Below are positions 1 through 64,000 of a DNA stretch of 64,000 nucleotides, piece after piece. The DNA lies in contig CM119372.1 of assembly GCA_051294905.1 (NCBI GenBank), positions 21,144,001 to 21,208,000 of the forward strand, read 5' to 3'. The translations under genes were made by a program, and so were the position numbers. The notes beneath the pieces were generated by a model. It made no database searches. It had not been told where the DNA came from and saw nothing but the letters and a program-made list of their open reading frames with translations. The stretch is from Botryllus schlosseri (lineage: Eukaryota). The first letter of the stretch is position 1. Each line of letters begins with the position of its first letter.

Positions 1-1243
1 CTTTTTCGACTCATTGCCCCCTTTTCAAACTCCACACCGATCATCGCCCCCCAAATATTGGGAACACAAACATGGGCATGCAGAATGAAATCATCGGCGA
101 GTTGACTAAGAAAAAGGGTCAACTTTTCGGCTCGACCTCGAAGTTACACTTTTCCAGCTAAATTTTGGTGAGTTGACTAACAAAAAGGTGTTGACTAACA
201 AAAAGGTGATTTCTCCGACTTTATTCCCAAAGGACCGTAACTTCACTTCGTCAGCCCCCCCCCCCAATACGTTGGTCTTGACCCCCTCTAGAGAACGATA
301 AAGCAAACTTCTGTACCCCTCAGACCCAACTCCCCGGATACCTCGTTACCGCTACTTCTCAGCACAAATTGTTGGACTCTTTAGTTAGCCGGCTTAATTC
401 GCGCGAAGCGCGAAAAATTTCTATTATTCATGACTGAATCGGTCAATATGATCGGAAATTGCATAAATATTGCTGTCAATTTTTTATCCTCTCTGCTCAT
501 GTATTCAGATTTACCGGTAAAGCTGAGTGAGGTGTCTTGGATAATGTAGGGCCCGTAAATAATAATTGAACATATTCGGGCGGACCCGTGGGTATAATGA
601 CTTCGTTACGTTATGACTTTTCGTGGCCTGTCTGCTATGTCAAAAGATATTCAAATCGCCCATACGTACTAAACTAAAAGACGCACACGATTTCAAATTG
701 GTATTTCTGCACTGGCAACTACTTTTTCTCGGCGAGATGGCATTTTTTGTGGGGTTCTGATTGGACAGAACAGGAAGATTTGGCGCCAGCCATTTAGGCG
801 CCTTTGGACAATTAAATATATATGTATATCGTATATATATCGAAGTCGGTCAGCATAAAGGCAGTCCTTTTCCGCCAAGGATTTCTCGTTCTGGCACACT
901 TCTCGGAGTCGCATGTTACATGGCCTGAAACTTCATATGTCTTGGTGCGTCATGGTGTGATAATGGCTGACGCCGAGATGCCCATTTCTGCACCTCATGC
1001 GTATTATTTCTTGGAGGAAGGGTATCCTATAAGCAAGAAAAATGTGACCACGAAATGGCGTGCAGCGCGAAAAGTTTTTGAAAAAGTGGCAATTGGGGGA
1101 TTGGGTGTGGCAGTTACGGTCATGGACGCCAATATAGCCATTTCAACGCGCCATCGCCCCCCTATCGCCCCCTTCGTCCGTTTTCGACCCCTTGGCTATT
1201 TTCGACCCCTGGACCGACAAATCGCCCACGTTGGGAACCACTG
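1..1243. mobile_element. Non-autonomous hAT (Charlie/Buster-like) element; left end probably just outside the window
   Basis: Ends in GTTGGGAACCACTG (1230-1243), a typical CAGTGGTTCCCAAC-type TIR. Internal segment ~880-980 is similar in inverted orientation to ~12295-12395. Confidence 0.5.
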
Positions 1244-1714
1244 AGTTAACTGTTGCGAACGGGCTAACATTTAATCAAATTGACCAAAGTGAATGAATTC
1301 GCCTGGCTTTCGAGGCTGACGGCTATGATCGGCCAAGATATGTCACAAACGTGTTTGGGACTTGGTCATCGAGCACAGTAAAAAATCCACAAGTGTGTAG
1401 AAAAAGAGCTTATGGCAGTGAAACGGAATAATGGACGTTTTTCGATCACATTGGACGAATCAACTTCTACACGCAACAGGCGGTGAATGAATTTAAACGC
1501 TCATTATCCGGGTGGCTTTCGATCGCTGGGTTTCATTCGTATTCACGGGAGCATGTTTTTGCGTCAATATTACAACGAATTAATGTTGTTTGTGTAGCTT
1601 GTTTCTGTATTTTACTACTTTGCTAATCCCGGGATTGAGAAGCGAAAATCCCGATCCCGGGATTTCAAATTTGATCCCGAAGTCCCAACCCTAGTAAACT
1701 CCACAACTGCAACA

Positions 1715-1925
1715 CCAATGGGTTCGAGTCCGACCGATGTCGACTCAAGAATTCCTACCCAAGTGTCAGGGGTTTATCTAGGCTCCTCCTGGCCATCTCA
1801 TCCGTGTTAGCGGTGTCTTATGAATGCCTAGAAGTGGTCCGTGCTATAATTCGGCCGCTACGGAATAAAAAATGGAGGAAATTGGCATGGTGTAAATGAC
1901 CATAGTATTCAACACACAACATAAA
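1715..1925 (+). mobile_element. tRNA-derived SINE-like repeat
   Basis: B-box-like GGTTCGAGTCC at ~1721. Body (GGGGTTTATCTAGGCTCCTC...TGGTGTAAATGACCATAG) recurs inverted at ~43515-43765 and ~10575-10695. Confidence 0.6.
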
Positions 1926-2164
1926 CACCTCAAAACAAACAAATTGGGTTCACAAGGTTTTTAGATTTATGGTAGAACTGTTATGTAGAGACTAATTCTT
2001 TACAATTGTATGTTTTCAGCATGTTTAAATGCCTTCCGTAGATATTACACCCCCTGATGAAGTGAGGCTCGCGACAGCCTCCCGATCAAATGGTTGTGCG
2101 TTAAAATGCACCTTTTTTAGTCACATGCAAATTTTTCACAGGGGGGAAATTTCAGCTGAAATAT

Positions 2165-2317
2165 TGTGGTGTTATGATATGCATGATTGAGCATAGCGAT
2201 GGGTTCCGTATTGTTTTGATGACAGACAAGCATGTGTCTGCTGAGAATACACTTCGAGTCGGGCTTGTAAAGGTATTTGTCTAAGTAGACAGCTAGAATC
2301 TCAGTGATAATACTACA
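2165..2317 (+). repeat. 5' LTR (153 bp)
   Basis: Direct repeat of 8060-8213; I see 2 substitutions and a 1-bp indel between the copies. Confidence 0.97.
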
Positions 2318-2329
2318 TGGTGGCAGCGG
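2318..2329 (+). promoter_or_regulatory. Primer-binding site, probably tRNA-Leu
   Basis: TGGTGGCAGCGG directly follows the 5' LTR; complementary to the metazoan tRNA-Leu 3' end (...CCGCTGCCACCA). Confidence 0.8.
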
Positions 2330-2359
2330 ATAACTTCGAACTAGTATAATAACTAGATT

Positions 2360-3448
2360 ATGGCGGCCATTGTATTAGGTCCAGGGGATCTCACATTAAT
2401 AGGCGCCGTGAATGAGGCAGAAGCCTGGCTGGAATGGCAAAAGAAATTCCTGATCTTTATCGATGCAGCAGGTCATGCTGAATCATCTGGGTGCCAGAAA
2501 GTTGGATTATTACTGAATCAAATAGGCAATGAAGGAAAGGATTTATACGAGGAATTCGTGTTTGCTGAAGCAGTCGCAGCATCGGACGGTGTGGAAGCAG
2601 TTGCAGCAGAAGACAAAACTGACCTTGATACTACCGTCTTGAAGAAGTTTGATGAACGTTTCAAGGTTCGGGATGGCAGGTTTGAAGCACACCTTCAATT
2701 CTTCCATTTCTTACAACGCAAGGAGGGTGAATCATTTGCATCTTGGGTACATGCAGTCAGAAAGGCTGCACGAAAATGCCAATTTCCTCCAGCAGTATAT
2801 GACGCAACCGTTCGGGGTAAACTTATAGTTGGGTGCGTAGATGATTCTGAGATGTTGTACAAGCTATCGGAAATCGACTTTGACAAGCTAACGTCTCAGA
2901 AGATTATCGACGTTATGACTGCCCACGAGGCGAGACGGAGCTATGCTGATCGGAGATCTGCACCTACAGCAATAGAAGCGGTGGCGAACAAAGCGAGACC
3001 TCAAACCTCTAAGAAGCCTGCAGTTGAAACTGTGCCTATAATAAACTGCACATTTTGCGGTCGACGGCACAAAAGAGGCAAAGGGTTCTGTCCATCAGCC
3101 TCAGTAAAATGCTACAGATGTGGTAAAACGGGCCATTATAAGGAAAGGTGCAGAAGTAGAAATGGACGCGTGCTGGATAGCGAAACGATTGAGGAAGAAC
3201 CAACCGCTGGGTGTTATGACGAGGAAGAACTTCCAGACGCAATGTGTGGAAGTGTGGGCGAAATCCAAGAAGCAGAAACATCGGTAGGTTCAGCACAGGC
3301 TACTAAGACTATCCAGTGGACTATCATGTTGAGAGTCGTTAAGAACACTCTAAAATGGATTATTGACTCTGGAGCAGAAGTGTCCGTCATGCTACGGCGT
3401 TTGTACAAGAGACAATATGGGCCTATACAGAAATCTGATTGGAGTTAA
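2360..3448 (+). pseudogene. gag: Gag (two Cys/His knuckles) plus start of aspartic protease; frameshifted relative to pol
   Basis: CTFCGRRH...C and CYRCGKTGHYKERC (CX2CX4HX4C); protease active-site motif IIDSGAEVS. Confidence 0.9.
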
Positions 3449-6400
3449 TCGGCAACCTCTCAATACTGTTGGTTATGTACGGATAAAACTCCGCTCCGAC
3501 TTCAAGACGTTAACAGAGAAAGTCTACATTGTGTCAGATGCAGATAAGCTACTTCTTGGCGCTCCTGCTATACTGGAACTTGGACTCCTTCAAGAGTGCC
3601 CGGACGTTCAAGTATCCATCAGGGCAGTCAAGCTTACCCCTGAGTGTCGGTTGCGGAGCAAAGATGACGTCAAGAAAACATACCCAGAGCTATTCAAGGG
3701 CATTGGCAAACTGGGAGAACCGTTTACTATTCACATGAAAGACGGCGTTGAGCCCTTCTGTTTGAATTCGCCACGTCGTGTGCCAATCCCAATGCACCAG
3801 AAACTCAAAGAGGAGATAGAAAAGCTTGAGGAACTCGATATCATAGAAAAAGTTACGGGACCTACAGATTGGTGTGCTCCAATCGTTGTCGTAGCAAAAC
3901 CAGACGGAAAGGTACGACTGTGTGTGGACCTAACCAAGCTCAATAATGGGGTAAAAAGGGAGCTGTACCCTATGCCTACAGTCGAAAGTACTTTGGGGCA
4001 ACTGTCAAAGGGGACGGTCTTCACTAAGCTAGACGCAAATTCTGGCTTTCATCAAATTGAGCTTGCCCCTGAAAGTCGGAAGTTGACAACGTTTATCACA
4101 CCGTTTGGGAGATACCAATTTCGTCGCTTACCATTTGGCATCTCGAGCGCACCGGAAGCGTTTCAAAAACGTATCAGTGAAATCCTGCATGGAATTCCAA
4201 ACGTGATTTGCCATATGGATGACATATCCTAGTAGTTGATACTCAAACTACGCACGATGAGACACTGAAGGCTGTATTGGACGGTCTTAAATGCTCTGGC
4301 ATGACTCTAAATGAGAAGAAATGCATCTTTGCTGCAACTGAACTTGAATATCTCGGTCAGGTCATTGGCCAAGCTGGTATCAGCAAAGATCCCAAGAAGG
4401 TGCAGGCTATTGTGAATTATACTGCTCCTGCTGATAAGACTGAACTTCGCAGGTTCTTGGAGATGACAAACCAGCTCATGAAGTTTATCCCTAACCTAGC
4501 GGAACTGACTAAGCCGTTAAGAGACTTGCTGGCAAAAAAGGTTGAGTGGTACAGGGGCCCGTCACAAGAGGAATCGTTTGCAAGAGTGAAACGCGATCCG
4601 TCTACCGATGTTACGTTAGCCATGTATTGCCCAGACAGGGAAACTGTGCTCTCGGCTGACTCCAGCAGTTACGGCCTTGGTGCCGTGCTGATGCAAAGAC
4701 AAGATGACAATAACCTTCGCCCAGTCGCATATGCCAGTAGATCAATGAGCGATACTGAACAACGGTATGCCCAGATAGAAAAGGAGGCTTTGGCAATCAC
4801 TTGGGCAATGGAGCACTGGAGAGAACTGCTACTGGGTATTGCAGACCTGAAAGTTGAAACCGACCACAAACCACTAGTGCCTCTGCTGTCAACGAAATCG
4901 CTTGACGAACTACCTGTCAGAATTCAAAGATTTAAAATCAGGTTGATATCCTATAGCAAGGGTCGGCAACCTACGGCCCGCGGGCCTATCTCGTACTAAA
5001 AGTAGGAGATGGAGAATGTATGTAGACTAGACTAGACCAGTGCTTATAAAGCGTGTGTATCGCGCAACCATAGGTATACCGTACTTTTTAAGGGGTTGCC
5101 ACTCTGATAAGGTACGACATTAAAAGTGCAGTTCCTCTGCTTCAAAAACGCTTGGAACATCTCAGACGCAATGACAAAATCTCAAACTTTCCGTTTCATT
5201 TGAGATAACCAGCCTCCGTAGGTTAGTCATCTGCAGTTTAATTCTCCAGAAGACATTGTACGCCAAGACAACAAACCTGAATAGTGTTTTGGACACAGTA
5301 GGGAAAGCTGATTTTGTCTCACAAACTTGATCACCGACAGTTAGCCTACCCCATATATTACTAGAAGCAGAGAATCAATATGGCGATGTCCTGTATATCT
5401 GCCATGTTCGCACATTTAGTTGAGCCGCTATCCTTGCACGAGTGTATGAACTGATAAACGAAATAGCAACTTTCCTTGAAAATACAAACATCGCCGGCTC
5501 ATAATCTTGTCATCGAAAATGGGTGTCTAATCTTGCTTTCGTAGTACATTTAACGTCACATCTAACAAATTGAATATGCAACGTCAGGAGGAAATAACTG
5601 AATACATGAGATGTTGAGGCGCATTCGAAACGAAACTGCGACTCTGGGAATGTCAACAGTAAAAAGAGAATTATGCTCACTTTCCTATACTGGAGGAGAG
5701 AAACCTAGTACCAACACTACATTTGTAACTGTGATACGAAATTTAACTACTGAATATTCACCCGCTTTTCCGACATTCCTTCTCTACAAAATGAATTCTG
5801 ACTATTCAGTACTCGGTTTAATGTGAGCGCCAATACCGTTGCCTGAAAATTTCAAATGGGTCCTTTTGAAATGCGATGCAGTTGAATTGAAAGACAAATT
5901 TCATACAAAGAGCATATCGCTGCATGACTCTGACAAAGAGTACGTTTTTGAAATGGGTCTTTATCCCAGCTTGACCAACAATGCAAAAGAAATGGCATCG
6001 ACTTTTGATAGCACGTACGCATGTGAAAAATAGTTTAAAACAATAGAATTCACAAAGAGCAAGCTAAGATCACGTATTCTAATGCCCATTTAGAATGTGG
6101 TCTGATTGTTGCTTCATCTGACTTGCTATTAGAAGTTGAAATTCTTTCACAAAGCATGCTGCGTCAAGTGTCACATTTATGCTGCGTTGTTGAAGTGTAA
6201 ATGCATGTGTTTCGCCTTTTTGTGATTTGTATGATTGAGATTGCAGCAATGTATGGTACTAAATCGACGTGAGCGATAAATATAGTATCAAGAAAAAAAT
6301 CCGGCCCGCCAAAACGTTGTGCACTCGGAATTTGGCCCGCGATTAGCAAAAGGTTGCCGACCCCTGTCCTATAGCTTTGAAATTTTTCACACGCCTGGAA

Positions 6401-7837
6401 AGTCGATGTACAGTTGTACACAGCAGACGCGCTATCACGCTGCCCTTTACCTACAACGGATGGCATCGAAGACTCTGATCTTCACAAGGAAGCGGAAGCA
6501 TGCGTGCGTGCTCTGGTAAGCGGGCTGTCTGCTACTGACCGACGCCTGGAAGAAATAAAGAACGCTCTGAAAGAAGACAAGACACTGTCTACTGTTATGA
6601 CATATGTTGTCGGAGGATGGCCAAAGAACAAAGAAACTTTAAATGGACCGTTACGTATCTTCTGGAATCTCAGAGACGTGTTAACAGTACATGACAATCT
6701 CTTGCTAAAAAGCAACAGACTCGTCATACCACCGTCGTTGCGCGAAGATGTTCTGAAGCATCTTCACCAATCGCACCTTGGAATAACCAAGACCAGACAA
6801 CTTGCAGCTCAAGCTTGCTGGTAGCCGGGTTATTCAAAAGACATTGAACATGCAGTACTTAACTGCAACCGCTACGAAAAGCATCGACGAGATCGAACTG
6901 AACCAATGATGGGGACCGAATTTCCGAGACGCCCATGGAGTAGAATTGCTGCTGATTTTTTTCAACTGGAGGACAAGTACTACCTTCTGATCATGGATTA
7001 CTACTCCAGAGACATAGAGCTGTTCTCAGTGAAGAAAACGATCTCGTCGCGGGACACAATTTCGAACTTCAAGAATGTGTTCTCTCATCATGGTATCTGT
7101 GATGTTTTACTTACTGACAATGCTTCAGTCTTCGTTTCCTCTGAATTTTCGTTTCCTCTGAATTTTCCCAGTTCTCCAAAGCCTGGAATTTCAGCATCTC
7201 TTCTCCGAAATTTAGTCAGGGCAATGGCTTCATCGAGAGAGGAGTGCAAACTGTTAAGGGCCTGCTCAAGAAAACAGATGATCTCTATCTGACGCTACTG
7301 AACTATAGGAACACGCCATTACACGGCGGGTTCTCGCCCGCCCAATTGAGCATGGGGCGCAGATTGAAGACAAAGGTGATTTGTCATCCTGATCAGCTAC
7401 GACCACAGACTGTTGATGCCGAAGATCTTCGAAAAAGGGAGACGGAGTATAGACAGAAAATGGCTGCGAGTTACAATAAAAGACATCGTGTGGTTGAGAA
7501 TGATAGATTCGGAATTGGAGACCATGTATACATTCCTGATTGCGAGAGGATGGGTATCATCAAGGAGATGCATGAAAATCCTAGAGCGATAATCGTTGAA
7601 ACGAACAATGGACTAATGAGGCGAAACCGAAAACACTTACGGAAGTACAACCCTCCGGAGGAACCAAAACTATCTGTTCCGCATCAGAATAAACCGGTTG
7701 AATGTTGTCTTGTAGCGTCAAAGAAACCAGGACACCACCAAGAAGCCAACGGTTCAACTGAACCTACCGGAGAGAATCCCGTGGGACGATCCTCGAGAAT
7801 TAGAAATCCGCCTCAACGATTTATAGAGCAATATTGA
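3440..7837 (+). pseudogene. pol: Pol (RT, RNase H, integrase) broken by stops, frameshifts and a hAT insertion
   Basis: RT motifs WCAPIVVV, RLCVDLTKLN, KLDANSGFHQI, LPFGISSAPE, HMDD. RNase H: ADSSSYGLGAVL, EKEALA, TDHKPL. Integrase: HQSHLG, IAADFF, LTDNA, YRNTP...SPAQL. Confidence 0.95.
4957..6366 (+). mobile_element. hAT (SPIN/Charlie-like) element with decayed transposase, inserted in gypsy pol
   Basis: TIRs CAAGGGTCGGCAAC / GTTGCCGACCCCTG; 8-bp TSD TCCTATAG (4949-4956, 6367-6374). Pol frame rejoins across it (RLISY|SFEIFHTPGK). Transposase C-terminal remnant YPSLTNNAKEMASTFDSTYACEK at 5839-6033. Confidence 0.92.
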
Positions 7838-8047
7838 TCATACACAGGTTTCAAGATAAGGGGCAGAATAATCCCCTAACCTGTTGTACACCTTGGGAGT
7901 AGTCTACCTCCCTGGTGGCTATGTCTGTTAAGTGTAAATGCCCTGCTCTTGCTAACCTTGCAGGGGTAGTGTCACCTTGTATATATTGTTATTGCTGCTG
8001 TATTGTCACTTGTATATAATGTAAGTAGTGTCGATGTCTCTTCCACT

Positions 8048-8213
8048 AAAAAAGGGAGATGTGGTGTTATGATATGCATGATTGAGCATAGCGATGGGTT
8101 CCGTATTGTTTTGATGACAGACAAGCATGTGGTCTGCTGAGAATACACTTCGAGTCGGGCTTGTAAAGGTATCTGTCTAAGTAGACAGCTAGAAGCTCAG
8201 TGATAATACTACA
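8048..8213 (+). repeat. Polypurine tract and 3' LTR
   Basis: AAAAAAGGGAGA (8048-8059) followed by the LTR at 8060-8213. Confidence 0.95.
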
Positions 8214-8765
8214 AATATCGGCCAAGGGGGCCATGAGACGAAAAAGGTTGGGAACCACTGTATTAAGGTATGTACTATGTATCTTCGAAGTCATGGGCGG
8301 AGATGCTTAACGATGGCGACCTACAAGAACTCTGATCACTGTTTGCACTGGGAAGTGTACGACTTCGGCCTTCATATTCCCGAACGAGCACTCTCCGACG
8401 GTGAAACTTATCTGGGGGAAGAGTTTCAAATGTGACTGGCCGAAAGCCCTGTCAGCTTAAAACAGGAGGCTTTGGGAAAGCAGTTGGAGGATATGGCCGC
8501 AGACGCCCTTCAGTTGAACCACCTACAAGAACTTTCGAGAGTCGGTAGGCCTACCCTTGGCAAGGTGCTGTCATGTCCATTAGATTCAGGCAATCCAGCA
8601 CGACTTGGCTGAGTGACAGTTTTGCCACCTTGTCTGCAGCATAGCTTTAACGTTAACCTGGTGTTCTATCAGGACGACTTAAGCTGAGCAGCGGACTCGG
8701 ATCCTTGTCTGCGACATGACTGAGACGTTAAAGTTAACCCGATGTTCTATCGGGACGACCTCCGT

Positions 8766-9448
8766 CAGACAGCGGAAAGTTTAGGCGACAGTTTCACGAT
8801 GCCTCGTACGAATTTGCTTGAGCCACGCTCTTCTTCCCAGACAGGGGTTTTCTCCGGGTACTCCGGTTCCCCTAGACCGAAAACGGCCGGAAGGTAACAA
8901 AGCGGTGTGCTAAGAAAACAAGCCAAGTGCTGCGCTCGCATAGGTACAATGACCTATACGAGTTGACATGGGGAGGTAGGCTGTGGCCCCTCCAGACCAT
9001 GGGGGTCCGAGTGAATCCCCCTCAAAAAATGGTTGCTTCTCTCTCGATGGCAGTTGCCATCGCCAGATCCCGATCAAATGGTTGTGCGTTAAAAAGCACC
9101 TATTTTAGTCACATGCAAATTTTTCATAGGGGGGGAATTTCAGCTCCAGACAGCGGAAGGTTTAGGCGACAGTTTCACGATGCCTCGTACGAATTTGCTT
9201 GAGCCACGCTCTTCTTCCCAGACAGGGGTTTTCTCCGGGTACTCCGGTTCCCCTGGATCGAAAACGGCCGGAAGATAGCAAAGCGGTGTGCTGGGAAAAC
9301 AAGCCAAGTGCTGCGCTCGCATATAGGTACAATGACCTATACGAGTTGACATGGGGAGGTAGGCTGTGGCCGCTCCAGACCATGGGGGTCCAAGTGAATC
9401 CCCCGCGAAAAAATGGTTGCTTCTCCCTCGATGGCAGTTGCCATCGCC
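8766..9448 (+). repeat. ~300-bp direct duplication containing a SINE-like segment
   Basis: 8766-9064 and 9147-9448 are near-identical. Both carry GGGTTTTCTCCGGGTACTCCGGTTCCC, which resembles a V-domain SINE core. Confidence 0.8.
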
Positions 9449-9839
9449 AAAACCGTTTCAGCTAGTGAGGAATAGTGATGTTCGGCACAGGAGAATCGCC
9501 CATTTTCAAGCAACAATATTTTGAAACTGAAATCAATTTCAGCACTTCCAATTGCTTTGCGTGACGTTCTTCCGAAAGTTGAAATCCTATCGTGGACCGA
9601 CAAATATGACTTCGCCGGCCGTTTGTTGGTGACGCCTGTGCTGCACTGTGAACCTGCAATTTTTTAAGTTAATTTAACATCTTTTACTGTAATTTCCACT
9701 TCGGATCAATCACTGCATGGCGCTGGAATCACGGAATGAAATTCAGCGCTATAAACTTACAGTGCAGTTTGATTGAAATGTTAAGCTTTTCTGTTTGTAA
9801 AAAGATTTAAGCAGCGTGTGCTTTGAGTGTCTGATCTTT

Positions 9840-9964
9840 GGTGGGATGTCTGATCTTAAAGGCTACTCCAAGTTGTTTCGACACATTCCTATCTTTTCAT
9901 TGTCTCGCAGTCTCGCGATGTTTTGAAATGATGAAATACTAATAAACTGATTGATTGATTGATT
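9840..9964 (+). mobile_element. 3' tail of a CR1/L2-group LINE
   Basis: Similar to the inverted copies at ~16415-16540 and ~63600-63730; ends AATAAA followed by (TGAT)n. Confidence 0.6.
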
Positions 9965-10148
9965 TAGATACTCTACGGCAGGGGTGTCAAAGATCCGGCC
10001 CGCCAGACGATGTCATCCGGCCCGTGAATCAATTCTGAGTAAATGGAATATTGCTTGTATTTTCCGACACAAAATTTGAGAACTCTAGTGTGAAATACTT
10101 TCCCCAAAATATTCCCTTAAGACAGCAAATGTCGAGCATGTTCTAGAG

Positions 10149-12731
10149 CAGTGCTTCTCAGCCGGTGGGTCGCGAATCACCAGTGGGCCGCGAAGACGTT
10201 CTAACTGTTACACTTTATATTCTCAAGATTAGAAGAGTTAATGCACATTCTCCTCCAAATTGAAATGTTTTCCACCCACAAGCCACGTTGCCGTGCTCAC
10301 GATAATTCGTGGGCGAGATTTTCGTCACAGTCATATATTGATTGCAGCGTGAAATCCGACAGTGCGTTATTGTGGATGCTTGAGATTGAAATTCATTCTT
10401 TCCTCCAAAGGCTTCGCGAACGTTGATCGGGAAATGCAGCAATCCAGCCCGATTTGTCGTAATAATCAGCAAACAATTGCCGCAACGCAAGTTACTCATA
10501 ACCCCTTTGTGTTCGACGTAAAGACGAATGGCTGATTGGATACGCGCTTGCTCGTCCGTTGTGGTATTCATGGTGTTTTTCTACTACAATGATCATTTAC
10601 ACCAGGCCGATATTCTTTATTATGATTCCGCATCTGACGACTTGGAACACCCCTTAAGGCTTAAGCAGATCGGATGGCGAGGAGCCTAGATAAGCGTTTC
10701 GCGTCTGTAATCATCTGTTGCCCCACCTCAATCCCCCAATTGGTACATCGAGCATGAAGAGGGGCCAAAAATTATATCATGAAGCAACATAAATTATGGA
10801 GTAGTTGTTCGGAGAGTTATTGAACTTCTCCCAAATTTTCTTCGCGCATGCCGCGAATTGGCATCGTTAGATGTCTTGGTTTTAATAACGGTATACCCAG
10901 GCCGTGTTATTTTTGGCATATGCCAAAACTGCCAAAAATAAGTTATTTTTGTCATTTTTCGATTTTTATTTTTGGCAGTTTTGGCATCCCCCTCTAAATA
11001 GATAGTTTCAGCCTCGAATTAGTCGCAAAAACGCTTTATTTGGGCTAGTTTGTCAAAAGACACCACAAAATGTGCAGCATCCACTTATAATCAGTGCCAA
11101 CAAATAATAGGAAGAAGAAAAAACCTAACGATTTCATAGGTTAATAATATCAAACTAAACCACAAAATGTGCAGTAGGCTATTCATCGGAATCGGTGCCA
11201 ATAAGCAAAAAAAAAGAAAGACAAGTCTAACAAACACGCTCAACAGCTGATTGTTAGAGCTGTTGAATAGACTTAAATCGTTTGCACTGTATCAGTGCTT
11301 CCAAACTCAGGTCAGCTAAGTTTCTCCTAAATTCATTTCTCGCCCAGAGAATCTGGGAAATATCGGCTTCAACAGTAGCCGTTGAGGGGAAGAATGTTGC
11401 CAGTCATCCACAAAAGGTTTACAGAGCTTCAAAATCGTTGGAGGGCCGAATCGGCTTCCATGCATCATGAAAAGAGATCACTTCGCCAGTGCCATCGATC
11501 TCGTCGCGGAAAGAATTGTCTTCCCGATCCTTTTCCAGGAGTTTCCTGTGTTGTCTCTCAACACATTCTATTTAGTAGCCAGACTATCATTTCTCCTTCA
11601 GTCTACTGATATATTCACTTCAGGTGGCTTTAATATTACAAACTCGCATGGAAGAGTCCTGGGAAGGTTAGCTTGTTTAAGAACGTTGGCGCAACATGAC
11701 TGTCTGGAAAAACGAGACTATTCAGCTCAGAAATAGCCAGACAGTTTGTTGCGTCACAATGTTCAACGCGATTACAATCCAAAAATCGTGGTTGATTTTG
11801 GGGGGTTCCAGTTCCATGAGCAGAATATAATTTATATTTTAATAATCAGTACTGCGGCAGCTTCTCATTGATACCCGTTTTATCAAATTTAGCGCTCGAC
11901 AAGCCGGTCAAAAATGGTCGTAAAATTGCCTTTGGACAAATGGAAAGTATGACGTAAACCAAATGCAGTCAGCCGTTCAATCTCGCTGTGCCCACACCAT
12001 TTATGACACCATGCTTTCACCCCTAATGGGTGGGCTGGACCCAGATTAAGAAACCTGCCTTTCACAAACGCTCTTCTCGCTTGTGACGCGGTCCCGTTAA
12101 CACAACACCATGAACGAAATACACTATTTGGCAGGCCGTTTTATTTTTGGCATTTGCCAAAAATTGCTTATTTTTGGCATTTTCAAATTTTTATTTTTGG
12201 CAGTTTTGGCATCTGGCTCCTGAAATGCCAAAAATAACACGGCCTGGGTATACCCATCTCCCTGATAGAATAATACGCAAAATTTATAGAAATAGGCCTT
12301 TCTGTGTCGCCCATTACCGCGCCACGACACACCAAGACATATGAAGTTACGGCCAACATGCGACTCCGCGAATTGTGCAGCCAAAAAGGTCGACAGTGAG
12401 AAAACCTCTGCTGAAAAGGATTGAAACCTTCGGTATATGTATGCCGAATTGTCTATGGACAATATACGGAAGGCGCCCAAATAGCTGTCTCCATAAATTC
12501 ATAGTAGTATATGTAATTGGCAATATCATTGACCGAATACCATACACATACATGAATTCCGGAAACTTTTCACAGTAGGCGCGACCAGATAACTGTAACA
12601 CACTGACAACATAAAAACTGGCACCCACGAGCAGTGGTTTAAACATTAATCGCGAAGGGGCGTCTAGTGGGTCGCGCAATGAAATTTGGATGAAAAGTGG
12701 GTCGCGAACTGAAAAAGGTTGAGAAGCACTG
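10149..12731. mobile_element. hAT (Charlie/Buster-like) non-autonomous element
   Basis: TIRs CAGTGCTTCTCA / TGAGAAGCACTG; 8-bp TSD TTCTAGAG (10141-10148, 12732-12739). Confidence 0.88.
10898..12246 (-). mobile_element. hAT element nested in the previous one, with a dimerisation-domain remnant
   Basis: 22-bp TIR CAGGCCGTGTTATTTTTGGCAT; TSD GGTATACC; TTTTGGCA subterminal repeats. Minus strand ~11283-11400 reads ATVEADISQILWARNEFRRNLADLSLEALIQCK, resembling the hAT C-terminal dimerisation domain. Confidence 0.8.
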
Positions 12732-13424
12732 TTCTAGAGTTAGTTCTTACACTTGATAAAATCAGTTCAATTTACACATAGCAGTAGCAACCATTTTAGC
12801 CATTGACACGAAATTTCGTAAAGGCAAAAGAGTCTATCCATATTTTTCTGGAACAATGTACACAAAATAGCTGTATTCACAGACGCTAAAACGCCAATGC
12901 GAAACCGTTGTTATGTCTAGAGTTGCATTTAAAACAAACGGTATTTTGAAATACTTTGTCTAAAACATGTTTTAAACAGAGAACACCAGAGAAACTGACT
13001 GGTGATATAATATTTACTAACCAAATTCAAACGTACCGTTGAATCTCTATATTACTCACAACGCATACGTAGGGCCAACACCACATGGCGACTAAAATCA
13101 GGGAGCTTAGATATATGCCAACTGATATCGTAGTTATAGCCGCTGTGTTAGCATTTTATAACTGCATTAAATCGGCCAATCATCGTATTTTATCAATCCC
13201 GTTGTTTTACATTAAAGGTTGGCCTATTGCTAGAATTGAGCCCGCATGACGCGTAATGTAATGACTATAGGACAATTGGCCTGATAACATAGCATTCCGG
13301 TAACTTTTTTAGATCATTTGGCTGCTGGTGCAACCCGCAAGCATACCAAATGTTTTGAATCAGGGACGCCAACTCGGGGGTCCGTGCACCACATTAGAAG
13401 GTTTTGAGTAGCACGCGAGGTAAT

Positions 13425-14401
13425 ACTCTGGTTCTCAACCGGGGGTCAGTGGTTCGCGAAGCCTCTAAGTTTTCAAAATAGTTCATACCCAGGATCTGTA
13501 TTTTTTAAACAAGGAAAATCGCGAGGTAGGCATACTTTCGCTTCATTGCTATAGTAAATCTCCAGAACTCACATCAACAGAATGGCCGTCTGAGTTGAAA
13601 TATCATACTGTTCAGACTCATTTTAGTTGCCAAATTACCAATAGCTTATATACTGATACATATATTTTGCTATTTCGCGATATTTTGTTGGGGATTGTGG
13701 AAAAAGTAAAAAGTGTGATTAGTAAGGTCAATCACGGTGACTTCGAAATGTTTACAAAAATCCATTTTCTCCTGTGATATACATATAACCATTATCCAGA
13801 ACTTCAGTCTGTATCGGTATCAGTCTATTAATATTTTCATCATTTCAAAACACCACAAAACTGCGATACAATTAAAAGATGGGAAGGTGTCGAAACGAAT
13901 TGGAGTAGTCTTTGAAATCAGACACCCAAGATGAGCAGCTTGATAAAAATGACCAGGCTTGACGTTAACTGTTCATTAAAAAATAATTTTTATCAATTTT
14001 TGTGCCATATTTGTTACGATCATACCCAAATGTGTCGTCGGAAGCGTTAAACGTTTTAATTACATTCGCCACCACCTATCTTTGTGGAAATGGATTTTCG
14101 GCACTCGTTCATATCAAATCGACGGCGTGGATTTTCGAGACACGACCGCGTATTTCAAAAATTGCAGTTGCAAAATTAACTTTGAAATAACAAAAGTCAA
14201 TCTAATTTGTACATTAATAGTGTGATGTTATTTTTAAGAAAAGTCATTTTGTTGCTGGTTATCACTAGCCTATATCCGGATATCATTGGCACAAGACGGA
14301 TGACTATTGCACGATAATTGAGCTAAATTTGAACTAAACCTTTGAGGGGTCCGTGTCGGTCCAAAAGGGGTCCGCGAAGACAAAAAGGTCAAGAACCACT
14401 G
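13425..14401 (+). mobile_element. Decayed Buster/Charlie hAT element
   Basis: TIR-like ends (TGGTTCTCAACC / GGTCAAGAACCACTG); transposase C-terminal remnant YPNVSSEALNVLITFATTYLCGNGFSALVHIKS at 14002-14190. No clear TSD. Confidence 0.6.
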
Positions 14402-14946
14402 CTCTAAAGTCTAAATTATTTGTATCGTCAAAAAAGAAATTATTAAATTCATTGTGAAATTGCAAGGCTGACCAAAATTAGATTATTATGTTCGCGAAGA
14501 TTTGGATGTTTATGACTAAAATATCCATTCCGACGCATTGGTGTAGCCAGGGGTAGCTACCATAGGCGCCTACTTACGACTACGAGGTGGCACAGCCACC
14601 TCGTCACCATATTTGCGAGGTGGCGGCCACCTCGTACAAGATGCTCAAACGCCCAAGTGATTTGTGACCAGTAATTGGTAATCGGGCGAATTGATGCGAC
14701 CTCGTTAGAGACGTCTTCGACATCGATACGCGCTTGTGCCAGGCGCATAGCCACGGAGGTCGAACACCCGCCTCTATTTGAAACGCCAAACCCCGTCATT
14801 TTGAAATGAACATTTGAACTCTAATATTCAGTTGCAGTTCCATCAATGTGTTATTTGCGTTCCGCGCGGCCGATTTGCGAGAAACGTATTGTCAATCAAC
14901 GAGAAGAGTCTGTGATGATCTCCCGCTGAGATGGTAGCGAAATTAG

Positions 14947-15906
14947 TAGGGATGGTGTGAACGCGAGGTTCACGTTCGCGTTCTGTGTGTGAACCTCGGA
15001 AATTTAGAGGTTCGCGTTCACAACAGAACCTTGGTAGGTTCTGCACTGTGAACCTTTTCCATATATTACAATTTTCACTCCAATATGACATTTTTGGTTC
15101 GAATTTATTGCATTTCAACTGCGGGCCACTCTATGCATGACGATGGCAGCATAAAAAAATCAATACAAAACGAGCATGCACCTTGACGATCTCAAAGATT
15201 TTACTTGCTTTGTTACAAAAGTTTTCTCGAAATATCCAGCTTTCCGTCTGTGAATATTTAGTGATAGGCACTACATGTAGTCAGCTAATGATGCTTACTT
15301 ATTCAACCAATCAATGAGATTGATATCGTTTTTTGATGTAAAAAATCTAGCAGGCGTACGGGTCAATCTTGACTTCATATGTTTACCGTATCAATAAAAC
15401 CAAATCCGTGCGATTGAGGTGTTGACTGACAGCTGTATAACTTGTGGGATAGCCTAATATCTGTAGCAAGTATGGAAACCTGTTTTACACTCTGCCCAAT
15501 ATCGATGTAGCAATACTCAGACGCCGAAGGCATTGTCCGGTCTTGTCAGGCCCGTTAAGGCTTATAAGCTTATATTCGCTGGCAACTACACGTCGAAATT
15601 GTTGGCAAAGCGACGGATGAAATTGATTTTATTGGAGTATTGTATAATTTGATTGCCTCAATTGATACATTTAGCGACGTTTAAAACGCCAATATGTACT
15701 TCAGCATTGTGTCATTATGTGGCCCGAGTCGTCGCTAGCTATCGTGTACATTATTATAGGCTATCACTTCATTGAAATATAGGGTTGGAATCAGCAATAT
15801 GACGTCACGTGACGTCATGAGGTTCACGTTCGCGTTCACACAGAACCTTTCAAAAAGGTTCGCGTTCACACGAACCTAAACCTTTCAGAGGTTCACACCA
15901 TCCCTA
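14947..15906. mobile_element. hAT-type MITE (TAGGGATGGTGTGAAC termini), copy 1
   Basis: 16-bp TIRs; TSD GAAATTAG; GTGAAC/GTTCAC subterminal repeats; inverted homolog at 58115-59084. Confidence 0.9.
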
Positions 15907-16414
15907 GAAATTAGGTCATTCATTCCTGTGCGCGTGGCAATCGTCGATAGCCTGATTTGTCGCGTCTCGATCAGACCTGGTTCCGTTGGCTTGTACAATT
16001 GCACAATCGCATCTGCATTGGCGGCTTCGGCCTGGTGTGCACGATATCATCGTTGGCCTTCACAATAGCATCTGCAATAGACTTGTTGCGAAAGATATCA
16101 TTGCTGTTCTAACTATCGCGTCTCGGGCCTAGCATGCTTTGCCTAGGGTTGCCATACGTCCGGAATTTCACTGTTCAAACTTGCGTCCGGGAGGAAATTC
16201 TAAAATGTGCCTAAATGTCCGGAATTTTGAAGGCTTGAAGTTACATCGGTTATACCCTATGGTGCGGCCAAGATCAGTGCTTTTCTGGGCGGAAGGGGGC
16301 TGAAGAACTGTTGTTTCGGACCTGATTAAAACACACAGCCAGATAGCCGCACCGATTTAACAGTATATAGCAGGCCTGTCAAATACAATCCAGACACGGC
16401 CCGCCAGTCGATTT

Positions 16415-17885
16415 CAATCAATCAATCAGGTTTATTAATATTTTCATCGTTTCAAAACATCGCAAGACTGCGATACAAAGAAAAGATAGGAAGGTGTCGA
16501 AACAATTTGGAGTAGCCTTTAAGATCAGACACCCACCTTAGCCTAGGCCAGGGGTCACCAACACGCGGCCCGCGGGCCGCATGCGGCCCACGAGGTCATA
16601 TTTTGCGGCCCGCGAATTGATTTGAGATTTTGGAAGAAAGCTAAGAAAACCATTTTGAAATGCTGAAGTTTACAACAGTTTCAACATATTGTTGTTGTTG
16701 TTGTTTCAAAATAAGCTATTTTCCTGTGCCCAGCATCACTATTCGTCATAGCTAAAACGGCTTTGGCGACGGAAACAGCATTGCAACGAGAGAGAATAAT
16801 CAGCTGATATGAATGGGCTGGGCATATTTCCTTAACGTGCAATGGCCAAACACTGCCAAGAATGAGACGCTTGGAGAACGGCATATAGTGCAGTGGTGTG
16901 CACCTCTAGTAGCGTGAAATCATCTGAAAGGGGCGCGGAGCTGCGATGAATTGAAAATTTTTCCGCGCTCGGCGCGAGTTACATGACATTCATATTTTGT
17001 GTGTAATCCGGAATTCTTATTGTAGAATTCTCTCATCAACAGTCATAACTTTCCATGCCATCAAACTATCCTTTGGGGTTGCTAGCATTCTGGTTGCATT
17101 TTGTGATATGACGATACGGGGAGAGCGAAATTTTTCAATATCATAAAGAGGGGCGTGTCTAAAAAAGTTTGAGAAACACTGGCGTAGGGCTTCCCCACAA
17201 GATCGAGCTTTACGTGGAGGTGGTCTTTCAGCTAGTAACGTATCTCGCTAGCCCTAATATCGATTCCTTAGTCGCTGAAAAGCGTTTCCATGTATCGTGC
17301 ACAGCTCAGAGTTCAAAATAAAATGAAATTGATGATAAATTTTTTTGTTGTATTTGTATTCCTTTAATAGAATATTACTTCTTTTGCGTATGTTAGGTAG
17401 TACGGCGTTGTACTGACGTAGAGTTTTAAAACGCGGTTGCCTGGTTTATATCGATATTGAATTCATGCGGCCCGCGGCCGCTACGAAATGTGAAAAGTGG
17501 CCCGCGACCCGTTTTGAGTTGGCGACCCCTGGCCTAGGCGAAATAAATAAGAGGCATGCACACTGACTGAAAAGTAATCCAGAGAATATAAGACGCAAGC
17601 GACAAAATGAGGTGGCATGTGGCGGAGGGCGAGGTCGATGTTAGGTCGTGTTCCGGTAATCCTGAAGACTGACTAGTATTCATTTAGAAGAAATTGCTTG
17701 TATTTCGACTTGAATGCGGACATGCTCGACGACTGTCGGATAGCCGGCGAGATGCTGTTCCACAATTGGGGTCCGGCATACTTGATAGAGCAATGCGTTC
17801 TCTTGTATTCAGTCCTGATCATATGGTAGTTGTTCTTTGAAGGCCCGTGAAGAAATCTAAGATTGCTGACTCTAGCAAGTAGCAA
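16415..17885 (-). mobile_element. 5'-truncated CR1/L2-group LINE 3' end, split by a MITE
   Basis: ORF2 C-terminus SIKYAGPQLWNSISPAIRQSSSMSAFKSKYKQFLL (17673-17885, minus strand), 3' UTR and (TGAT)n tail. An uninterrupted copy lies at ~63600-64000. Confidence 0.75.
16549..17531. mobile_element. hAT Charlie-like MITE
   Basis: TIRs CAGGGGTCACCAAC / GTTGGCGACCCCTG; TSD GCCTAGGC; GGCCCGC subterminal motifs. The empty site is visible at ~63730. Confidence 0.9.
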
Positions 17886-18790
17886 CCATCAGAGCTCACA
17901 TTACAGATGGCTCAATTCATGACCTATATTCCACTCCATTCCATACAGTCGATGGGCAATGCTTTGCTAGTGTGACGTCATATTGAGAGACAACGAGTTA
18001 TACCTCATTTTTAAATATGCTAGTGGGCGCTAAGGAATGTCCGGAATTTGCTTCACAAAAATATGGTAACCCTAGCTTTGCCTCCTATCTCCCGCTGGTT
18101 TGGAGACCATGCGGTCGAGTTTGCGCCGATTAGTGATTGTTTTATGTCATATTGATTAAAGAGCGCCATCGCGAAACTGATCGACATCCAATCGCTGCAA
18201 ACATAGCCTACTTCAACGTGCTTATCATATTTAGATAACAATTTCACCAAAAGTACTGCAAGTAATTTTACGGAATGATTGGAGACTTTGCAGTTAACAT
18301 GGCTACGTTCTCAATTCTTATTCTTATCAGTGATACCTCGTCGACTTGAGATAGCGCGAGTACATTGAGGCAAATGATGCTAGATTGCTAGTAATGTGAT
18401 ATCAACCGAAACGGATATAGCGCAGATATTTTATGAGATAGTTGCTCTCTCATTTCGGGAAACAATGAACATGAACCCTTTCCGGTTCATTCGATATGTA
18501 TAATGTTGACTAGTTAAAGCAGCGCCTTTGTTCACTGTCCGATCGTGTATATATTTCATCATCACAACGTAACCCCTATCTTGGGCTATATTGCGAAACG
18601 TTGTTGTTTGTGGTACATATGGTCAGAGGTGGTCAAAGTAGTCAAGAAAGCTACTCAAGTAGAAGTAGCGACGAAAAAAATCTACTGAAGTACGAGTAGA
18701 AGTACTTCTTCCATAAGCAACTTAAAACTACTTAAAGTAGAAGTAGAATTGACTGACTTTAAATCTACTCAAGTAAGTAGTTATGAAAAC

Positions 18791-18832
18791 CAGGGATATC
18801 TAGAAACTTCTAGAAAGTTCTAGATATCCCTG
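18791..18832. mobile_element. 42-bp hairpin mini-insertion with 8-bp TSD
   Basis: CAGGGATATCTAGAA...TTCTAGATATCCCTG flanked by ATGAAAAC on both sides. Confidence 0.8.
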
Positions 18833-19211
18833 ATGAAAACGATCGTAATTCGTTCGCAGGGATTGTCAAAAGGTGCAAATTGAGCTATGCGAAAGGTGCC
18901 GAGCTTGATTCATATTGATGCATACCAGGAGGTATTCAATTTTCGACAGCATAAGCATTCGTCCGCATCATGGGATGAAAATGCGACACTAATCCTCTGT
19001 TTAATCGAACAGTACGTTTGAGAAAATATCGTGGTATGGCACACTCCCCCATATTACAGGGCCCGTAGTTTAGTCGAAGGGCAATACAGAGAAGTTGTAA
19101 AAAAGGATACTGTGTGAACACTTTGCGCGATTAGCAAACGTGAATAAAAAATATGGTGGTTCGTAAAAATGCCATATTGTGAGTAGTTATATAGATCGGT
19201 CGCGATTCGTA

Positions 19212-19445
19212 ATGGGCGCTTATGGGCGCGGTCGCATGCGGCTGGAAAACCGGGGGTGGCATGCGGCTCTTATTTCTTATGGGCGCGGTGGCATGCGGCT
19301 ATTGCGTCTTATGGGTGCGGTGGCAAGCGGCTCTTATGTCTTATGGCGGCGGTCGCAAGCGGCTGGGAAACCCGGGGTGGCAAGCGGCTCTTTTGTCTTA
19401 TGGCGGCGGTGGCATGCGGCTATTGTGTCTTGTGGTCGCACGGTA
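19212..19445. repeat. GC-rich ~31-bp subterminal tandem repeats of element A (mirror at ~42402-42635)
   Basis: Unit approximately TCTTATGGGCGCGGTGGCATGCGGCT(ATTGCG). Confidence 0.85.
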
Positions 19446-20122
19446 ACCCTTGTCAGCATAGGGATAGCTCGCACGCGGCTTCGTTGTTGGCATGTCGTAC
19501 TTCGTGTTGAATATGTATCAAGTAAATAGTCATGTGATTGGTCCTTAGGTAATGTGTATATTCCAAATTACGGCGAGTACGACAATGATATATCGTTATT
19601 CTTATGGACGCGGCGATGATTCGTACTTTCGAGTATCTCTCGCGCGGTGTTGAATATGTACGAGTCACCAACAATAACCGCGCGGACGGAAACGTGGTTT
19701 GTTGTGAGGATTAAGCAGTGCGTGCGACCTATATTTCGAATGACCTGTGCGCTGAATTATTTCTCGTCCAGCCGCTACTATCGATTATTACACTATTTCA
19801 TTCAGTGCGAAATAGTTTGCTAAATCTAGGAATCACTTCCAAGGTAATATTTTGGTAATTAGTTTACCGCAGAGCCAGCGTAGACGGCGATTCGAATATC
19901 AACAATAACCGCGTTCACAAACTAACACTTCAAAAATGTGTGAAATAGTTTGCAAAACCCCGCAATCGCTGACAAGATAACACATCAGGCATAGCCATCT
20001 CTCGTGGTGTGGATTTACAGAGGTAGGAATCACGCACAAGTAATAGTTTGTCACGGAGCCGGCGTAGACGGCGATTCGGTTACCAACAATCAGTAAGTCG
20101 CGAGTAGTGTAGTCGATCGCTC

Positions 20123-20360
20123 TGGGGGTGGCAGGGGCTCTTATGGGCGGGGTGGTGAGCGGCTGGAAAACCGGGGGTGGTGAGCGGCTCTTATTTCTTA
20201 TGGCGGGGGTGGTGAGCGGCTATTGCGTCTTATGGCGGGGGTGGTGAGCGGCTCTTATTTCTTATGGCGGGGGTCGTGAGCGGCTAGAAAACCGGGGGTG
20301 GTGAGCGGCTTTTATGTCTTATGGCGGGGGTCGTGAGCGGCTATTGTGTCTTGTGGTCGA
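20123..20360. repeat. GC-rich ~31-bp subterminal tandem repeats of element B (mirror at ~32841-33078)
   Basis: Unit approximately TCTTATGGCGGGGGTGGTGAGCGGCT(CTTATT). Confidence 0.85.
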
Positions 20361-21727
20361 ACGGTAACCCTTTTCAGTATAGGGATAGCTCGCACGCGGC
20401 TTCGTTGTTAGCATGTCGTACTTCGTGTTGAATATGTATCAAGTAAATAGTCATGTGATTGGTCCTTAGGTAACGTGTATATTCCAAATTACGGCGAGTA
20501 CGACATTGATATATCGTTATTCTTATGGATGCGGCGATGATTCGTACTTTCAGGCATCTCGCGACCGGTAACCCTTTTCGGTATATGAATCGCTCAACCG
20601 GTGCTAGTATAGCCATCTCTCGACCGGTAACCCTTTTCGGTATATGAATCGCTCAACCGGTGTCGCGGTGGTAATTCATACTTTCGGGTATATGCATCTC
20701 TCGACCGGTGTTGAATATGTATCAAGTAAATAGTCACGTGAATGAATCTTTGTTAATGTGTATATCGGGAAAACTCGCGGTCGTGACTCGCCTTTTTTGC
20801 TATAGGTGATCGCCGTTGTTTCTTATGGGTGCGCTCGCATGTCGCACTTTCAGGTATAGGCATCTCTCGCACATCGCAGACTCGCCATGTGTTCTTATGG
20901 GTGCCGCCGTGAATCGCCCTTTCGGTATAGACATCTCTCGCACGTCGTACTTTCGGGTATAGGCATCACTAAACAGGAAATTCACTAATCCGCAGCGCAT
21001 TGTGCGATTTTGAAAACCAGACGTTGGCGGTTGTATTTTGGACCTGTGTGACCCACTAAATACGTCCGTTTTGGAAATTCGGAGCGCGCACTATCGTATC
21101 GATTATTCCACTAATCCAGTCGGTGCTATTACGTTCGGCAGTATTCAGTATTCAGCAGCGTCACGAAAAGCGAGCAACAAATAACCGCGCTCGTAAATTG
21201 ACACTTCAAAAAGTGTAAAATAGATTGCAAATCCCGCGATCACTAACAAGATAATGTCTCGAACATAACCATTTTTAGTGACTTGGTGTTAAAGACATAC
21301 CGATCGCTCACAAGGTAATATTTCCGCAATAAGTTTGTCACAGAGCCGGCGCAGACGGTGATTCATAAACCAACAATTTGACACTTTCTGGTGGTCGCTA
21401 TATGTTTTGACACTTCGAACAGTGGCTGACTTTAGTTGCGCGATAAGAATTATGAGAATATTCAATCAATGTATCAATTTGCCAACTCGAAATGAAACTT
21501 ACTACACAGCTCAAGTTGATTCGTATCTGAATGTGTTAATTCGGTACAATTCTAATTATTTCGAGAAATCTTTTCGTGATCTTTTGATTCGACCGTAACT
21601 CGAATATTACTGACACCGACTTTCAGCCACATTGAATTATTCGCACACCAGCGCCGCTGTTTTCACAACTATAACTCTACAAGAATCAAGAATCACAAGT
21701 ATGTGCATTATACAGTTATTGTCTTTA

Positions 21728-22003
21728 TCAACACGAAATCAAACTCTTAACAAAAACACGCATCTTATCACTCGTCAACTCTATCATGAAAATCCTCGAG
21801 TCCTTATCATCAAAAATGTTATAGCGCGGCGTCGGAATCCATTCGTGGGATGTACTAAAGGTAAATCCAAATAATCCAGAATGAAATATTTGGACTTTGA
21901 CATTGTGTGAATTGAAATATGTTTGACAAACATGACTACCAACTTTCACCCAGTCACATTTCGAGATTATACGCACATTGATTTGAAACAAGTAATGAAA
22001 CAT
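21728..22003 (-). CDS. Hypothetical 91-aa element-encoded protein (identical mirror copy at 31198-31473 +)
   Basis: Element A carries a frameshifted homolog (~41060-41310 +) that keeps KCDWIKVGSHVC and SRIFMIELTSDKM. Confidence 0.35.
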   Translation of the reverse strand: MFHYLFQINVRIISKCDWVKVGSHVCQTYFNSHNVKVQIFHSGLFGFTFSTSHEWIPTPRYNIFDDKDSRIFMIELTSDKMRVFVKSLISC

Positions 22004-24699
22004 TACAACTCTATTCGCGACCTGTCTTTACGTTTGTCAAAGAGAGTTTCAGAAATATTATCACTATGACATCTCAACATTTTAACATCTCGCCATGCAC
22101 AAACGAGTAAAATACAAAAACCTTGGTAAGTCAATCCGTTTGTAACTCACCAAACCAAAACAAAAAGTGTCCGTATGAAAAGTAGACAAGACTACGCGAG
22201 TAATCACTACAACCCACAAACATACCAACTCAGTTGTATCCATATCCCATATTTTTTATTCAACTGCAAGATGAAGTAATTACTACTTGGCGCGCGGTTT
22301 GAGATTAACACATTACATTTGAGTATACGAGATTTGAATGTCTGACCAACGTAGTTGAGAATTCTTACAATCGAACGCAGGTGTTATATTGAAAATTTTC
22401 ACGAATTGACACATTGATTTTGACATATGAGATTTTGTAATAGTCGATCATGACTTGATTATTAAATTATGACAATATTAGACCAGGTTTGTGTTGAAGG
22501 TTATTACGATACCAACAAACTTTTCAGAAACATTGTTATTGACATATCGATTTGTAAAACTAGATTAACATATCTGAAATGTTTTGATTGGGAAGATTAA
22601 GCCGTGTTCGTAAAAACCACGCAGCGTATTGTGGAAATCAGGAAATAATTTACAAATGTAATTGTCTCCAGTAACCAAGACTAAAGATGAAACAACAATT
22701 TTCTTTGTTGAACAATAACCGGTACAATACTTTATCATCGTAATCAGCAGTGAGAAATGAAACACTTTCGCACATTATCCTGTGTCAAGATATCACACTA
22801 GGTGAATTGACATATCGCCGCTTGATTAATGCTTAATCCGTTCGCACCATTTCACATACTTTGATCATTACAAAAGTAAATTGGAATATGTTTGCTAGAT
22901 GCATTCAATTCAGTTAGAAATGTCTGGTGCACAACAATCGCAATATCAAAAAAGTACTTGCTACACTGTTATTTGCTAAACGTGTTTTGCATTGTTGTTC
23001 ATTTGTAGTATTGATTGTTCTTGAACCCTCAAATAATAATTCCCGACATGAAACCAAGCCACTGAAAGTCGTTACCATCACGAAGAAACAATGTGTACGA
23101 TGTTTGTCAAATGTATCCTACCTGGCCACCAGAAAACAATTTTCACTCAGTCGAAATGAAACCAATGTGACGGTCTCCATTCGATATTTTGTTTGTGTCA
23201 AATACTTAACAATGATCACATTTGAGTGGTTGAGCTTTACATCATCAAGCTGTTATTTGTAAATCAAGATTTCGGTAAACTTGTAAATGTATCGTTTAAC
23301 TAACCAACATTTAGTGATTGTTGAACATACGACTTCGAAATACTGCGTTGATCGTAATTTCCATCATCGTGATAATCGAAGTACATTTCTTTCGAATTCG
23401 TAACAACCGGCGTTTCTACGACATGATAAATTTTTGACAAGTTATGCTTAGAAGATTGGTTGCATATCGCGAAAAATAATATACCACTCATATTGATACT
23501 GTTACTCCATTGATCGATATTTTCAAACGAGTAAAATTTATTACTTGAGTTTCTCCGCTTAATGTAAATGCAAACTCAGCCGTCTTTTAACATCACAAAG
23601 GCATTGATAAAAAGTAAGCAATCAAACACAGCACTTTGTACGACGCTAATTATTGTTCCACACATCTCATTTCATACTAAGTGTATACGAAAGATATTCA
23701 TGTTACAGGAAAATATTCGCTCATGCTACAAACCTGTACGATGATTGGCGGTGTAAGTCCAGCACAATTGTGGTATCCATACGAGTTTAGTTAACACAAT
23801 TTACGACACCGAGGTCGCCTCATCTTTCGTAAGACAACAAACCAAGGCTTCAGGATATGTCCATGTCATAACAATAAATCAGCTACTCCAACAACAGAGT
23901 ACATATGTTTTCTAGCACGGTGCTTACATCTTACACACAAATCGACCTACTTTGCTAACGAAAAGTGCTGAGTCATCACATGGTTGTCATCACAACAATA
24001 ACAACTAAAACATACTATCATACAAAATGGCCGTTATAGTTTGCACACCAACGATACATCGTACAAGTAGCAAGTCTCGAGAATCCAGTTATTCAAAAAA
24101 CGTGAAAGTGTTTCTACGCCAAGTCGGTATGTTGACGAAAGCGTATATTGTAATATCATGATCGATTTACATTCGTTGGTCACAAAATGTCACTACTCTA
24201 AATAATTATTTTTCACTCAAAGCCTACTTGTCACCATTCGTTTCATCAAGCACGAGTTCAAGAAACCTGCTACGACATGAATTGTTATTTTTATGTTGTG
24301 TAAATAGGTAATAATTAATTTTAGTAACACTATATCAACATCATCGAGTTGCGCGAATAGATTTACATGTGGTCTTGTGGTTTTAATCGAAGTATACAGC
24401 ACGGTCTAATGTAGAGTCATCTCTATTGTACAGCAACTCGGAAATCGAAATGCATGCATTAACATTTAAACAGCGATCGCGTTTCGTGACGCGAAAAATA
24501 TGTTCACCACCGCGATACTCTGCACTGGGCGTGCAAATCCTTTTCACACTCGTAATAGTATACCAACGACTACCGGCGACAACGTTTAACAATACCAACG
24601 ACACTAAACATACGATACCTACCCAAGTAAAATTTCCATTTTCACCTGGAGGTCAGCCGTTACCTGACTAAAAATACCATTGTCCTTTGGAGATTTATC

Positions 24700-25370
24700 G
24701 TTTACCCAGTGTAACAATCCCCTTTTCACTTGGAAATCTATTTTTGCCCTGGATAACAAACCCCTTTTCACTTGGAAATCTATTTTTGCCCTGGATAACA
24801 AACCTTTTTCACTTGGAAATATATTTTTTCTCTTGGTAACAAACCTTTTTCACTTGGAAATATATTTTTTCTCTGGTTAACAAACCTTTTTCACTTGGAA
24901 ATATATTTTTTCTCTGGTTAACAAACCTTTTTCACTTGGAAATATATTTTTTCTCTGGTTAACAAACCTTTTTCACTTGGAAATATATTTTTTCTCTGGT
25001 TAACAAACCTTTTTTCACTTGGAAATATATTTTTTCTCTGGTTAACAAACCTTTTTCACTTGGAAATATATTTTTTCTCTGGGCAACAAACCTTTTTCCC
25101 CGAGTAACAAACCTTTTTCCCTGAGCAACAAGCCATTTTCACTTGGTGGGTCGTCGTTTACCTGAGTAAAAATATCATTTTCCTTTGGAGATCTGGCGTT
25201 TACCCAGTGTAACAATACATTTTCTCTTGGTCATCTAGCTTTTCCTAGAGTAACTAATCATTTCTCCTGGGTAACAAACCCTTTTCGTCTGGAAAACTAT
25301 CATTTACCCGAGTACCAATACCGTTTTCACTTGGAAATCTATCTTTTCCCTGGGTAACAATATCATTTTC
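24700..25370. repeat. 41-bp minisatellite in element B arm (mirror at ~27830-28500)
   Basis: Unit AACAAACCTTTTTCACTTGGAAATATATTTTTTCTCTGGTT at 41-bp period; the array degenerates at its edges. Confidence 0.9.
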
Positions 25371-26163
25371 GTTTTGAAAACTGACAACCACACCGGACAA
25401 TTTGATATTTTTGTATATTGTTACAACGGGTAGTGACAAAATATACACCAACAACGACTCCGATACATTTGTCTAATCAAATATTCACTTGCTCTGATGC
25501 ATCCCATCAAAATCATTGGTTACTCACATACAATAACAATGTGCTGTTGTACATCGACATGTATGTTTTCGGAATTGGCGAATAAAGGGGTTTCCGATAT
25601 GTCTGTGATGTCCGGGTTCGTGCTTTGGATTTTCCAGAGTCAAAATGTCTGAATAAAACACCTCCTTGACTTTGGTAACTGGTTGATACACGGATAATGG
25701 TGTTCGGAAAACGGATGAATTTATGTTTCCCATCGCGCTAATAACTCTGGGTTACTTGTGAGTTTCCTCAGGTCTGTTTACTATATTGTGTCTTTACTGG
25801 TCAATACATGTCGCTCCAGTCAGCTGCAACCGGATCACTAATATGAGAAAGTGTGTGGGCCTGATCCGGATATTCACTCATGAACCAACGACCAATATTC
25901 AAGTAAACATGTTACAGACCGTGTTTTGTCTCCATGAAAAATACCAATGCATACACCATCACATACAAGTAACGTCACGATTGTTCACAAGTATTCGCGT
26001 AAACGAGGTGTACATACAATGTGTCGGTGTACAAACATCATGGAAAACAAATTCATGTTCTCAAGTATCATCATGCGACGACTCTGTACATTCAATGTGG
26101 GCATAGAGGACTTGGAGACATGATACAATGGACAGTGCATTATGCATACCGATATATTCTCAG

Positions 26164-26439
26164 TCAAATATGCGAACCATACACAACCATATACCCTGAT
26201 TTTCGCTGAATATCCACAACACCAACAAATCTGTACATTTCTTTTCCCTTGACCTCGACGATAGAGTTGTCATCCCAATGTACCAATCGAGTGTATGGTT
26301 CATCAGGTGTAAAATCCAAATCAAATGTCACCAAGGTATCGTTTTTCATTTTCAATATTTCCACCGCTGCATCTTGTCTGTGTCGTAAAACCACGGTGTG
26401 GGGCCAGAGGAATCTATGGACAGTTACGCGTAGTCCCAT
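26164..26439 (-). CDS. Hypothetical 91-aa protein in the spacer of element B
   Basis: ATG-to-stop ORF; 44 of 69 residues identical, without gaps, to 39335-39550 (-) in element A, with many synonymous changes. Confidence 0.65.
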   Translation of the reverse strand: MGLRVTVHRFLWPHTVVLRHRQDAAVEILKMKNDTLVTFDLDFTPDEPYTRLVHWDDNSIVEVKGKEMYRFVGVVDIQRKSGYMVVYGSHI

Positions 26440-29400
26440 ATTTACTCGTGGATATGGTCAGGTAACGACAACGTTTTCTCAATGGGCTGTGTGGGTACAA
26501 CGTTTCAATACGTAGCTGGATCAACTAGACCAAAAGTTTCCAACCGCGATTTATGTTGACCTGTCGAGTTACGAGATAGCACCCTCTTGCGGTGTGATTA
26601 ACACGAAATCCACCTTCAGCTCGCAGAGACACACCCTGGATTACATTATCTAATCGTAATCGAACTCGAGATTCACACACACACACACAGAGTCCCTGTT
26701 TACGATTTCAATCCGGAGTCACTGCTCACGATGTTTAGCTGGAGTCGTTATGTGGGAGTAGCGACATCCGACATATTCATCGCGTGAAAGATTGATAACG
26801 GTGGTAATCACCAAATACATAAAACCAGGTGAAACACTGCGGTCTCAGCGAAAAAGTTAGCAGGTTATGACCAACGATACGCAGGGGTTGAGCGAGTTAC
26901 GCAACCCGATTAAGTCGAGGTCTGGATCACGATGCAAGTCTACATGAGAATCCGAAAAATCTTGCAAAATCAAGGTGTGAACCCGTGAAAGGGTTGTACT
27001 CGTGTGAGATTCATTTTTCACAAGTTGGGTTGAGGCGGCTCATACTAAGATCGTGTTACGTCCAAATATGGCTGCTTGTCTGTCCCCAAGTCATCTATGC
27101 CCACATTGAATGTACAGAGTCGTCGCATGATGATACTTGAGAACATGAATTTGTTTTCCATGATGTTTGTACACCGACATATTGTATGTACACCTCGTTT
27201 ACGCGAATACTTGTGAACAATCGTGACGTTACTTGTATGTGATGGTGTATGCATTGGTATTTTTCATGGAGACAAAACACGGTCTGTAACATGTTTACTT
27301 GAATATTGGTCGTTGGTTCATGAGTGAATATCCGGATCAGGCCCACACACTTTCTCATATTAGTGATCCGGTTGCAGCTGACTGGAGCGACATGTATTGA
27401 CCAGTAAAGACACAATATAGTAAACAGACCTGAGGAAACTCACAAGTAACCCAGAGTTATTAGCGCGATGGGAAACATAAATTCATCCGTTTTCCGAACA
27501 CCATTATCCGTGTATCAACCAGTTACCAAAGTCAAGGAGGTGTTTTATTCAGACATTTTGACTCTGGAAAATCCAAAGCACGAACCCGGACATCACAGAC
27601 ATATCGGAAACCCCTTTATTCGCCAATTCCGAAAACATACATGTCGATGTACAACAGCACATTGTTATTGTATGTGAGTAACCAATGATTTTGATGGGAT
27701 GCATCAGAGCAAGTGAATATTTGATTAGACAAATGTATCGGAGTCGTTGTTGGTGTATATTTTGTCACTACCCGTTGTAACAATATACAAAAATATCAAA
27801 TTGTCCGGTGTGGTTGTCAGTTTTCAAAACGAAAATGATATTGTTACCCAGGGAAAAGATAGATTTCCAAGTGAAAACGGTATTGGTACTCGGGTAAATG
27901 ATAGTTTTCCAGACGAAAAGGGTTTGTTACCCAGGAGAAATGATTAGTTACTCTAGGAAAAGCTAGATGACCAAGAGAAAATGTATTGTTACACTGGGTA
28001 AACGCCAGATCTCCAAAGGAAAATGATATTTTTACTCAGGTAAACGACGACCCACCAAGTGAAAATGGCTTGTTGCTCAGGGAAAAAGGTTTGTTACTCG
28101 GGGAAAAAGGTTTGTTGCCCAGAGAAAAAATATATTTCCAAGTGAAAAAGGTTTGTTAACCAGAGAAAAAATATATTTCCAAGTGAAAAAAGGTTTGTTA
28201 ACCAGAGAAAAAATATATTTCCAAGTGAAAAAGGTTTGTTAACCAGAGAAAAAATATATTTCCAAGTGAAAAAGGTTTGTTAACCAGAGAAAAAATATAT
28301 TTCCAAGTGAAAAAGGTTTGTTAACCAGAGAAAAAATATATTTCCAAGTGAAAAAGGTTTGTTACCAAGAGAAAAAATATATTTCCAAGTGAAAAAGGTT
28401 TGTTATCCAGGGCAAAAATAGATTTCCAAGTGAAAAGGGGTTTGTTATCCAGGGCAAAAATAGATTTCCAAGTGAAAAGGGGATTGTTACACTGGGTAAA
28501 CGATAAATCTCCAAAGGACAATGGTATTTTTAGTCAGGTAACGGCTGACCTCCAGGTGAAAATGGAAATTTTACTTGGGTAGGTATCGTATGTTTAGTGT
28601 CGTTGGTATTGTTAAACGTTGTCGCCGGTAGTCGTTGGTATACTATTACGAGTGTGAAAAGGATTTGCACGCCCAGTGCAGAGTATCGCGGTGGTGAACA
28701 TATTTTTCGCGTCACGAAACGCGATCGCTGTTTAAATGTTAATGCATGCATTTCGATTTCCGAGTTGCTGTACAATAGAGATGACTCTACATTAGACCGT
28801 GCTGTATACTTCGATTAAAACCACAAGACCACATGTAAATCTATTCGCGCAACTCGATGATGTTGATATAGTGTTACTAAAATTAATTATTACCTATTTA
28901 CACAACATAAAAATAACAATTCATGTCGTAGCAGGTTTCTTGAACTCGTGCTTGATGAAACGAATGGTGACAAGTAGGCTTTGAGTGAAAAATAATTATT
29001 TAGAGTAGTGACATTTTGTGACCAACGAATGTAAATCGATCATGATATTACAATATACGCTTTCGTCAACATACCGACTTGGCGTAGAAACACTTTCACG
29101 TTTTTTGAATAACTGGATTCTCGAGACTTGCTACTTGTACGATGTATCGTTGGTGTGCAAACTATAACGGCCATTTTGTATGATAGTATGTTTTAGTTGT
29201 TATTGTTGTGATGACAACCATGTGATGACTCAGCACTTTTCGTTAGCAAAGTAGGTCGATTTGTGTGTAAGATGTAAGCACCGTGCTAGAAAACATATGT
29301 ACTCTGTTGTTGGAGTAGCTGATTTATTGTTATGACATGGACATATCCTGAAGCCTTGGTTTGTTGTCTTACGAAAGATGAGGCGACCTCGGTGTCGTAA

Positions 29401-32400
29401 ATTGTGTTAACTAAACTCGTATGGATACCACAATTGTGCTGGACTTACACCGCCAATCATCGTACAGGTTTGTAGCATGAGCGAATATTTTCCTGTAACA
29501 TGAATATCTTTCGTATACACTTAGTATGAAATGAGATGTGTGGAACAATAATTAGCGTCGTACAAAGTGCTGTGTTTGATTGCTTACTTTTTATCAATGC
29601 CTTTGTGATGTTAAAAGACGGCTGAGTTTGCATTTACATTAAGCGGAGAAACTCAAGTAATAAATTTTACTCGTTTGAAAATATCGATCAATGGAGTAAC
29701 AGTATCAATATGAGTGGTATATTATTTTTCGCGATATGCAACCAATCTTCTAAGCATAACTTGTCAAAAATTTATCATGTCGTAGAAACGCCGGTTGTTA
29801 CGAATTCGAAAGAAATGTACTTCGATTATCACGATGATGGAAATTACGATCAACGCAGTATTTCGAAGTCGTATGTTCAACAATCACTAAATGTTGGTTA
29901 GTTAAACGATACATTTACAAGTTTACCGAAATCTTGATTTACAAATAACAGCTTGATGATGTAAAGCTCAACCACTCAAATGTGATCATTGTTAAGTATT
30001 TGACACAAACAAAATATCGAATGGAGACCGTCACATTGGTTTCATTTCGACTGAGTGAAAATTGTTTTCTGGTGGCCAGGTAGGATACATTTGACAAACA
30101 TCGTACACATTGTTTCTTCGTGATGGTAACGACTTTCAGTGGCTTGGTTTCATGTCGGGAATTATTATTTGAGGGTTCAAGAACAATCAATACTACAAAT
30201 GAACAACAATGCAAAACACGTTTAGCAAATAACAGTGTAGCAAGTACTTTTTTGATATTGCGATTGTTGTGCACCAGACATTTCTAACTGAATTGAATGC
30301 ATCTAGCAAACATATTCCAATTTACTTTTGTAATGATCAAAGTATGTGAAATGGTGCGAACGGATTAAGCATTAATCAAGCGGCGATATGTCAATTCACC
30401 TAGTGTGATATCTTGACACAGGATAATGTGCGAAAGTGTTTCATTTCTCACTGCTGATTACGATGATAAAGTATTGTACCGGTTATTGTTCAACAAAGAA
30501 AATTGTTGTTTCATCTTTAGTCTTGGTTACTGGAGACAATTACATTTGTAAATTATTTCCTGATTTCCACAATACGCTGCGTGGTTTTTACGAACACGGC
30601 TTAATCTTCCCAATCAAAACATTTCAGATATGTTAATCTAGTTTTACAAATCGATATGTCAATAACAATGTTTCTGAAAAGTTTGTTGGTATCGTAATAA
30701 CCTTCAACACAAACCTGGTCTAATATTGTCATAATTTAATAATCAAGTCATGATCGACTATTACAAAATCTCATATGTCAAAATCAATGTGTCAATTCGT
30801 GAAAATTTTCAATATAACACCTGCGTTCGATTGTAAGAATTCTCAACTACGTTGGTCAGACATTCAAATCTCGTATACTCAAATGTAATGTGTTAATCTC
30901 AAACCGCGCGCCAAGTAGTAATTACTTCATCTTGCAGTTGAATAAAAAATATGGGATATGGATACAACTGAGTTGGTATGTTTGTGGGTTGTAGTGATTA
31001 CTCGCGTAGTCTTGTCTACTTTTCATACGGACACTTTTTGTTTTGGTTTGGTGAGTTACAAACGGATTGACTTACCAAGGTTTTTGTATTTTACTCGTTT
31101 GTGCATGGCGAGATGTTAAAATGTTGAGATGTCATAGTGATAATATTTCTGAAACTCTCTTTGACAAACGTAAAGACAGGTCGCGAATAGAGTTGTAATG
31201 TTTCATTACTTGTTTCAAATCAATGTGCGTATAATCTCGAAATGTGACTGGGTGAAAGTTGGTAGTCATGTTTGTCAAACATATTTCAATTCACACAATG
31301 TCAAAGTCCAAATATTTCATTCTGGATTATTTGGATTTACCTTTAGTACATCCCACGAATGGATTCCGACGCCGCGCTATAACATTTTTGATGATAAGGA
31401 CTCGAGGATTTTCATGATAGAGTTGACGAGTGATAAGATGCGTGTTTTTGTTAAGAGTTTGATTTCGTGTTGATAAAGACAATAACTGTATAATGCACAT
31501 ACTTGTGATTCTTGATTCTTGTAGAGTTATAGTTGTGAAAACAGCGGCGCTGGTGTGCGAATAATTCAATGTGGCTGAAAGTCGGTGTCAGTAATATTCG
31601 AGTTACGGTCGAATCAAAAGATCACGAAAAGATTTCTCGAAATAATTAGAATTGTACCGAATTAACACATTCAGATACGAATCAACTTGAGCTGTGTAGT
31701 AAGTTTCATTTCGAGTTGGCAAATTGATACATTGATTGAATATTCTCATAATTCTTATCGCGCAACTAAAGTCAGCCACTGTTCGAAGTGTCAAAACATA
31801 TAGCGACCACCAGAAAGTGTCAAATTGTTGGTTTATGAATCACCGTCTGCGCCGGCTCTGTGACAAACTTATTGCGGAAATATTACCTTGTGAGCGATCG
31901 GTATGTCTTTAACACCAAGTCACTAAAAATGGTTATGTTCGAGACATTATCTTGTTAGTGATCGCGGGATTTGCAATCTATTTTACACTTTTTGAAGTGT
32001 CAATTTACGAGCGCGGTTATTTGTTGCTCGCTTTTCGTGACGCTGCTGAATACTGAATACTGCCGAACGTAATAGCACCGACTGGATTAGTGGAATAATC
32101 GATACGATAGTGCGCGCTCCGAATTTCCAAAACGGACGTATTTAGTGGGTCACACAGGTCCAAAATACAACCGCCAACGTCTGGTTTTCAAAATCGCACA
32201 ATGCGCTGCGGATTAGTGAATTTCCTGTTTAGTGATGCCTATACCCGAAAGTACGACGTGCGAGAGATGTCTATACCGAAAGGGCGATTCACGGCGGCAC
32301 CCATAAGAACACATGGCGAGTCTGCGATGTGCGAGAGATGCCTATACCTGAAAGTGCGACATGCGAGCGCACCCATAAGAAACAACGGCGATCACCTATA

Positions 32401-35400
32401 GCAAAAAAGGCGAGTCACGACCGCGAGTTTTCCCGATATACACATTAACAAAGATTCATTCACGTGACTATTTACTTGATACATATTCAACACCGGTCGA
32501 GAGATGCATATACCCGAAAGTATGAATTACCACCGCGACACCGGTTGAGCGATTCATATACCGAAAAGGGTTACCGGTCGAGAGATGGCTATACTAGCAC
32601 CGGTTGAGCGATTCATATACCGAAAAGGGTTACCGGTCGCGAGATGCCTGAAAGTACGAATCATCGCCGCATCCATAAGAATAACGATATATCAATGTCG
32701 TACTCGCCGTAATTTGGAATATACACGTTACCTAAGGACCAATCACATGACTATTTACTTGATACATATTCAACACGAAGTACGACATGCTAACAACGAA
32801 GCCGCGTGCGAGCTATCCCTATACTGAAAAGGGTTACCGTTCGACCACAAGACACAATAGCCGCTCACGACCCCCGCCATAAGACATAAAAGCCGCTCAC
32901 CACCCCCGGTTTTCTAGCCGCTCACGACCCCCGCCATAAGAAATAAGAGCCGCTCACCACCCCCGCCATAAGACGCAATAGCCGCTCACCACCCCCGCCA
33001 TAAGAAATAAGAGCCGCTCACCACCCCCGGTTTTCCAGCCGCTCACCACCCCGCCCATAAGAGCCCCTGCCACCCCCAGAGCGATCGACTACACTACTGT
33101 CGCGAAACTGGATTTCACTGGTAAGATTTAATAAGTAACGAATAACAGAGCCATCGCAGACGGTGATTCGAAAACCAACAATTTGACACTTTCTGGTGGT
33201 CGCTATATGCTTTGACACTTCGGAACGTGGTTGACTTTAGTTGTATGATAAGAATATACAAGTAATGTGTCAATTTGTCAACTTGAAATGAAACTTACTA
33301 CACAAACCGAGTTGATTCGTATTTGAATGTGTTAATTCGGTACAATTCTAATTATTTTGAGAAATCTTTTTAACGTGATCTTGTGAATCGTACGTAACCT
33401 GAATATTACCGACACCGACTTTCAGCCGCATCGAATTATTCACACATTCCACGCCGCTGTTTCACACCTATAGAATCAATGCCAACTAGTTGTATGAAAA
33501 TCAAGAATCACAAGTATGCACATATAATAATTGTATTCATTATTGAGAAATCAAACCCTTAACAAAAACTCACATCTTATCACTTGTCAACTCTATCATG
33601 AAAATCCTCGAACCCGTATTATTAAGAATGTTATAAAACGGCGTCAGAAATCCACTCGCGAGATGTACTAAAGGTAAATCCAGATAATCCTAAATGAAAT
33701 ATTTGGACCTTGACAAACATGACTACCAACTTTGATCCAGTCACATTTCAAGATCATACTTTGAAACAATCCTTGAAACTTACAACTCTATTCACGACTT
33801 AGTTTTCCGTTTATCAAATAGAGTTTCAGCAAATACTATCGCGATATTTTAATGTGTTACTACACACAATAGAATCAATCAATGAAATAGCACCTGTTGT
33901 AAATATTTTTAACTTGACAACCACTTGTGCATACCGCGATCGACTTGTGACGCGATGAGTTAAATCGTAAATCGGAATATTTCAATCTATTTGTCGAAAC
34001 CTTGAACAAACTATCAGGTTATTTTTTTTTTTGTTGTAATCGAGTGAACGGAAATAGTATTACGTCTCAACATTTTAACATCTTCCCATACACAAAAGAG
34101 TAAAATACAAAAAAAGCCCTGTCAAGTCAATCCGTTTGTAACTTACCCAACCAAAGCAAAAAGTATCCTTATGAAAAGTAGACAAGACTACGCGAGTAAT
34201 CACCACAATCCAAAATCCATAGCAAGTTCGGTTGTAGTCATATACCACCAAATCGTCTTTTTATTTGTTCAACTGTAAAAGTCGTTACTATTCTGTAAGA
34301 TAAAGTAATTACTACTCGGTATATTTTATAAACCAAAGTAAATACTACTCGGTGTGTGGTTTGAGATTAACATATTACATTTGAGTATACCCGATTTGAA
34401 TGTCTGACCAACGTAGTTGAGAATTCATTTCTTACAATCAAACGCCGGTGTTACATTGAAAGGTATCATACTGTAAACATAAGGATTGACACATTGATTA
34501 TTAAATTATTCACGATAATTAGACCCGGTGTTGTGGTAAAGGTTATTAGAAAATATCACTTTTAGCATCGAGTACCAGTCGAAGTGGGTGAACAATACTT
34601 AATCCTTTCAGTGACTCGCTGTTGTACGTGCTAAATGTAAAACATTACGAGGTTAAACTCTAAGACTTTGATCAGCACAAGAGCAATTTGGACTATATTT
34701 TCTGGCTACAACCTATTCTATTAGACAAAACTCGAAGCATTAATAAAATCGAAATATGTGCTACACTGAAATCTACAAAATGTGTTCGTATTGTTACTAG
34801 TAGTGATCATGCATTATCATTTGAATCTTCTAAAGTAATTGTAATGATAAAACCAAACTACTCAAAGTCATTACCAACACAAAAAACGATTTCTATGATA
34901 TTCATCAAACGCATCATACCTCAGTATGCAGAAATTATTTGTAGAGTGCATACCAACAAAGAAATCAGGAACACAACCAACACCGAAAATGATAAATGCG
35001 TTTCGTGCTACTATTGATACAAGTTCATTTCTATCAGGTGAAATAAACGCCATCACAAAACTCGGAGCATGCAAAGGTCTTGATTGATATGAATTTCGAT
35101 TTGTGTCTTATGATACCAGCAAGCATTTTAGAAATATTATGATTCGTTAAACCAAAGTCGTATGTCCGATTATTAATTGATTGGAAACTTGATCACGTAC
35201 CTCGATCATTACAGAAGATTATAACACCATTGTCCGACAATCTTTTACAAAAGGATCGAAACCTAGTAACCCAAAGTCGTTGCCGTCGCATAAACAATTT
35301 GTACGACGTTTGATAAATGTACCCTATACTTTGGTGTACTAGAAATATTTGTAAAACACACTCTGGTAAAGAAATCGAAAAGATATCCTACACCTAAATC

Positions 35401-36728
35401 TGATAAAACCATTTTGCACTTTTTGGACGTCAGTAGTATCCATTTGAATTTTTCCATTTCCTCTCGTCAAAGTAGATGTAATCATAGTCGCTAAAGAACT
35501 TACTTGGATGTGTTTGAATTCTAGACATAGTTATGATTTACTCGACGCAAGACCCAAGAACAACCGTAGTTTACAACCGTGCACACATATCCAAAATATC
35601 GCACACTCCGCTATTCCTAAAGTACAAACACCCGATACAAAATATTACTTGTTGTGTTGTTGCGGCATCATCTTCACAATATCACCATTTTGTTTGTGTC
35701 AATTAGTTACTTTGTATGTTTCCCCACAACTCTTACAAATGTACGAAGGATATTAACATCACACTAAGTAATTAACTTTACTCGATATTCTCGCATTACG
35801 AAACTAAAGAATGATTGGTTAGACTCTACAAACTGTTTCGATATCACAAGACCTTTATTGTCTGAATGGGTGTTCATGTATCTTAATAATCAAATAGTTC
35901 AACACAGAACTAGTACTAACAGAAACATCAGAGTTGTTTACACAAAAGTTTGTATATGTGCACAGTATGCGAATACCATGTGTAAGTCCAGCACAATTGC
36001 GGTATCCATCCGAGTTTAGTTAACACAAATTTATTACAACGGAGTCACGTAAACTTTCGCGAAAGAAAAGCATACTCACTCCTAGAGGGTTATGTCAATG
36101 CCATAGCAGTTCCCCAACAACAAAGTACATATGTTTTCTAGTCACGGTCCTTACATCTTTCACATAGATCAATCTACTTTGCTAACGAAAAGTGCTGAGT
36201 CATCACATGATCGCTCTCACAACAAAACAGCTAGTAGATATTATCATTCAAAATATTCCTAACCCTTTACACACCAGTAACAAATCATACAACGAATATG
36301 TTTTGTGGGTCGAATTGTTGTTCAGTGTCAAGTCTACCTGTTGAAACGTACATTAAAACAACACAATCACAATCAAATTAAAACCACGAATCTATTTTCA
36401 TTTCCTCGCAAACTGTCACATACAGAAAAATAAATTTAAGTTCCCAAAACATACTTGTAACCAATCGCTTTCATTAAACACACAACACTATAATAGTATT
36501 TACTTTCTACAACATAGACATTCCGGTGTAGTCAAGAAATATTTTTAATAATCAAAATCATCGACTTCTGTTTACGGTGTTAGTGTGTGCATGTCATATA
36601 TGTGGGCCCGTATTAAAATGGACACGACACGACTGACTGTAAGGAGATAGAAGTCTATCGCATAAATTTACATGTGGTCTTCGCTACGGTTTCAAAAAAC
36701 GAATCATCTATTTTGCATTGATCTAGAC

Positions 36729-37749
36729 CAGGGGTGGGCAAACTTTTGAGCTCGCGGGCCGCATTCAACATCTGAATCCATTCGCGGGCCGCACTATATA
36801 AAATTGGGATTATAAACCAAAATGCAATATTGGTATTGGTGTTGGTATGTCACAACTATAGAGATGAAAGTCGGTTGTCCCGATTCTTAGAACAGGATTT
36901 AAATTTAAATCTGTTAGCAGCGATCTGTTCATAGATTTACTAATTCCACTTTTGATTCGGTTCCAGGACACACAATGCTGACAGCATCATACCCATGGTA
37001 GATTCAAACACGCTTCTACTGTTTGCAGATAAAATATAACTACCCCAATTCTACGCATAGAACGAATCCATAAGCACATCACTAAAATAGTTAAAACTGG
37101 AGAGACGAATCTGAAATCACACTCGTGATCAGAATTATGTCAATCTCGTTTAGGATTTCTGTTATTTTTAGCAGTTAAAACCTTTCAAACTCTGCGGGCC
37201 TTGAGACGGTCGCGCCAGAAATTAAACATAAAACTAATATAGGAAATAGATACCTTAGAACAGTGGATCTCAAACTTTTTAAGACACGCTCTCTTGTGAT
37301 GGTGAACGATTTCACGCCACTTATCGTCATATCGCAAAACGCAACCAGGATGCTATAGAAACCGTAACAGATAATTTGATGGCATTAAAGGGTATACGAC
37401 TGTGGATGAGAGATTTTTAGATACGAAATTCAGACTAAATACAAAGCTAAAATTAGGAATTAGGTGTGAATCGCGCGGAGCGCGAAATTTTTTTTCAGTT
37501 GAGCTGATCTTCGCCCCCCATTCAGATGCTTTCACGCCCTCAAGGGGGCACGCCCCCCAGTTTGAGAACCACTGCCTTAGAATTATGATGGTGAAATATA
37601 CCAAAAAGTTTAATTAGTCCCTGCATTAATTCGATATTTAGTACGCATTTCATCAATATTTTTAATAAGTTTATTTAGACTCTCGCGGGCCGCACAAAAC
37701 GGTGTTGCGGGCCGCATGCGGCCCGCGGGCCGTAGTTTGCCCACCCCTG
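36729..37749. mobile_element. hAT Charlie-like MITE in the spacer of element A
   Basis: TIRs CAGGGGTGGGCAAACT / AGTTTGCCCACCCCTG; TSD ATCTAGAC. Confidence 0.92.
37261..37574. mobile_element. 314-bp hAT MITE nested in the previous MITE
   Basis: TIRs CAGTGGATCTCAAACT / AGTTTGAGAACCACTG; TSD CCTTAGAA. Confidence 0.9.
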
Positions 37750-38069
37750 ATCTAGACCGAGCAAGTTAGTTAATGGCCATGATTGTGTTTGTCATATGCG
37801 AATGATAGGGTTACTGTCAAATCTACATACAACAATCTTCTGACGATCATAATAGCAATTTCATTTTCCACCCCTTCATAATTGTACAACTCGGTAACTA
37901 CGTTTAACAAGACCAATCACACTACCAGCGTTGAACACAAGATACCTACCCAAGTAAAAATATCATTCTAGTTTGGACAACTGACGTTTACCTGTGTAAA
38001 ATTAGCATTTTCACTTGGAGGTCCACTGTTACCTAACTAAAATACCATTGTCCTTTGGAGATTTATCGT

Positions 38070-38470
38070 TTACCCAGTGTAACAATCCCCTTTTCCTTTG
38101 GAAATCTATTTTTTCCCTGGGTAACAAACCTTTTTCACTTGCAAATATATTTTTTCTCTTGGTAACAAACCTTTTTCACTTGGAAATATATTTTTTCTCT
38201 GGGTAACAAACCTTTTTCTCTTGGAAATATATTTTTTCTCTGGGTAACAAACCTTTTTCACTTGGAAATATTTTTTTCCCTGAGCAACAAACCTTTTTCA
38301 CTTGGGAATATATTTTTTCCCTGAGCAACAAACCATTTTCACATGGTGGGTCGTCGTTATACTTAGTAAAAATATCATTTTCCTTTGGAGATCCGGCGTT
38401 TACCAGTGTAACAATACATTTTCTCTTGGTCATCTAGCTTTTCCTAGAGTAACAAAACCATTTTCATTTT
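38070..38470. repeat. Shorter copy of the 41-bp minisatellite in element A spacer
   Basis: Same unit and flanks as 24700-25370, with fewer units. Confidence 0.85.
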
Positions 38471-39334
38471 GAAATCTGACAAACACACCTGACAATTTGG
38501 TATTTGTTGTATTGACGATACTTTGAAATAGATTACAACGAACAGTGACGGAAATATACACGGACTACCGGTTTCAGAGTATACCCCCATCAGTCGTATC
38601 ACATCAATATCATCGGTTAACCACATACAATATGCTCTTGTCCACCGAAATGTATGTTTTGGAAAATTGGACAATATGCTTCGATAGTTCTGTGATGTCC
38701 GGGTTCGTGCTTTGGATTTTCCAGAGTCAAAATGTCTGAATAAAACACCTCCTCGACGATGGTTGGTATGTGGATAACGGGATTCAAAAAACGGTTGGAT
38801 TTATGTCACCCATCGCGATAACAATTCCAGGTCGAGTTTTCCCCCGCATGTTTACTATATTGTGTCTTTATTGGTCAATGTATGTCTCGACATTCAGTTT
38901 GAAATCGGAAACCCTGATAAAGTATGTAATCGGATCCGGATATCAACTCTGAATCGATAAACCAATGAACAATATTCAAAGTAAACATGTTACACCCCGT
39001 GTTTCCACGAAAAAATACCATCCAGGCATACGTCGCGCTTGTTTGCCCACAACAGTATACGCGTAAATGGAGGTGTGTAACATTGCATGCAATGTGTTGG
39101 TATACAAACATCGGGGAGTAAGCCTTCGATCGACAGACATTATCATAGCCGGAATTTTGATACAGATCGAATGTCATCAAGCACACCCGATAACAATGTC
39201 ATACCAATAAGCCACATTGCAATGACTCTGAGTCAATCTGAAGCATGACATACAGACGCACAAACATGGAACCGTAACATGGGTTATTCGCACGACGGCG
39301 AAAGTGAACTGTACAGCATATATCAATAGAGCGT

Positions 39335-39553
39335 TCACAGTCGAATATGCGAGCCATGCACAATCATATACCCAGATTTTCGTTGGATATGTACGAAACC
39401 AATAAATCGATACATTTCTGTTCCTTCTACGTCAATAATACAAGCGGCATTCCAATGCATCGCTCGAATGTAAGGTTCGTCTGGTGTAAAATCCATGTCA
39501 AATAACACCATAGTGTGCCTTCCGTGTTTTATTATTTCCACCGTCGCATCTCC
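39335..39553 (-). pseudogene. Homolog of ORF 26164-26439, 5'-truncated by the arm junction of element A
   Basis: DATVEIIK...FDMDFTPDEPY...EMYRFIGFVHIQRKSGYMIVHGSHI; homology stops at the arm boundary (39554). Confidence 0.65.
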
Positions 39554-42500
39554 ATCCTTTTGTAAAAGATTGTCGGACAATGGTGTTATAATCTTCTGTA
39601 ATGATCGAGGTACGTGATCAAGTTTCCAATCAATTAATAATTGGACATACGACTTTGGTTTAACGAATCATAATATTTCTAAAATGCTTGCTGGTATCAT
39701 AAGACACAAATCGAAATTCATATCAATCAAGACCTTTGCATGCTCCGAGTTTTGTGATGGCGTTTATTTCACCTGATAGAAATGAACTTGTATCAATAGT
39801 AGCACGAAACGCATTTATCATTTTCGGTGTTGGTTGTGTTCCTGATTTCTTTGTTGGTATGCACTCTACAAATAATTTCTGCATACTGAGGTATGATGCG
39901 TTTGATGAATATCATAGAAATCGTTTTTTGTGTTGGTAATGACTTTGAGTAGTTTGGTTTTATCATTACAATTACTTTAGAAGATTCAAATGATAATGCA
40001 TGATCACTACTAGTAACAATACGAACACATTTTGTAGATTTCAGTGTAGCACATATTTCGATTTTATTAATGCTTCGAGTTTTGTCTAATAGAATAGGTT
40101 GTAGCCAGAAAATATAGTCCAAATTGCTCTTGTGCTGATCAAAGTCTTAGAGTTTAACCTCGTAATGTTTTACATTTAGCACGTACAACAGCGAGTCACT
40201 GAAAGGATTAAGTATTGTTCACCCACTTCGACTGGTACTCGATGCTAAAAGTGATATTTTCTAATAACCTTTACCACAACACCGGGTCTAATTATCGTGA
40301 ATAATTTAATAATCAAGTCGTGGTCGAACATTACAAAATCTCATATATCAAATCAATGTGTCAATCCTTATGTTTACAGTATGATACCTTTCAATGTAAC
40401 ACCGGCGTTTGATTGTAAGAAATGAATTCTCAACTACGTTGGTCAGACATTCAAATCGGGTATACTCAAATGTAATATGTTAATCTCAAACCACACACCG
40501 AGTAGTATTTACTTTGGTTTATAAAATATACCGAGTAGTAATTACTTTATCTTACAGAATAGTAACGACTTTTACAGTTGAACAAATAAAAAGACGATTT
40601 GGTGGTATATGACTACAACCGAACTTGCTATGGATTTTGGATTGTGGTGATTACTCGCGTAGTCTTGTCTACTTTTCATAAGGATACTTTTTGCTTTGGT
40701 TGGGTAAGTTACAAACGGATTGACTTGACAGGGCTTTTTTTGTATTTTACTCTTTTGTGTATGGGAAGATGTTAAAATGTTGAGACGTAATACTATTTCC
40801 GTTCACTCGATTACAACAAAAAAAAAATAACCTGATAGTTTGTTCAAGGTTTCGACAAATAGATTGAAATATTCCGATTTACGATTTAACTCATCGCGTC
40901 ACAAGTCGATCGCGGTATGCACAAGTGGTTGTCAAGTTAGAAATATTTACAACAGGTGCTATTTCATTGATTGATTCTATTGTGTGTAGTAACACATTAA
41001 AATATCGCGATAGTATTTGCTGAAACTCTATTTGATAAACGGAAAACTAAGTCGTGAATAGAGTTGTAAGTTTCAAGGATTGTTTCAAAGTATGATCTTG
41101 AAATGTGACTGGATCAAAGTTGGTAGTCATGTTTGTCAAGGTCCAAATATTTCATTTAGGATTATCTAGATTTACCTTTAGTACATCTCGCGAGTGGATT
41201 TCTGACGCCGTTTTATAACATTCTTAATAATACGGGTTCGAGGATTTTCATGATAGAGTTGACAAGTGATAAGATGTGAGTTTTTGTTAAGGGTTTGATT
41301 TCTCAATAATGAATACAATTATTATATGTGCATACTTGTGATTCTTGATTTTCATACAACTAGTTGGCATTGATTCTATAGGTGTGAAACAGCGGCGTGG
41401 AATGTGTGAATAATTCGATGCGGCTGAAAGTCGGTGTCGGTAATATTCAGGTTACGTACGATTCACAAGATCACGTTAAAAAGATTTCTCAAAATAATTA
41501 GAATTGTACCGAATTAACACATTCAAATACGAATCAACTCGGTTTGTGTAGTAAGTTTCATTTCAAGTTGACAAATTGACACATTACTTGTATATTCTTA
41601 TCATACAACTAAAGTCAACCACGTTCCGAAGTGTCAAAGCATATAGCGACCACCAGAAAGTGTCAAATTGTTGGTTTTCGAATCACCGTCTGCGATGGCT
41701 CTGTTATTCGTTACTTATTAAATCTTACCAGTGAAATCCAGTTTCGCGACTTACTGATTGTTGGTAACCGAATCGCCGTCTACGCCGGCTCCGTGACAAA
41801 CTATTACTTGTGCGTGATTCCTACCTCTGTAAATCCACACCACGAGAGATGGCTATGCCTGATGTGTTATCTTGTCAGCGATTGCGGGGTTTTGCAAACT
41901 ATTTCACACATTTTTGAAGTGTTAGTTTGTGAACGCGGTTATTGTTGATATTCGAATCGCCGTCTACGCTGGCTCTGCGGTAAACTAATTACCAAAATAT
42001 TACCTTGGAAGTGATTCCTAGATTTAGCAAACTATTTCGCACTGAATGAAATAGTGTAATAATCGATAGTAGCGGCTGGACGAGAAATAATTCAGCGCAC
42101 AGGTCATTCGAAATATAGGTCGCACGCACTGCTTAATCCTCACAACAAACCACGTTTCCGTCCGCGCGGTTATTGTTGGTGACTCGTACATATTCAACAC
42201 CGCGCGAGAGATACTCGAAAGTACGAATCATCGCCGCGTCCATAAGAATAACGATATATCATTGTCGTACTCGCCGTAATTTGGAATATACACATTACCT
42301 AAGGACCAATCACATGACTATTTACTTGATACATATTCAACACGAAGTACGACATGCCAACAACGAAGCCGCGTGCGAGCTATCCCTATGCTGACAAGGG
42401 TTACCGTGCGACCACAAGACACAATAGCCGCATGCCACCGCCGCCATAAGACAAAAGAGCCGCTTGCCACCCCGGGTTTCCCAGCCGCTTGCGACCGCCG

Positions 42501-43514
42501 CCATAAGACATAAGAGCCGCTTGCCACCGCACCCATAAGACGCAATAGCCGCATGCCACCGCGCCCATAAGAAATAAGAGCCGCATGCCACCCCCGGTTT
42601 TCCAGCCGCATGCGACCGCGCCCATAAGCGCCCATTACGAATCGCGACCGATCTATATAACTACTATTGTGTAGCTTTATTTCCGGAAATTAAAGGCATT
42701 ACTACACTTGCTTTTATATTTCAACATGATGTATGTTATCCACACAAAAGAACTGATATCAAATAGAACTCAAAGTATATGATACTTGGAATAGAAAGTG
42801 AAATATATAAATACTACTTCTAAAAGCGGAAAATGTGTTTCATGTCTTTAGTCCAGAAAGTTTCAAAGGTGGTATGCTAAAACAGCTCTAAACCTAAAAA
42901 AAGTCAGAGTCCACTTTTCCAGATTAGGACTGCTAGATAACGATATGATAATTAAATGCTAGATTGCGAAACATCAGTCTCAAACATTATGATGAGCCAT
43001 ATATGCTGTGATGAAATATTTCATGGGCGACGGGCGACAATGCGGTGTGAACAAAACCACGTCAACCCGCTACCTAAACTATATTCACCGATACTTTCGT
43101 GAAATCATACTGGTTACTCCGTATCCACTGAGCGCGAAGCGCGACGAAAATTCCGGGCGTTATTGAACTTTTATGAATATTAAATGTTGATACTCCTTGA
43201 AAACAGCCCCGAAATTCCTCAGGCTATCTTCCTGATTGGAGGATCAAACTACTTCTTCTTGACAAACTGAAAATGGCGAAAAGTAAGTAAGTAGATCAAA
43301 TTTTTTTTTGTTTGTAATACTTTTTCGGCATGAATTTATGGAAATGAAAAATGCACTACGAATAAATATAATCGCGACTTCGGTCGCTACTTCTACAAAG
43401 TAGAAGTGGCGAAAACCGGATCTACTTGAGTAAGTACCCCAAGAGATGAAAACTACTTGAGTACTTCGAAAAAGTAGAAGTACTTCGTTACTGACCACCT
43501 CTCCATATGGCGCC

Positions 43515-43945
43515 TATCGACTATGATCATTTACAGTACACCATAGGCCAATTCTTTATATTTATTCCGTAGCTGCCAATTTGTAGCACGACCGACTTCT
43601 AGGCTTTCATGAGAGACCGCTCACGGGGTTGAGATGGCGAGGAGAAGCCAAGATAAACCCCAACACTTAGGTAAGAATTCTGGAGTCGACCTCGTTCACA
43701 CTCGAACCCGCAATCCCATGGGTGCAGACAAGGTGACCTTACCGTCGTATCCCATCTCCGTCGTCAAATCATCTCGATGGTGCAGGTGAAAGCGAATACC
43801 CCCTTCTCTCTCTTTTCATCGGGTATTTTGCTGCGCTTTTTGTCGCCGAAAGAACAGCGACACGGAGGAAGAGTAGCCCAGAATACCCTGGCCTCCATCG
43901 CGGAATAGAACCAAGGCAGGCGTTTATCGTCACCACTATGCAGTC
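43515..43945 (-). mobile_element. Two adjacent tRNA-derived SINE-like copies
   Basis: 43515-43765 matches 1715-1925 (inverted); 43790-43945 matches ~51155-51300 (inverted). Confidence 0.55.
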
Positions 43946-44863
43946 TACGCCACCTCTCCCGTGTGTTGTTCACAAAAGCTCATTTTCAATTCTTGGAAAC
44001 CAATATTGGGGTCACAAACACGTATAGCATGTCGTGTATTGTAATCAAGCTTTCTCATAATTTTTTCGGGTTACCTGTACCAAGAGGCTTCTCGATTGTA
44101 TATCTAATATCTGTGTCTAATGTCAGACGGATCAGAGATGCTGGATGCACTTAAGAACCAGCTTGCCCTTGACATCCTGCATATCACTCTGGTGAGCTCA
44201 AGATTCGGAGTGACTATAAAATAATATACGACTATATTTATATCGACCCCAGATTCACGTTCGGAGGAATAAATTAGGGCAGCAACGACCCCAATCGCCA
44301 TTGTTTGGTACAACGAAAATAGCAGAAACAAATGTACCAGAATCATGGATGGTCGATAATTTGGCAGACCTGATTCCAATTTTATTCAGTTAATTTACAT
44401 TTCTAAGAAACAAGATTGCTCCTTGCCCATTATTTCATCGACGATAGAACAGATTTAATTCACGTCAGGACGAAGTGAGGGAATTAGACATCCATGGTTC
44501 GCAGAAAGTTAGGTTTGCGAAGGTCCTCCTACGCGAAAAGCCCTCCACCTGCATTGGATCTTCTTAGTATCATTCAGTTTGATTTCAAAGTAGACGGTAT
44601 CGCGTTCTAACCAACTCTCCCAGTATGTGTTTACGATAAAAGACGATATCGTATTTCTACCAGAAACTGCTGGTGAGCACAACATCATCGGTAACCTCTC
44701 CGTTCCTAACGACAATAGTAATTCGACAGACTCCTAAATTGTGATAAGGCAGACGCCCCCCACACTTTATATAACGCATCAGACGGTCCCAAGCACCTGA
44801 GTTACTAACCTGACCAGTGACCATGCATCGTTACCAGTCGAAAAATCATTGTACATTTATTCA

Positions 44864-47719
44864 TTACGTCGTCGGCACCGACAAATTTTCTTGTAACTTT
44901 TTCATGATCGACCCCACTCTGTCTTTGGCTATAAGCAACACCGTCCTGCACGATTGCATCTCGTCGGCGTCCTCGTCCCACTTGCCCTCGACCACAGCAG
45001 CCGCACCGGCTACGGGGTACGTGAAGCTAGCATACGCCTCCTCTGCGAACAGTTCTTCCTCCGAGTTGGTGTACTCCAGTTTCTGCGGCACGGCTTTGTC
45101 GCCGTCTTTTGTCAGGCTTGCGCCGTACGACTTGCAGATCATCAGGTAGTGTGTGAAATCGTAGCATGTTTTGTGCTTAGCGCTCCTGGCCTCGCCTAGC
45201 TCCGATTGCAACTTCTCGAACATCGGCAAGGAGATCTGAAATACGCGATGGCGAAGTGGCAAGCTGTACAACAGGCTGTAAGAGCCATCGTTGCATTCTA
45301 GTCAGCGAATACACATGCAAGGTCAGTAACAAAGTGCGTATACTTTTTCGGAGAATGCTGCATTTGGTTTAGCCTTGCACTTCTCACTCGAGTGTTTACG
45401 TTTTTAGACTACCGTACTTTTACTTACAGTTGAAGGCACAATCACTTATATTTTACCATTGGGTGAATAGCCCCTTTATCATGGTAAGTGTATATATTTT
45501 GGAAAACTTCACCTATTTGTAGTAACATTACTCATTAGTTATTTTGCACGAGTCGGAAATACTCTCGCTCAAATCAGCTTCATCAAACTACTCGGGGCTT
45601 TGACATCGCTACTCATCAACAAGCAAATATTTAGGTCTTCCATACCTACCGAGTGCATACGCCAACTACTGCTGAGGTCTAATCCCCACAATTCCATCAC
45701 TCACCATCGGGTACCAATGAAAACGACTGCTGGTGTGGTGCTATGAAATGTAAGCTTGGTAACAAACATTTACCGAATCTCCAACTACTGTAAGACATAA
45801 GTCGGCAGCAAGAACCTACTAGCTTCAGTTGAGCATTTGATCTTGCTCAAGGTGGCCAAACTAATCACTAACATTACATTAGTAGAAGTAATACAGTAAA
45901 ATTCGAGTACAAGTAGGCCTACCAATTTGAAAGGTACTTAATCCTAAGTAGGTCAAAGCAGAGAATGCGGTGACGCTTTTCAAATTTGTCAGCTGTCTTA
46001 TTCGCCAACAGTTAGAGCAAAACTCTGTATTTCAAGGCAACCCAACTTGATTAAGAACATTTATTATGGTAATACGAAACTATTTCACTAGTAGGCACTA
46101 AATTTTGTAAATGTGACATAGCAGCTGTATTTTCTGATGAATATTATCACAATTTCATCAAAAACTATGCAAGCAGAGGTAGTCAAAACAAAACCACTTG
46201 GTATAGTAGAGGGAAATCAAACCTTAATTCAAAACAGAACTACTTCATTGCAAAACGCCTCAAGATATTTCCCAACCTCGTAATTCAGTCCGGCCATACC
46301 TAACGCCTAGAAAATATCATAAGCAAATGAGACTGCCGTCTATAATTCTTATAGGTACCGTCTTTTAACATCACATGTGTCAACAATGTAAGGAGACAGA
46401 TATGTACCTGAGGCGGAATATTGATGAACCTTTCATTGATAATCCAACCCAAACACGAATCTTCTTTTTTAGCTTGCAAAATCTGAAATCGTAATTACCA
46501 GTCTCGTCTCTCGATTTAACACAAGAAATAAAGTCGTCCGCTAGGCGCTCTTACCTTTTTGAATTCAGTCTTGGTTTTGGCATCTGCAGCAAAAGTCTCG
46601 CAATTTTCCAACACAAACTTCAAAACGTTATCGACAGCGACGTTGGGACCGTGCGTTCCGTTGCAGCTGAGACAGCTGGTTATGCCAAACACTTGATCTA
46701 AATCATCATCGTCGTCGTCTTCATCCTCTGGGCACTGTCGAGGCATTGGTCAAATCTGATTGGTGGTCGGTACCAAAGAACTTTCATTTTAACCGACCAA
46801 CAGCATAGGCAGCATCTCTTGCCCGATTTTTTTTTTACATTATAGTGGTTCTCAAAACAAGTCCTGCGAAGAAATAGTCTAGGTAGGTACAGGTAATATG
46901 AATCACTGGTTTCAAATCGATTTGAATCAGGTCTTGTGATTCCTAAGAAATCAACTCCGTAGTATTTAACTGGGCGAAGCTGTGTTGATAGATTGCTATT
47001 ACTAAAAAGAGGTGAGAGATTCAAACCAAGTGCTCCAGGAACCACGTACACAAAGAAGCCCGAGTTAGTATGTATTCCTGTGAAATCCCACTATCCCGTG
47101 TCATCAATTTGCATTTACCACCCGTTGAAAATCTCAAAACAGTATAAGAGAATCACCTCGCCTTGCTTCAAGAGCGTCCCGATAAAGTTCTGTCGGATCA
47201 GAACGTTAGTCAGCTCGCTTACATCGATACCGTCTTTCGGAAACAGTTGCCGCATCATTTGTCGAATGCCGTGGAAATCGCTGTCCGTAATTCCAAAACC
47301 TTCAAACCAATTTGCATAGACATACAAAAAGTCGACACCAGCAAGTTTATCGATGGGGATGTGGAGGGACGGTATAGTCGGCGACACAAGACTTGCCTAT
47401 GGCTATCTAACCGGCTGAATTTCCAAATAATATCCGGATGGTCAAAGACCTGTTGCTTTACCACATCTTTCCTGCCAACAAACAGGCTAGTTAGTTAATG
47501 CCACCAACAGATTAATCACGGTCCAGCACAGCTCTATCAGAACTAAGTGAGGCTGCAATCCTCCAAACTGACATTAGCATGATTACCTTCGAAATCGACT
47601 TGAATCTGCTCGTTAACTTCCATCTCCTCTTCCGCCTCTTCGTCCGGACTCATTTCTTCTTCGATGCAATCTTCATCGCTCGAGTCTTCCACTTGCCGTG
47701 GCTTTTTCGGATCCGGCAT
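44864..47719 (-). CDS. BCCIP: BCCIP/Bcp1 homolog, 5 exons: 47719-47587, 47299-47157, 46734-46555, 46482-46408, 45235-44864 (~300 aa)
   Basis: Acidic N-terminus; motifs EQIQVDFE, DSDFHGIRQMMRQLF, VFGITS, GWIINERFINIPPQISLPMFEKL, YLMICKSY, NSEEELF. All introns are GT-AG and keep frame; AATAAA lies just after the stop. Confidence 0.93.
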
Positions 47720-48121
47720 TTTATTTCTTTCAAGAAGGAAGGCACGAGACCGTGATCGACAATACATCATTATTATGTATGGTGGTGACAAACTTGCAAG
47801 TCACCAGAGAGTAAAGACACCGTTCCAGCATACCGAAGGTTGGTAGCTATTCAATCTCACCGCTATTGTCTGTGATAGGCCGATCGATAACAACACCAAC
47901 ATTGTGTACGGTGGTGACTGGGAGCAATTTACATAATAAAGATACTGTTCCGAAATACCAAAGGTAGATAATGTCTGGTAGCTACTCGGCATCATATCGG
48001 AACCTACTGCACCACTGTCCCTACGGGCAGTAACTAGAGTTTGCTGAGATTTGTGTAAACTAACTAAAAACTCATAAATTCACAGCACAGGTAACACAAG
48101 ATATTTATATAAAATACACTT

Positions 48122-50292
48122 CTACCTTTTACCAGACATTACACTGGACAGTACACAAACCTTGGAAGGTTTGCTAGATTCTCTTTCAGAATTTCCCACC
48201 AGAGATAGCTTGCTATTTTTCCCGGCTTGAAGGATAGCTTCTTTTTCAATTCTCTTGTTGATTACCGTCTGAATTATCTACAAGAAAGAGTACTGTTCAG
48301 AGACAAAATGCAGTTTGCAAAAGTGGGACCGGTGAATGACGGACGGGATGAAAAATTTAGTCCCGCAACACACCTTAACTACGCACTGTTGCTTTGTGAG
48401 TGAACGGGATTAAAACAGAACATCTTAATGGAGAGGAGCAGACGACAATTGGAGTACGGTAAGCTAAAAATCACCGGTACTGTGTTGGGGTCTTCACATC
48501 AGCTATAAGATCACCTGACATTCAACAATTCATTTTCAATACACGGTCGATCACTTTCGGAGAGGGAGGTAACAGGCAATGGACGTGTGGCTAAGGCATG
48601 GACTGAGTGTTATGGGAAGCAGTATATTGTGATTGGTGGCCAGGCTATGAGCTACATTCTTAGATTTGGTGCATGCATCGTAGAGGTCTCCGATATTCCA
48701 GAGCATTACCTTTTCCCGTTTCAATGACTCGATCGCTTGAGCTTTCCTCGGTTTTAGTACCTTGCCTGTTGAAAAGAGACAATATTATATTCATGAAAAT
48801 AGTGATGCTGAATTATTGTGGCTGGAACAAATGGTAATCAGCTAGACGACTGTAGGGCTACTGGCATAGGCGCCGAGTTACGGGGTGGAGCAGCAACCCC
48901 ACGACACATTTATGGGGTAGCGGCCACCCCATACAAAATGCCAAAATGTCTGGACAGTTCGATACGACATTAGCCGAACGAGATCATCAGCGCTGTCAAT
49001 TATGTAATACTGGCTTACTGACCGCGTGACATTGATATCTTTGAATATGCGCAATTGGCCACGAAGCACGAACAGACGTAATTGATTAACGCTAATACTA
49101 AAACATCAGAAGATGTGTGTTAAGGCCGAGTTATCAGAAGATACGACAGGCCTGAATCACCTGAAATCGGTGCCATCACAGAACAGATTTCACAGCAGTC
49201 AATAGACTTCACTTGTATTAATTTGTGAAATAGTTCGTCGTCAATAAGGTTGCGCATTCAATTGTTCGCGTGCGTGTAGGTGAAAAATCTATATCGAAGC
49301 GAGATCGGGGAATCGCAAATTCATCGCTGGCTATACGCGTAATGCGTCAACACGATGCAGCTTGTCCTATATATCCGTGTATTATGAGCATAAAACGGAA
49401 TACAAGGGATTACACTATTGACATGACATCAGCTGCTTAGTGTTGCCAACTGGCAATGTTCATGTGCTTTACCAACAGACACTAGCCAGCAGATATAGTC
49501 ACAGATAAGGTCAAAACAATATATCCTGCATGCTCATGTAGAGTTAATACCCAGACTGGAATCGGTGGTTGTTTTCGACAACATGTTGTGCATGACAGAC
49601 CGATTTCTCGCGTGATTGGAAAATTTCATCTGCGTGAAGGAAATATCTTTCGCTCTGATTCGATACTGGATTACTTTTTTGGCGACACAATGTGCTAAAA
49701 CAGACCTGGTATACGCTGGACTAGGGCCAGAGTGGAATTGGTGGCAAACGTCACACGCAACTTTTCATTCAATTCTTTAATTATTTTATGGAAGAAACCC
49801 TTCTGTCACGCACAACTTATTGACGAAAACAACCACTGTTTCCAGTCTGGGACTAGGGTTACGCCATATTCGCTGTTGCGCAAATGCCACGCTTGCGTGC
49901 GTTCATTGTAAAGCGCAAGCGCCTTATTCTGGATCAGTACTCTGATATGATATCGCTTGTGAGGTCAGCATAATACATTAATCAGCGTGATCAGATGTAA
50001 ATGTTCGCGTGACGCATCACTCAAATTTGGTAACATTTTAAATTAGGCTAGATCTTGAATGGGCAGTGAGAACCCGAATAGGACATTGTTCAGTTGGCTC
50101 ACATTGATCAATCATATCAAAGGCTCAGCACAGCACGATACGCGAAGTTATTATACAGCATAACAGCACCAGTACAGCTATAAGGGGGCTTAGGTCACCT
50201 CCTTTCCTGGGCCCTTTGGATTTTTTCGGCTTTGCTTTCTTTTGAGACGCTTGCGGTACTTTGACCTTTGCTTTGAGTTTTCCCTGTGGCAT
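48122..50292 (-). CDS. C19orf53: C19orf53/L10K (UPF0390, DUF2462-like) small basic protein, 3 exons: 50292-50199, 48765-48710, 48277-48122 (101 aa; alternative 90-aa end, see findings)
   Basis: MPQGKLKAKV...KGPRKG|GKVLKPRKAQAIESLKREK|IIQTVINKRIEKEAILQA matches the family pattern (human MAQG...GPRKGGRVIAPKK...IRKKIEHD). GT-AG introns keep frame. Not in the ORF track because each exon is under 60 aa. Confidence 0.82.
49550..49851. mobile_element. ~300-bp MITE in C19orf53 intron 1
   Basis: ~30-bp imperfect TIRs CCCAGACTGGAATCGGTGGTTGTTTTCG / CGAAAACAACCACTGTTTCCAGTCTGGG; no clear TSD. Confidence 0.65.
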
Positions 50293-51154
50293 ACGTCACG
50301 CTTACCAACTGCAATATACAATCACAAAGCTACGGACACGCCGTGGTTCGTAGAGACGTACTGTGCAATGCAGACTAAATTCTGTCCAGACTGTAGTCAA
50401 AAGCTGAATATTTCCGATCCGACACTACTCGAAGTGAATTAGGGATGGTGTAAACTACAGAAACCGGACCTACAATAATAGACGGCGAACAGTCTTAAAA
50501 AAAATGTAGACTTCGAATAAGTGACGCGCTTCTTGCTTTCAACAAATTCCAAACCTAACATTTCAACGAATATTGCATAATCAACACATTCATCGCGAGT
50601 AAAAACACTCTAACATATCAGTGCGTATGCGCCGAACGGAGGCACGGTCGCGAAGAGAGTTTATAATGATCAGTAGCTGTATCTCGATAGAATCTCGATA
50701 CCATTCTTCTCGCTAACCGTCAAGTCGCAGGAACTTGGCGAAAATCGTACAGGATTTTGCAAATTAGCATACGTAATCGATAAGGCGTTCCAGTACTTGA
50801 CTACTAATACATTACGTTTATGTATGGATCCAATTCCGCTATTTAGACTTAGTCAATCCAGCATGCAGCCACCAGCCAGCAGTACAGTCCAGCATAGCAC
50901 ATGTTGCAGAGATGAGCTGAGCATGGATTAGGATTAGGATTTGAGAAAACCGAATAGGTGAAATTTTGTCGATTGGCAATGGATTAGGATTTACGATTTT
51001 TTTTTTGGAAGGATTGGGATTAGGATTGGAGTTGCCGATTTTCGGAGAGATTGATGGCGAATGGCGACAAAGTTTTTCGTCCTACCAAAGTTACTTCATG
51101 TACTTTGGCACTGATTATGCATTTTATGGCTTTTTACAGAATTATAGACATAGC

Positions 51155-51420
51155 GGGCGAGATAGCGTAGTGGTAATAACGATAAGCGCCCATCAATCTG
51201 ATGGATCCGGTTCGATTCCCGTCTGAGGTTTATCTGGGCTCCTCGTCCCCCGCCGTTGCCGTTCTTACAGCGACAAAAAAGACCCGACGAAAGAAAGCAC
51301 TCACAAGCAATCGAAAGAACTAGTAGAAAGGGCCGCGGCTTCAAAAAGATCAACATCGAAAAGAACTGGGACATCGGGCACTCTAGGCCGAGTTGGATGC
51401 GTGTCGTTCGACATCCTCCT
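51155..51420 (+). mobile_element. tRNA-derived SINE inside a GGATTA-rich MITE-like region (~50920-51735)
   Basis: A-box-like TAGCGTAGTGG and B-box-like GGTTCGATTCC; body shared with 43790-43945. Confidence 0.55.
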
Positions 51421-51763
51421 ATCTGTTCATGACATCGCATTGTGTCTTATCGCATTGTGCATTGTGTGTGACTTGTTCAGATGCAAAATATAACCCAAAG
51501 ATATCATATCAAGATAGAGGCTTTCTAAGAGGAATTCCAAGTTTATATCGGACTAGGATTAGGATTGGAATATACAAAATGTTTCGATTAGGACTAGGAT
51601 TAAAATTTGAAGCTTCGGTTTTGGATTGGATTAGGTCATAAAATAGAAGAATGAGGGTTGTCAGTAAATTTGGACACAGGTAAGTTCGCACAAAAGGTAA
51701 TCTAGGAAGATATATGGGTGATAATCCCTGCACAATGTGCACATGCACATGCACAGTAGAGAT

Positions 51764-54700
51764 CAATGATATATATACAATGATTGGAAACTACCGTGAG
51801 CTCTGCGTTTCAGCGTGTTCCTGGTCACGCTTCATCGCATACACAGTTGTGCTGTAAACAAAGGCTTCCTCAGCAATACTTCTTTGAGGAACTAGCGATG
51901 ATATATAATTCATTGAGTATATTTATCAGTGGCAATTAGCGTTAACGTGTTGAATAGCTTTAAAAGCGCATTTCTTTCTCGCGTCTGGCATTTTTCTTCT
52001 GATTATGCTAGCGGACCGCTGCCATACAAACGTTGATTCACGTACACGTACTTCACGTACACGTACACCTAGTTCACAAGATAAATTTCGCGCGTCATGC
52101 GCGTATCGTAAATCCAATTCACACATTGACGACTCGCAATTATACGCAATCCCCGTGATGTAGCCTTGTGACGACCAACGAGGCTTATGTTCACACAGTC
52201 GCGGACGTTCAACCTTTGTTGCAAGTGACACAACCTTCATTCCAACTTGAGGTGTCGCTTTTCCATCATATTCCTACATCAATAACATCATATATAATTA
52301 AATATCAAGCAGACGCAGTTTTTAAAGGAGTAATTCTAGTTATTTTGAGTACTCGAGTAGGTTTGCCTACTTCCGCGGGTGATTGTGTTTTCATACTCCT
52401 CACCAAACAAAAACATCACTTGTTTTTCTCTGGGGATATCTAGATCTCCTGAGTTTTGAAGGTTTTTGAAAATAGCACGCACATATTCAATGGCCATTTT
52501 GCGGCAGTCACTAAGCTTAACCCTGCACAATTTCAAAAGTGACTATTTCCAACTGACTCCGAGCGAACAACCAAATCTACTTTTAGAACTTTTTAAAAGT
52601 ACTATACACATTTATATTTTCGCTACTTCTATTTGAACCTTAGTAAATCATTGTAGCAACGCTGCATACATCACCCACCTCTGAAAAAAGGCACCTATCC
52701 ATGATCATTCCACAAAATCTCGATGCCTTACAATACAGAATTGAATTTTCAGGATTCCATTGAGCAAGATACATACACTTCACAGATAGAACATTTACGA
52801 ATACATAATTTAATCCACAAATCCCTAATTCATGTGTATATGACCGAAATAATGATGCAGGCATTTGAAAAAAGTAACATTAATATGCAACTGTACAGAA
52901 CTAGACCAATGCAAAAATAACCATGTGGACAACAAAAACAGTTTATGCGTGATTTGTTAAGCAATAATAGTGCTAGATATCAATTTTTGTCATCTTCAAC
53001 TTGGTAAAAGTATTTGGATGATGTCCTTAATAATGAAGCAGTACACTCGCTTTCGTTGGCTCAAGAATGGCCAAATACGACCCGAACGATGCCGTATCTA
53101 CTCTTGATGAAATCTGCCTTGTTTAGCTGTTTGTCCATCTTTGCTTGGTCTTGCCCGAATCATTGGTAGGATGGGGAACATTCTTTTTCCGTAATTTTAT
53201 ATGATATCAAGGTGTCACCAAATTCATTAATATCAGTAGTGCAGAATAAGGATTCGGCTATTTGACCGTACCTGTCCATGGTTATTAAATGCATAAATGG
53301 TTATCGAGACCCAAGAATTTTTTAGTTTTCCAAGTTGCTGTTCCTTCAGCACAAGAATCTATCCATTTTCGCATTTTAGGCAAGAAATCATTTTCCAGCC
53401 AGTCCAAGCGTGAATCGTCTGGACTGCAATATGGCTTCAAGTCGGCGTTGTAGCTGAACTTGGTTGATGTATTCATAATGTCGAACCACTTGTAAATACC
53501 TGCAAACCATGCAGAAGCTTCTTTAGCGTCACCTCTCCTGCTCGCATAATACGCGCAACACTATTAGACAGAAGCTGAGCTGCAAAAATCTCCCGCATCT
53601 TTGCCAAGCTTTGCATACGAAAATGTGCATCCGTCAAGTTGCCGCATCTCAATTCCGTCAGTTCAAACAGCCGTAAAATGCCGCCATCGAATAAATTTAC
53701 CATCCTTGTTGAGAAGTTTCGTACCACCAGTGCGGCTGGCGTAGAGGTTGTTGCGTACGCTCTTGGAACATCTTGCGATTTGCACTGAGTCCATCAGCAA
53801 CAAACGCAGCTACCTGAAATCCACAATCCTCCAAGATGCCGACACATTTCCAGAATATAGGCCTACTCGAAAGTCGAAATGAAGCCACCGACTTTGTTGC
53901 GCAGTATGCCAAGGGTTTGGAAACAGACGTTACCAGGCCACTGGCATAAACTTGAAGAGCGTGTGTAGCTGGTTCATCATCATCTACAGGTCTCGACTCC
54001 CCAAGATCAACGAATCCTACCATTCCGTCTTTCGTTGTACTCCATACAATATTCTGTTTCACTGAAAATGCAAAATATCAGAAGTAGTTAGACACGTGAA
54101 ACATCACCGTGAACAGCATTGCTGAAATATTCGCGATGAAGTTTTCGACACAGCTATAAAGTCATGAGAACACAATCTAGCCAATTTACAGGCAAATTTA
54201 AGGTTGGAATTGCTCCAATTTGCAAATTGATCGATTTGTGTCCTACACGCAAGAGCAAATGCATTGGACATTAAAACGAAACTCGTTTCATCAGCTTACC
54301 AGTCAACTACCATGGGAATCAAAATATATAGTCAAGGTAGCCCACCACTCTGTAGTGCTTATGCAATGATGAAGAGTAGGCTACAGTATAGAATCATTTC
54401 CTCACCTTTCAACAAATCAGATGACGCGAATGAAGTTCGCAAATCTTTAAATCGTCTTTTTTTGTACAATTGATCCAACCACGATGTTGACGCATGCTCC
54501 TTATAAATTTCTCAAGGTTTTCCGCCCATTCATATTTGGCGCCAGTGCAAAAACGTTTTGCTGGAACTTTAAACAAATGCGCATTGGCAGAGGTTTTAGC
54601 ACACCCTGGTATGCAACACTATCTCACATCTGACGCAACCAACTATTCATCAATCAACTATTAGTGAGAAAAAAGAGTTATAAATATTATAGTAGCCTTC

Positions 54701-55188
54701 AATAAAATTGCTTTCTGTTAAATGGGTCTCATCGAATTTTCAGGTTGGCCACCCACCAGCAATAAGATTACTCACAAAAGCATCTTAATCAGTTTCGCTT
54801 TCAAGATATCAGATGGCGTAATTGATGCTTACAAATGTTCGAATCTCAATCTGACCTAATTTTCCAAGCTTTTTTACGCTCATCCACAGGTCCAAAAACC
54901 TAAGCAGCTAGTCAGTACCTGAATATTGCGCATTGGCGGAAGTTTGATTAGACCTTAGTATGCAGTACTGTCTCACTATGCTCGCAAAACCTGTTAACAA
55001 TCAACCAACAAACGAAAAGACAGTGGAATAACTGCCAGCAAAGGTGATAGCAGTACTCCACCACGGCCAACATTACTCAATGAAGTGTATGCAGTCAACC
55101 TTATCCGCGCACACGCTGATTTCGGCGGGAGTAAACCTTACAGCGTTAGGGGGCGTGGCAGTTTCCAATCATTGTATATATATCATTG
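51764..55188 (-). mobile_element. P-superfamily DNA transposon, intact ends, degenerate transposase
   Basis: Perfect 29-bp TIR CAATGATATATATACAATGATTGGAAACT; 8-bp TSD GTAGAGAT (51756-51763, 55189-55196). Confidence 0.92.
53285..54062 (-). pseudogene. P-element/THAP9-like transposase fragments
   Basis: VGFVDLG...ATHALQVY...KPLAY...GFQVAAFVADGLSANRKMF; LTDAHF...KMREIFAAQLLSNSVA; DSRLDWLENDFL. Fragments are in shifted frames. Confidence 0.85.
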
Positions 55189-55396
55189 GTAGAGATGTAC
55201 GGCTGTATTATCTTATTTTACTTTTCATTCAGTGTGCATTGTGGCGTACCCCAAGGCTCAGTACTTGGACCGGTCCTCTTCACCTTATACTCCAGTAATA
55301 ATAGTCTACTCACAGAATGGTATTGAATATTGATTGATACAATGCAAACAAGGCACTCAAATATGAAACCCAACCCTTATCTGAAGTAATTATATG

Positions 55397-56860
55397 TAGG
55401 CTTGCCATACGTCCTCTTTTAAGAGGATTGTCCTCTTTTTTGACTTTTTTGAAAGTGTCCTCGGAGGACGACCTTTTGTCCTATTTTTTGAGATTTTGTC
55501 CTCTTTTTTGAAAATGTAGGTCAGATGTAGCGCATATGCGCATATTGCGAGCGATATGCCATAAATTAGGGTGAAAAACACTATATTGAGCTCCGAGCGG
55601 AGAGATGACCTTTTTTTTTTAGTCATCCACCTAGCAATGCGGAGGAAAAAACGGTATTTTGAGCACTGAGCGCCGAGAAATGAACTTTTTTTCTGGTCAA
55701 CCGGTCACAAAGTGGGAAAAATTCACCGGTTTTTGAGAATAGGCCTTTTGCAGGACTTCGATCACGTGACTAGATACGCATAGCAACAACAAATTGGTTA
55801 GCAAGCTACTTTCTCGCGCACCTGCTTCAATGCTAAATATCGCATAGTGTACTGTTGATTTCTGGTTGTAAACGTTTCGGAAATTTGTTGTAGAAGTCAT
55901 CAGAGATTCACCTATGCTAGATGTCAATCCTGTACAAAGCACATAGAATGATATCGTCAGAATTACGCAGAAATCCGTCGTTAACGTAGCCGTATTTCGG
56001 ATACAGTATATTATCGTTTTCGGGCTGTAAACGTTCGCAAGTGTCATGGAGATGCGCAAGGATTCAAATATGTTGGATGTCTTTGATTCATGAACTATGT
56101 AAACTCCTTGCGTCAAAATGATCGACATTGTAGCCGTTATTTGGTAGTCAACTATGATTTTATGACACAAAATTCGACGTTGCAGGATATTGACTTTGTG
56201 ATATTTATTGCAGCATTAAGTTAGGTGTGGATAGTATACTATAGTTGTATTGTAGCGGTAGTTGGTAATCATTGCAGCATTTTGATGATTGATATCGATT
56301 GCAATATATATATAGGATACTGCTATTTTTAAGCTCAAGAGACAATGACTGCCAGTGCCAGTACGTTGATGTGTTATGAATTCATGCAACGTGCTACATA
56401 CCACATATATATTAAATATCCTAAGCTATTGTATGACTTCTCAGTTGAACAATTCAAAATATTTAGCCCTCTACACCTCGGTATTACAAGTTATTGATCA
56501 TTCTGTCATGCTGCCAAGTGCCCAAGTGCTGAAAGTGTCCTCGGAGGACGCCCTTTTGTCCTCTTTTTTTGAGATTCTGTCCTCTTATTTGAAAATTGAG
56601 GTCAGATTTAGATCAAATCGCGAGTGATATGCCGTAAATTAGCACAGAAGTGACGCTCCGGCGGGTATTTCGAAGTGAAAAACGGTGATTTTAGCTCTGA
56701 GCGAAAAGAGATGACCTTTTTTTTTTTTTTTTTTTTTTTGGACAATCGATCACAAAGTGGGAAAAATTAACCGGTTTTTGAGAATTCTTTTCCGGTTTTG
56801 CAAGTCTCAAATTTCTGAAAAAGTGTCCTCTTTTTAGATTTCCAAAATATGGTAAGCCTA
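55397..56860. mobile_element. hAT Blackjack-like element(s) with internal duplication
   Basis: TIRs TAGGCTTGCCATA / TATGGTAAGCCTA; GTCCTC repeats; ~55450-55740 repeated at ~56530-56785. TSD does not match. Confidence 0.6.
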
Positions 56861-58114
56861 AGCTACTATGAATATTGTGAATTTAACAGATTGATAATAA
56901 TAGAGATTGCTCTGATATCACAGCAGTCGGGGTTCAGCAGTGTAGCCCAATCCAGGATTCGGGTATATTCCTGGTAAGTGGGTTAATAAGCTCATGGTCA
57001 ATACCTTCGAATATAGAGCAGAAAAATAACAATATAAATATAATAATGAATGTGTCATAGGTAAAGAAATGTCGGTACGCCGAACAACCCATTGTCATTA
57101 CATCTTGGAGCGTACCACTGCGGAACTCGTACCTTTCAGTAGCCTAATAACATGATTTAGCGACCCAAGATGTAACTAATAGATTGCCAATGGTTGCCAA
57201 AACTACTTGCTTAGTAAGCGAAATACCATGCTGCGACCTTCTGGTCTATTACTATTCCCATGACTCCGTGTCCACTCGGGTCATTTTCATGTAACCATTG
57301 AGTCAGCCCGAGTTAGAGTAATTCTAATAAAGGTCGCGTCCAAGTCTAACACGCAAATTTCAGTCGCGCATCGTTTAAGCATAGTGCTGTAAACGACTAT
57401 CGTCTAAGGGTCAGGGTTTATCATCATGAATTGGAAATGTGGCGAAATAGTGAAACTTCTACTGCATGGACGCGGATAGTGAAGTTTAATGAATAGTTGA
57501 AGGCTTTCGGAGCAATAGAGCGAATTTTCACTTTAAAAGATATGTGTGCCACTTATATATTGTAAAATTATTGAAAATCTAAAATGTCGTCGCGGTCCGC
57601 ACAAAATGATCTGGCGGGCCGCATGCGGCCGTGTGTTTGAGACCTCTGGTCTATATCAAGAAGCTCATGATGAAAAATTGTGATGTTGACAACATTGTCA
57701 TAATGAAGCAACACGCGGTGTGTCAGTGTCACCAGCAGTGTACGCCAGTGATGAGCGGATTTCTGAGAGTCCGAATCCGTCCGACTGCTTGAGTCTCTGA
57801 GGAACTAATAGTACTAATCCAAACAATCTCAACCAAAAATACATGCGAATCAGAATAATGCCGTCCAGAATTAGAAAAATCCGAATCGGATAACTTTTTC
57901 GAAGAATACTAATTGTACAAAGAAATGCACAGCTGAGCAGAGTATAGTCTTTAAAAAGGCTAAGGTTAGGGTTCGCTGATTTATATTTGCTCGGACCTTT
58001 GAAAGAACAACTTTAGAGTGATTCCAGTACTATTAGAACGTTTGACTGTGCGTGTTTCGTTCGCTTCAGACCCACGTCGAGTGCGGAAGACTCTTGTTCG
58101 CGTCAGGTAATTAG

Positions 58115-59084
58115 TAGGGATTGTGTGAACCCCTGAAAGGTTCAGGTTCGTGTGAACGCGAACCTTTTTAAAAGGTTCTGTGTGAACACGAACGTGAACC
58201 TTATGACGTCACGTGACGTCATATTGCTAATTCCAACCCTATCTTTCAATGAAGTGATAGCCTATATTAATGTACACGATACCTAGCGACGACTTGGGCC
58301 ACATAATGCAACACTTCTGAAGTACATATTGGCGTTTTAAACGTCGCTAAATGTATCAACTGAGGCAATCAAAGGATATAATACTACCATAAAATCAATA
58401 TCTTTCGTCGCTTTCCCAACAATTTCGACGAGGACTCCCTTATCGGTCTAGGCCAGACCGGACAATGTATTCGGTGTCTGAGTATTGCTACATTGATATT
58501 GATCAGAGTGTAAATTGGGTTTCTATATTTGCTACCGATATTACCTCATTAAGAAGTTATACAACAGTAGCCAACTCCTCAATCGCACAAATTTGGTGTT
58601 AATGATGCAGTAAAGATATGAAATCCAGAGTGACCCCATACGCCTTCTCGAATTTTTACATCAGAAAACGAAATCAATCTTATTGATTGGTTGAACAAGC
58701 ATCCTTCGCTGACTACGGATTTCGCTCGTGATGTTGTGTGATTGCGGGTCAAGCTCACAGCAGAGAGTCACTAAATATTCACAAACGGAAAACTGGATAA
58801 TTCGAGCAAACTTTTGTAACAAAGCAAGTAAAACATTTGAGATTGTCAAGGTGCATGCTCGTTTAGTGTTGATTTTGAATGCTGCCAGCGCCATACATGG
58901 AGTGGCCCGCAGTTGAAATGCAATAAATTTGAACCAATGATGTTATAATGAAGTGAAAGTTGCAATATATGAAAAAGGTTCACAGTGCAGAACCTACCAA
59001 GGTTCTGTTGTGAACGCGAACCTCTAAATTTCCGAGGTTCACACACAGAACGCGAACGTGAACCTCACGTTCACACCATCCCTA
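58115..59084. mobile_element. hAT-type MITE (TAGGGATGGTGTGAAC termini), copy 2, inverted relative to copy 1
   Basis: TIRs present; TSD GTAATTAG; homologous to 14947-15906 along its length. Confidence 0.9.
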
Positions 59085-59266
59085 GTAATTAGTGGATTGC
59101 GCTACGAATAGCAAAAAGTGTTTATGCAAGTAGGTTTACAATACGGTAAGATCTTTCCTTTTAATAGTGTAGTGTCAACCCTAGACGATATCTGCCTGAT
59201 ATCGTTGCCTTCGCACTATACCATTACGGTAGATTGTAAGCAGCACGCATCTTGATGTGTTTTAAG

Positions 59267-62059
59267 CAGGGCTGTGGAGTCGGAGTCGGAGTTTGGCTAT
59301 AATTCTTGCTTGGTGGAGTCGGAGTCGTGAAAACTATAATGGCTGAAGCAGTGTTGGGATGACTCGAGTCAACTTTTTCGTATGACTTGACTGGACTCGA
59401 GTCACTTTGCAAAAATGACCTGACTTGACTTGACTCGGCGCTTCAGAAATGTCGATTGACTCGTGACTCGAAGCAAAATTTACGAGTCAATTTCAAGTCA
59501 TCAATAAGTAAATGATGTCGACTAAATCACTGTATCATGTGTGTACTGTGTATTCGGATAAGTCGCGATACGCCAGTGACACTCGTGAGAGCAACCAGTC
59601 TTTCACTTATTGTACGTTCCACTTCCACTGGTCCTTCATTGTTACATCACAAATAAATTGGCCGCAAACGAAATGATCTCAGCTACAATGCTGTGGTAGT
59701 AGTAGATTAATCTAATAGTTATGTTTCTTAAATGGCGCAGTGTTTACATAGCGCAGTGCTCACCTTTACCGACCTTCTTGTATGATTTGAATGGAATGAA
59801 TATAGTTGATGCGTTTATATTCTCACGGTTGTGCAGATGGCTAGTGTATTGTGCCATATCAATCTGTTTAAACTTTTCTGAGGCTTCGTATTTGGTCCTC
59901 TATTTTTGCTGATACTAACAGACCGTAGCATGTAACTATACTGTTACTCACGTATTGTATTAGCAGTTCTACGTGTGCGTGTGCGATAAAACGCCTTTTT
60001 GCATGTATATTTAACTTTATATTCGTTATTTGATTCAAGATAAAGGCTAATTAATCTGTCTTTCACACAGCTGTCAATATTGTTCTGACTTTGAATCATC
60101 ACTCATACTTCGAAAATTCAATTTGACTTGAATTGTGACTTGACTCGTGACTTGACTTGACTTGACTCGAGTCACCTCCAAAGATCGAGGGACTTGACTT
60201 GACTCGAGTCACCTTCGAAAATCGATTGACTTGACTTGACTCGAGTCAAAATCTGCAATGACTCGAGATGACTCGTGACTCGAAGGTAGTGACTTGATCC
60301 CAACGCTGGGCTGGAGTCGGAGTCGTGGGAAAAACACTGACTGGAGTCGGAGTCGGAGTTTGTGAAAATGACCCTGACTTTGACTCCGGCTCCAACTTCT
60401 CTATCATGAAATCAATGGCTTTCAAAGGATTTTCAATATAATTTTTATGTAGGCCTACCCCCGATCACTGTTATGAATAACAATACAGATCAGGTGCGGC
60501 CAATCCGCGGCACGCAAGCCAAATTTGGCCCGCGAGAAGGTTTTGTGTGGCCTGTGAGGTAATTTTCGAAATTATTTATAACATGAGGTAAAATTGCAAG
60601 GCCAACCAAAATTTGATTAGCCTGACCGCGAAATTTGATGATGACTAAAACATCAGCTCCAACGCATTGGCGTATCCAGGGGCCAATCACATTTAATGCA
60701 GATCTTCGTAGATGACCATAAATTAGAATATTTCGTAGCAGATTTTTTGACTTGACATCTTACTCGGCACTTCGCATCATTTATTGTCACTAGATTTCTT
60801 GCATTCAGTATGGAAGCCCCCCTTCTGAAAATTATAAATACGTGTTATTCACAGAATTGAGTCCCACTATATTCGCAATTAGGAGATAACGAGTCCTCCA
60901 ACATGCGGCTTCGCTTGTGCACTCGCAGCGAGATCGTCGACGACGACACATTTGCACCAAATGAGAGAGGCATGTTCGCCGAAAACGTCGATATTGCTGT
61001 CTAAACGTCAAATAATCCTGTCCTTGACATATGAGCCCAGTGGTATACAGATGCGACCCCCAATATATGTTAGTAACATATTTATTGATAGAATTCTGTC
61101 ATTACCTTTGAAAAAATTTCGAGCGTGGCGCGACCAGGTCATGTCTGCACACGTCACAGTTTCAAGACATAATTGTTACAATTTTGGAGCGTAGTAATAT
61201 AACTCTTGTTTGCAATGTTACCTAATTCGCAATATGCATATTCGCGATGCAGTCACTAATTGATGCAATCTTTGGAATTATATACCATGATACTGTGACA
61301 GAACAAGTGCATCGGCTGGCTTCGTAAAATTATAAAATTGATGTAAATATAACCGAACGATGCTTCCCACTTGACAAAATTAAAAATATTTGTAGTGTAG
61401 TGTAGCTTAGCTGTTTGGGTCGAACAAATGATTAAGAAAGACTGCAAGTCCTAGTCCTTGAATACTTGACTAAGTACATGTAGACTAGACATACGCTATG
61501 GTATTTGACTAACTAAATTTCATCTATGACCGATGCATATTAGTAGTAAGAGTGTGTGTGCTTGTAATCAGTATAGTGTGTAATGAAAAAATTAGTAAGT
61601 TAAATATATCTATTAGTTGCTGACTCATACACATGTGCAAGAGCTACACTTGGATTTTTTATCTACATTTGAATTATACAGGATTGGATATATGTCATAT
61701 TTGAATGATTCATACACATTAAGATATTAAAGAGTCCATGTTATAAAAACTTATAAAATATGAAAAAGGAAGGATATTTAGCAAATCATTCTTTCATGTT
61801 AATTGCATAGTGGATAATTCGTGCTGTGTCACAATGAAACAATTTCACATGTCACCGTTGATCACATGTTGCGTGTGTTTAATGGCTGTATGATAGTCAT
61901 TTAACCGACAGTGTGGCATATAATTTTCGAAATAAATTGGTAATACTGTTGGAGTCGGAGTCGGAGACGGTACGGGAGTTGAAGTCGGAGTCGGTATATT
62001 GAAAATGTGTGGAGTCGGAGCCGGAGTCGATGGTAAAATTTACCGACTCCACAGCCCTG
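59267..62059. mobile_element. hAT-type element with GGAGTC subterminal repeats, inserted in LINE ORF1
   Basis: TIRs CAGGGCTGTGGAGTCGG / CCGACTCCACAGCCCTG; TSD GTTTTAAG / GTTATAAG (7 of 8 match). Confidence 0.85.
59349..60308. mobile_element. hAT-type MITE with GACTT/GACTC repeats nested in the previous element
   Basis: TIRs CAGTGTTGGGAT / ATCCCAACGCTG; TSD GGCTGAAG / GGCTGGAG. Confidence 0.8.
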
Positions 62060-62512
62060 GTTATAAGGGACCTATCCCGTGACATATCGGATTCCGAATT
62101 GTTAGAGGAATTGAACTCTTTCCATGTCACGTTCATGAAGCGACGTAAAAGGAGGTCTAATAAGGAGCTTGTGGCCAGCATGACTTGCACAAAATGCGGG
62201 GGTCGAGATCACAGATACGAATCTTGTGCGAATGATAAGAAATGCCTTAATTGTCATCAATCGCACAGTGCCGCCTACGCAGGCTAACCGACGTATCGAG
62301 AAGAGGCCAAGATTCAGTGCGTGAGAGTACGCTCGAACATAACATATGGCGAAGCTAGGACTGTCATTCGCACGCAAACAGCAAATATTCAAAGTGAAAA
62401 CATTGCAGTCTCGTACGCTCACAACTCAGCCTCTACCCCGAATAGTAATAAAGTTCGCGGCCCTGGTGCGCGTCCAGCGCAAAACGATGGCGATCTTAGA
62501 CGTCTTCAATGA
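62060..62512 (+). pseudogene. I-group (Nimb-like) LINE ORF1 remnant with zinc knuckles
   Basis: VIRDLSRDISDSELLEEL; CTKCGGRDH...C and CLNCHQSHSA; RVRSNITYGEAR. Confidence 0.75.
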
Positions 62513-62799
62513 AGAAATATATCACCATCTCCACAAGTGTCATTGAACCCTGTGAGCAGTGTACCCTAAAGCGGTGAGTGTAAAGTACTGAAACTCGACA
62601 CCGTGCCACTGCTAGCAATGATTGCACAAATTGTTCAGATTACAATATCTGCGTCCAAGTGGGGAAACACTGATATATAGAGGCAAAAGTGTCCAGTAGC
62701 TATTTAGGACACCAGATCTCCCCTACCGCGCTCCAGAGCTCATCAAATTTGGTGGACCAATATCAGCAGGAAGAAGATATACTGGCATTTCCAGCAGTC

Positions 62800-63600
62800 A
62801 TGACGCATAAACAACTTACAGTGCTACAATGAAATTGCCGCGGGATTTACCGCAAATTATACGAGTTCAAAAATTTCCTGACATTCCTTGATCATAAACC
62901 AGACGTAATAGTACTTCCGGAACCCCATTTCATTGCTAAATACACGCCAAAATTAAGAGGATACAAACTATTTAGGATGGACAATACCGTCCATAAAGGT
63001 GGTCTCGCAACATTCGCCTCCGAAGCACTGAGCTCAGTTGAGGAGCCATCTATAATATCGCGATGTTTCGAACTACTGTGTGTAGAAGTTGGGACCACGG
63101 CGATATTCAACGTCTATGTGTCTCCGGAGTGCCGATTAGAAACGAATGCTTTGTCATTTCTCGACTGTCTGCCATCTCGCAGTTTCGTATGCAGGGATTT
63201 CAATGCCCACCATTGCTCGTGGAGTCATAGAAATAATCAGCGTGGTAGTCGTCTTTGCGAAGCTATCGAAAGAAACAACATCGTTGCAGTGAACACCTCT
63301 CAACCAACCAGGGTCAATCTGTCCGTAAACGCCGAGCATCGATGGTCACTTATTATTGATCTGACGCTGGCTTCACCAAGAATCGCCCACAAATGCCACA
63401 CTACGGTCTCACAACACCTTTTAGTAAACGACCACTAGGTGGTTTTCGCCTAGTGTAATGGAGGTCAAAACCGAAGTGAAGCCAGGCCAACAAAGTGGTG
63501 CCTGCAACAAGCAAAATGGTCGGAATTCTCAAAATCTGTGGGCAACATGATGGGTGAATCTATGTCGGGTGATGTGGAAGAACTTAACAGTGCGATTACA
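62800..63600 (+). pseudogene. I-group LINE ORF2 AP-endonuclease domain, degenerate and truncated
   Basis: LQ*NCRG, DVIVLPEPH, GGLATF, NVYVSP, DFNAHH..W, PTR, IDLTLAS, NDH. Confidence 0.88.
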
Positions 63601-64000
63601 AATTCATCATCATCATTGGTTTATTAGCAATTTTATCAGTTCAATACACCACAAAAAATGCGATACAATGAAAAGACAGGAAGATGTCGAAGCGACAAGG
63701 AGTAGTCTATGGAATCTGACACCCACCTTGGCCTAGGCGATGTAAAGAGGAGGCATGCACACCTAATGAAAGTAAAGAAGATAGTATAGAAAAAGAAAGC
63801 GACAATAAATAGGGCGGCATGTCATGGGAAGAGAGATCGATAGGTCAGTCGTGGTCCGGTAATCTTGAGGATGGACTGTATTTATTTAGTAGTAATTGCT
63901 TGTATTTCGACTTGAATGTGGACATGCTCGTCGACTGTCGGATGGCCGGCGGGATACTGTTCCACACATCAGGTCCGGCATATTTGATAGAGCGATGATC
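63600..64000 (-). mobile_element. CR1/L2-group LINE 3' end, continuing beyond the window
   Basis: Same family as 16415-17885; (ATG)n tail at ~63605-63617; minus strand encodes SIKYAGPDVWNSIPPAIRQSTSMSTFKSKYK. Confidence 0.8.

Follow-up and report, generated by a model that had tools for sequence, protein, structure and literature searches.

Vertebrate Mavericks (Polintons) most commonly end in the motif 5'-(AGT)2//(ACT)2-3', with (AG)3//(CT)3 also accepted, according to the vertebrate survey of Barreat and Katzourakis (2021; PMC8097293), on which we draw throughout. Their replication through a folded single strand is so far a model rather than an observation, as presented in the excerpted text of the source (PMC4046053). 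Palindromic DNAs are reported as products of the protein-primed replication of phi29 (Esteban et al., 1997; PMC2175359, in extract). Among transposons, Galileo of Drosophila (P superfamily) has inverted repeats that are long, differ in length up to about 1.26 kb and are themselves internally repetitive; it has a P-type transposase and makes a 7-bp target-site duplication (PMC3573991, in extract). Copy-back and snap-back defective genomes of RNA viruses consist of one end plus its inverted copy and depend on a helper (PMC6140465, in extract).

We analyzed a 64,000-nucleotide window of the Botryllus schlosseri genome (GCA_051294905.1, contig CM119372.1, positions 21,144,001–21,208,000) that contains a mirror-image element, A, with a second, B, lodged in its left arm. 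Both have the (AGT)2//(ACT)2 ends, 6-bp duplication and terminal inverted repeats of Mavericks, but the repeats measure 3,073/3,112 bp in A and 6,018 bp in B, against 46–1,447 bp in the survey; at 10,482 bp A lies below the 12.7–24.6 kb of intact vertebrate Mavericks and B (12,996 bp) within it, and the read depth of the family suggests far more than the surveyed median of eight copies (PMC8097293). The phi29 by-products are, like A and B, palindromes, and their source is a protein-primed linear replicon, but they are reported as short and are of phage origin and non-integrated, whereas the A/B family is 10–13 kb long, integrated, diversified and has a gene of its own (PMC2175359). Galileo resembles A further in that its extended repeats occur in non-autonomous copies and can be shortened on one side (PMC3573991). 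Unlike Galileo, A has a 6-bp duplication, as B does, together with (AGT)2 ends and 3-kb arms. Defective viral genomes are RNA and non-integrated, so the analogy with A is one of shape only (PMC6140465).

Architecture and nesting order of the locus

Element A spans 19182–42665, beginning with AGTAGT and ending with ACTACT, and is flanked by the duplication ATTGTG at 19176–19181 and 42666–42671 (chance of a 6-bp match, p about 3e-4). Its left arm, on the forward strand, is split by B. The outer piece (19182–20102) bears the (AGT)2 terminus and 32/57-bp subterminal repeats at 19255–19364, and all 921 of its bases are identical to the reverse complement of 41745–42665. The inner piece (33105–35256, preceded at 33099–33104 by the second copy of B's duplication) adds 2,152 bp and differs from its partner by three substitutions, a 1-nt indel and a 40-nt indel, the 40 nt being missing here and present in both the right arm and B; a fourth mismatch, at 35257, lies beyond the arm end and was excluded. 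The spacer (35257–39553, forward strand, 4,297 bp) is homologous to the inner half of the B arm plus the first part of the B loop. It meets the right arm (39554–42665, reverse strand), which carries the (ACT)2 terminus, at a junction (39551–39554) lacking long microhomology. In public reads the empty site of A appears as a loose end at 42665 that matches the left flank (232 contigs, run X1). The termini, duplication, arm and spacer lengths and total of about 10.5 kb put forward in a sequence-only reading were all recovered, and A is a real 10.5-kb mirror-image mobile element.

B occupies 20103–33098, also from AGTAGT to ACTACT, with arms at 20103–26120 and 27081–33098 that enclose a 960-bp loop. 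Three positions differ between the arms, and two of these lie no more than 13 bp from the loop. Its duplication, GTCGCG (20097–20102 and 33099–33104), is single in the right arm of A (41745–41750), which preserves B's empty site. A in turn interrupts a high-copy host element (18624–43503, in pieces 18624–19181 and 42666–43503) whose duplication agrees at seven of eight positions and which shows varied loose ends at 43502 in 454 (X1) and 410 (X5) contigs. Within the spacer of A lies a non-coding insert (36729–37749) with a 16/16 terminal inverted repeat and an 8-bp duplication, ATCTAGAC; nested in it is another (37261–37574) with a 15/16 terminal inverted repeat and an 8-bp duplication, CCTTAGAA, which matches 16912–17181 of the window at 73%. 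We take both inserts and the host to be hAT-like. The order of insertion is shown by the nesting: hAT-like host, then A, then B. The sequence-only reading had not noted that 1,029 bp of the spacer are this nested pair, without which A measures 9,453 bp.

Genes for polymerase B, integrase, ATPase, protease and capsid were not detected in the frames of A or B or by Pfam. Only two stop-to-stop frames of at least 120 aa overlap either element, both at the repeat-rich termini, and none of 26 frames, selected from 75 shorter listed ones plus one terminal frame, reached the Pfam cut-off, in a search that covered unspliced open frames. Repeated independent insertion by elements without enzymes of their own is seen in the different duplications of A and B and in the high depth in runs X1 and X5. 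Non-autonomous Polintons are reportedly listed by Kapitonov and Jurka (2006) and in Repbase. No account of kilobase-armed palindromic Maverick derivatives was found in the literature searched, which excluded most subscription papers, and PMC8502044 holds nothing on defective or palindromic forms. Rfam gave no match within 19000–43600.

Homology between A and B and the loop gene

The sequence-only reading had proposed that A is collinear with B through subterminal repeats, a minisatellite and a conserved reading frame. Alignment bears this out well beyond the termini, which themselves diverge immediately after base 6. Homologous blocks pair 20103–20569 of B with 19182–19648 of A (86% identity), 21340–22506 with 33145–34548 (72–86%), 22858–23123 with 34665–34921 (64%), 23751–24093 with 35980–36319 (74%) and 26157–26374 with 39334–39551 (74–75%); the A lineage is 14–36% diverged from B across aligned blocks. 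A 41-bp minisatellite is present in 6.5 copies in A (38079–38346, forward strand) and in 9.1 copies in each arm of B (24723–25098 in the left). The left arm and loop of B comprise 6,978 bases, of which 4,010 are matched in A; about 700 of the other 2,968 lie beyond A's junction, and homology is poor around the B arm/loop border (26038–26157 against 39111–39334). Once the 1-kb hAT-like insert is removed, the left arm plus spacer of A tracks the 6-kb arm plus loop of B. All six landmarks computed lie at comparable distances from the terminus in B and A, namely 1,238 and 962, 3,649 and 3,797, 4,609 and 4,868, 5,493 and 5,470, 6,065 and 6,132, and 6,272 and 6,339 bp, the fifth pair being the end of a small gene.

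This gene is intact in the B loop (26164–26439, reverse strand, 91 codons). In A only its 3' 71 codons and stop remain (39335–39550, reverse strand), with arm sequence in place of the first ~22 codons. The reading frame reported as conserved is common to A and B, but in A, as had been overlooked, the junction truncates its 5' end; the frame is whole in B and in an 89%-identical public relative. The A fragment is identical at 63 of 71 positions to residues 23–93 of this relative's full-length protein (P0012) and 64% identical to the B protein. Over 69 codons shared by A and B, dN is 0.24 and dS 0.72 (dN/dS about 0.33; Fisher p 0.001), and the gene frame is the sole stop-free frame among six, a pattern suggestive of purifying selection; no clear coding signal was found in the other aligned blocks. 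Proteins of the gene form six clusters at the 90% level.

The B protein is predicted to adopt an all-β fold, weakly resembling HSP20/CS domains. The 91-residue model has a pLDDT of 69.8, and its best structural match gives Z 5.2 with an rmsd of 3.9 over 61 aligned residues; Foldseek returned best E values of 7e-3 (PDB) and 2.5e-2 (viral models), with no match at E 0.001. The protein had no Pfam match at the cut-off and no usable match in the ESM Atlas, where the scores of P0010 were all under 0.8. Sequence searches with the gene gave one PDB match (E 1.1), one of nine members matched in PHROGs (E 0.076), no relative among 1,195 candidate longer proteins, and neither a protein match among 182 candidates nor an exact DNA match in viral contigs. 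Two of three matches among representative proteins were WD40 repeat proteins and were dismissed as chance, as were two of 298 metagenome-contig candidates, which represent one locus twice and match the window neither as DNA nor in translation. Bulk RNA depth is 0–6 over A and 42–58 at the neighboring exon, too thin to judge the gene in a single, apparently unstranded run of which about 6 in 100 were read. The evidence argues for a real gene that is dispensable in cis.

Origin of the short-armed layout

We consider it probable that A belongs to an abundant, non-autonomous family of giant palindromes with Maverick/Polinton ends, as a secondarily shortened sister lineage of B. The Maverick link would rest on the 6-bp end motif and the 6-bp duplication. 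Such a family could be copied in trans by a Maverick protein-primed polymerase and inserted by a Maverick integrase; the displaced single strand would fold into a long panhandle in which one arm is rewritten from the other, so that the arms stay nearly identical. The forerunner of A may have had arms of ~6 kb, a loop of ~1 kb and the whole small gene. One event, either a deletion at the unstable palindrome center or a template switch, would then have taken away the beginning of the gene, the remainder of the loop and about 3 kb from the inner side of the right arm, leaving the inner left arm as a "spacer". The layout of A is exactly what a B-type palindrome would have after a single loss on one side. 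One-sided deletion can occur at palindrome centers. The text of PMC7999016 gives no support for it. A long-armed copy from the A lineage itself was not seen, which counts against this account. Placing every change after insertion sets five structural events against three arm substitutions, so a simple in-place history fits poorly.

Public reads bear on both the copying and the junction. In two runs, contig depth summed over A exceeds that of a neighboring single-copy exon by a factor of hundreds to thousands; this sum differs from copy number, depends on a 90% cut-off and drops rare variants. Eight arm sites were checked, from 40 of the 353 difference rows, at which the letter in A is not that of many or nearly all contigs. 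At seven of them both arms have A's letter; at 41213 this letter makes up no more than 13 of 26,995 depth units in X1 and none of 24,849 in X5. The presence of family-rare letters in both arms points to arm-to-arm copying. Depth falls 2.3- to 2.8-fold from bin 38982–39232 to the gene bin 39233–39483 in all three DNA runs, as expected if, in most relatives, the sequence of the first bin occurs in each arm and that of the gene a single time. In X5 it is 72,189 in the gene (39519) and 8,445 just inside the arm (39642), about a nine-fold gap, which is under twofold in X1. A 384-letter X8 contig fits 39554–39831 and continues with 106 letters unlike A, which probably lie on the junction side.

A doubtful but tenable alternative, in line with the sequence-only reading, is that A founded or joined a mobile short-armed subfamily that arose when a longer linear parent underwent a separate copy-back, with arm length set by the template-switch point. 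A second copy-back would also be expected to yield the layout of A; deletion and copy-back predict identical sequences, and no telling microhomology marks the junction. The two hAT-like inserts, with arms only three substitutions apart, fit inheritance from a donor copy, and A-specific arm segments are themselves multi-copy (bins 39735–40236 in X5 reach 14,498 and 28,845, against 60–190 in unique flank). On the other side, the left unit of A is comparable in length to the arm plus loop of B, the junction destroys a gene under purifying selection, the nine-fold gap in X5 implies that only a minority of A-like gene copies adjoin the arm found in A, and at several sites the letters of A itself are scarce in X1 and missing from X5. 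The perfect ends and duplication of A suit such a subfamily, and they sit badly with the very improbable case that A is an older, dead insertion of a Maverick-ended family, never copied as is, whose arms were equalized by chromosomal gene conversion. This case overlaps our favored reading except in how the arms were equalized. A has accumulated three insertions and an apparent deletion and, without its hAT-like insert, falls below the size range of intact vertebrate Mavericks (PMC8097293), and the palindrome arms of the human Y are known to undergo gene conversion (PMC7999016, in extract); but B, which is clearly young, has equally identical arms, and the insertion of B, the 40-nt loss and three substitutions were left standing in A.

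It strikes us as quite unlikely that an unrecognized cut-and-paste transposase moves A and B as ordinary fold-back DNA transposons, their inverted repeats lengthened by recruitment of inner sequence as in Galileo and their Maverick-like ends a coincidence. Maverick genes were not detected, and Galileo too shows subterminal tandem repeats, repeats of variable length and, in its non-autonomous copies, its longest repeats, but Galileo has its 7-bp duplication and shorter repeats (PMC3573991), and (AGT)2 ends with a 6-bp duplication recur here in two independent insertions despite divergence after base 6. Chimeric long reads can create long, near-perfect inverted repeats, and no public contig spans the whole compared stretch; an assembly artefact from fold-back reads is nonetheless extremely improbable given the duplications and empty-site evidence on both elements and the differences between the arms of A (B, the 40-nt indel and substitutions).

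Most likely, then, A is a one-sidedly shortened copy from the abundant 13-kb palindromes and not a separate fold-back invention. The sequence-only reading had taken two differently sized fold-backs to indicate a recurrent class; that A and B form one family stands, but their arm sizes do not support recurrent fold-back formation, since A's left unit is on the scale of B's arm plus loop and the junction cuts a gene that is whole in relatives. On this reading the family is old and diversified with adjustable arm length, and A is no second origin.

A bolder and rather unlikely possibility is that the 13-kb palindromes are a long-lived Maverick satellite system, with many diverged lineages and one small loop gene kept under purifying selection, on which A is a second-tier parasite. 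The predicted HSP20-like β-sandwich could chaperone or modulate a helper protein, and A, having lost the gene, would have been copied anew, hAT-like cargo included, from a chromosomal copy. If so, integrated palindromes would re-enter protein-primed replication, their arm length being reset meanwhile.

The palindrome family as a whole is more striking than A, which is a single rearranged copy. A contributes a diverged lineage, a junction that reveals a change of arm length and evidence on the loop gene. Gene-poor elements whose arms are identical over kilobases, rare letters included, are what the folded-strand model predicts and offer markers for testing it. Elements of this type would escape surveys in which Mavericks are recognized by integrase and polymerase genes (PMC8097293).

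Nested palindromes and their surroundings

Self-comparison reveals three long inverted pairs (19182–20103/42665–41744, 20103–26120/33098–27081 and 33099–35259/41750–39551), comprising a palindromic element, A (19182–42665), and a related palindrome, B (20103–33098), nested inside it. Re-reading the sequence bears out the AGTAGT start, ACTACT finish and ATTGTG duplication at both flanks assigned to A by the sequence-only reading. B likewise runs from AGTAGT at 20103 to ACTACT at 33098, with GTCGCG at both flanks. This hexamer occurs singly in the right arm of A, and B was therefore inserted into A's left arm. The size claimed for A without B (∼10.5 kb, with arms of 3,073 and 3,112 bp and a 4.3-kb spacer) was recomputed from the coordinates as 10,482 bp in total, with a spacer of 4,297 bp (35257–39553).

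The arms of A differ by 3 substitutions, one 1-nt indel and one 40-nt indel. The 40 nt, at 40317–40356 in the right arm and absent at 34494 in the left, are flanked by short direct repeats and occur in B as well, which marks their loss as derived. The 6,018-bp arms of B, which enclose a 960-bp loop, are unlike at 3 sites, two of them ≤13 bp from the loop; judged by these arm differences, the data are in line with B being younger than A. The two near-loop mismatches (26108–26116) lie as if equalisation halts before an old loop border.

In the public DNA contig set X1, 232 contigs link the left flank of A straight to its right flank, and these are the empty site of A. The host is a high-copy element of ∼1.4 kb, presumably a hAT, with a duplication alike at 7 of 8 positions. 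A's spacer carries a 1,021-bp insert (36729–37749, 8-bp duplication) with a 314-bp insert nested in it (37261–37574), both of which we take to be hAT-like.

The window has the character of animal DNA, with a G+C content of 41%. Frameshifted frames at 2357–7837 are presumably a decayed Gypsy-like gag-pol retrotransposon, of which a 154-bp direct repeat (98%; 2165–2317 and 8060–8213) may be the LTRs. A 1-kb repeat forms an inverted pair (14941–15913 and 58108–59090, 84–92% identity). Pfam matches identify a minus-strand BCCIP-family exon (44864–45301) expressed in the RNA run X24, a transposase fragment with an RNase H N-terminal domain (53697–54077) and an endonuclease fragment of non-LTR retrotransposon type (62833–63438).

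Relationship of A to B and the small loop gene

The claim that A is collinear with B yet diverged is upheld: of the 6,978 bases that make up the left arm plus loop of B, 4,010 have a counterpart in A in the same order, with 64–86% identity in blocks longer than 120 bases. With inserts excluded, six landmarks in B and A stand about equally far from the terminus (1,238/962 through 6,272/6,339 bp). A's spacer therefore consists mostly of B's inner arm half and, after it, the beginning of B's loop. Within a region of ∼70% identity, a 76-bp block lacking coding signal is 96% identical (25595–25670 and 38682–38757) and is a candidate cis element on its sequence. Another non-coding block, of 47 bp (23751–23797 and 35980–36026), is also 96% identical. 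A 64% block (22858–23123 and 34665–34921) overlaps frames of 114 aa (22918–23262) and 117 aa (34664–35017), neither with a Pfam match at cut-off, and is possibly a decayed gene.

B's loop contains an intact 91-codon frame on the minus strand (26164–26439). A retains the 71 C-terminal codons, the gene start being swapped for arm sequence at 39551–39554. Over the 69 codons common to both, dN is 0.24 and dS 0.72 (Fisher p 0.001), with 20, 10 and 24 mismatches at codon positions 1, 2 and 3. This frame is the only stop-free one of 6; antisense frame +1 likewise has dN below dS, but contains 2 stops. Among 150 candidates from public protein collections are 6 clusters of full-length relatives (90–95 aa, 50–99% identical to B's product), none with an informative name. 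One full-length relative, P0012, is identical to A's fragment at 63 of 71 positions; A's junction thus disrupts a gene kept whole in A's own lineage, and A is derived. The product is predicted to fold into eight strands (pLDDT 69.8). Small heat-shock and CS domains came out top in three libraries, though with weak scores (Z 5.2 over 61 aligned residues with rmsd 3.9 in one; E 7e-3 and E 2.5e-2 in the others), making kinship with these domains a lead only.

Abundance and variants in public reads

At a 90% likeness cut-off, we compared 38480–46000 with three contig sets (X1, X5 and X8) and an RNA run, with the BCCIP exon as single-copy control. Summed contig depth, which does not equal copy number, was 41,252–546,343 (X1) and 14,498–315,828 (X5) in A's bins, and 7–67 and 60–192 in the unique flank from 44002 onward. 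These sums show that the palindrome family is very abundant, and no more than this. From the pre-gene bin to the gene bin depth falls 2.8-fold (X1), 2.3-fold (X5) and 2.4-fold (X8), as expected if most relatives have a single copy of the gene but two of the pre-gene stretch; divergence is another possible cause. One X8 contig fits 39554–39831 and then departs from A for 106 letters, which we infer from the orientation of other records to lie on the junction side, so the form common there differs from A's junction.

Eight arm positions at which A departs from many or nearly all contigs were checked (among the 40 of 353 differences listed), and at 7 of them both arms share A's letter. At 41213, A's letter accounts for no more than 13 of 26,995 depth units in X1 and for 0 of 24,849 in X5, in contigs that omit rare variants. 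A rare lineage with equal arms implies that one arm was copied from the other, either just before insertion or soon after it. An arm form without 382 bases (39830–40213) is joined in X1, X5 and X8 contigs (depth 46.6, 5,837.8 and 26.3), so more A-like sub-lineages exist. X8, X9, X13 and X15, filed under four other organism labels, contain 0.35–0.38 of sampled words; as X8 has almost no depth on the unique flank, runs of its type may represent trace host DNA or a related species.

Probable Maverick affinity and the origin of A

PMC8097293 gives 5′-(AGT)2//(ACT)2-3′ with a 6-bp duplication as the most frequent arrangement at the ends of vertebrate Mavericks. A and B both share these features, and their sequences part right after base 6, yet the signature is common to both. 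Their 3–6-kb arms, in contrast, exceed the 46–1,447-bp inverted repeats of intact vertebrate Mavericks (same source). No core Maverick gene was detected: only two frames of at least 120 aa overlap A or B, both within terminal repeats, and none of 26 selected frames reached the Pfam cut-off. A does not, then, qualify as an autonomous Maverick; its make-up resembles that of a non-autonomous element relying on one, for which it is a candidate. Our literature search, which took in PMC6431247, PMC7999016 and PMC8502044, turned up no account of kilobase-armed palindromic Maverick derivatives; the founding Polinton paper, outside that search, may describe non-autonomous forms. PMC3014272 remarks that non-autonomous copies seem to be missing in anole.

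The best explanation, which we consider probable, is that A is a palindrome copied by a helper Maverick, from a forerunner of B's build shortened in one step. Judging by ends and duplication, the helper's protein-primed polymerase would copy palindromes and its integrase would insert them, while folding of the single strand would equalise the arms. A single-strand Maverick model is summarised in PMC4046053, and PMC2175359 mentions palindromic by-products of phi29 replication. Landmark distances, alignment and the P0012 match suggest a forerunner built like B, from which one step would have removed the gene start, the remaining loop and the inner right arm. A's five structural changes beside 3 arm substitutions count against a simple in-place history, so A may have been copied from a donor already bearing the presumed hAT-like inserts. 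That A instead belongs to an independent copy-back subfamily is unlikely, given that its junction breaks the small gene of its own lineage. A Galileo-like fold-back transposon is less likely still: A has a 6-bp duplication and ∼3.1-kb arms, whereas Galileo has 7-bp duplications and repeats of ≤1.26 kb (PMC3573991). Equalisation of a dead copy's arms by conversion in place is very improbable. We give scarcely any credence to an artefactual palindrome.

The proposal of a recurrent fold-back class stands as regards a very abundant family; a second origin is not supported. Taken together, the analysis shows that A is a real element, which reveals the age and plasticity of the family rather than a second origin.

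Follow-up and report, generated by a model that had tools for sequence, protein, structure and literature searches.

A nested pair of giant palindromic elements with Polinton-type ends in Botryllus schlosseri, probably dependent on a helper

A stretch of 64,000 nucleotides of Botryllus schlosseri DNA (contig CM119372.1, positions 21,144,001 to 21,208,000; hereafter the window) contains a 13-kb near-perfect palindrome, which raises the question of what kind of element it is and how it came to be copied and inserted. The answer that we regard as probable, on the evidence of sequence comparison, is that the palindrome represents one integrated member of a family with many copies, whose giant palindromic elements share Polinton/Maverick ends and a single small conserved gene. 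It is likely a helper-dependent satellite, for whose copying and insertion an autonomous Polinton supplies the enzymes. Spread by borrowed Polinton enzymes is likely because Polinton ends are present without detectable Polinton genes. The palindrome (the inner element) lies within an older element of related sequence (the outer element), and this nested, Polinton-ended palindromic pair is real and unusual; as far as a search of the open-licence literature reaches, it is not in print.

The inner element consists of a left arm at 20103..26120 on the forward strand, which starts with AGTAGT, a right arm at 27081..33098 on the reverse strand, which ends with ACTACT, and a unique loop at 26121..27080, whose junction joint is also present in public contigs. 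A repeat search bore out the initial, sequence-only reading of two inverted arms of 6,018 bp around a 960-bp spacer, the arms being mismatched at three positions (26021, 26108, and 26116); the total length is 12,996 bp, of which 93% is one palindrome. The AGTAGT/ACTACT ends and the direct 6-bp GTCGCG repeat described in that reading were also found, with the two copies of the target duplication at 20097..20102 and 33099..33104, and the right flank of the element bears no mirror likeness to the left flank. The terminal 467 bp (20103..20569, forward strand), which include 32-bp subterminal repeats (20172-20356), align without gaps and at 86% identity with the end of the outer element, and likely hold the cis signals for priming and integration. 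A 41-bp tandem array of 9.1 copies is located further inside the left arm (24723..25098, forward strand) and has its mirror at 28103-28478.

No Polinton core gene had been noticed in the element at first, and profile searches gave the same result. When the left arm and the loop were searched against Pfam in six frames, with X at stops, no family was matched at E<=0.01 in any of the 6 frames, although strongly frameshifted remnants might escape such a search; a frame from the LTR retrotransposon of the window served as the positive control and matched three families. Neither capsid, ATPase, protease, protein-primed PolB, or retrovirus-like integrase genes nor an SF1 helicase was detected by this search in the inner arm and loop. 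Rfam gave no matches over 19000-43000, and a bacterial promoter scan, which is not relevant here, stayed at chance level. The claim that the element holds only short ORFs was correct in that the longest stop-to-stop frame is 114 aa, so that no frame has room for a capsid, ATPase, or protease gene; however, the loop has a conserved ORF of 91 aa, and the element is therefore not gene-less.

The inner element was inserted 921 bp into the left arm of the outer element, which extends from 19182 to 42665, has the same ends as the inner element, and is flanked by a 6-bp duplication of its own, ATTGTG (19176..19181 and 42666..42671). The first part of the outer left arm (19182..20102, forward strand) starts with AGTAGT and is identical to the outer right arm, and the remainder (33105..35259, forward strand) differs from it by four substitutions, a 1-nt indel, and a 40-bp deletion that lies between 6-bp microhomologies. 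A single-copy centre of 4,291 bp, bearing two nested hAT-like MITEs, follows at 35260..39550, and the right arm of 3,115 bp, at 39551..42665 on the reverse strand, ends with ACTACT. Without the inner insertion the outer element is 10.5 kb in size (9.45 kb without the MITEs as well), with arms of ~3.1 kb; Pfam coverage of this element comprised five of its longer ORFs and the partial loop protein. The outer right arm also preserves the empty target site (41745..41750, reverse strand). Because it joins both flanks of the inner insertion through one GTCGCG, the 13-kb palindrome entered whole and duplicated six bases, which confirms the proposal that it integrated as one unit. The window thus holds two independent insertions with different 6-bp duplications, GTCGCG and ATTGTG, and all four ends in it carry the (AGT)2//(ACT)2 motif.

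When the two elements were compared, blocks at 66-86% identity were found to run in the same order through the inner arm and loop and through the outer arm and centre. The terminal 467 bp form the longest gap-free block, and the other arm blocks are interrupted by many indels. The outer centre corresponds in order to the inner half of the inner arm and then to the start of the inner loop; the 41-bp array lies within this shared stretch, and the outer element has 6.5 copies of its unit (38079-38346). The outer right arm starts midway through the loop gene, so that the outer copy of this gene (39335..39550, reverse strand) has its 5' end cut off by that arm. We infer that the outer element would have been produced by a one-sided deletion of a longer-armed parent. 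A candidate for sequence from the right end of the inner loop kept in the outer element was rejected, since 1,296 of 2,000 shuffles scored equally well.

The arms within each element are at least 99.8% identical (the outer 40-bp deletion aside), compared with ~70-85% identity to the arms of the other element, and on sequence grounds the two elements are members of an old, diversified family. The inner arms have no differences in 5,918 bp, and all three of their mismatches lie no more than 100 bp from the loop (P ~5e-6 if mismatches were uniformly distributed). The older outer arms have five scattered differences in ~3,070 bp, as against none in 5,918 bp of the inner arms (P ~0.005; 0.04 for substitutions alone). 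The order of nesting agrees with these differences. Arm divergence could serve as a built-in clock for insertion age, and the nested pair provides an ordered test of this clock, since it is the younger, inner element whose arms are more identical.

The (AGT)2//(ACT)2 ends and the 6-bp target duplication are shared with autonomous Polintons/Mavericks (PMC8097293; 10.1101/2023.08.22.554363). The early assignment of the inner element to the Polinton/Maverick type held, as its motif and duplication match those given in the account of Maverick ends in PMC8097293, where (AGT)2//(ACT)2 is the commonest end motif of vertebrate Mavericks and (AG)3//(CT)3 is another. At 13.0 kb, the inner element also falls inside the 12.7-24.6 kb range reported there for intact vertebrate Mavericks, at its low end. 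The inverted repeats are different, measuring 6,018 bp in the inner element and ~3,100 bp in the outer one, as opposed to 46-1,447 bp in the Mavericks described in PMC8097293; those reported for nematode Polintons are 100-1,500 bp long (10.1101/2023.08.22.554363), and a further reported inverted repeat measures 744 bp (PMC11414722). A second difference from autonomous Polintons is that the polymerase, integrase, ATPase, protease, and capsid genes are replaced by one orphan gene. In its workings the inner element resembles a non-autonomous Polinton, and it falls outside the autonomous family.

We take the "N" in the name Polinton-1N1_DR to denote a non-autonomous element. This name occurs in PMC9341505, and Polinton-N1A_NV is described as having a capsid gene (PMC11296320). 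Like such non-autonomous or polB-less derivatives, in which enlarged inverted repeats are known up to ~2 kb, the inner element is likely mobilised in trans through its Polinton ends. Among these are polB-less butterfly elements, and inverted repeats of ~2 kb with core genes inside are described in the same source (10.1101/2025.02.07.637071). Whereas the butterfly elements, as presented in that account, keep core Polinton genes, the inner element is 93% palindrome, has no core gene, and carries a lineage-specific gene in its loop. Transpovirons are also linear, capsid-less dependents with inverted-repeat ends in the wider Polinton network, but those described in PMC5499653 are ~7 kb long, carry a gene for an SF1 helicase, and depend on giant viruses as their vehicle, and no helicase was found here. 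The open-licence literature yielded no account of an almost wholly palindromic Polinton-ended element; the founding Polinton/Maverick papers and Repbase/Dfam lie outside that search and could contain a precedent.

How could such an element be copied? Among the genes of Polintons are those for a protein-primed polymerase and for an integrase of retroviral type, and their replication has been proposed to pass through a single-stranded intermediate shaped like a racket (PMC4196379, PMC11161782). The protein-primed polymerase of a putative helper would start at the AGTAGT ends and displace a single strand, which would fold back on itself to give a stem of 6 kb and a loop of 1 kb, in effect a giant version of the proposed racket intermediate. 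Adenovirus ends are repaired through panhandles. The stem would regenerate a double-stranded end for the next round of copying, and would allow each arm to act as template for correcting its partner everywhere but at the fraying edge of the loop. The linear product would be inserted by the retrovirus-like integrase of the putative helper, and after insertion the arms would diverge in the manner of paired LTRs. Only in the loop would a gene escape pairing with its mirror copy. Against helper dependence stands that scans for the terminal motif gave no true relative: among viral contigs, there was one chance match without blastn likeness and no match in two further scans, and among metagenome contigs, none of 21 matches (0/21) was alike to the window.

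Gene content is still the basis on which the copying of Polintons/Mavericks, and their possible formation of particles in animals, are inferred. An abundant and recently active passenger that consists almost entirely of inverted repeat makes several predictions, namely stem-loop single strands, protein-capped linear DNA, resetting of arm identity with each insertion, and a size limit if it is packaged. The window contributes a nested pair with an internal empty site, and the ordered test of the arm clock. The survey described in PMC11131425 caps inverted repeats at 2.5 kb; surveys that set such a cap, or that need hallmark genes, would miss elements of this kind, which may therefore be widespread.

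One could go further and envisage that an animal polintovirus has a true satellite in this family, which would be an old and self-perpetuating lineage. Its 6-kb mirror arms would act as origin, self-repair template, and capsid-size stuffer, and its single loop protein would hijack or dampen the replication or packaging of the helper. We hold this extension only tentatively and judge it less likely than not. The feature that is compatible with packaging by a helper is size alone (13.0 kb), and the notion that the long arms are stuffer toward a capsid size limit is speculative. The outer element, at 10.5 kb, falls short of the range of intact vertebrate Mavericks (12.7-24.6 kb), and therefore either a size rule, should there be one, is loosely kept or the deletion in the outer element postdates its insertion. 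If the family were a packaged satellite, it would represent a class of DNA satellite without a described counterpart among eukaryotic transposons, and would offer, for the first time, a natural reporter of the single-stranded racket intermediate that Polintons are proposed to form.

The loop gene (26164..26439, reverse strand, ATG to stop) was located by comparing all frames of at least 35 aa between the inner and outer elements, and encodes an orphan protein of 91 aa that is predicted to be all-beta. The inner and outer copies align over 68 codons with 74% nucleotide and 63% amino-acid identity and no gap; of nine blocks compared, none outside the terminus has a longer uninterrupted run. The proportions of synonymous and nonsynonymous differences (pS 0.50, pN 0.20) give a dN/dS of 0.29 (Fisher p=0.0003), and the substitutions are distributed over the three codon positions as 20/10/24, which is borderline uneven (p=0.056). 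The five other frames of the alignment contain 2-6 stops each, and one opposite-strand frame also reached p=0.02. Judged by the ratio of ~0.29, the loop ORF is under purifying selection. In the reads, none of the 10 listed indels falls inside the gene, which is not significant (P=0.17), and one contig skips 34 nt within it.

Homologs of the loop protein form six clusters that are 45-76% identical to one another, with 11 members of 90-98 aa among those listed. The fragment encoded by the outer element is 89-90% identical to two of these (P0011 and P0014), and full-length genes of the outer subfamily therefore exist. Most contigs that carry a homolog are near 1 kb in length (9 of 11 are at most 1.2 kb, among those listed), as would fit a loop that assembles alone; little weight is placed on this observation because short contigs are usual in that collection. 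Searches with the loop protein gave nothing beyond the cut-off in Pfam, PHROGs, PDB sequences, or Atlas features, and no longer or fused form was seen among 7,383 candidates, which is weak evidence. No locus for the protein was confirmed in viral or metagenome contigs. A profile search of 1.84 billion representatives returned only the cluster of the family itself and two spurious WD40 hits, which were rejected as sums of weak repeat scores, the best of 10 bits.

When the structure was predicted by AlphaFold with 12 sequences, one of five models reached a pLDDT of 78 and was nearly all beta. With this model, the fold searches yielded no more than weak HSP20/CS/AMIN-like matches (best Z 5.0, rmsd 5.0, 70 residues aligned), and the best E values in Foldseek were 0.009 and 0.006. 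The Atlas model of a homolog (P0013) matched AMIN with a TM of 0.55-0.57, below the bar for naming a fold. An earlier model of pLDDT 42, together with its matches to herpes nuclear-egress proteins, was discarded as meaningless. The idea of a single-strand binding protein with an OB fold found no support in the fold lists, absence from which does not exclude such a fold. We would guess that the loop protein acts on the replication or packaging of the helper; the 91-aa orphan offers a compact handle on the interaction between helper and satellite.

An alternative to an established satellite family is that the inner element is a recent, defective snap-back product of an autonomous Polinton, one end of which was copied back, so that the arms would be decayed helper sequence. 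The model for this is provided by the snapback genomes of AAV, which are likewise self-complementary and helper-dependent, carry one and the same end on either side, and have a single-stranded loop; the shape of the inner element is that of the asymmetric snapback molecule described in PMC8235507. Also in favour of this alternative, the inner and outer elements turn back at different points. The AAV molecules, as that source describes them, are nevertheless products of parvovirus chemistry, transient and heterogeneous, and carry the genes of their parent, whereas in the window the palindromes are stable and integrated, have diversified, and contain no gene that can be recognised as a parent's. 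Six kilobases of arm without a trace of Polinton genes, and an old, diverse family that keeps an orphan gene under selection, argue against a recent origin of this kind, and the shorter arms of the outer element are explained by the one-sided deletion that cut the loop gene. We consider this alternative improbable, although snap-back may describe the origin of the family rather than its present state. The sequence-only reading had called the element a giant fold-back, non-autonomous derivative. This description stands with regard to the Polinton ends and footprint without mobility genes, but has to be amended in that we are dealing with an old family with its own selected gene and apparently not with a simple fold-back of one autonomous Polinton end.

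Foldback (FB) transposons, which are moved by cut-and-paste transposases, have very long inverted arms, internal tandem repeats, and a variable loop, and the long arms of the inner element, with their 32-bp and 41-bp tandem arrays, recall them. One could thus propose that the inner element belongs with Foldback-like or other cut-and-paste transposons whose inverted repeats are very long, and that either a transposase moves it or a Polinton integrase does so unaided, without protein-primed copying. Its arms would then be kept alike by chromosomal gene conversion, a process through which palindromes can become homogenised. The termini of FB elements are different, however, and the target duplications of Foldback/Mutator-type elements are longer (7-11 bp) than the 6-bp duplications that accompany the (AGT)2 ends of both elements in the window. 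Gene conversion is also at odds with the differences that remain uncorrected between the outer arms, namely the 13-kb insertion, the 40-bp deletion, and the substitutions, and in the younger inner element the arms differ nowhere but at the loop edge, in keeping with an identity that was established on insertion. We therefore regard a cut-and-paste origin as unlikely, and retain the helper-dependent Polinton satellite as the preferred explanation.

Finally, the palindromic structure was compared with public sequencing data. A search with 25400-27800 as the query listed 24 runs, 20 of which contain the stretch or part of it; nine of the 24, from nine studies, hold at least half of the query words, and X6 and X8-X14 hold under half and thus give no indication of habitat. 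Logan contigs of four runs were placed on 25400-27080. The opposite-strand joint 26120/27080, at the junction of right arm and loop, was present in three of the four (X1, X15, and X5), which come from three studies and include in X1 what may be the source sample; in X7 there was just a loose end at this junction. Halved coverage over the arms had been named beforehand as a sign against the palindrome, and the opposite was found: in single near-identical contigs the depth of the arm was ~2x that of the loop, at 308-328 versus 155 in X5 and 53-70 versus 25 in X7, Logan depth not being a copy number. Near-perfect palindromes are a familiar artefact of long-read data, and no single read was seen across the whole element, but an assembly artefact, whether a fold-back chimera or a mis-resolved repeat, is scarcely credible given that the sequence resumes after the direct 6-bp duplication in agreement with the empty site in the outer right arm, that the inner arms differ at three places, that the arm/loop junction occurs in X15 and X5, whose studies are distinct from that of the best-matching run, and that arm depth is about twice and not half the loop depth. 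The junction contigs speak for the architecture of the family and not for this locus, which no contig record spans. In X1, 19,554 contigs were placed on 1.7 kb, many of them variants, as is expected for a high-copy family.

Several diverged copies of a subterminal motif of ~75–200 bp are present in each arm (window 19832–20090, 21175–21377 and 33108–33182), and in the outer element, the older relative that hosts the 13-kb palindrome (the inner element), the copies are spaced 184 bp apart. This repeated region is the place where the inner element inserted, and its motif copies are possible protein-binding sites. At the junction of the outer loop and right arm (window 39545–39565), there is a loose likeness between the arm and the equivalent point of the inner loop gene, TTTTAC being common to both, which hints at a deletion guided by microhomology.

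The single-copy centre of the outer element contains two nested MITEs (window 36729–37749, with the inner one at 37261–37574), each flanked by a duplication of 8 bp (ATCTAGAC; CCTTAGAA) and ending in short inverted repeats; from the end motif and the duplication length, we take both to be hAT-like. Within the window, positions 16912–17181 show 73% likeness to the inner MITE.

The inner and outer elements (19182–42665) are more AT-rich than the flanks (GC 37–39% vs 41–44%). Their CpG observed/expected ratio is 1.2, compared with 1.0 in the flanks, and by this measure neither element gives any sign of methylation-driven decay.

Arm and loop contigs from X5 and X7, public sequencing runs labelled as two other organisms, are near-identical to the inner element (0–10 differences in 120–400 bp), and both runs also contain loose ends that match the outer subfamily. 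These sequences may stem from close relatives, from mixed samples or from transfer.

A broken LTR retrotransposon, presumably Gypsy-like, occupies window 2357–7837, its RVT_1, RT_RNaseH and rve matches each lying in a separate frame. Two ~1-kb elements with ~16-bp inverted ends (14941–15913 and 58108–59090), which are 82% alike and oppositely oriented, probably represent one MITE family. An exon-like frame on the minus strand (44864–45301) matches BCCIP (Pfam PF13862, E 4e-8), placing this host gene ~2 kb from the right end of the outer element, and a fragment of a non-LTR retrotransposon's endonuclease domain (PF14529, E 2e-15) lies on the plus strand at 62833–63438.

Follow-up and report, generated by a model that had tools for sequence, protein, structure and literature searches.

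What kind of gene is retained in the loop of a giant palindrome that carries no other recognisable gene? This question is raised by a small ORF at 26164..26439 (-) of the window, i.e. the whole 64-kb stretch of DNA that was analysed. The ORF is intact, runs from ATG to TGA and encodes 91 amino acids. It is the sole recognisable gene of element B (20103..33098), a palindromic Polinton derivative of 12,996 bp with the ends AGTAGT...ACTACT. The left arm of B (20103..26120 (+), 6,018 bp) matches the right arm (27081..33098 (-)) with 3 mismatches and no gaps, and the two arms enclose a spacer of 960 bp (26121..27080), the loop, which contains the gene. B is bordered by the target-site duplication GTCGCG at 20097..20102 (+) and 33099..33104 (+). 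It was inserted into the left arm of a second element, A (19182..42665, about 10.5 kb without B), and the empty target site can be read within the uninterrupted right arm of A, where GTCGCG occurs in single copy. Like B, A starts with AGTAGT, ends with ACTACT and has a 6-bp target duplication (ATTGTG, 19176-19181 and 42666-42671). Its left arm continues behind B at 33105..39234 (+), and its right arm (39551..42665 (-)) is shortened.

A second copy of the gene lies in element A at 39335..39550 (-). It comprises the last 71 codons and the stop and is truncated at the 5' end. The homology ends exactly at the edge of the right arm (39551), which begins at the gene's cut point, and the first ~22 codons including the start are absent. 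The stretch 35260-39234 is unpaired because the inner right arm is absent in the window copy of A; in the siblings L033, L042, L209 and L216 this part is present in both arms. A full ORF of 91-93 aa is found in 29 of the 30 top sibling A loci, the sole exception being the window copy. Since sibling A elements have the full ORF as well as the inner arm on both sides, the window A must have lost the start of the gene and about 4 kb of its right arm. The preliminary description had presented the protein as conserved between elements A and B; this applies to the aligned codons, which are under constraint, but the A copy of the window is a truncated remnant.

Apart from the gene, the elements are poor in coding information. 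No stop-to-stop frame longer than 123 aa occurs within 19182-42665, and polymerase, integrase, ATPase, protease and capsid genes were found in neither A nor B. Coding matches to the intact Polinton family P3 are limited to a remnant of the 3' end of its protease gene at 21687..21760 (-), 77% by comparison with L108, L109 and L114. The B arm contains 41-42-bp tandem arrays (24723..25382), which are also present in A at 37947-38475. Further arrays common to A and B, with units of 32/57 bp, are located at 19255-19435 and 20125-20356, and those at the termini are found in P3 ends too. Mutual nesting is frequent: besides 20103-33098 in A, it was seen in L130 and L150, at C1:16768420-16810257 and at C1:40804931-40836115. 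It may reflect target preference or tolerance.

The ORF at 26164-26439 (-) aligns without gaps over 69 codons with 39344-39550 (-). A recount gave the same figures as reported before, i.e. 44 of 69 identical residues, 15 of them with a synonymous codon change. Differences at codon positions 1/2/3 amount to 20/10/24, and four methods yielded dN/dS values of 0.29, 0.40, 0.35 and 0.34. In both copies, each of the remaining five frames has 1-4 stops within the 69-codon alignment. In the tblastx list of homologous A-B blocks, the gene is the only long stop-free one with a clear second-position deficit, and a comparable coding pattern was not seen in the other listed blocks. The selection signal goes back to the divergence of the A and B lineages and does not stem from these two copies.

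The gene belongs to a large family. Each of four protein searches of the own genome gave about 1,100-1,200 first-look candidate loci, of which 150 were scored per search; these totals are counts of candidates, not copy numbers. The top-150 lists are biased to intact copies (149/150 stop-free) and were kept out of the selection tests. A divergent query retrieved further subfamilies with 46-73% identity to the B protein. The family comprises six or more subfamilies, with identities as low as 46%, and an unrooted tree of 26 rows contains two supported groups. Among the loci returned, long arms flank the gene on both sides in 30/30 B-type and 28/30 A-type loci. In the C, D and E types the gene is often found in both arms of other palindromes.

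A search for a tight end pattern found 318 forward and 324 reverse matches in the genome and 0 in the control. From the first 100 of these 642 ends listed, we picked 30 elements with paired ends on C1-C2, a sample that omits ends already known as autonomous, unpaired or nested. Two of the 30 are autonomous; 23 of the 28 others carry the gene, which is intact in 19 of the 23. In the stretch read, the gene is missing in the remaining five (L202, L208, L211, L214 and L215), four of which still have long arms. Since these non-autonomous elements lack it, the gene is not essential for spreading. Arm-arm identity within one copy is mostly 98-100%, whereas the arm identity between copies has a median of 86% (78 comparisons). 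Being near-identical within copies and diverged between them, the arms appear to be re-equalised at each copying.

Selection was quantified by codon-model likelihood grids. For 11 copies, one per lineage, omega was 0.3 (0.25-0.4; 2dL 89 against 1); it rose to 0.4 with 25 representatives and to 0.5 with 18 end-picked intact copies. For 15 end-picked A copies omega was 0.75-0.8 (0.5-1.0; 2dL 1.3), which is not different from 1. In this young A family the 27 positions that are constrained in other subfamilies show no deficit of amino-acid changes: 8/26 private and 7/23 shared changes fall on constrained positions, where 30% are expected. When 17 end-picked A copies, including 3 broken ones, were compared, the 273-nt ORF had 2 indel events, both private, versus 45 in the 780-nt flank (p=1e-4), a flank count that is possibly inflated by alignment or mosaicism. 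Subfamilies were thus clearly constrained relative to one another, whereas in the youngest expansion tested the constraint on the amino-acid sequence is weak or absent. The gene is therefore real, as the preliminary description had proposed, with omega at about 0.3 between subfamilies. Its expectation of a dN/dS well below 1 across all copies held at this level, but the young A family is indistinguishable from neutral at the amino-acid level. Frequent frameshifts, named there as a counterindication, were not seen: they are rare in the young A family.

A passively captured host exon had been considered too. Each subfamily has its own start and stop, and every locus with flanks that were read sits in elements. 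No longer relative of the gene was found among 6,683 candidates, which the tool itself notes as weak evidence. We therefore rejected this origin.

The next issue is how elements without replication genes are copied. The genome contains several intact Polinton families, among which P3 makes up 83 of the 150 scored ATPase rows. Its polymerase was recognised as PF03175 (E 1e-7), and ATPase and integrase frames are present as well. A genome-wide PF03175 search found nothing although the polymerase exists, so that family searches in this genome evidently miss things. P3 is enclosed by A/B-type ends: its outer ~450-650 bp are shared with A and B at 87-95% identity, the shared part amounting to ~630 bp in the left arm of B, and a subterminal stretch as well as the last 74 bp of the protease gene are also shared. 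The ends of P1 and P2, compared with those of A/B, gave no match beyond shuffles. Because A and B contain the outer ends of P3 together with the protease tail, they resemble a single P3 end that was copied back onto itself. A hybrid element (G000:C1:38196562-38211497; L107+L093+L108) joins a 6.3-kb A-type arm to the right half of P3, with the polymerase tail, ATPase, integrase, capsid genes and protease in this order, and thus indicates exchange between satellite and helper. From the common ends, the fresh duplications and this one hybrid we infer that A and B would be mobilised in trans by P3. The D and E types have ends of the P4 family type, and the ATPases of the two helpers, of P3-type and P4-type satellites, are only ~51% identical.

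It is important to note that the gene was found in polymerase-less derivatives only. HMM scans of polymerase-bearing stretches of P1, P2, P3, P4 and P5 gave nothing above 9.5 bits, with controls at 150-156. These scans covered two copies of P1, one of P2, the ends of three P3 copies and the middles of five others, three left ends and 14 polymerase regions of P4, and one left end and three polymerase regions of P5; they were made in pieces with gaps, the right ends of intact P4 and P5 lying outside. When ATPase loci were sorted by the gene, all 16 sampled loci without a listed gene match nearby had upstream polymerase homology over almost the whole length, and the 3/3 loci with the gene nearby keep at most the last ~110 polymerase codons. 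The gene may thus be satellite-specific: its carriers are polymerase-less and mostly palindromic, and no copy was seen in those complete Polintons that were checked. The earlier designation as a Polinton accessory or cargo gene stands insofar as the carriers have Polinton ends (AGTAGT...ACTACT) and 6-bp duplications, but not for polymerase-bearing Polintons.

Polymerase-deleted Polintons that keep ATPase and integrase were observed at L157/L158, L167/L168 and L154/L188; of these, the two that were read far enough also keep capsid and protease genes. Read from the P4 left end, L157 and L168 carry gene X, BIR, the small gene, a divergently oriented Bcl-2, the polymerase tail, the ATPase, the integrase, the capsid genes and the protease, in this order. 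Here, the small gene adjoins the BIR gene (PF00653, E 2e-18) and stands head-to-head with the Bcl-2 gene (PF00452, E 1e-20). X and BIR are present at intact P4 left ends, from which the small gene is absent. Both arms of the E-type element that was read contain an intact copy of the small gene, whereas X and Bcl-2 are fragments there; A and B themselves have no Bcl-2 neighbourhood. Cargo in Polintons of this genome includes Bcl-2, BIR/IAP, a ubiquitin-conjugating gene (PF00179, E 2e-48) and the unnamed gene X, at the loci L071, L072, L075, L157, L168 and L248-L251. A literature search gave no paper that joins Polinton, Bcl-2 and inhibitor of apoptosis.

At the protein level, 17 columns are invariant across 26 sequences down to 46% identity, and R9, K30, R70 and K80 are invariant or near-invariant. 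No catalytic motif was recognised in the proteins. With these 26 sequences AlphaFold2 gave one confident all-beta model with nine predicted strands (pLDDT 80.5, pTM 0.72), in agreement with the surmise of a probably beta-rich product; the five models have pLDDT values of 80.5, 62.3, 52.0, 51.1 and 49.3, and an earlier fold from 14 sequences reached 38. HSP20/CS sandwiches (for HSP20, Z 4.0-4.8 and rmsd 2.9-3.8 across 55-66 residues), AMIN domains and vaccinia A46-N (Z 4.1 and rmsd 2.0 across 51 residues) head the structural rows, all with Z<5, a range that the program itself rates as uninformative. AMIN was also matched, with TM 0.55-0.57, by an Atlas model of P0011 obtained independently. These best rows of the predicted model are protein-binding sandwiches, a likeness of arrangement that does not imply homology.

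Foldseek against PDB and viral structures returned nothing at E<=0.001; there were no sequence matches in Pfam, PHROGs, PDB sequences or the ESM Atlas by features, and no relatives in JGI metagenomes and IMG/VR. The only database relatives are six short-contig proteins, all falling within the family, and a 5-sequence profile run against 1.84 billion representatives retrieved its own cluster and one WD40-like repeat protein, which is noise. As far as sequence comparison reaches, relatives outside this lineage were not found, and the family appears to be unnamed.

The indexed runs included no RNA data set recorded as carrying the sequence. RNA reads were inspected in three runs, read to 3-6%, which placed 35, 139 and 101 reads on 25400-27080. 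Over the ORF the coverage was at most 4.7x per strand, without splice joints. A one-strand pile of up to 44x at 25457-25684 consists largely of partial matches from related families. Under this pile sits a non-coding block (25585-25694 in B, 38672-38781 in A) that is ~88% identical between the A and B arms and is possibly a cis-element or a transcript end.

What, then, does the gene do? Because it is kept by elements without replication genes of their own, it must have paid off for the carrying element. One family occurs on satellites of two distant helpers and, in one lineage, in the company of Bcl-2 and BIR, which makes a host target the simplest guess. Our best reading of the sequence data is therefore worded tentatively, with a likelihood somewhat short of even: the gene would encode a satellite-borne, host-directed adaptor. 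The elements would have arisen as copy-back or snap-back products of a Polinton end; the helper's polymerase would copy them through a fold-back intermediate, by which the arms are re-equalised, and the helper's integrase would insert them. The putative fold-back intermediate is based on the replication models for Polintons and adenoviruses. The product, a ~10.5-kDa non-enzymatic beta-sandwich according to the model, might bind a host protein and, as a guess, weaken the death or sensing response of a cell in which the satellite is copying itself. Giant hairpins could pose this problem more than the helper does. Selection would have acted mainly in subfamily-founding lineages, and integrated young copies would largely drift.

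A different target is the helper itself. The protein could bind the helper's polymerase, packaging ATPase or capsid and bias copying or packaging to the satellite, which we consider rather unlikely. The restriction of the gene to polymerase-less elements would fit, as would the element length, which stays near that of the helper though no coding content was recognised in the arms: the median is 13.7 kb (13.4-14.1) for 18 gene-bearing palindromes picked by their ends and 16.6 kb for five P3 copies, a ratio of 0.83 that comes from a pre-selected 12-14.2-kb class, longer and shorter elements being present as well. Such a ratio would be consistent with a packaging size floor, as in the adenovirus rule. 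However, one conserved protein would need to recognise helpers that are ~50% diverged, the protein resembles no Polinton ORF read (best E 0.17), and the Bcl-2/BIR neighbourhood points to the host. An unlikely role, in our judgement, is that of a basic beta protein binding nucleic acids, either to protect the single-stranded loop or hairpin or to counter silencing at the tandem arrays in the arms. The pI of 7.9-10.5 in 24 of the 26 aligned proteins (7.0 and 7.2 in the other two), the 10-15 K/R and the conserved R9, K30, R70 and K80 agree with it, but the B protein has a net charge of zero, and an OB-fold or PC4-like row is absent from the top 50 structural rows.

The gene might also be a former accessory gene, selected in a lost or unsampled autonomous or exogenous Polinton, which is mostly a passenger now and survives by its chance position in the copied region; this seems improbable. 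The neutral-like amino-acid evolution in the young A family, the truncated copy in the window, the 5/28 elements without the gene and the presence in autonomous elements of every other viral cargo gene found (Bcl-2, BIR, UBC) speak for a passenger. Against it, the gene is intact in at least six subfamilies with two end types while its neighbours decay, the frameshifts are private only, and the A, B and P0004-like lineages, in which every copy examined sits in a palindrome loop, diverged under constraint. Very improbable is a derivation from a degenerate piece of the Polinton packaging ATPase or from a captured host small heat-shock protein. A single BLASTP pair linked the protein to the P3 ATPase (27% over 79 aa, E 2e-5), but the profile-profile probability is 1.7%, 8/150 column shuffles score as high, and the all-beta model lacks a P-loop and is unlike the alpha/beta fold of an A32-like ATPase. 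Similarly, HSP20/CS sandwiches make up most top structural rows, the topology of the alpha-crystallin-type sandwich is a weak match (Z up to 4.8), and the Pfam model CS_DNAAF11_C touches 5/26 members (best E 0.011). None of the 26 members matches the HSP20 profile (PF00011), and hhalign against seven host HSP20 domains gave 0.16%, a score reached by 79/150 column shuffles.

Non-autonomous DNA transposons normally lose their genes because the products act in trans. A constrained gene in polymerase-less Polinton derivatives therefore implies selection on the individual element, which is simplest if copies replicate extrachromosomally or enter cells singly in particles. Whether animal Polintons form virions, and whether they are parasitised in turn, is a question on which this finding bears, and the protein offers a small, soluble, high-copy handle for it. 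As a possibility that we regard as doubtful, the palindromes could represent a germline-fixed, gene-bearing satellite virus of Polintons, with copy-back genomes that stuffer arms keep close to capsid size and that the helper packages; one satellite-specific protein of a new family, moved between the satellites of different helpers, would then solve the problem of a hairpin replicon, with the same degree of doubt. If true, animals would have an equivalent of phage satellites, placed one step below the Polinton. Phage P4/PICI satellites and the anti-silencing of plant VANDAL elements are cases of dependent elements that keep a small gene of their own serving their spread; the parallel would be a functional analogy, with no relation in sequence or structure.

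Comparison with known systems places the elements close to Polintons. Mavericks/Polintons have (AGT)2//(ACT)2 ends, a 6-bp target duplication and 12.7-24.6 kb (PMC8097293; PMC6431247), and vertebrate Mavericks have inverted repeats of 46-1,447 bp (PMC8097293). The A/B ends, the 6-bp duplication, the 13-kb size and accessory ORFs near the ends are alike (PMC8097293), and the outer arms resemble those of P3 of the same genome. In contrast, A and B lack the core genes, B has inverted repeats of 6 kb, and the one orphan gene has an omega of 0.3 versus ~0.001 for core genes. Copy-back or snap-back defective viral genomes are similar in that one end is reverse-copied to a near-complete palindrome that depends on a helper; the snap-back form is described as non-coding, with examples from RNA viruses (PMC13506859), whereas here the palindromes are DNA, fixed in the genome in hundreds of copies, and have a ~1-kb loop with a constrained gene. 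HSP20-like sandwiches, AMIN and A46-N share the small all-beta sandwich, without reaching Z 5 and without sequence support. A precedent for apoptosis-type cargo is reported for giant planarian retrotransposons (PMC6431247). The literature search, which covered titles and abstract starts outside Repbase, supplements and subscription papers, found no description of the gene or of palindromic gene-bearing Polinton satellites. The gene is a genuine orphan, and its carrier a new form of non-autonomous Polinton.

The window contains several other features. A Gypsy-like LTR retrotransposon with split gag-pol frames occupies 2080-8213, its motifs being what we take to be Gypsy-like gag-pol. A host BCCIP exon (PF13862, E 8e-6) lies at 44867-45223 (-). 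The ORF at 53697-54023 (-) is presumably a piece of a P-element-type transposase, and that at 62977-63438 (+) resembles, we assume, a non-LTR retrotransposon endonuclease. Finally, 14941-15913 and 58108-59090 form an inverted 1-kb repeat of 82% identity, which is also present in L075.

What the first reader, a model, noticed from the sequence alone, without database searches (positions are those of the whole stretch)
35257..39553. Copy-back architecture: sequence that is unique spacer in A is duplicated arm in B
Seen: both elements read as one end of the same ancestral genome running inward, then an abrupt switch to an inverted copy of that same end. A's single-copy spacer (~35980-39160) is homologous to the inner part of B's duplicated arm (~23750-26050). 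A's switch point (39554) cuts off the 5' end of an ORF that is whole in B. Known: protein-primed linear replicons such as adenovirus form terminal panhandles, and RNA viruses generate copy-back defective-interfering genomes. Inference: these could be integrated copy-back defective genomes of a Polinton virus, made by polymerase template switching. They would keep two origins and integrase sites while losing all core genes, making a satellite-like parasite of Polintons.
Basis: inference. Interest (0 to 1): 0.82.

Follow-up and report, generated by a model that had tools for sequence, protein, structure and literature searches.

The report
Nested palindromic Polinton satellite elements
Two hairpin-shaped mobile elements with the end sequences of virus-like Polinton transposons lie one inside the other here. 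The outer one's odd single-copy middle is what a 3.4-kb loss left of a fully mirror-image parent. The mirror-image family itself likely began as a fold-back copy of the left half of a Polinton genome.

Summary
Element A (window 19182-42665) has 3.1-kb arms (99.7-100% identical) around a 4,297-bp spacer (35257-39553). That spacer is homologous to the inner arm and loop of element B (20103-33098; 6,018-nt arms, 960-bp loop). B is inserted in A's left arm.

Both have 6-bp target duplications and AGTAGT..ACTACT ends. About 0.9 kb of each end matches 15-17 kb elements in the same genome that carry integrase, packaging ATPase and a polymerase-like gene.

- **Against two independent copy-back events:** B's arm/loop junctions recur in 38 of 40 scored genome places. 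A's switch junction occurs once in 495 Mb. The sequence across A's other break is continuous in 40 of 40 relatives. So A is a one-off derivative, lacking about 3.4 kb, of a B-like palindrome.
- **For a one-end origin of the family:** helper inverted repeats are only 0.27-0.87 kb. Both arms carry a remnant of the helper's leftmost gene. The loop gene resembles the middle of the helper's ATPase, and no right-half remnants were found.
- **New here:** the two arms of a copy are 99.8-100% alike in 10 of 10 copies. Recombination breakpoints between subfamilies are exact mirror images.

This scan has reported the family before, in this genome and in others.

The parts
19176..19181 (.). Left copy of A's 6-bp target-site duplication, ATTGTG
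19182..20102 (+). A, outer part of the left arm. It starts AGTAGT and holds the helper-like inverted-repeat sequence and 32-bp subterminal repeats.
20097..20102 (.). Left copy of B's 6-bp target-site duplication, GTCGCG (part of A's arm)
20103..26120 (+). B left arm, 6,018 nt
21734..21825 (-). Remnant of the 3' end of the helper's leftmost gene (188-aa ORF, aa 147-187) in B's left arm. It is mirrored in the right arm near 31376-31467.
24680..25400 (.). Tandem array of 41-42-bp units in B's inner arm. It is mirrored at 27800-28520, and A's spacer holds the same array at 38006-38440.
26121..27080 (+). B loop (unique centre), 960 nt
26164..26439 (-). Loop ORF of 91 codons. It is conserved in length across subfamilies, and the B-type copy resembles aa 71-148 of the helper's packaging ATPase.
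27081..33098 (-). B right arm, ending ACTACT
33099..35256 (+). A, inner part of the left arm. Its first 6 nt are the second copy of B's target duplication. A 34-nt deletion relative to the right arm lies at about 34499.
35257..39553 (+). A's single-copy spacer. This is the former inner left arm plus about 296 nt of the former loop of a palindromic parent.
36730..37748 (.). Unrelated 1,019-bp small transposon inserted in A's spacer. Its 10-bp duplication GATCTAGACC lies at 36720-36729 and 37749-37758.
39344..39553 (-). 5'-truncated copy of the loop ORF in A, cut by the junction
39554..42665 (-). A right arm, uninterrupted. It holds the single GTCGCG target site near 41745-41750 and ends ACTACT.
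42666..42671 (.). Right copy of A's target-site duplication, ATTGTG

Best explanation
A and B are two nested copies of a many-copy family of palindromic elements that carry Polinton ends but no polymerase, integrase or capsid genes of their own, and that are presumably inserted, and likely replicated, by the genome's own lineage-1 Polintons.

**Shown**
- B (12,996 bp) is the family's standard form: two 6-kb arms around a roughly 1-kb loop that holds one small gene.
- A (10,488 bp without B) is a one-off derivative of such a palindrome. About 3.4 kb is missing: most of the loop, the start of the loop gene, and about 2.8 kb of the inner right arm. The former inner left arm is thus left as a single-copy 'spacer'.
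- After that, A received B, a small transposon and a 34-nt deletion.

**Inferred**
1. The family began when a strand-displacing, protein-primed polymerase copied the left 7 kb or so of a Polinton genome inward to a point in or just beyond the ATPase gene. It then switched template and copied back out. The product has two left ends, and so two origins, two integrase sites and perhaps two packaging signals.
2. In each replication round one arm is again templated on the other, by snap-back of the nascent or displaced strand. This keeps the arms identical and makes every recombination breakpoint mirror-symmetric.
3. A's loss arose either by a mis-landed template switch of this kind or by breakage and repair at the hairpin-prone centre in the chromosome. 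The sequence cannot tell these two apart.
For: **Polinton identity**
- 6-bp duplications for A and B. They are perfect in 6 of 7 other satellite copies with mapped ends and 5/6 in the seventh; the ends of an eighth copy were not mapped.
- (AGT)2..(ACT)2 ends, as reported for vertebrate Mavericks (PMC8097293 passages).
- The terminal 0.9 kb or so is 70-90% identical to the inverted repeats of three 15.3-17.4 kb elements. One of these, read in full, carries an rve+chromo integrase, an A32-like ATPase and a 1,129-aa ORF whose features match PF03175 polymerase clusters (score 0.96, 21 of 30 hits).

**B is inherited as a unit**
- Both arm/loop junctions are present in 38 of 40 scored places at 93-100% identity.

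**A is derived**
- Its junction is spanned in 1 of 40 scored places.
- The 30-mer across the junction occurs once in the genome at up to 1 mismatch.
- A's left break is continuous in 40 of 40 places, with 16 inverted pairs.
- Relatives on C3 and C15 are full palindromes of 13.1-13.4 kb that hold A's spacer in both arms.
- The breakpoint maps with 0-3 nt of microhomology.

**One-end origin**
- Helper inverted repeats are only 0.27-0.87 kb.
- A remnant of the leftmost helper gene lies on the inward-facing strand in 6 of 6 copies.
- The B-type loop ORF against helper ATPase aa 71-148 gives BLASTP E=2e-5 and a Smith-Waterman score of 65, against 26±4 for shuffles (0 of 300 reach it).
- The distances from the end are similar: 6.1-6.3 kb in B and 7.0-7.2 kb in the helper.
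- No remnant of the polymerase or right-hand genes was found at E<=1, apart from 11 residues in a repeat-like zone and three other short stretches of p211.

**Arm regeneration**
- Left and right arms of one copy are 99.8-100% identical in 10 of 10 copies, while copies differ by 1-21%. Whole arms are 98.8-99.95% identical.
- Outer-arm and inner-arm/loop modules give conflicting groupings. The identity breaks lie at exact mirror positions (coordinate sums of 53201).

**Precedent**
- Over 85% of phi29-polymerase amplification chimeras are inverted sequences with an intervening deletion (PMC1855051 abstract).
Against: - About 4.4 kb of each arm (B 21900-26100; A 33700-39300) matches none of seven autonomous copies from three lineages, at DNA or protein level. 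Most of the proposed colinearity with the helper is therefore unseen.
- The ATPase link rests on the B-type ORF alone. A-type loop ORFs are not significant (E=0.76; 89-261 of 300 shuffles reach their score). Profile-profile comparison gave 2% probability.
- A third loop type (C11/C4) has no such ORF.
- A 118-bp piece of B (20966-21083) matches a site 2.2 kb inside the helper's right end. That site sits beside an internal repeat-like segment.
- Arm identity and mirrored mosaics could also come from arm-to-arm gene conversion in the chromosome.
- Helper dependence is inferred from shared ends only.
- No read evidence for A's junction or for free linear or hairpin forms was obtained.
Confidence: 0.6

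Rival explanations
1. A and B are two independent copy-back defective genomes, each made directly from an autonomous Polinton genome by a polymerase switch at a different turn-around point.
For: - A's spacer is colinear with B's inner arm and loop.
- The junction has little or no homology.
- Strand-displacing polymerases make such inverted products (PMC1855051 abstract).
Against: - No autonomous copy holds the inner-arm sequence.
- A's nearest relatives (98-99% identical) are full palindromes with A's spacer in both arms.
- B's junctions are shared by 38 of 40 scored places.
- A's junction is unique in the genome.
- A-type and B-type palindromes share the same centre and the same loop gene, so the palindrome predates their split.
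- The C8 derivative keeps a short inverted repeat around an intact loop, and so needs a palindromic parent.
Confidence: 0.06
2. Chromosomal processes only. The palindromes are ordinary long-inverted-repeat transposons. Their arms are kept alike by arm-to-arm gene conversion in the chromosome, mosaics arise by ectopic conversion followed by arm-to-arm conversion, and A, C8 and C12 are products of hairpin or cruciform breakage and end-joining. On this reading no copy-back replication is involved after the family's origin.
For: - Closely spaced long inverted repeats form hairpins and are unstable (abstract openings as shown in the search listing for PMC4057610, PMC7999016 and PMC3855049).
- All 3 asymmetric derivatives have one breakpoint within about 0.3 kb of the arm/loop boundary.
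- A's junction is unique to this locus.
- One copy (C4) has arms at 98.8-99.0% identity, so arms can drift apart.
- Arm-to-arm conversion in large sex-chromosome palindromes is known (recalled, not checked here).
Against: - Mirror-exact breakpoints appear in every comparison made.
- Arm identity is 99.8-100% in 10 of 10 copies, although subfamilies differ by up to 21% in the same segment. Chromosomal conversion would have to be very efficient at hundreds of dispersed loci.
- This reading does not explain why the family maps only to the helper's left half.
Confidence: 0.25
3. Internal-deletion derivatives of an autonomous Polinton that itself has multi-kb inverted repeats (the finding's own refuting case).
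For: - Inverted-repeat length varies among helper copies (655-873 bp). The boundary falls at different points of the segment shared with the satellites.
Against: - Seven autonomous copies of three lineages were examined. Six have inverted repeats of 0.27-0.87 kb and none was detected in the seventh. Published intact vertebrate Mavericks have 46-1,447 bp (PMC8097293 passage).
- The satellites hold no right-end-specific gene remnant.
Confidence: 0.05
4. Assembly artefact, such as fold-back chimeric reads or a collapsed palindrome, or an unrelated Foldback-type transposon.
For: - Near-perfect palindromes are a known artefact class.
- The arms hold internal tandem repeats as Foldback elements do.
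Against: - Each copy is flanked by its own 6-bp duplication.
- B sits in A with a duplication of a site that is single-copy in A's other arm.
- The same architecture appears at dozens of loci.
- The ends are homologous to Polinton inverted repeats.
- A junction without homology is not what an assembler collapse produces.
Confidence: 0.03

Closest known systems
Autonomous Polintons/Mavericks (polintoviruses)
   Same: - 6-bp target duplication and (AGT)2..(ACT)2 end motif.
- The terminal 0.9 kb or so is homologous to the inverted repeats of elements in the same genome that carry integrase, ATPase and a polymerase-like gene.
- Overall size of 11-15 kb, close to the helpers' 15-17 kb.
   Different: - No polymerase, integrase or capsid genes.
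- Arms of 3-6.5 kb, against inverted repeats of 0.27-0.87 kb here and 46-1,447 bp in print (PMC8097293).
- Almost the whole element is an inverted duplication of one end.
Defective adenovirus genomes made of an inverted duplication of the left end, and panhandle repair of adenovirus terminal repeats (Daniell 1976 seen only as a reference-list entry in PMC12090768; content recalled)
   Same: - Protein-primed linear replicon.
- The product carries two copies of the same end.
- In adenovirus the packaging signal is at the left end, and incomplete particles are enriched for the left end (PMC12090768 passages).
   Different: - The adenovirus forms are transient products in infected cells.
- Here the form is integrated, heritable, amplified to many copies, and diversified into subfamilies.
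Inverted chimeras made by phi29 DNA polymerase in multiple displacement amplification (PMC1855051, abstract)
   Same: - Inverted sequence with an intervening deletion, made by a strand-displacing family-B polymerase.
- Short or no complementarity at junctions. A's junction has 0-3 nt.
   Different: - This is an in-vitro artefact of a phage enzyme.
- Nothing here shows that the Polinton polymerase behaves alike.
Foldback-type transposons with long, internally repetitive inverted repeats (Drosophila FB; Galileo, PMC3573991 listing only)
   Same: - Very long inverted arms with internal tandem repeats and a short or absent unique centre.
- Structural variants are frequent.
   Different: - Those elements are moved by cut-and-paste transposases (Galileo belongs to the P superfamily) and have other duplication lengths (recalled).
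- Here the ends and the 6-bp duplication are those of Polintons.
Hairpin derivatives of yeast linear killer plasmids and large sex-chromosome palindromes kept alike by arm-to-arm conversion (both recalled, not checked)
   Same: - Inverted duplication of one end of a protein-primed replicon.
- Near-identical arms maintained over time.
   Different: - Neither is a dispersed, integrase-inserted repeat family.

Membership tests
Polinton/Maverick (as a non-autonomous derivative) | 6-bp target-site duplication | tested here: met
   A has ATTGTG and B has GTCGCG. The duplication is perfect in 6 of 7 other satellite copies with mapped ends and 5/6 in the seventh. It is perfect in 2 of 3 lineage-1 helpers.
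Polinton/Maverick (as a non-autonomous derivative) | Terminal motif 5'-(AGT)2 .. (ACT)2-3' or (AG)3..(CT)3 | tested here: met
   Both A and B have AGTAGT..ACTACT. The motif is as quoted in PMC8097293.
Polinton/Maverick (as a non-autonomous derivative) | Ends homologous to those of an element encoding a protein-primed polymerase and an rve integrase | tested here: met
   Identity is 70-90% over about 0.9 kb to three 15-17 kb elements. One of them, read in full, has an rve+chromo integrase and an A32-like ATPase and a polymerase-like ORF by feature match. The direct PF03175 score is below the cut-off (E=0.18).
Polinton/Maverick (autonomous member) | Own polymerase, integrase and capsid genes | tested here: not met
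   No ORF of 150 aa or more lies in A or B. There is no significant Pfam hit in 35 ORFs. There is no protein-level match to helper genes beyond two remnants.
Copy-back / snap-back defective genome of a protein-primed replicon | Both arms derive from the same end of a parent that lacks long inverted repeats | tested here: inconclusive
   This is met for what can be mapped: the remnant of the leftmost gene in both arms, an ATPase-like loop gene, no right-half remnants, and helper repeats of at most 0.87 kb. About 4.4 kb per arm cannot be mapped.
Copy-back / snap-back defective genome of a protein-primed replicon | Copies arise repeatedly from the autonomous genome, with different turn-around points | tested here: not met
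   B's junctions are shared by 38 of 40 places. A's junction is unique and derives from a palindromic parent.
Copy-back / snap-back defective genome of a protein-primed replicon | Free linear or hairpin replicative forms exist | not testable with these tools
   Only short assembled pieces of public runs could be laid.
Foldback-type transposons | Long inverted arms built largely of tandem subrepeats, moved by a cut-and-paste transposase | tested here: not met
   Tandem repeats (32-bp subterminal, 41-42-bp internal) cover only a minor part of the arms. The ends and the duplication are of Polinton type.

The most novel reading that the evidence does not exclude
Palindromic Polinton satellites are rebuilt in every replication round by intra-strand copy-back. 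The helper's protein-primed polymerase copies one arm and the loop, then the nascent strand snaps back and templates its own second arm. Near-perfect arm identity, exactly mirrored recombination breakpoints and centre-anchored deletion derivatives such as A would be the genomic footprints of this. If so, these elements are a natural record of how Polintons replicate, which has never been observed directly, and a DNA counterpart of copy-back defective-interfering genomes that has become a heritable, evolving satellite lineage with its own ATPase-derived gene.
Probability: 0.3. Interest if true: 0.85.

Novelty: new variant of a known kind. Interest (0 to 1): 0.6.

Why it matters
How Polintons/Mavericks replicate is known only from models.

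A large family whose members are inverted duplications of one Polinton end, whose arms evolve in strict concert, and whose mosaics are mirror-symmetric, gives a sequence-level test of those models. It bears on strand displacement, panhandle or snap-back intermediates, and template switching.

It also shows that a DNA virus-like element can spawn a long-lived satellite lineage that keeps ends, size and one small gene while shedding all core genes.

For annotation, it warns that the 'different turn-around points' seen between copies can be secondary deletions of a palindrome, not independent origins.

My three full-text searches for palindromic, fold-back or hairpin Polinton derivatives returned no title or abstract describing such elements. 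Only listings were read, and Repbase-type catalogues were not searchable. Earlier reports of this scan describe the same family in this genome and similar ones in other genomes. The family is therefore not new to the scan.

Tried and rejected
- **PF03175 search of the genome at the default threshold:** no match. At E<=10 there were nine weak places, which led to the helpers.
- **Polymerase-like ORF against solved structures and PHROGs:** nothing useful.
- **A/B against regions around two other weak PF03175 places (C5, C11):** only the unrelated small transposon matched.
- **A/B against lineage-2 and lineage-3 Polintons:** no match, ends included.
- **Pfam on 35 ORFs of A/B:** no hit better than E=0.011, and all are below the cut-offs.
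- **Loop ORF:**
  - No Atlas hit.
  - The structure model was unusable (mean pLDDT 41), so no fold search was run.
  - The profile-profile comparison with ATPases was weak (probability 2%).
- **Possible remnant of helper ORF p225:** a 13-18-residue match (E 0.9-3.2) lies at a colinear position in four A-type copies. It is too weak to use.
- **Public runs:**
  - Only short assembled pieces were available.
  - In three runs of other samples, pieces run off at 39551; in two of them pieces also run off at 39554. They continue into the sequence seen in undeleted relatives. This fits the many parental-type copies but says nothing about A's junction in those samples.
  - No bridging piece was listed for the run that may be the source.
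- **Papers not held:** Kapitonov and Jurka 2006, Krupovic and Koonin 2015, Daniell 1976.
- **Not seen:** supplementary figure S1 of PMC8097293 (inverted-repeat sizes).

Full report
**Architecture**

A self-comparison of window 15000-45000 gives two sets of near-perfect inverted arms.
- B runs from 20103 to 33098 (12,996 bp). Its arms, 20103-26120 and 27081-33098, are 99.95% identical over 6,018 nt, around a 960-nt loop.
- A runs from 19182 to 42665. Its right arm (39554-42665) is continuous. Its left arm is split into 19182-20102 and 33099-35256, because B is inserted in it.
- The flanks show 6-bp target duplications: ATTGTG for A and GTCGCG for B. B's site is present once in A's intact right arm.
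- Both elements begin AGTAGT and end ACTACT.
- A without B is 10,488 bp. Its arm blocks are 100%, 99.79% and 99.74-99.87% identical. The left arm lacks 34 nt that the right arm keeps at 40317-40350.

**The observation**

A's spacer (35257-39553) is colinear with B's inner arm and the start of B's loop.
- Three DNA blocks match at 76-90% identity.
- A 91-codon ORF lies on the minus strand of B's loop (26164-26439). Its homologue in A (39344-39568, 60% amino-acid identity) loses its first 21 codons or so at the switch point.

One part of the spacer, 36730-37748, is an unrelated 1,019-bp small transposon with a 10-bp duplication. A relative shows the empty site.

**What the elements are**

The window's genome (495 Mb, 219 contigs) holds this family in large numbers. 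First-look candidates numbered 8,808 for A's spacer and 1,168 for B's centre; only 40 are scored per search.

The Pfam model for protein-primed polymerases gave only sub-threshold places. These lay in open frames of 1,000-1,450 codons. Around three of them are elements of 15,302, 15,844 and 17,381 bp, with inverted repeats of 757, about 873 and about 660 bp. Two of the three have perfect 6-bp duplications, and all three have AGTAGT ends.

One copy, read in full, has the following.
- An rve integrase with a chromodomain, and an A32-like ATPase.
- A 1,129-codon ORF whose language-model features match clusters of eukaryotic PF03175 proteins (score 0.96, 21 of 30 hits). Direct sequence support for the polymerase call is weak (E=0.18; nothing).

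An integrase search found at least 113 places in three lineages, at 91-100%, 65-67% and 52-53% identity. A and B match only lineage 1, over their terminal 0.9 kb or so at 70-90% identity. They do not match lineage-2 or lineage-3 elements, whose inverted repeats are 0.27-0.33 kb.

The end motif and the 6-bp duplication are the ones reported for vertebrate Mavericks, whose intact members have inverted repeats of 46-1,447 bp (PMC8097293 passages).

A and B have no ORF of 150 codons or more, no significant Pfam hit in 35 ORFs, and no translated match to helper genes beyond the two remnants described below. They are Polinton-ended elements with none of the core genes.

**Is A an independent copy-back product?**

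No.
- **B is an inherited form.** B's centre with both arm/loop junctions (window 25900-27300) is present in full in 38 of 40 scored places at 93-100% identity. The other two are partial. B's architecture is therefore a transposing form.
- **A's junction is unique.** A 300-nt probe across 39553/39554 is spanned only by the window itself. The other 39 of 40 scored places match only the arm half. The 30-mer across the junction occurs once in the genome at up to one mismatch.
- **A's other break is not a family feature.** A probe across it (35107-35406) is continuous in 40 of 40 scored places at 98-100% identity. These include 16 inverted pairs: 14 are 5.5-8.4 kb apart, and two are wider, about 10 and 21 kb.
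- **A's relatives are full palindromes.** Two relatives fetched in full (C3, 13,121 bp; C15, 13,421 bp) have arms of 6.1-6.3 kb at 99.87-99.89% identity. They hold A's 'spacer' sequence in both arms and have a loop of about 0.85 kb with the ORF.
- **The missing part can be mapped.** Against the C3 copy, A lacks about 3.4 kb: about 570 bp of loop and about 2.84 kb of the inner right arm. The junction has 0-3 nt of possible microhomology, made ambiguous by one mismatch.
- **Other asymmetric copies exist.** Two were found. C12 lacks the loop and 1.27 kb of the inner right arm. C8 lacks about 3 kb of the inner left arm but keeps the loop and a short inverted repeat around it, which only a palindromic parent can give.

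In all three derivatives one breakpoint lies within about 0.3 kb of the arm/loop boundary.

**Does the family map to one end of the helper?**

As far as it can be mapped, yes.
- **Leftmost gene.** Beyond the inverted repeat, both arms of A and B carry about 70-200 bp homologous to the sequence just inside the helper's left repeat. This segment is present at one end only in 3 of 3 helpers. It is the 3' end of the helper's leftmost gene. Two colinear peptide matches, covering aa 143-187 of 188, lie on the inward-facing strand in 5 of 6 copies from different subfamilies. The sixth copy, A, shows one of them.
- **ATPase.**
  - The B-type loop ORF aligns with aa 71-148 of the helper's ATPase, the Walker-B region. 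There is no Walker A.
  - BLASTP gives E=2e-5, and the local-alignment score is 65 against 26±4 for 300 shuffles, none of which reach it. Scores against the ATPases of lineages 3 and 2 are weaker but above most shuffles.
  - It lies 6.1-6.3 kb from B's end, on the same strand as the ATPase, which lies 7.0-7.2 kb from the helper's left end.
- **Right half.** No remnant of the polymerase or of the three right-hand ORFs was found at E<=1. The exceptions are 11 residues in a repeat-like zone and three other short stretches of the ORF p211.

Caveats:
- A-type loop ORFs alone are not significant, and profile-profile comparison was weak.
- A third loop type has no such ORF.
- About 4.4 kb of each arm matches nothing.
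- A 118-bp piece of B matches a site 2.2 kb inside the helper's right end, beside an internal copy of part of the repeat.

**Concerted arms and mirrored mosaics**

For a 570-nt arm segment present in all ten copies examined (A, B and eight others), the left and right arms of the same copy are 99.8-100% identical in 10 of 10. Copies are 79-99% identical to each other. Whole arms are 98.8-99.95% identical.

Groupings conflict along the element.
- In the outer arm, B is closest to C12 and C3 (94-96%) and far from C1 and C10 (83-85%).
- In the inner arm and loop, B is 95-99% identical to C1 and C10. B matches only 243 nt of C3's loop, at 79%.
- C15 is closest to C11 in the outer arm (99.3%) and to C3 in the loop.

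The points where identity changes lie at exact mirror positions in the two arms: coordinate sums are 53201 in every block compared.

A-type and B-type palindromes share the same centre and loop gene. The palindrome therefore predates their divergence, and its arms have evolved in concert through it.

**Mechanism**

Shown:
- insertion with Polinton-type ends and duplications;
- inheritance of the palindromic form;
- A's derivation by loss of about 3.4 kb;
- concerted arms and mirrored mosaics.

Inferred:
1. The family arose by an inverted duplication of the left 7 kb or so of a Polinton genome, with the turn in or just beyond the ATPase gene.
2. One arm is re-templated on the other in each replication round, by snap-back of a nascent or displaced strand. 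This would fix any recombinant arm on both sides.
3. A's loss is either a mis-landed switch of this kind or breakage and joining at a hairpin-prone centre in the chromosome.

Precedents:
- phi29 polymerase chimeras are mostly inverted sequences with an intervening deletion (PMC1855051 abstract).
- The adenovirus packaging signal, and the DNA of incomplete particles, lie at the left end (PMC12090768 passages).
- Adenovirus left-end inverted-duplication genomes and panhandle repair are recalled only.

The main rival for points 2 and 3 is arm-to-arm gene conversion and palindrome fragility in the chromosome (abstract openings as shown in the search listing for PMC4057610, PMC7999016 and PMC3855049). 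The sequence alone does not exclude it.

**The loop gene**

The loop gene is 91 codons without any length change between B-type and A-type copies. Synonymous divergence is 0.8-0.96, and dN/dS is 0.29-0.35 in comparisons of full-length copies. One copy (C15) has a stop at codon 2, and A's copy is truncated. The gene has no Pfam or Atlas match, and the structure model was unusable.

**Novelty and standing**

Three full-text searches returned no title or abstract on palindromic, hairpin or fold-back Polinton derivatives (listings only). Earlier notes of this scan describe this family repeatedly in this genome, and similar families in other genomes.
- I used those notes as leads to look for helpers.
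- I confirmed for myself the helper link, the conserved loop gene and the near-identity of the arms.
- Their claims about copy number near a thousand, and absence from another individual, were not tested here.

Noticed in passing
window 2357-7837 (+): A retrovirus-like or LTR-type element. Its open frames hold a zinc knuckle, reverse transcriptase, RNase H and an integrase core.
   Followed up: partly
window 62833-63438 (+): A fragment with an endonuclease domain of the endonuclease-reverse-transcriptase type, typical of non-LTR retrotransposons.
   Followed up: no
window 36730-37748: A 1,019-bp small transposon with AGGGGTGGGCAAAC inverted ends and a 10-bp target duplication, GATCTAGACC. Related copies lie elsewhere in the genome, including inside a lineage-3 Polinton region (L071).
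   Followed up: partly
window 24680-25400, 27800-28520, 38006-38440; 32845-33062 and 42412-42629: 41-42-bp tandem arrays in the inner arms and 32-bp subterminal repeats near the ends. Array length differs between copies. Their role (protein binding, packaging) is unknown.
   Followed up: no
G000, genome-wide: At least 113 Polinton-type integrase places in three lineages (91-100%, 65-67% and 52-53% amino-acid identity). Most are open frames without stops. The satellites' ends match only the most abundant lineage.
   Followed up: partly
L028/L042, helper element positions 12918-13135 of 15302: The helper carries an internal third copy of part of its inverted repeat, next to the start of a 276-codon ORF about 2.2 kb from its right end. 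The adjoining 118 bp matches B 20966-21083.
   Followed up: partly
window 33145-34499 versus 34494-36729: A itself is a mosaic. Its outer arm is only 86-89% identical to the relatives that are 94-98% identical in the adjoining inner segment. The change falls at the site of the 34-nt indel between A's arms.
   Followed up: partly
L023, G000:C5:11740528-11745806: A large inverted structure built of roughly 176-bp tandem units near a weak polymerase-family match. It is unrelated to A or B.
   Followed up: no
window 26098-26120 and 27081-27103: Two of the three mismatches between B's 6-kb arms lie in the last 22 nt next to the loop.
   Followed up: no
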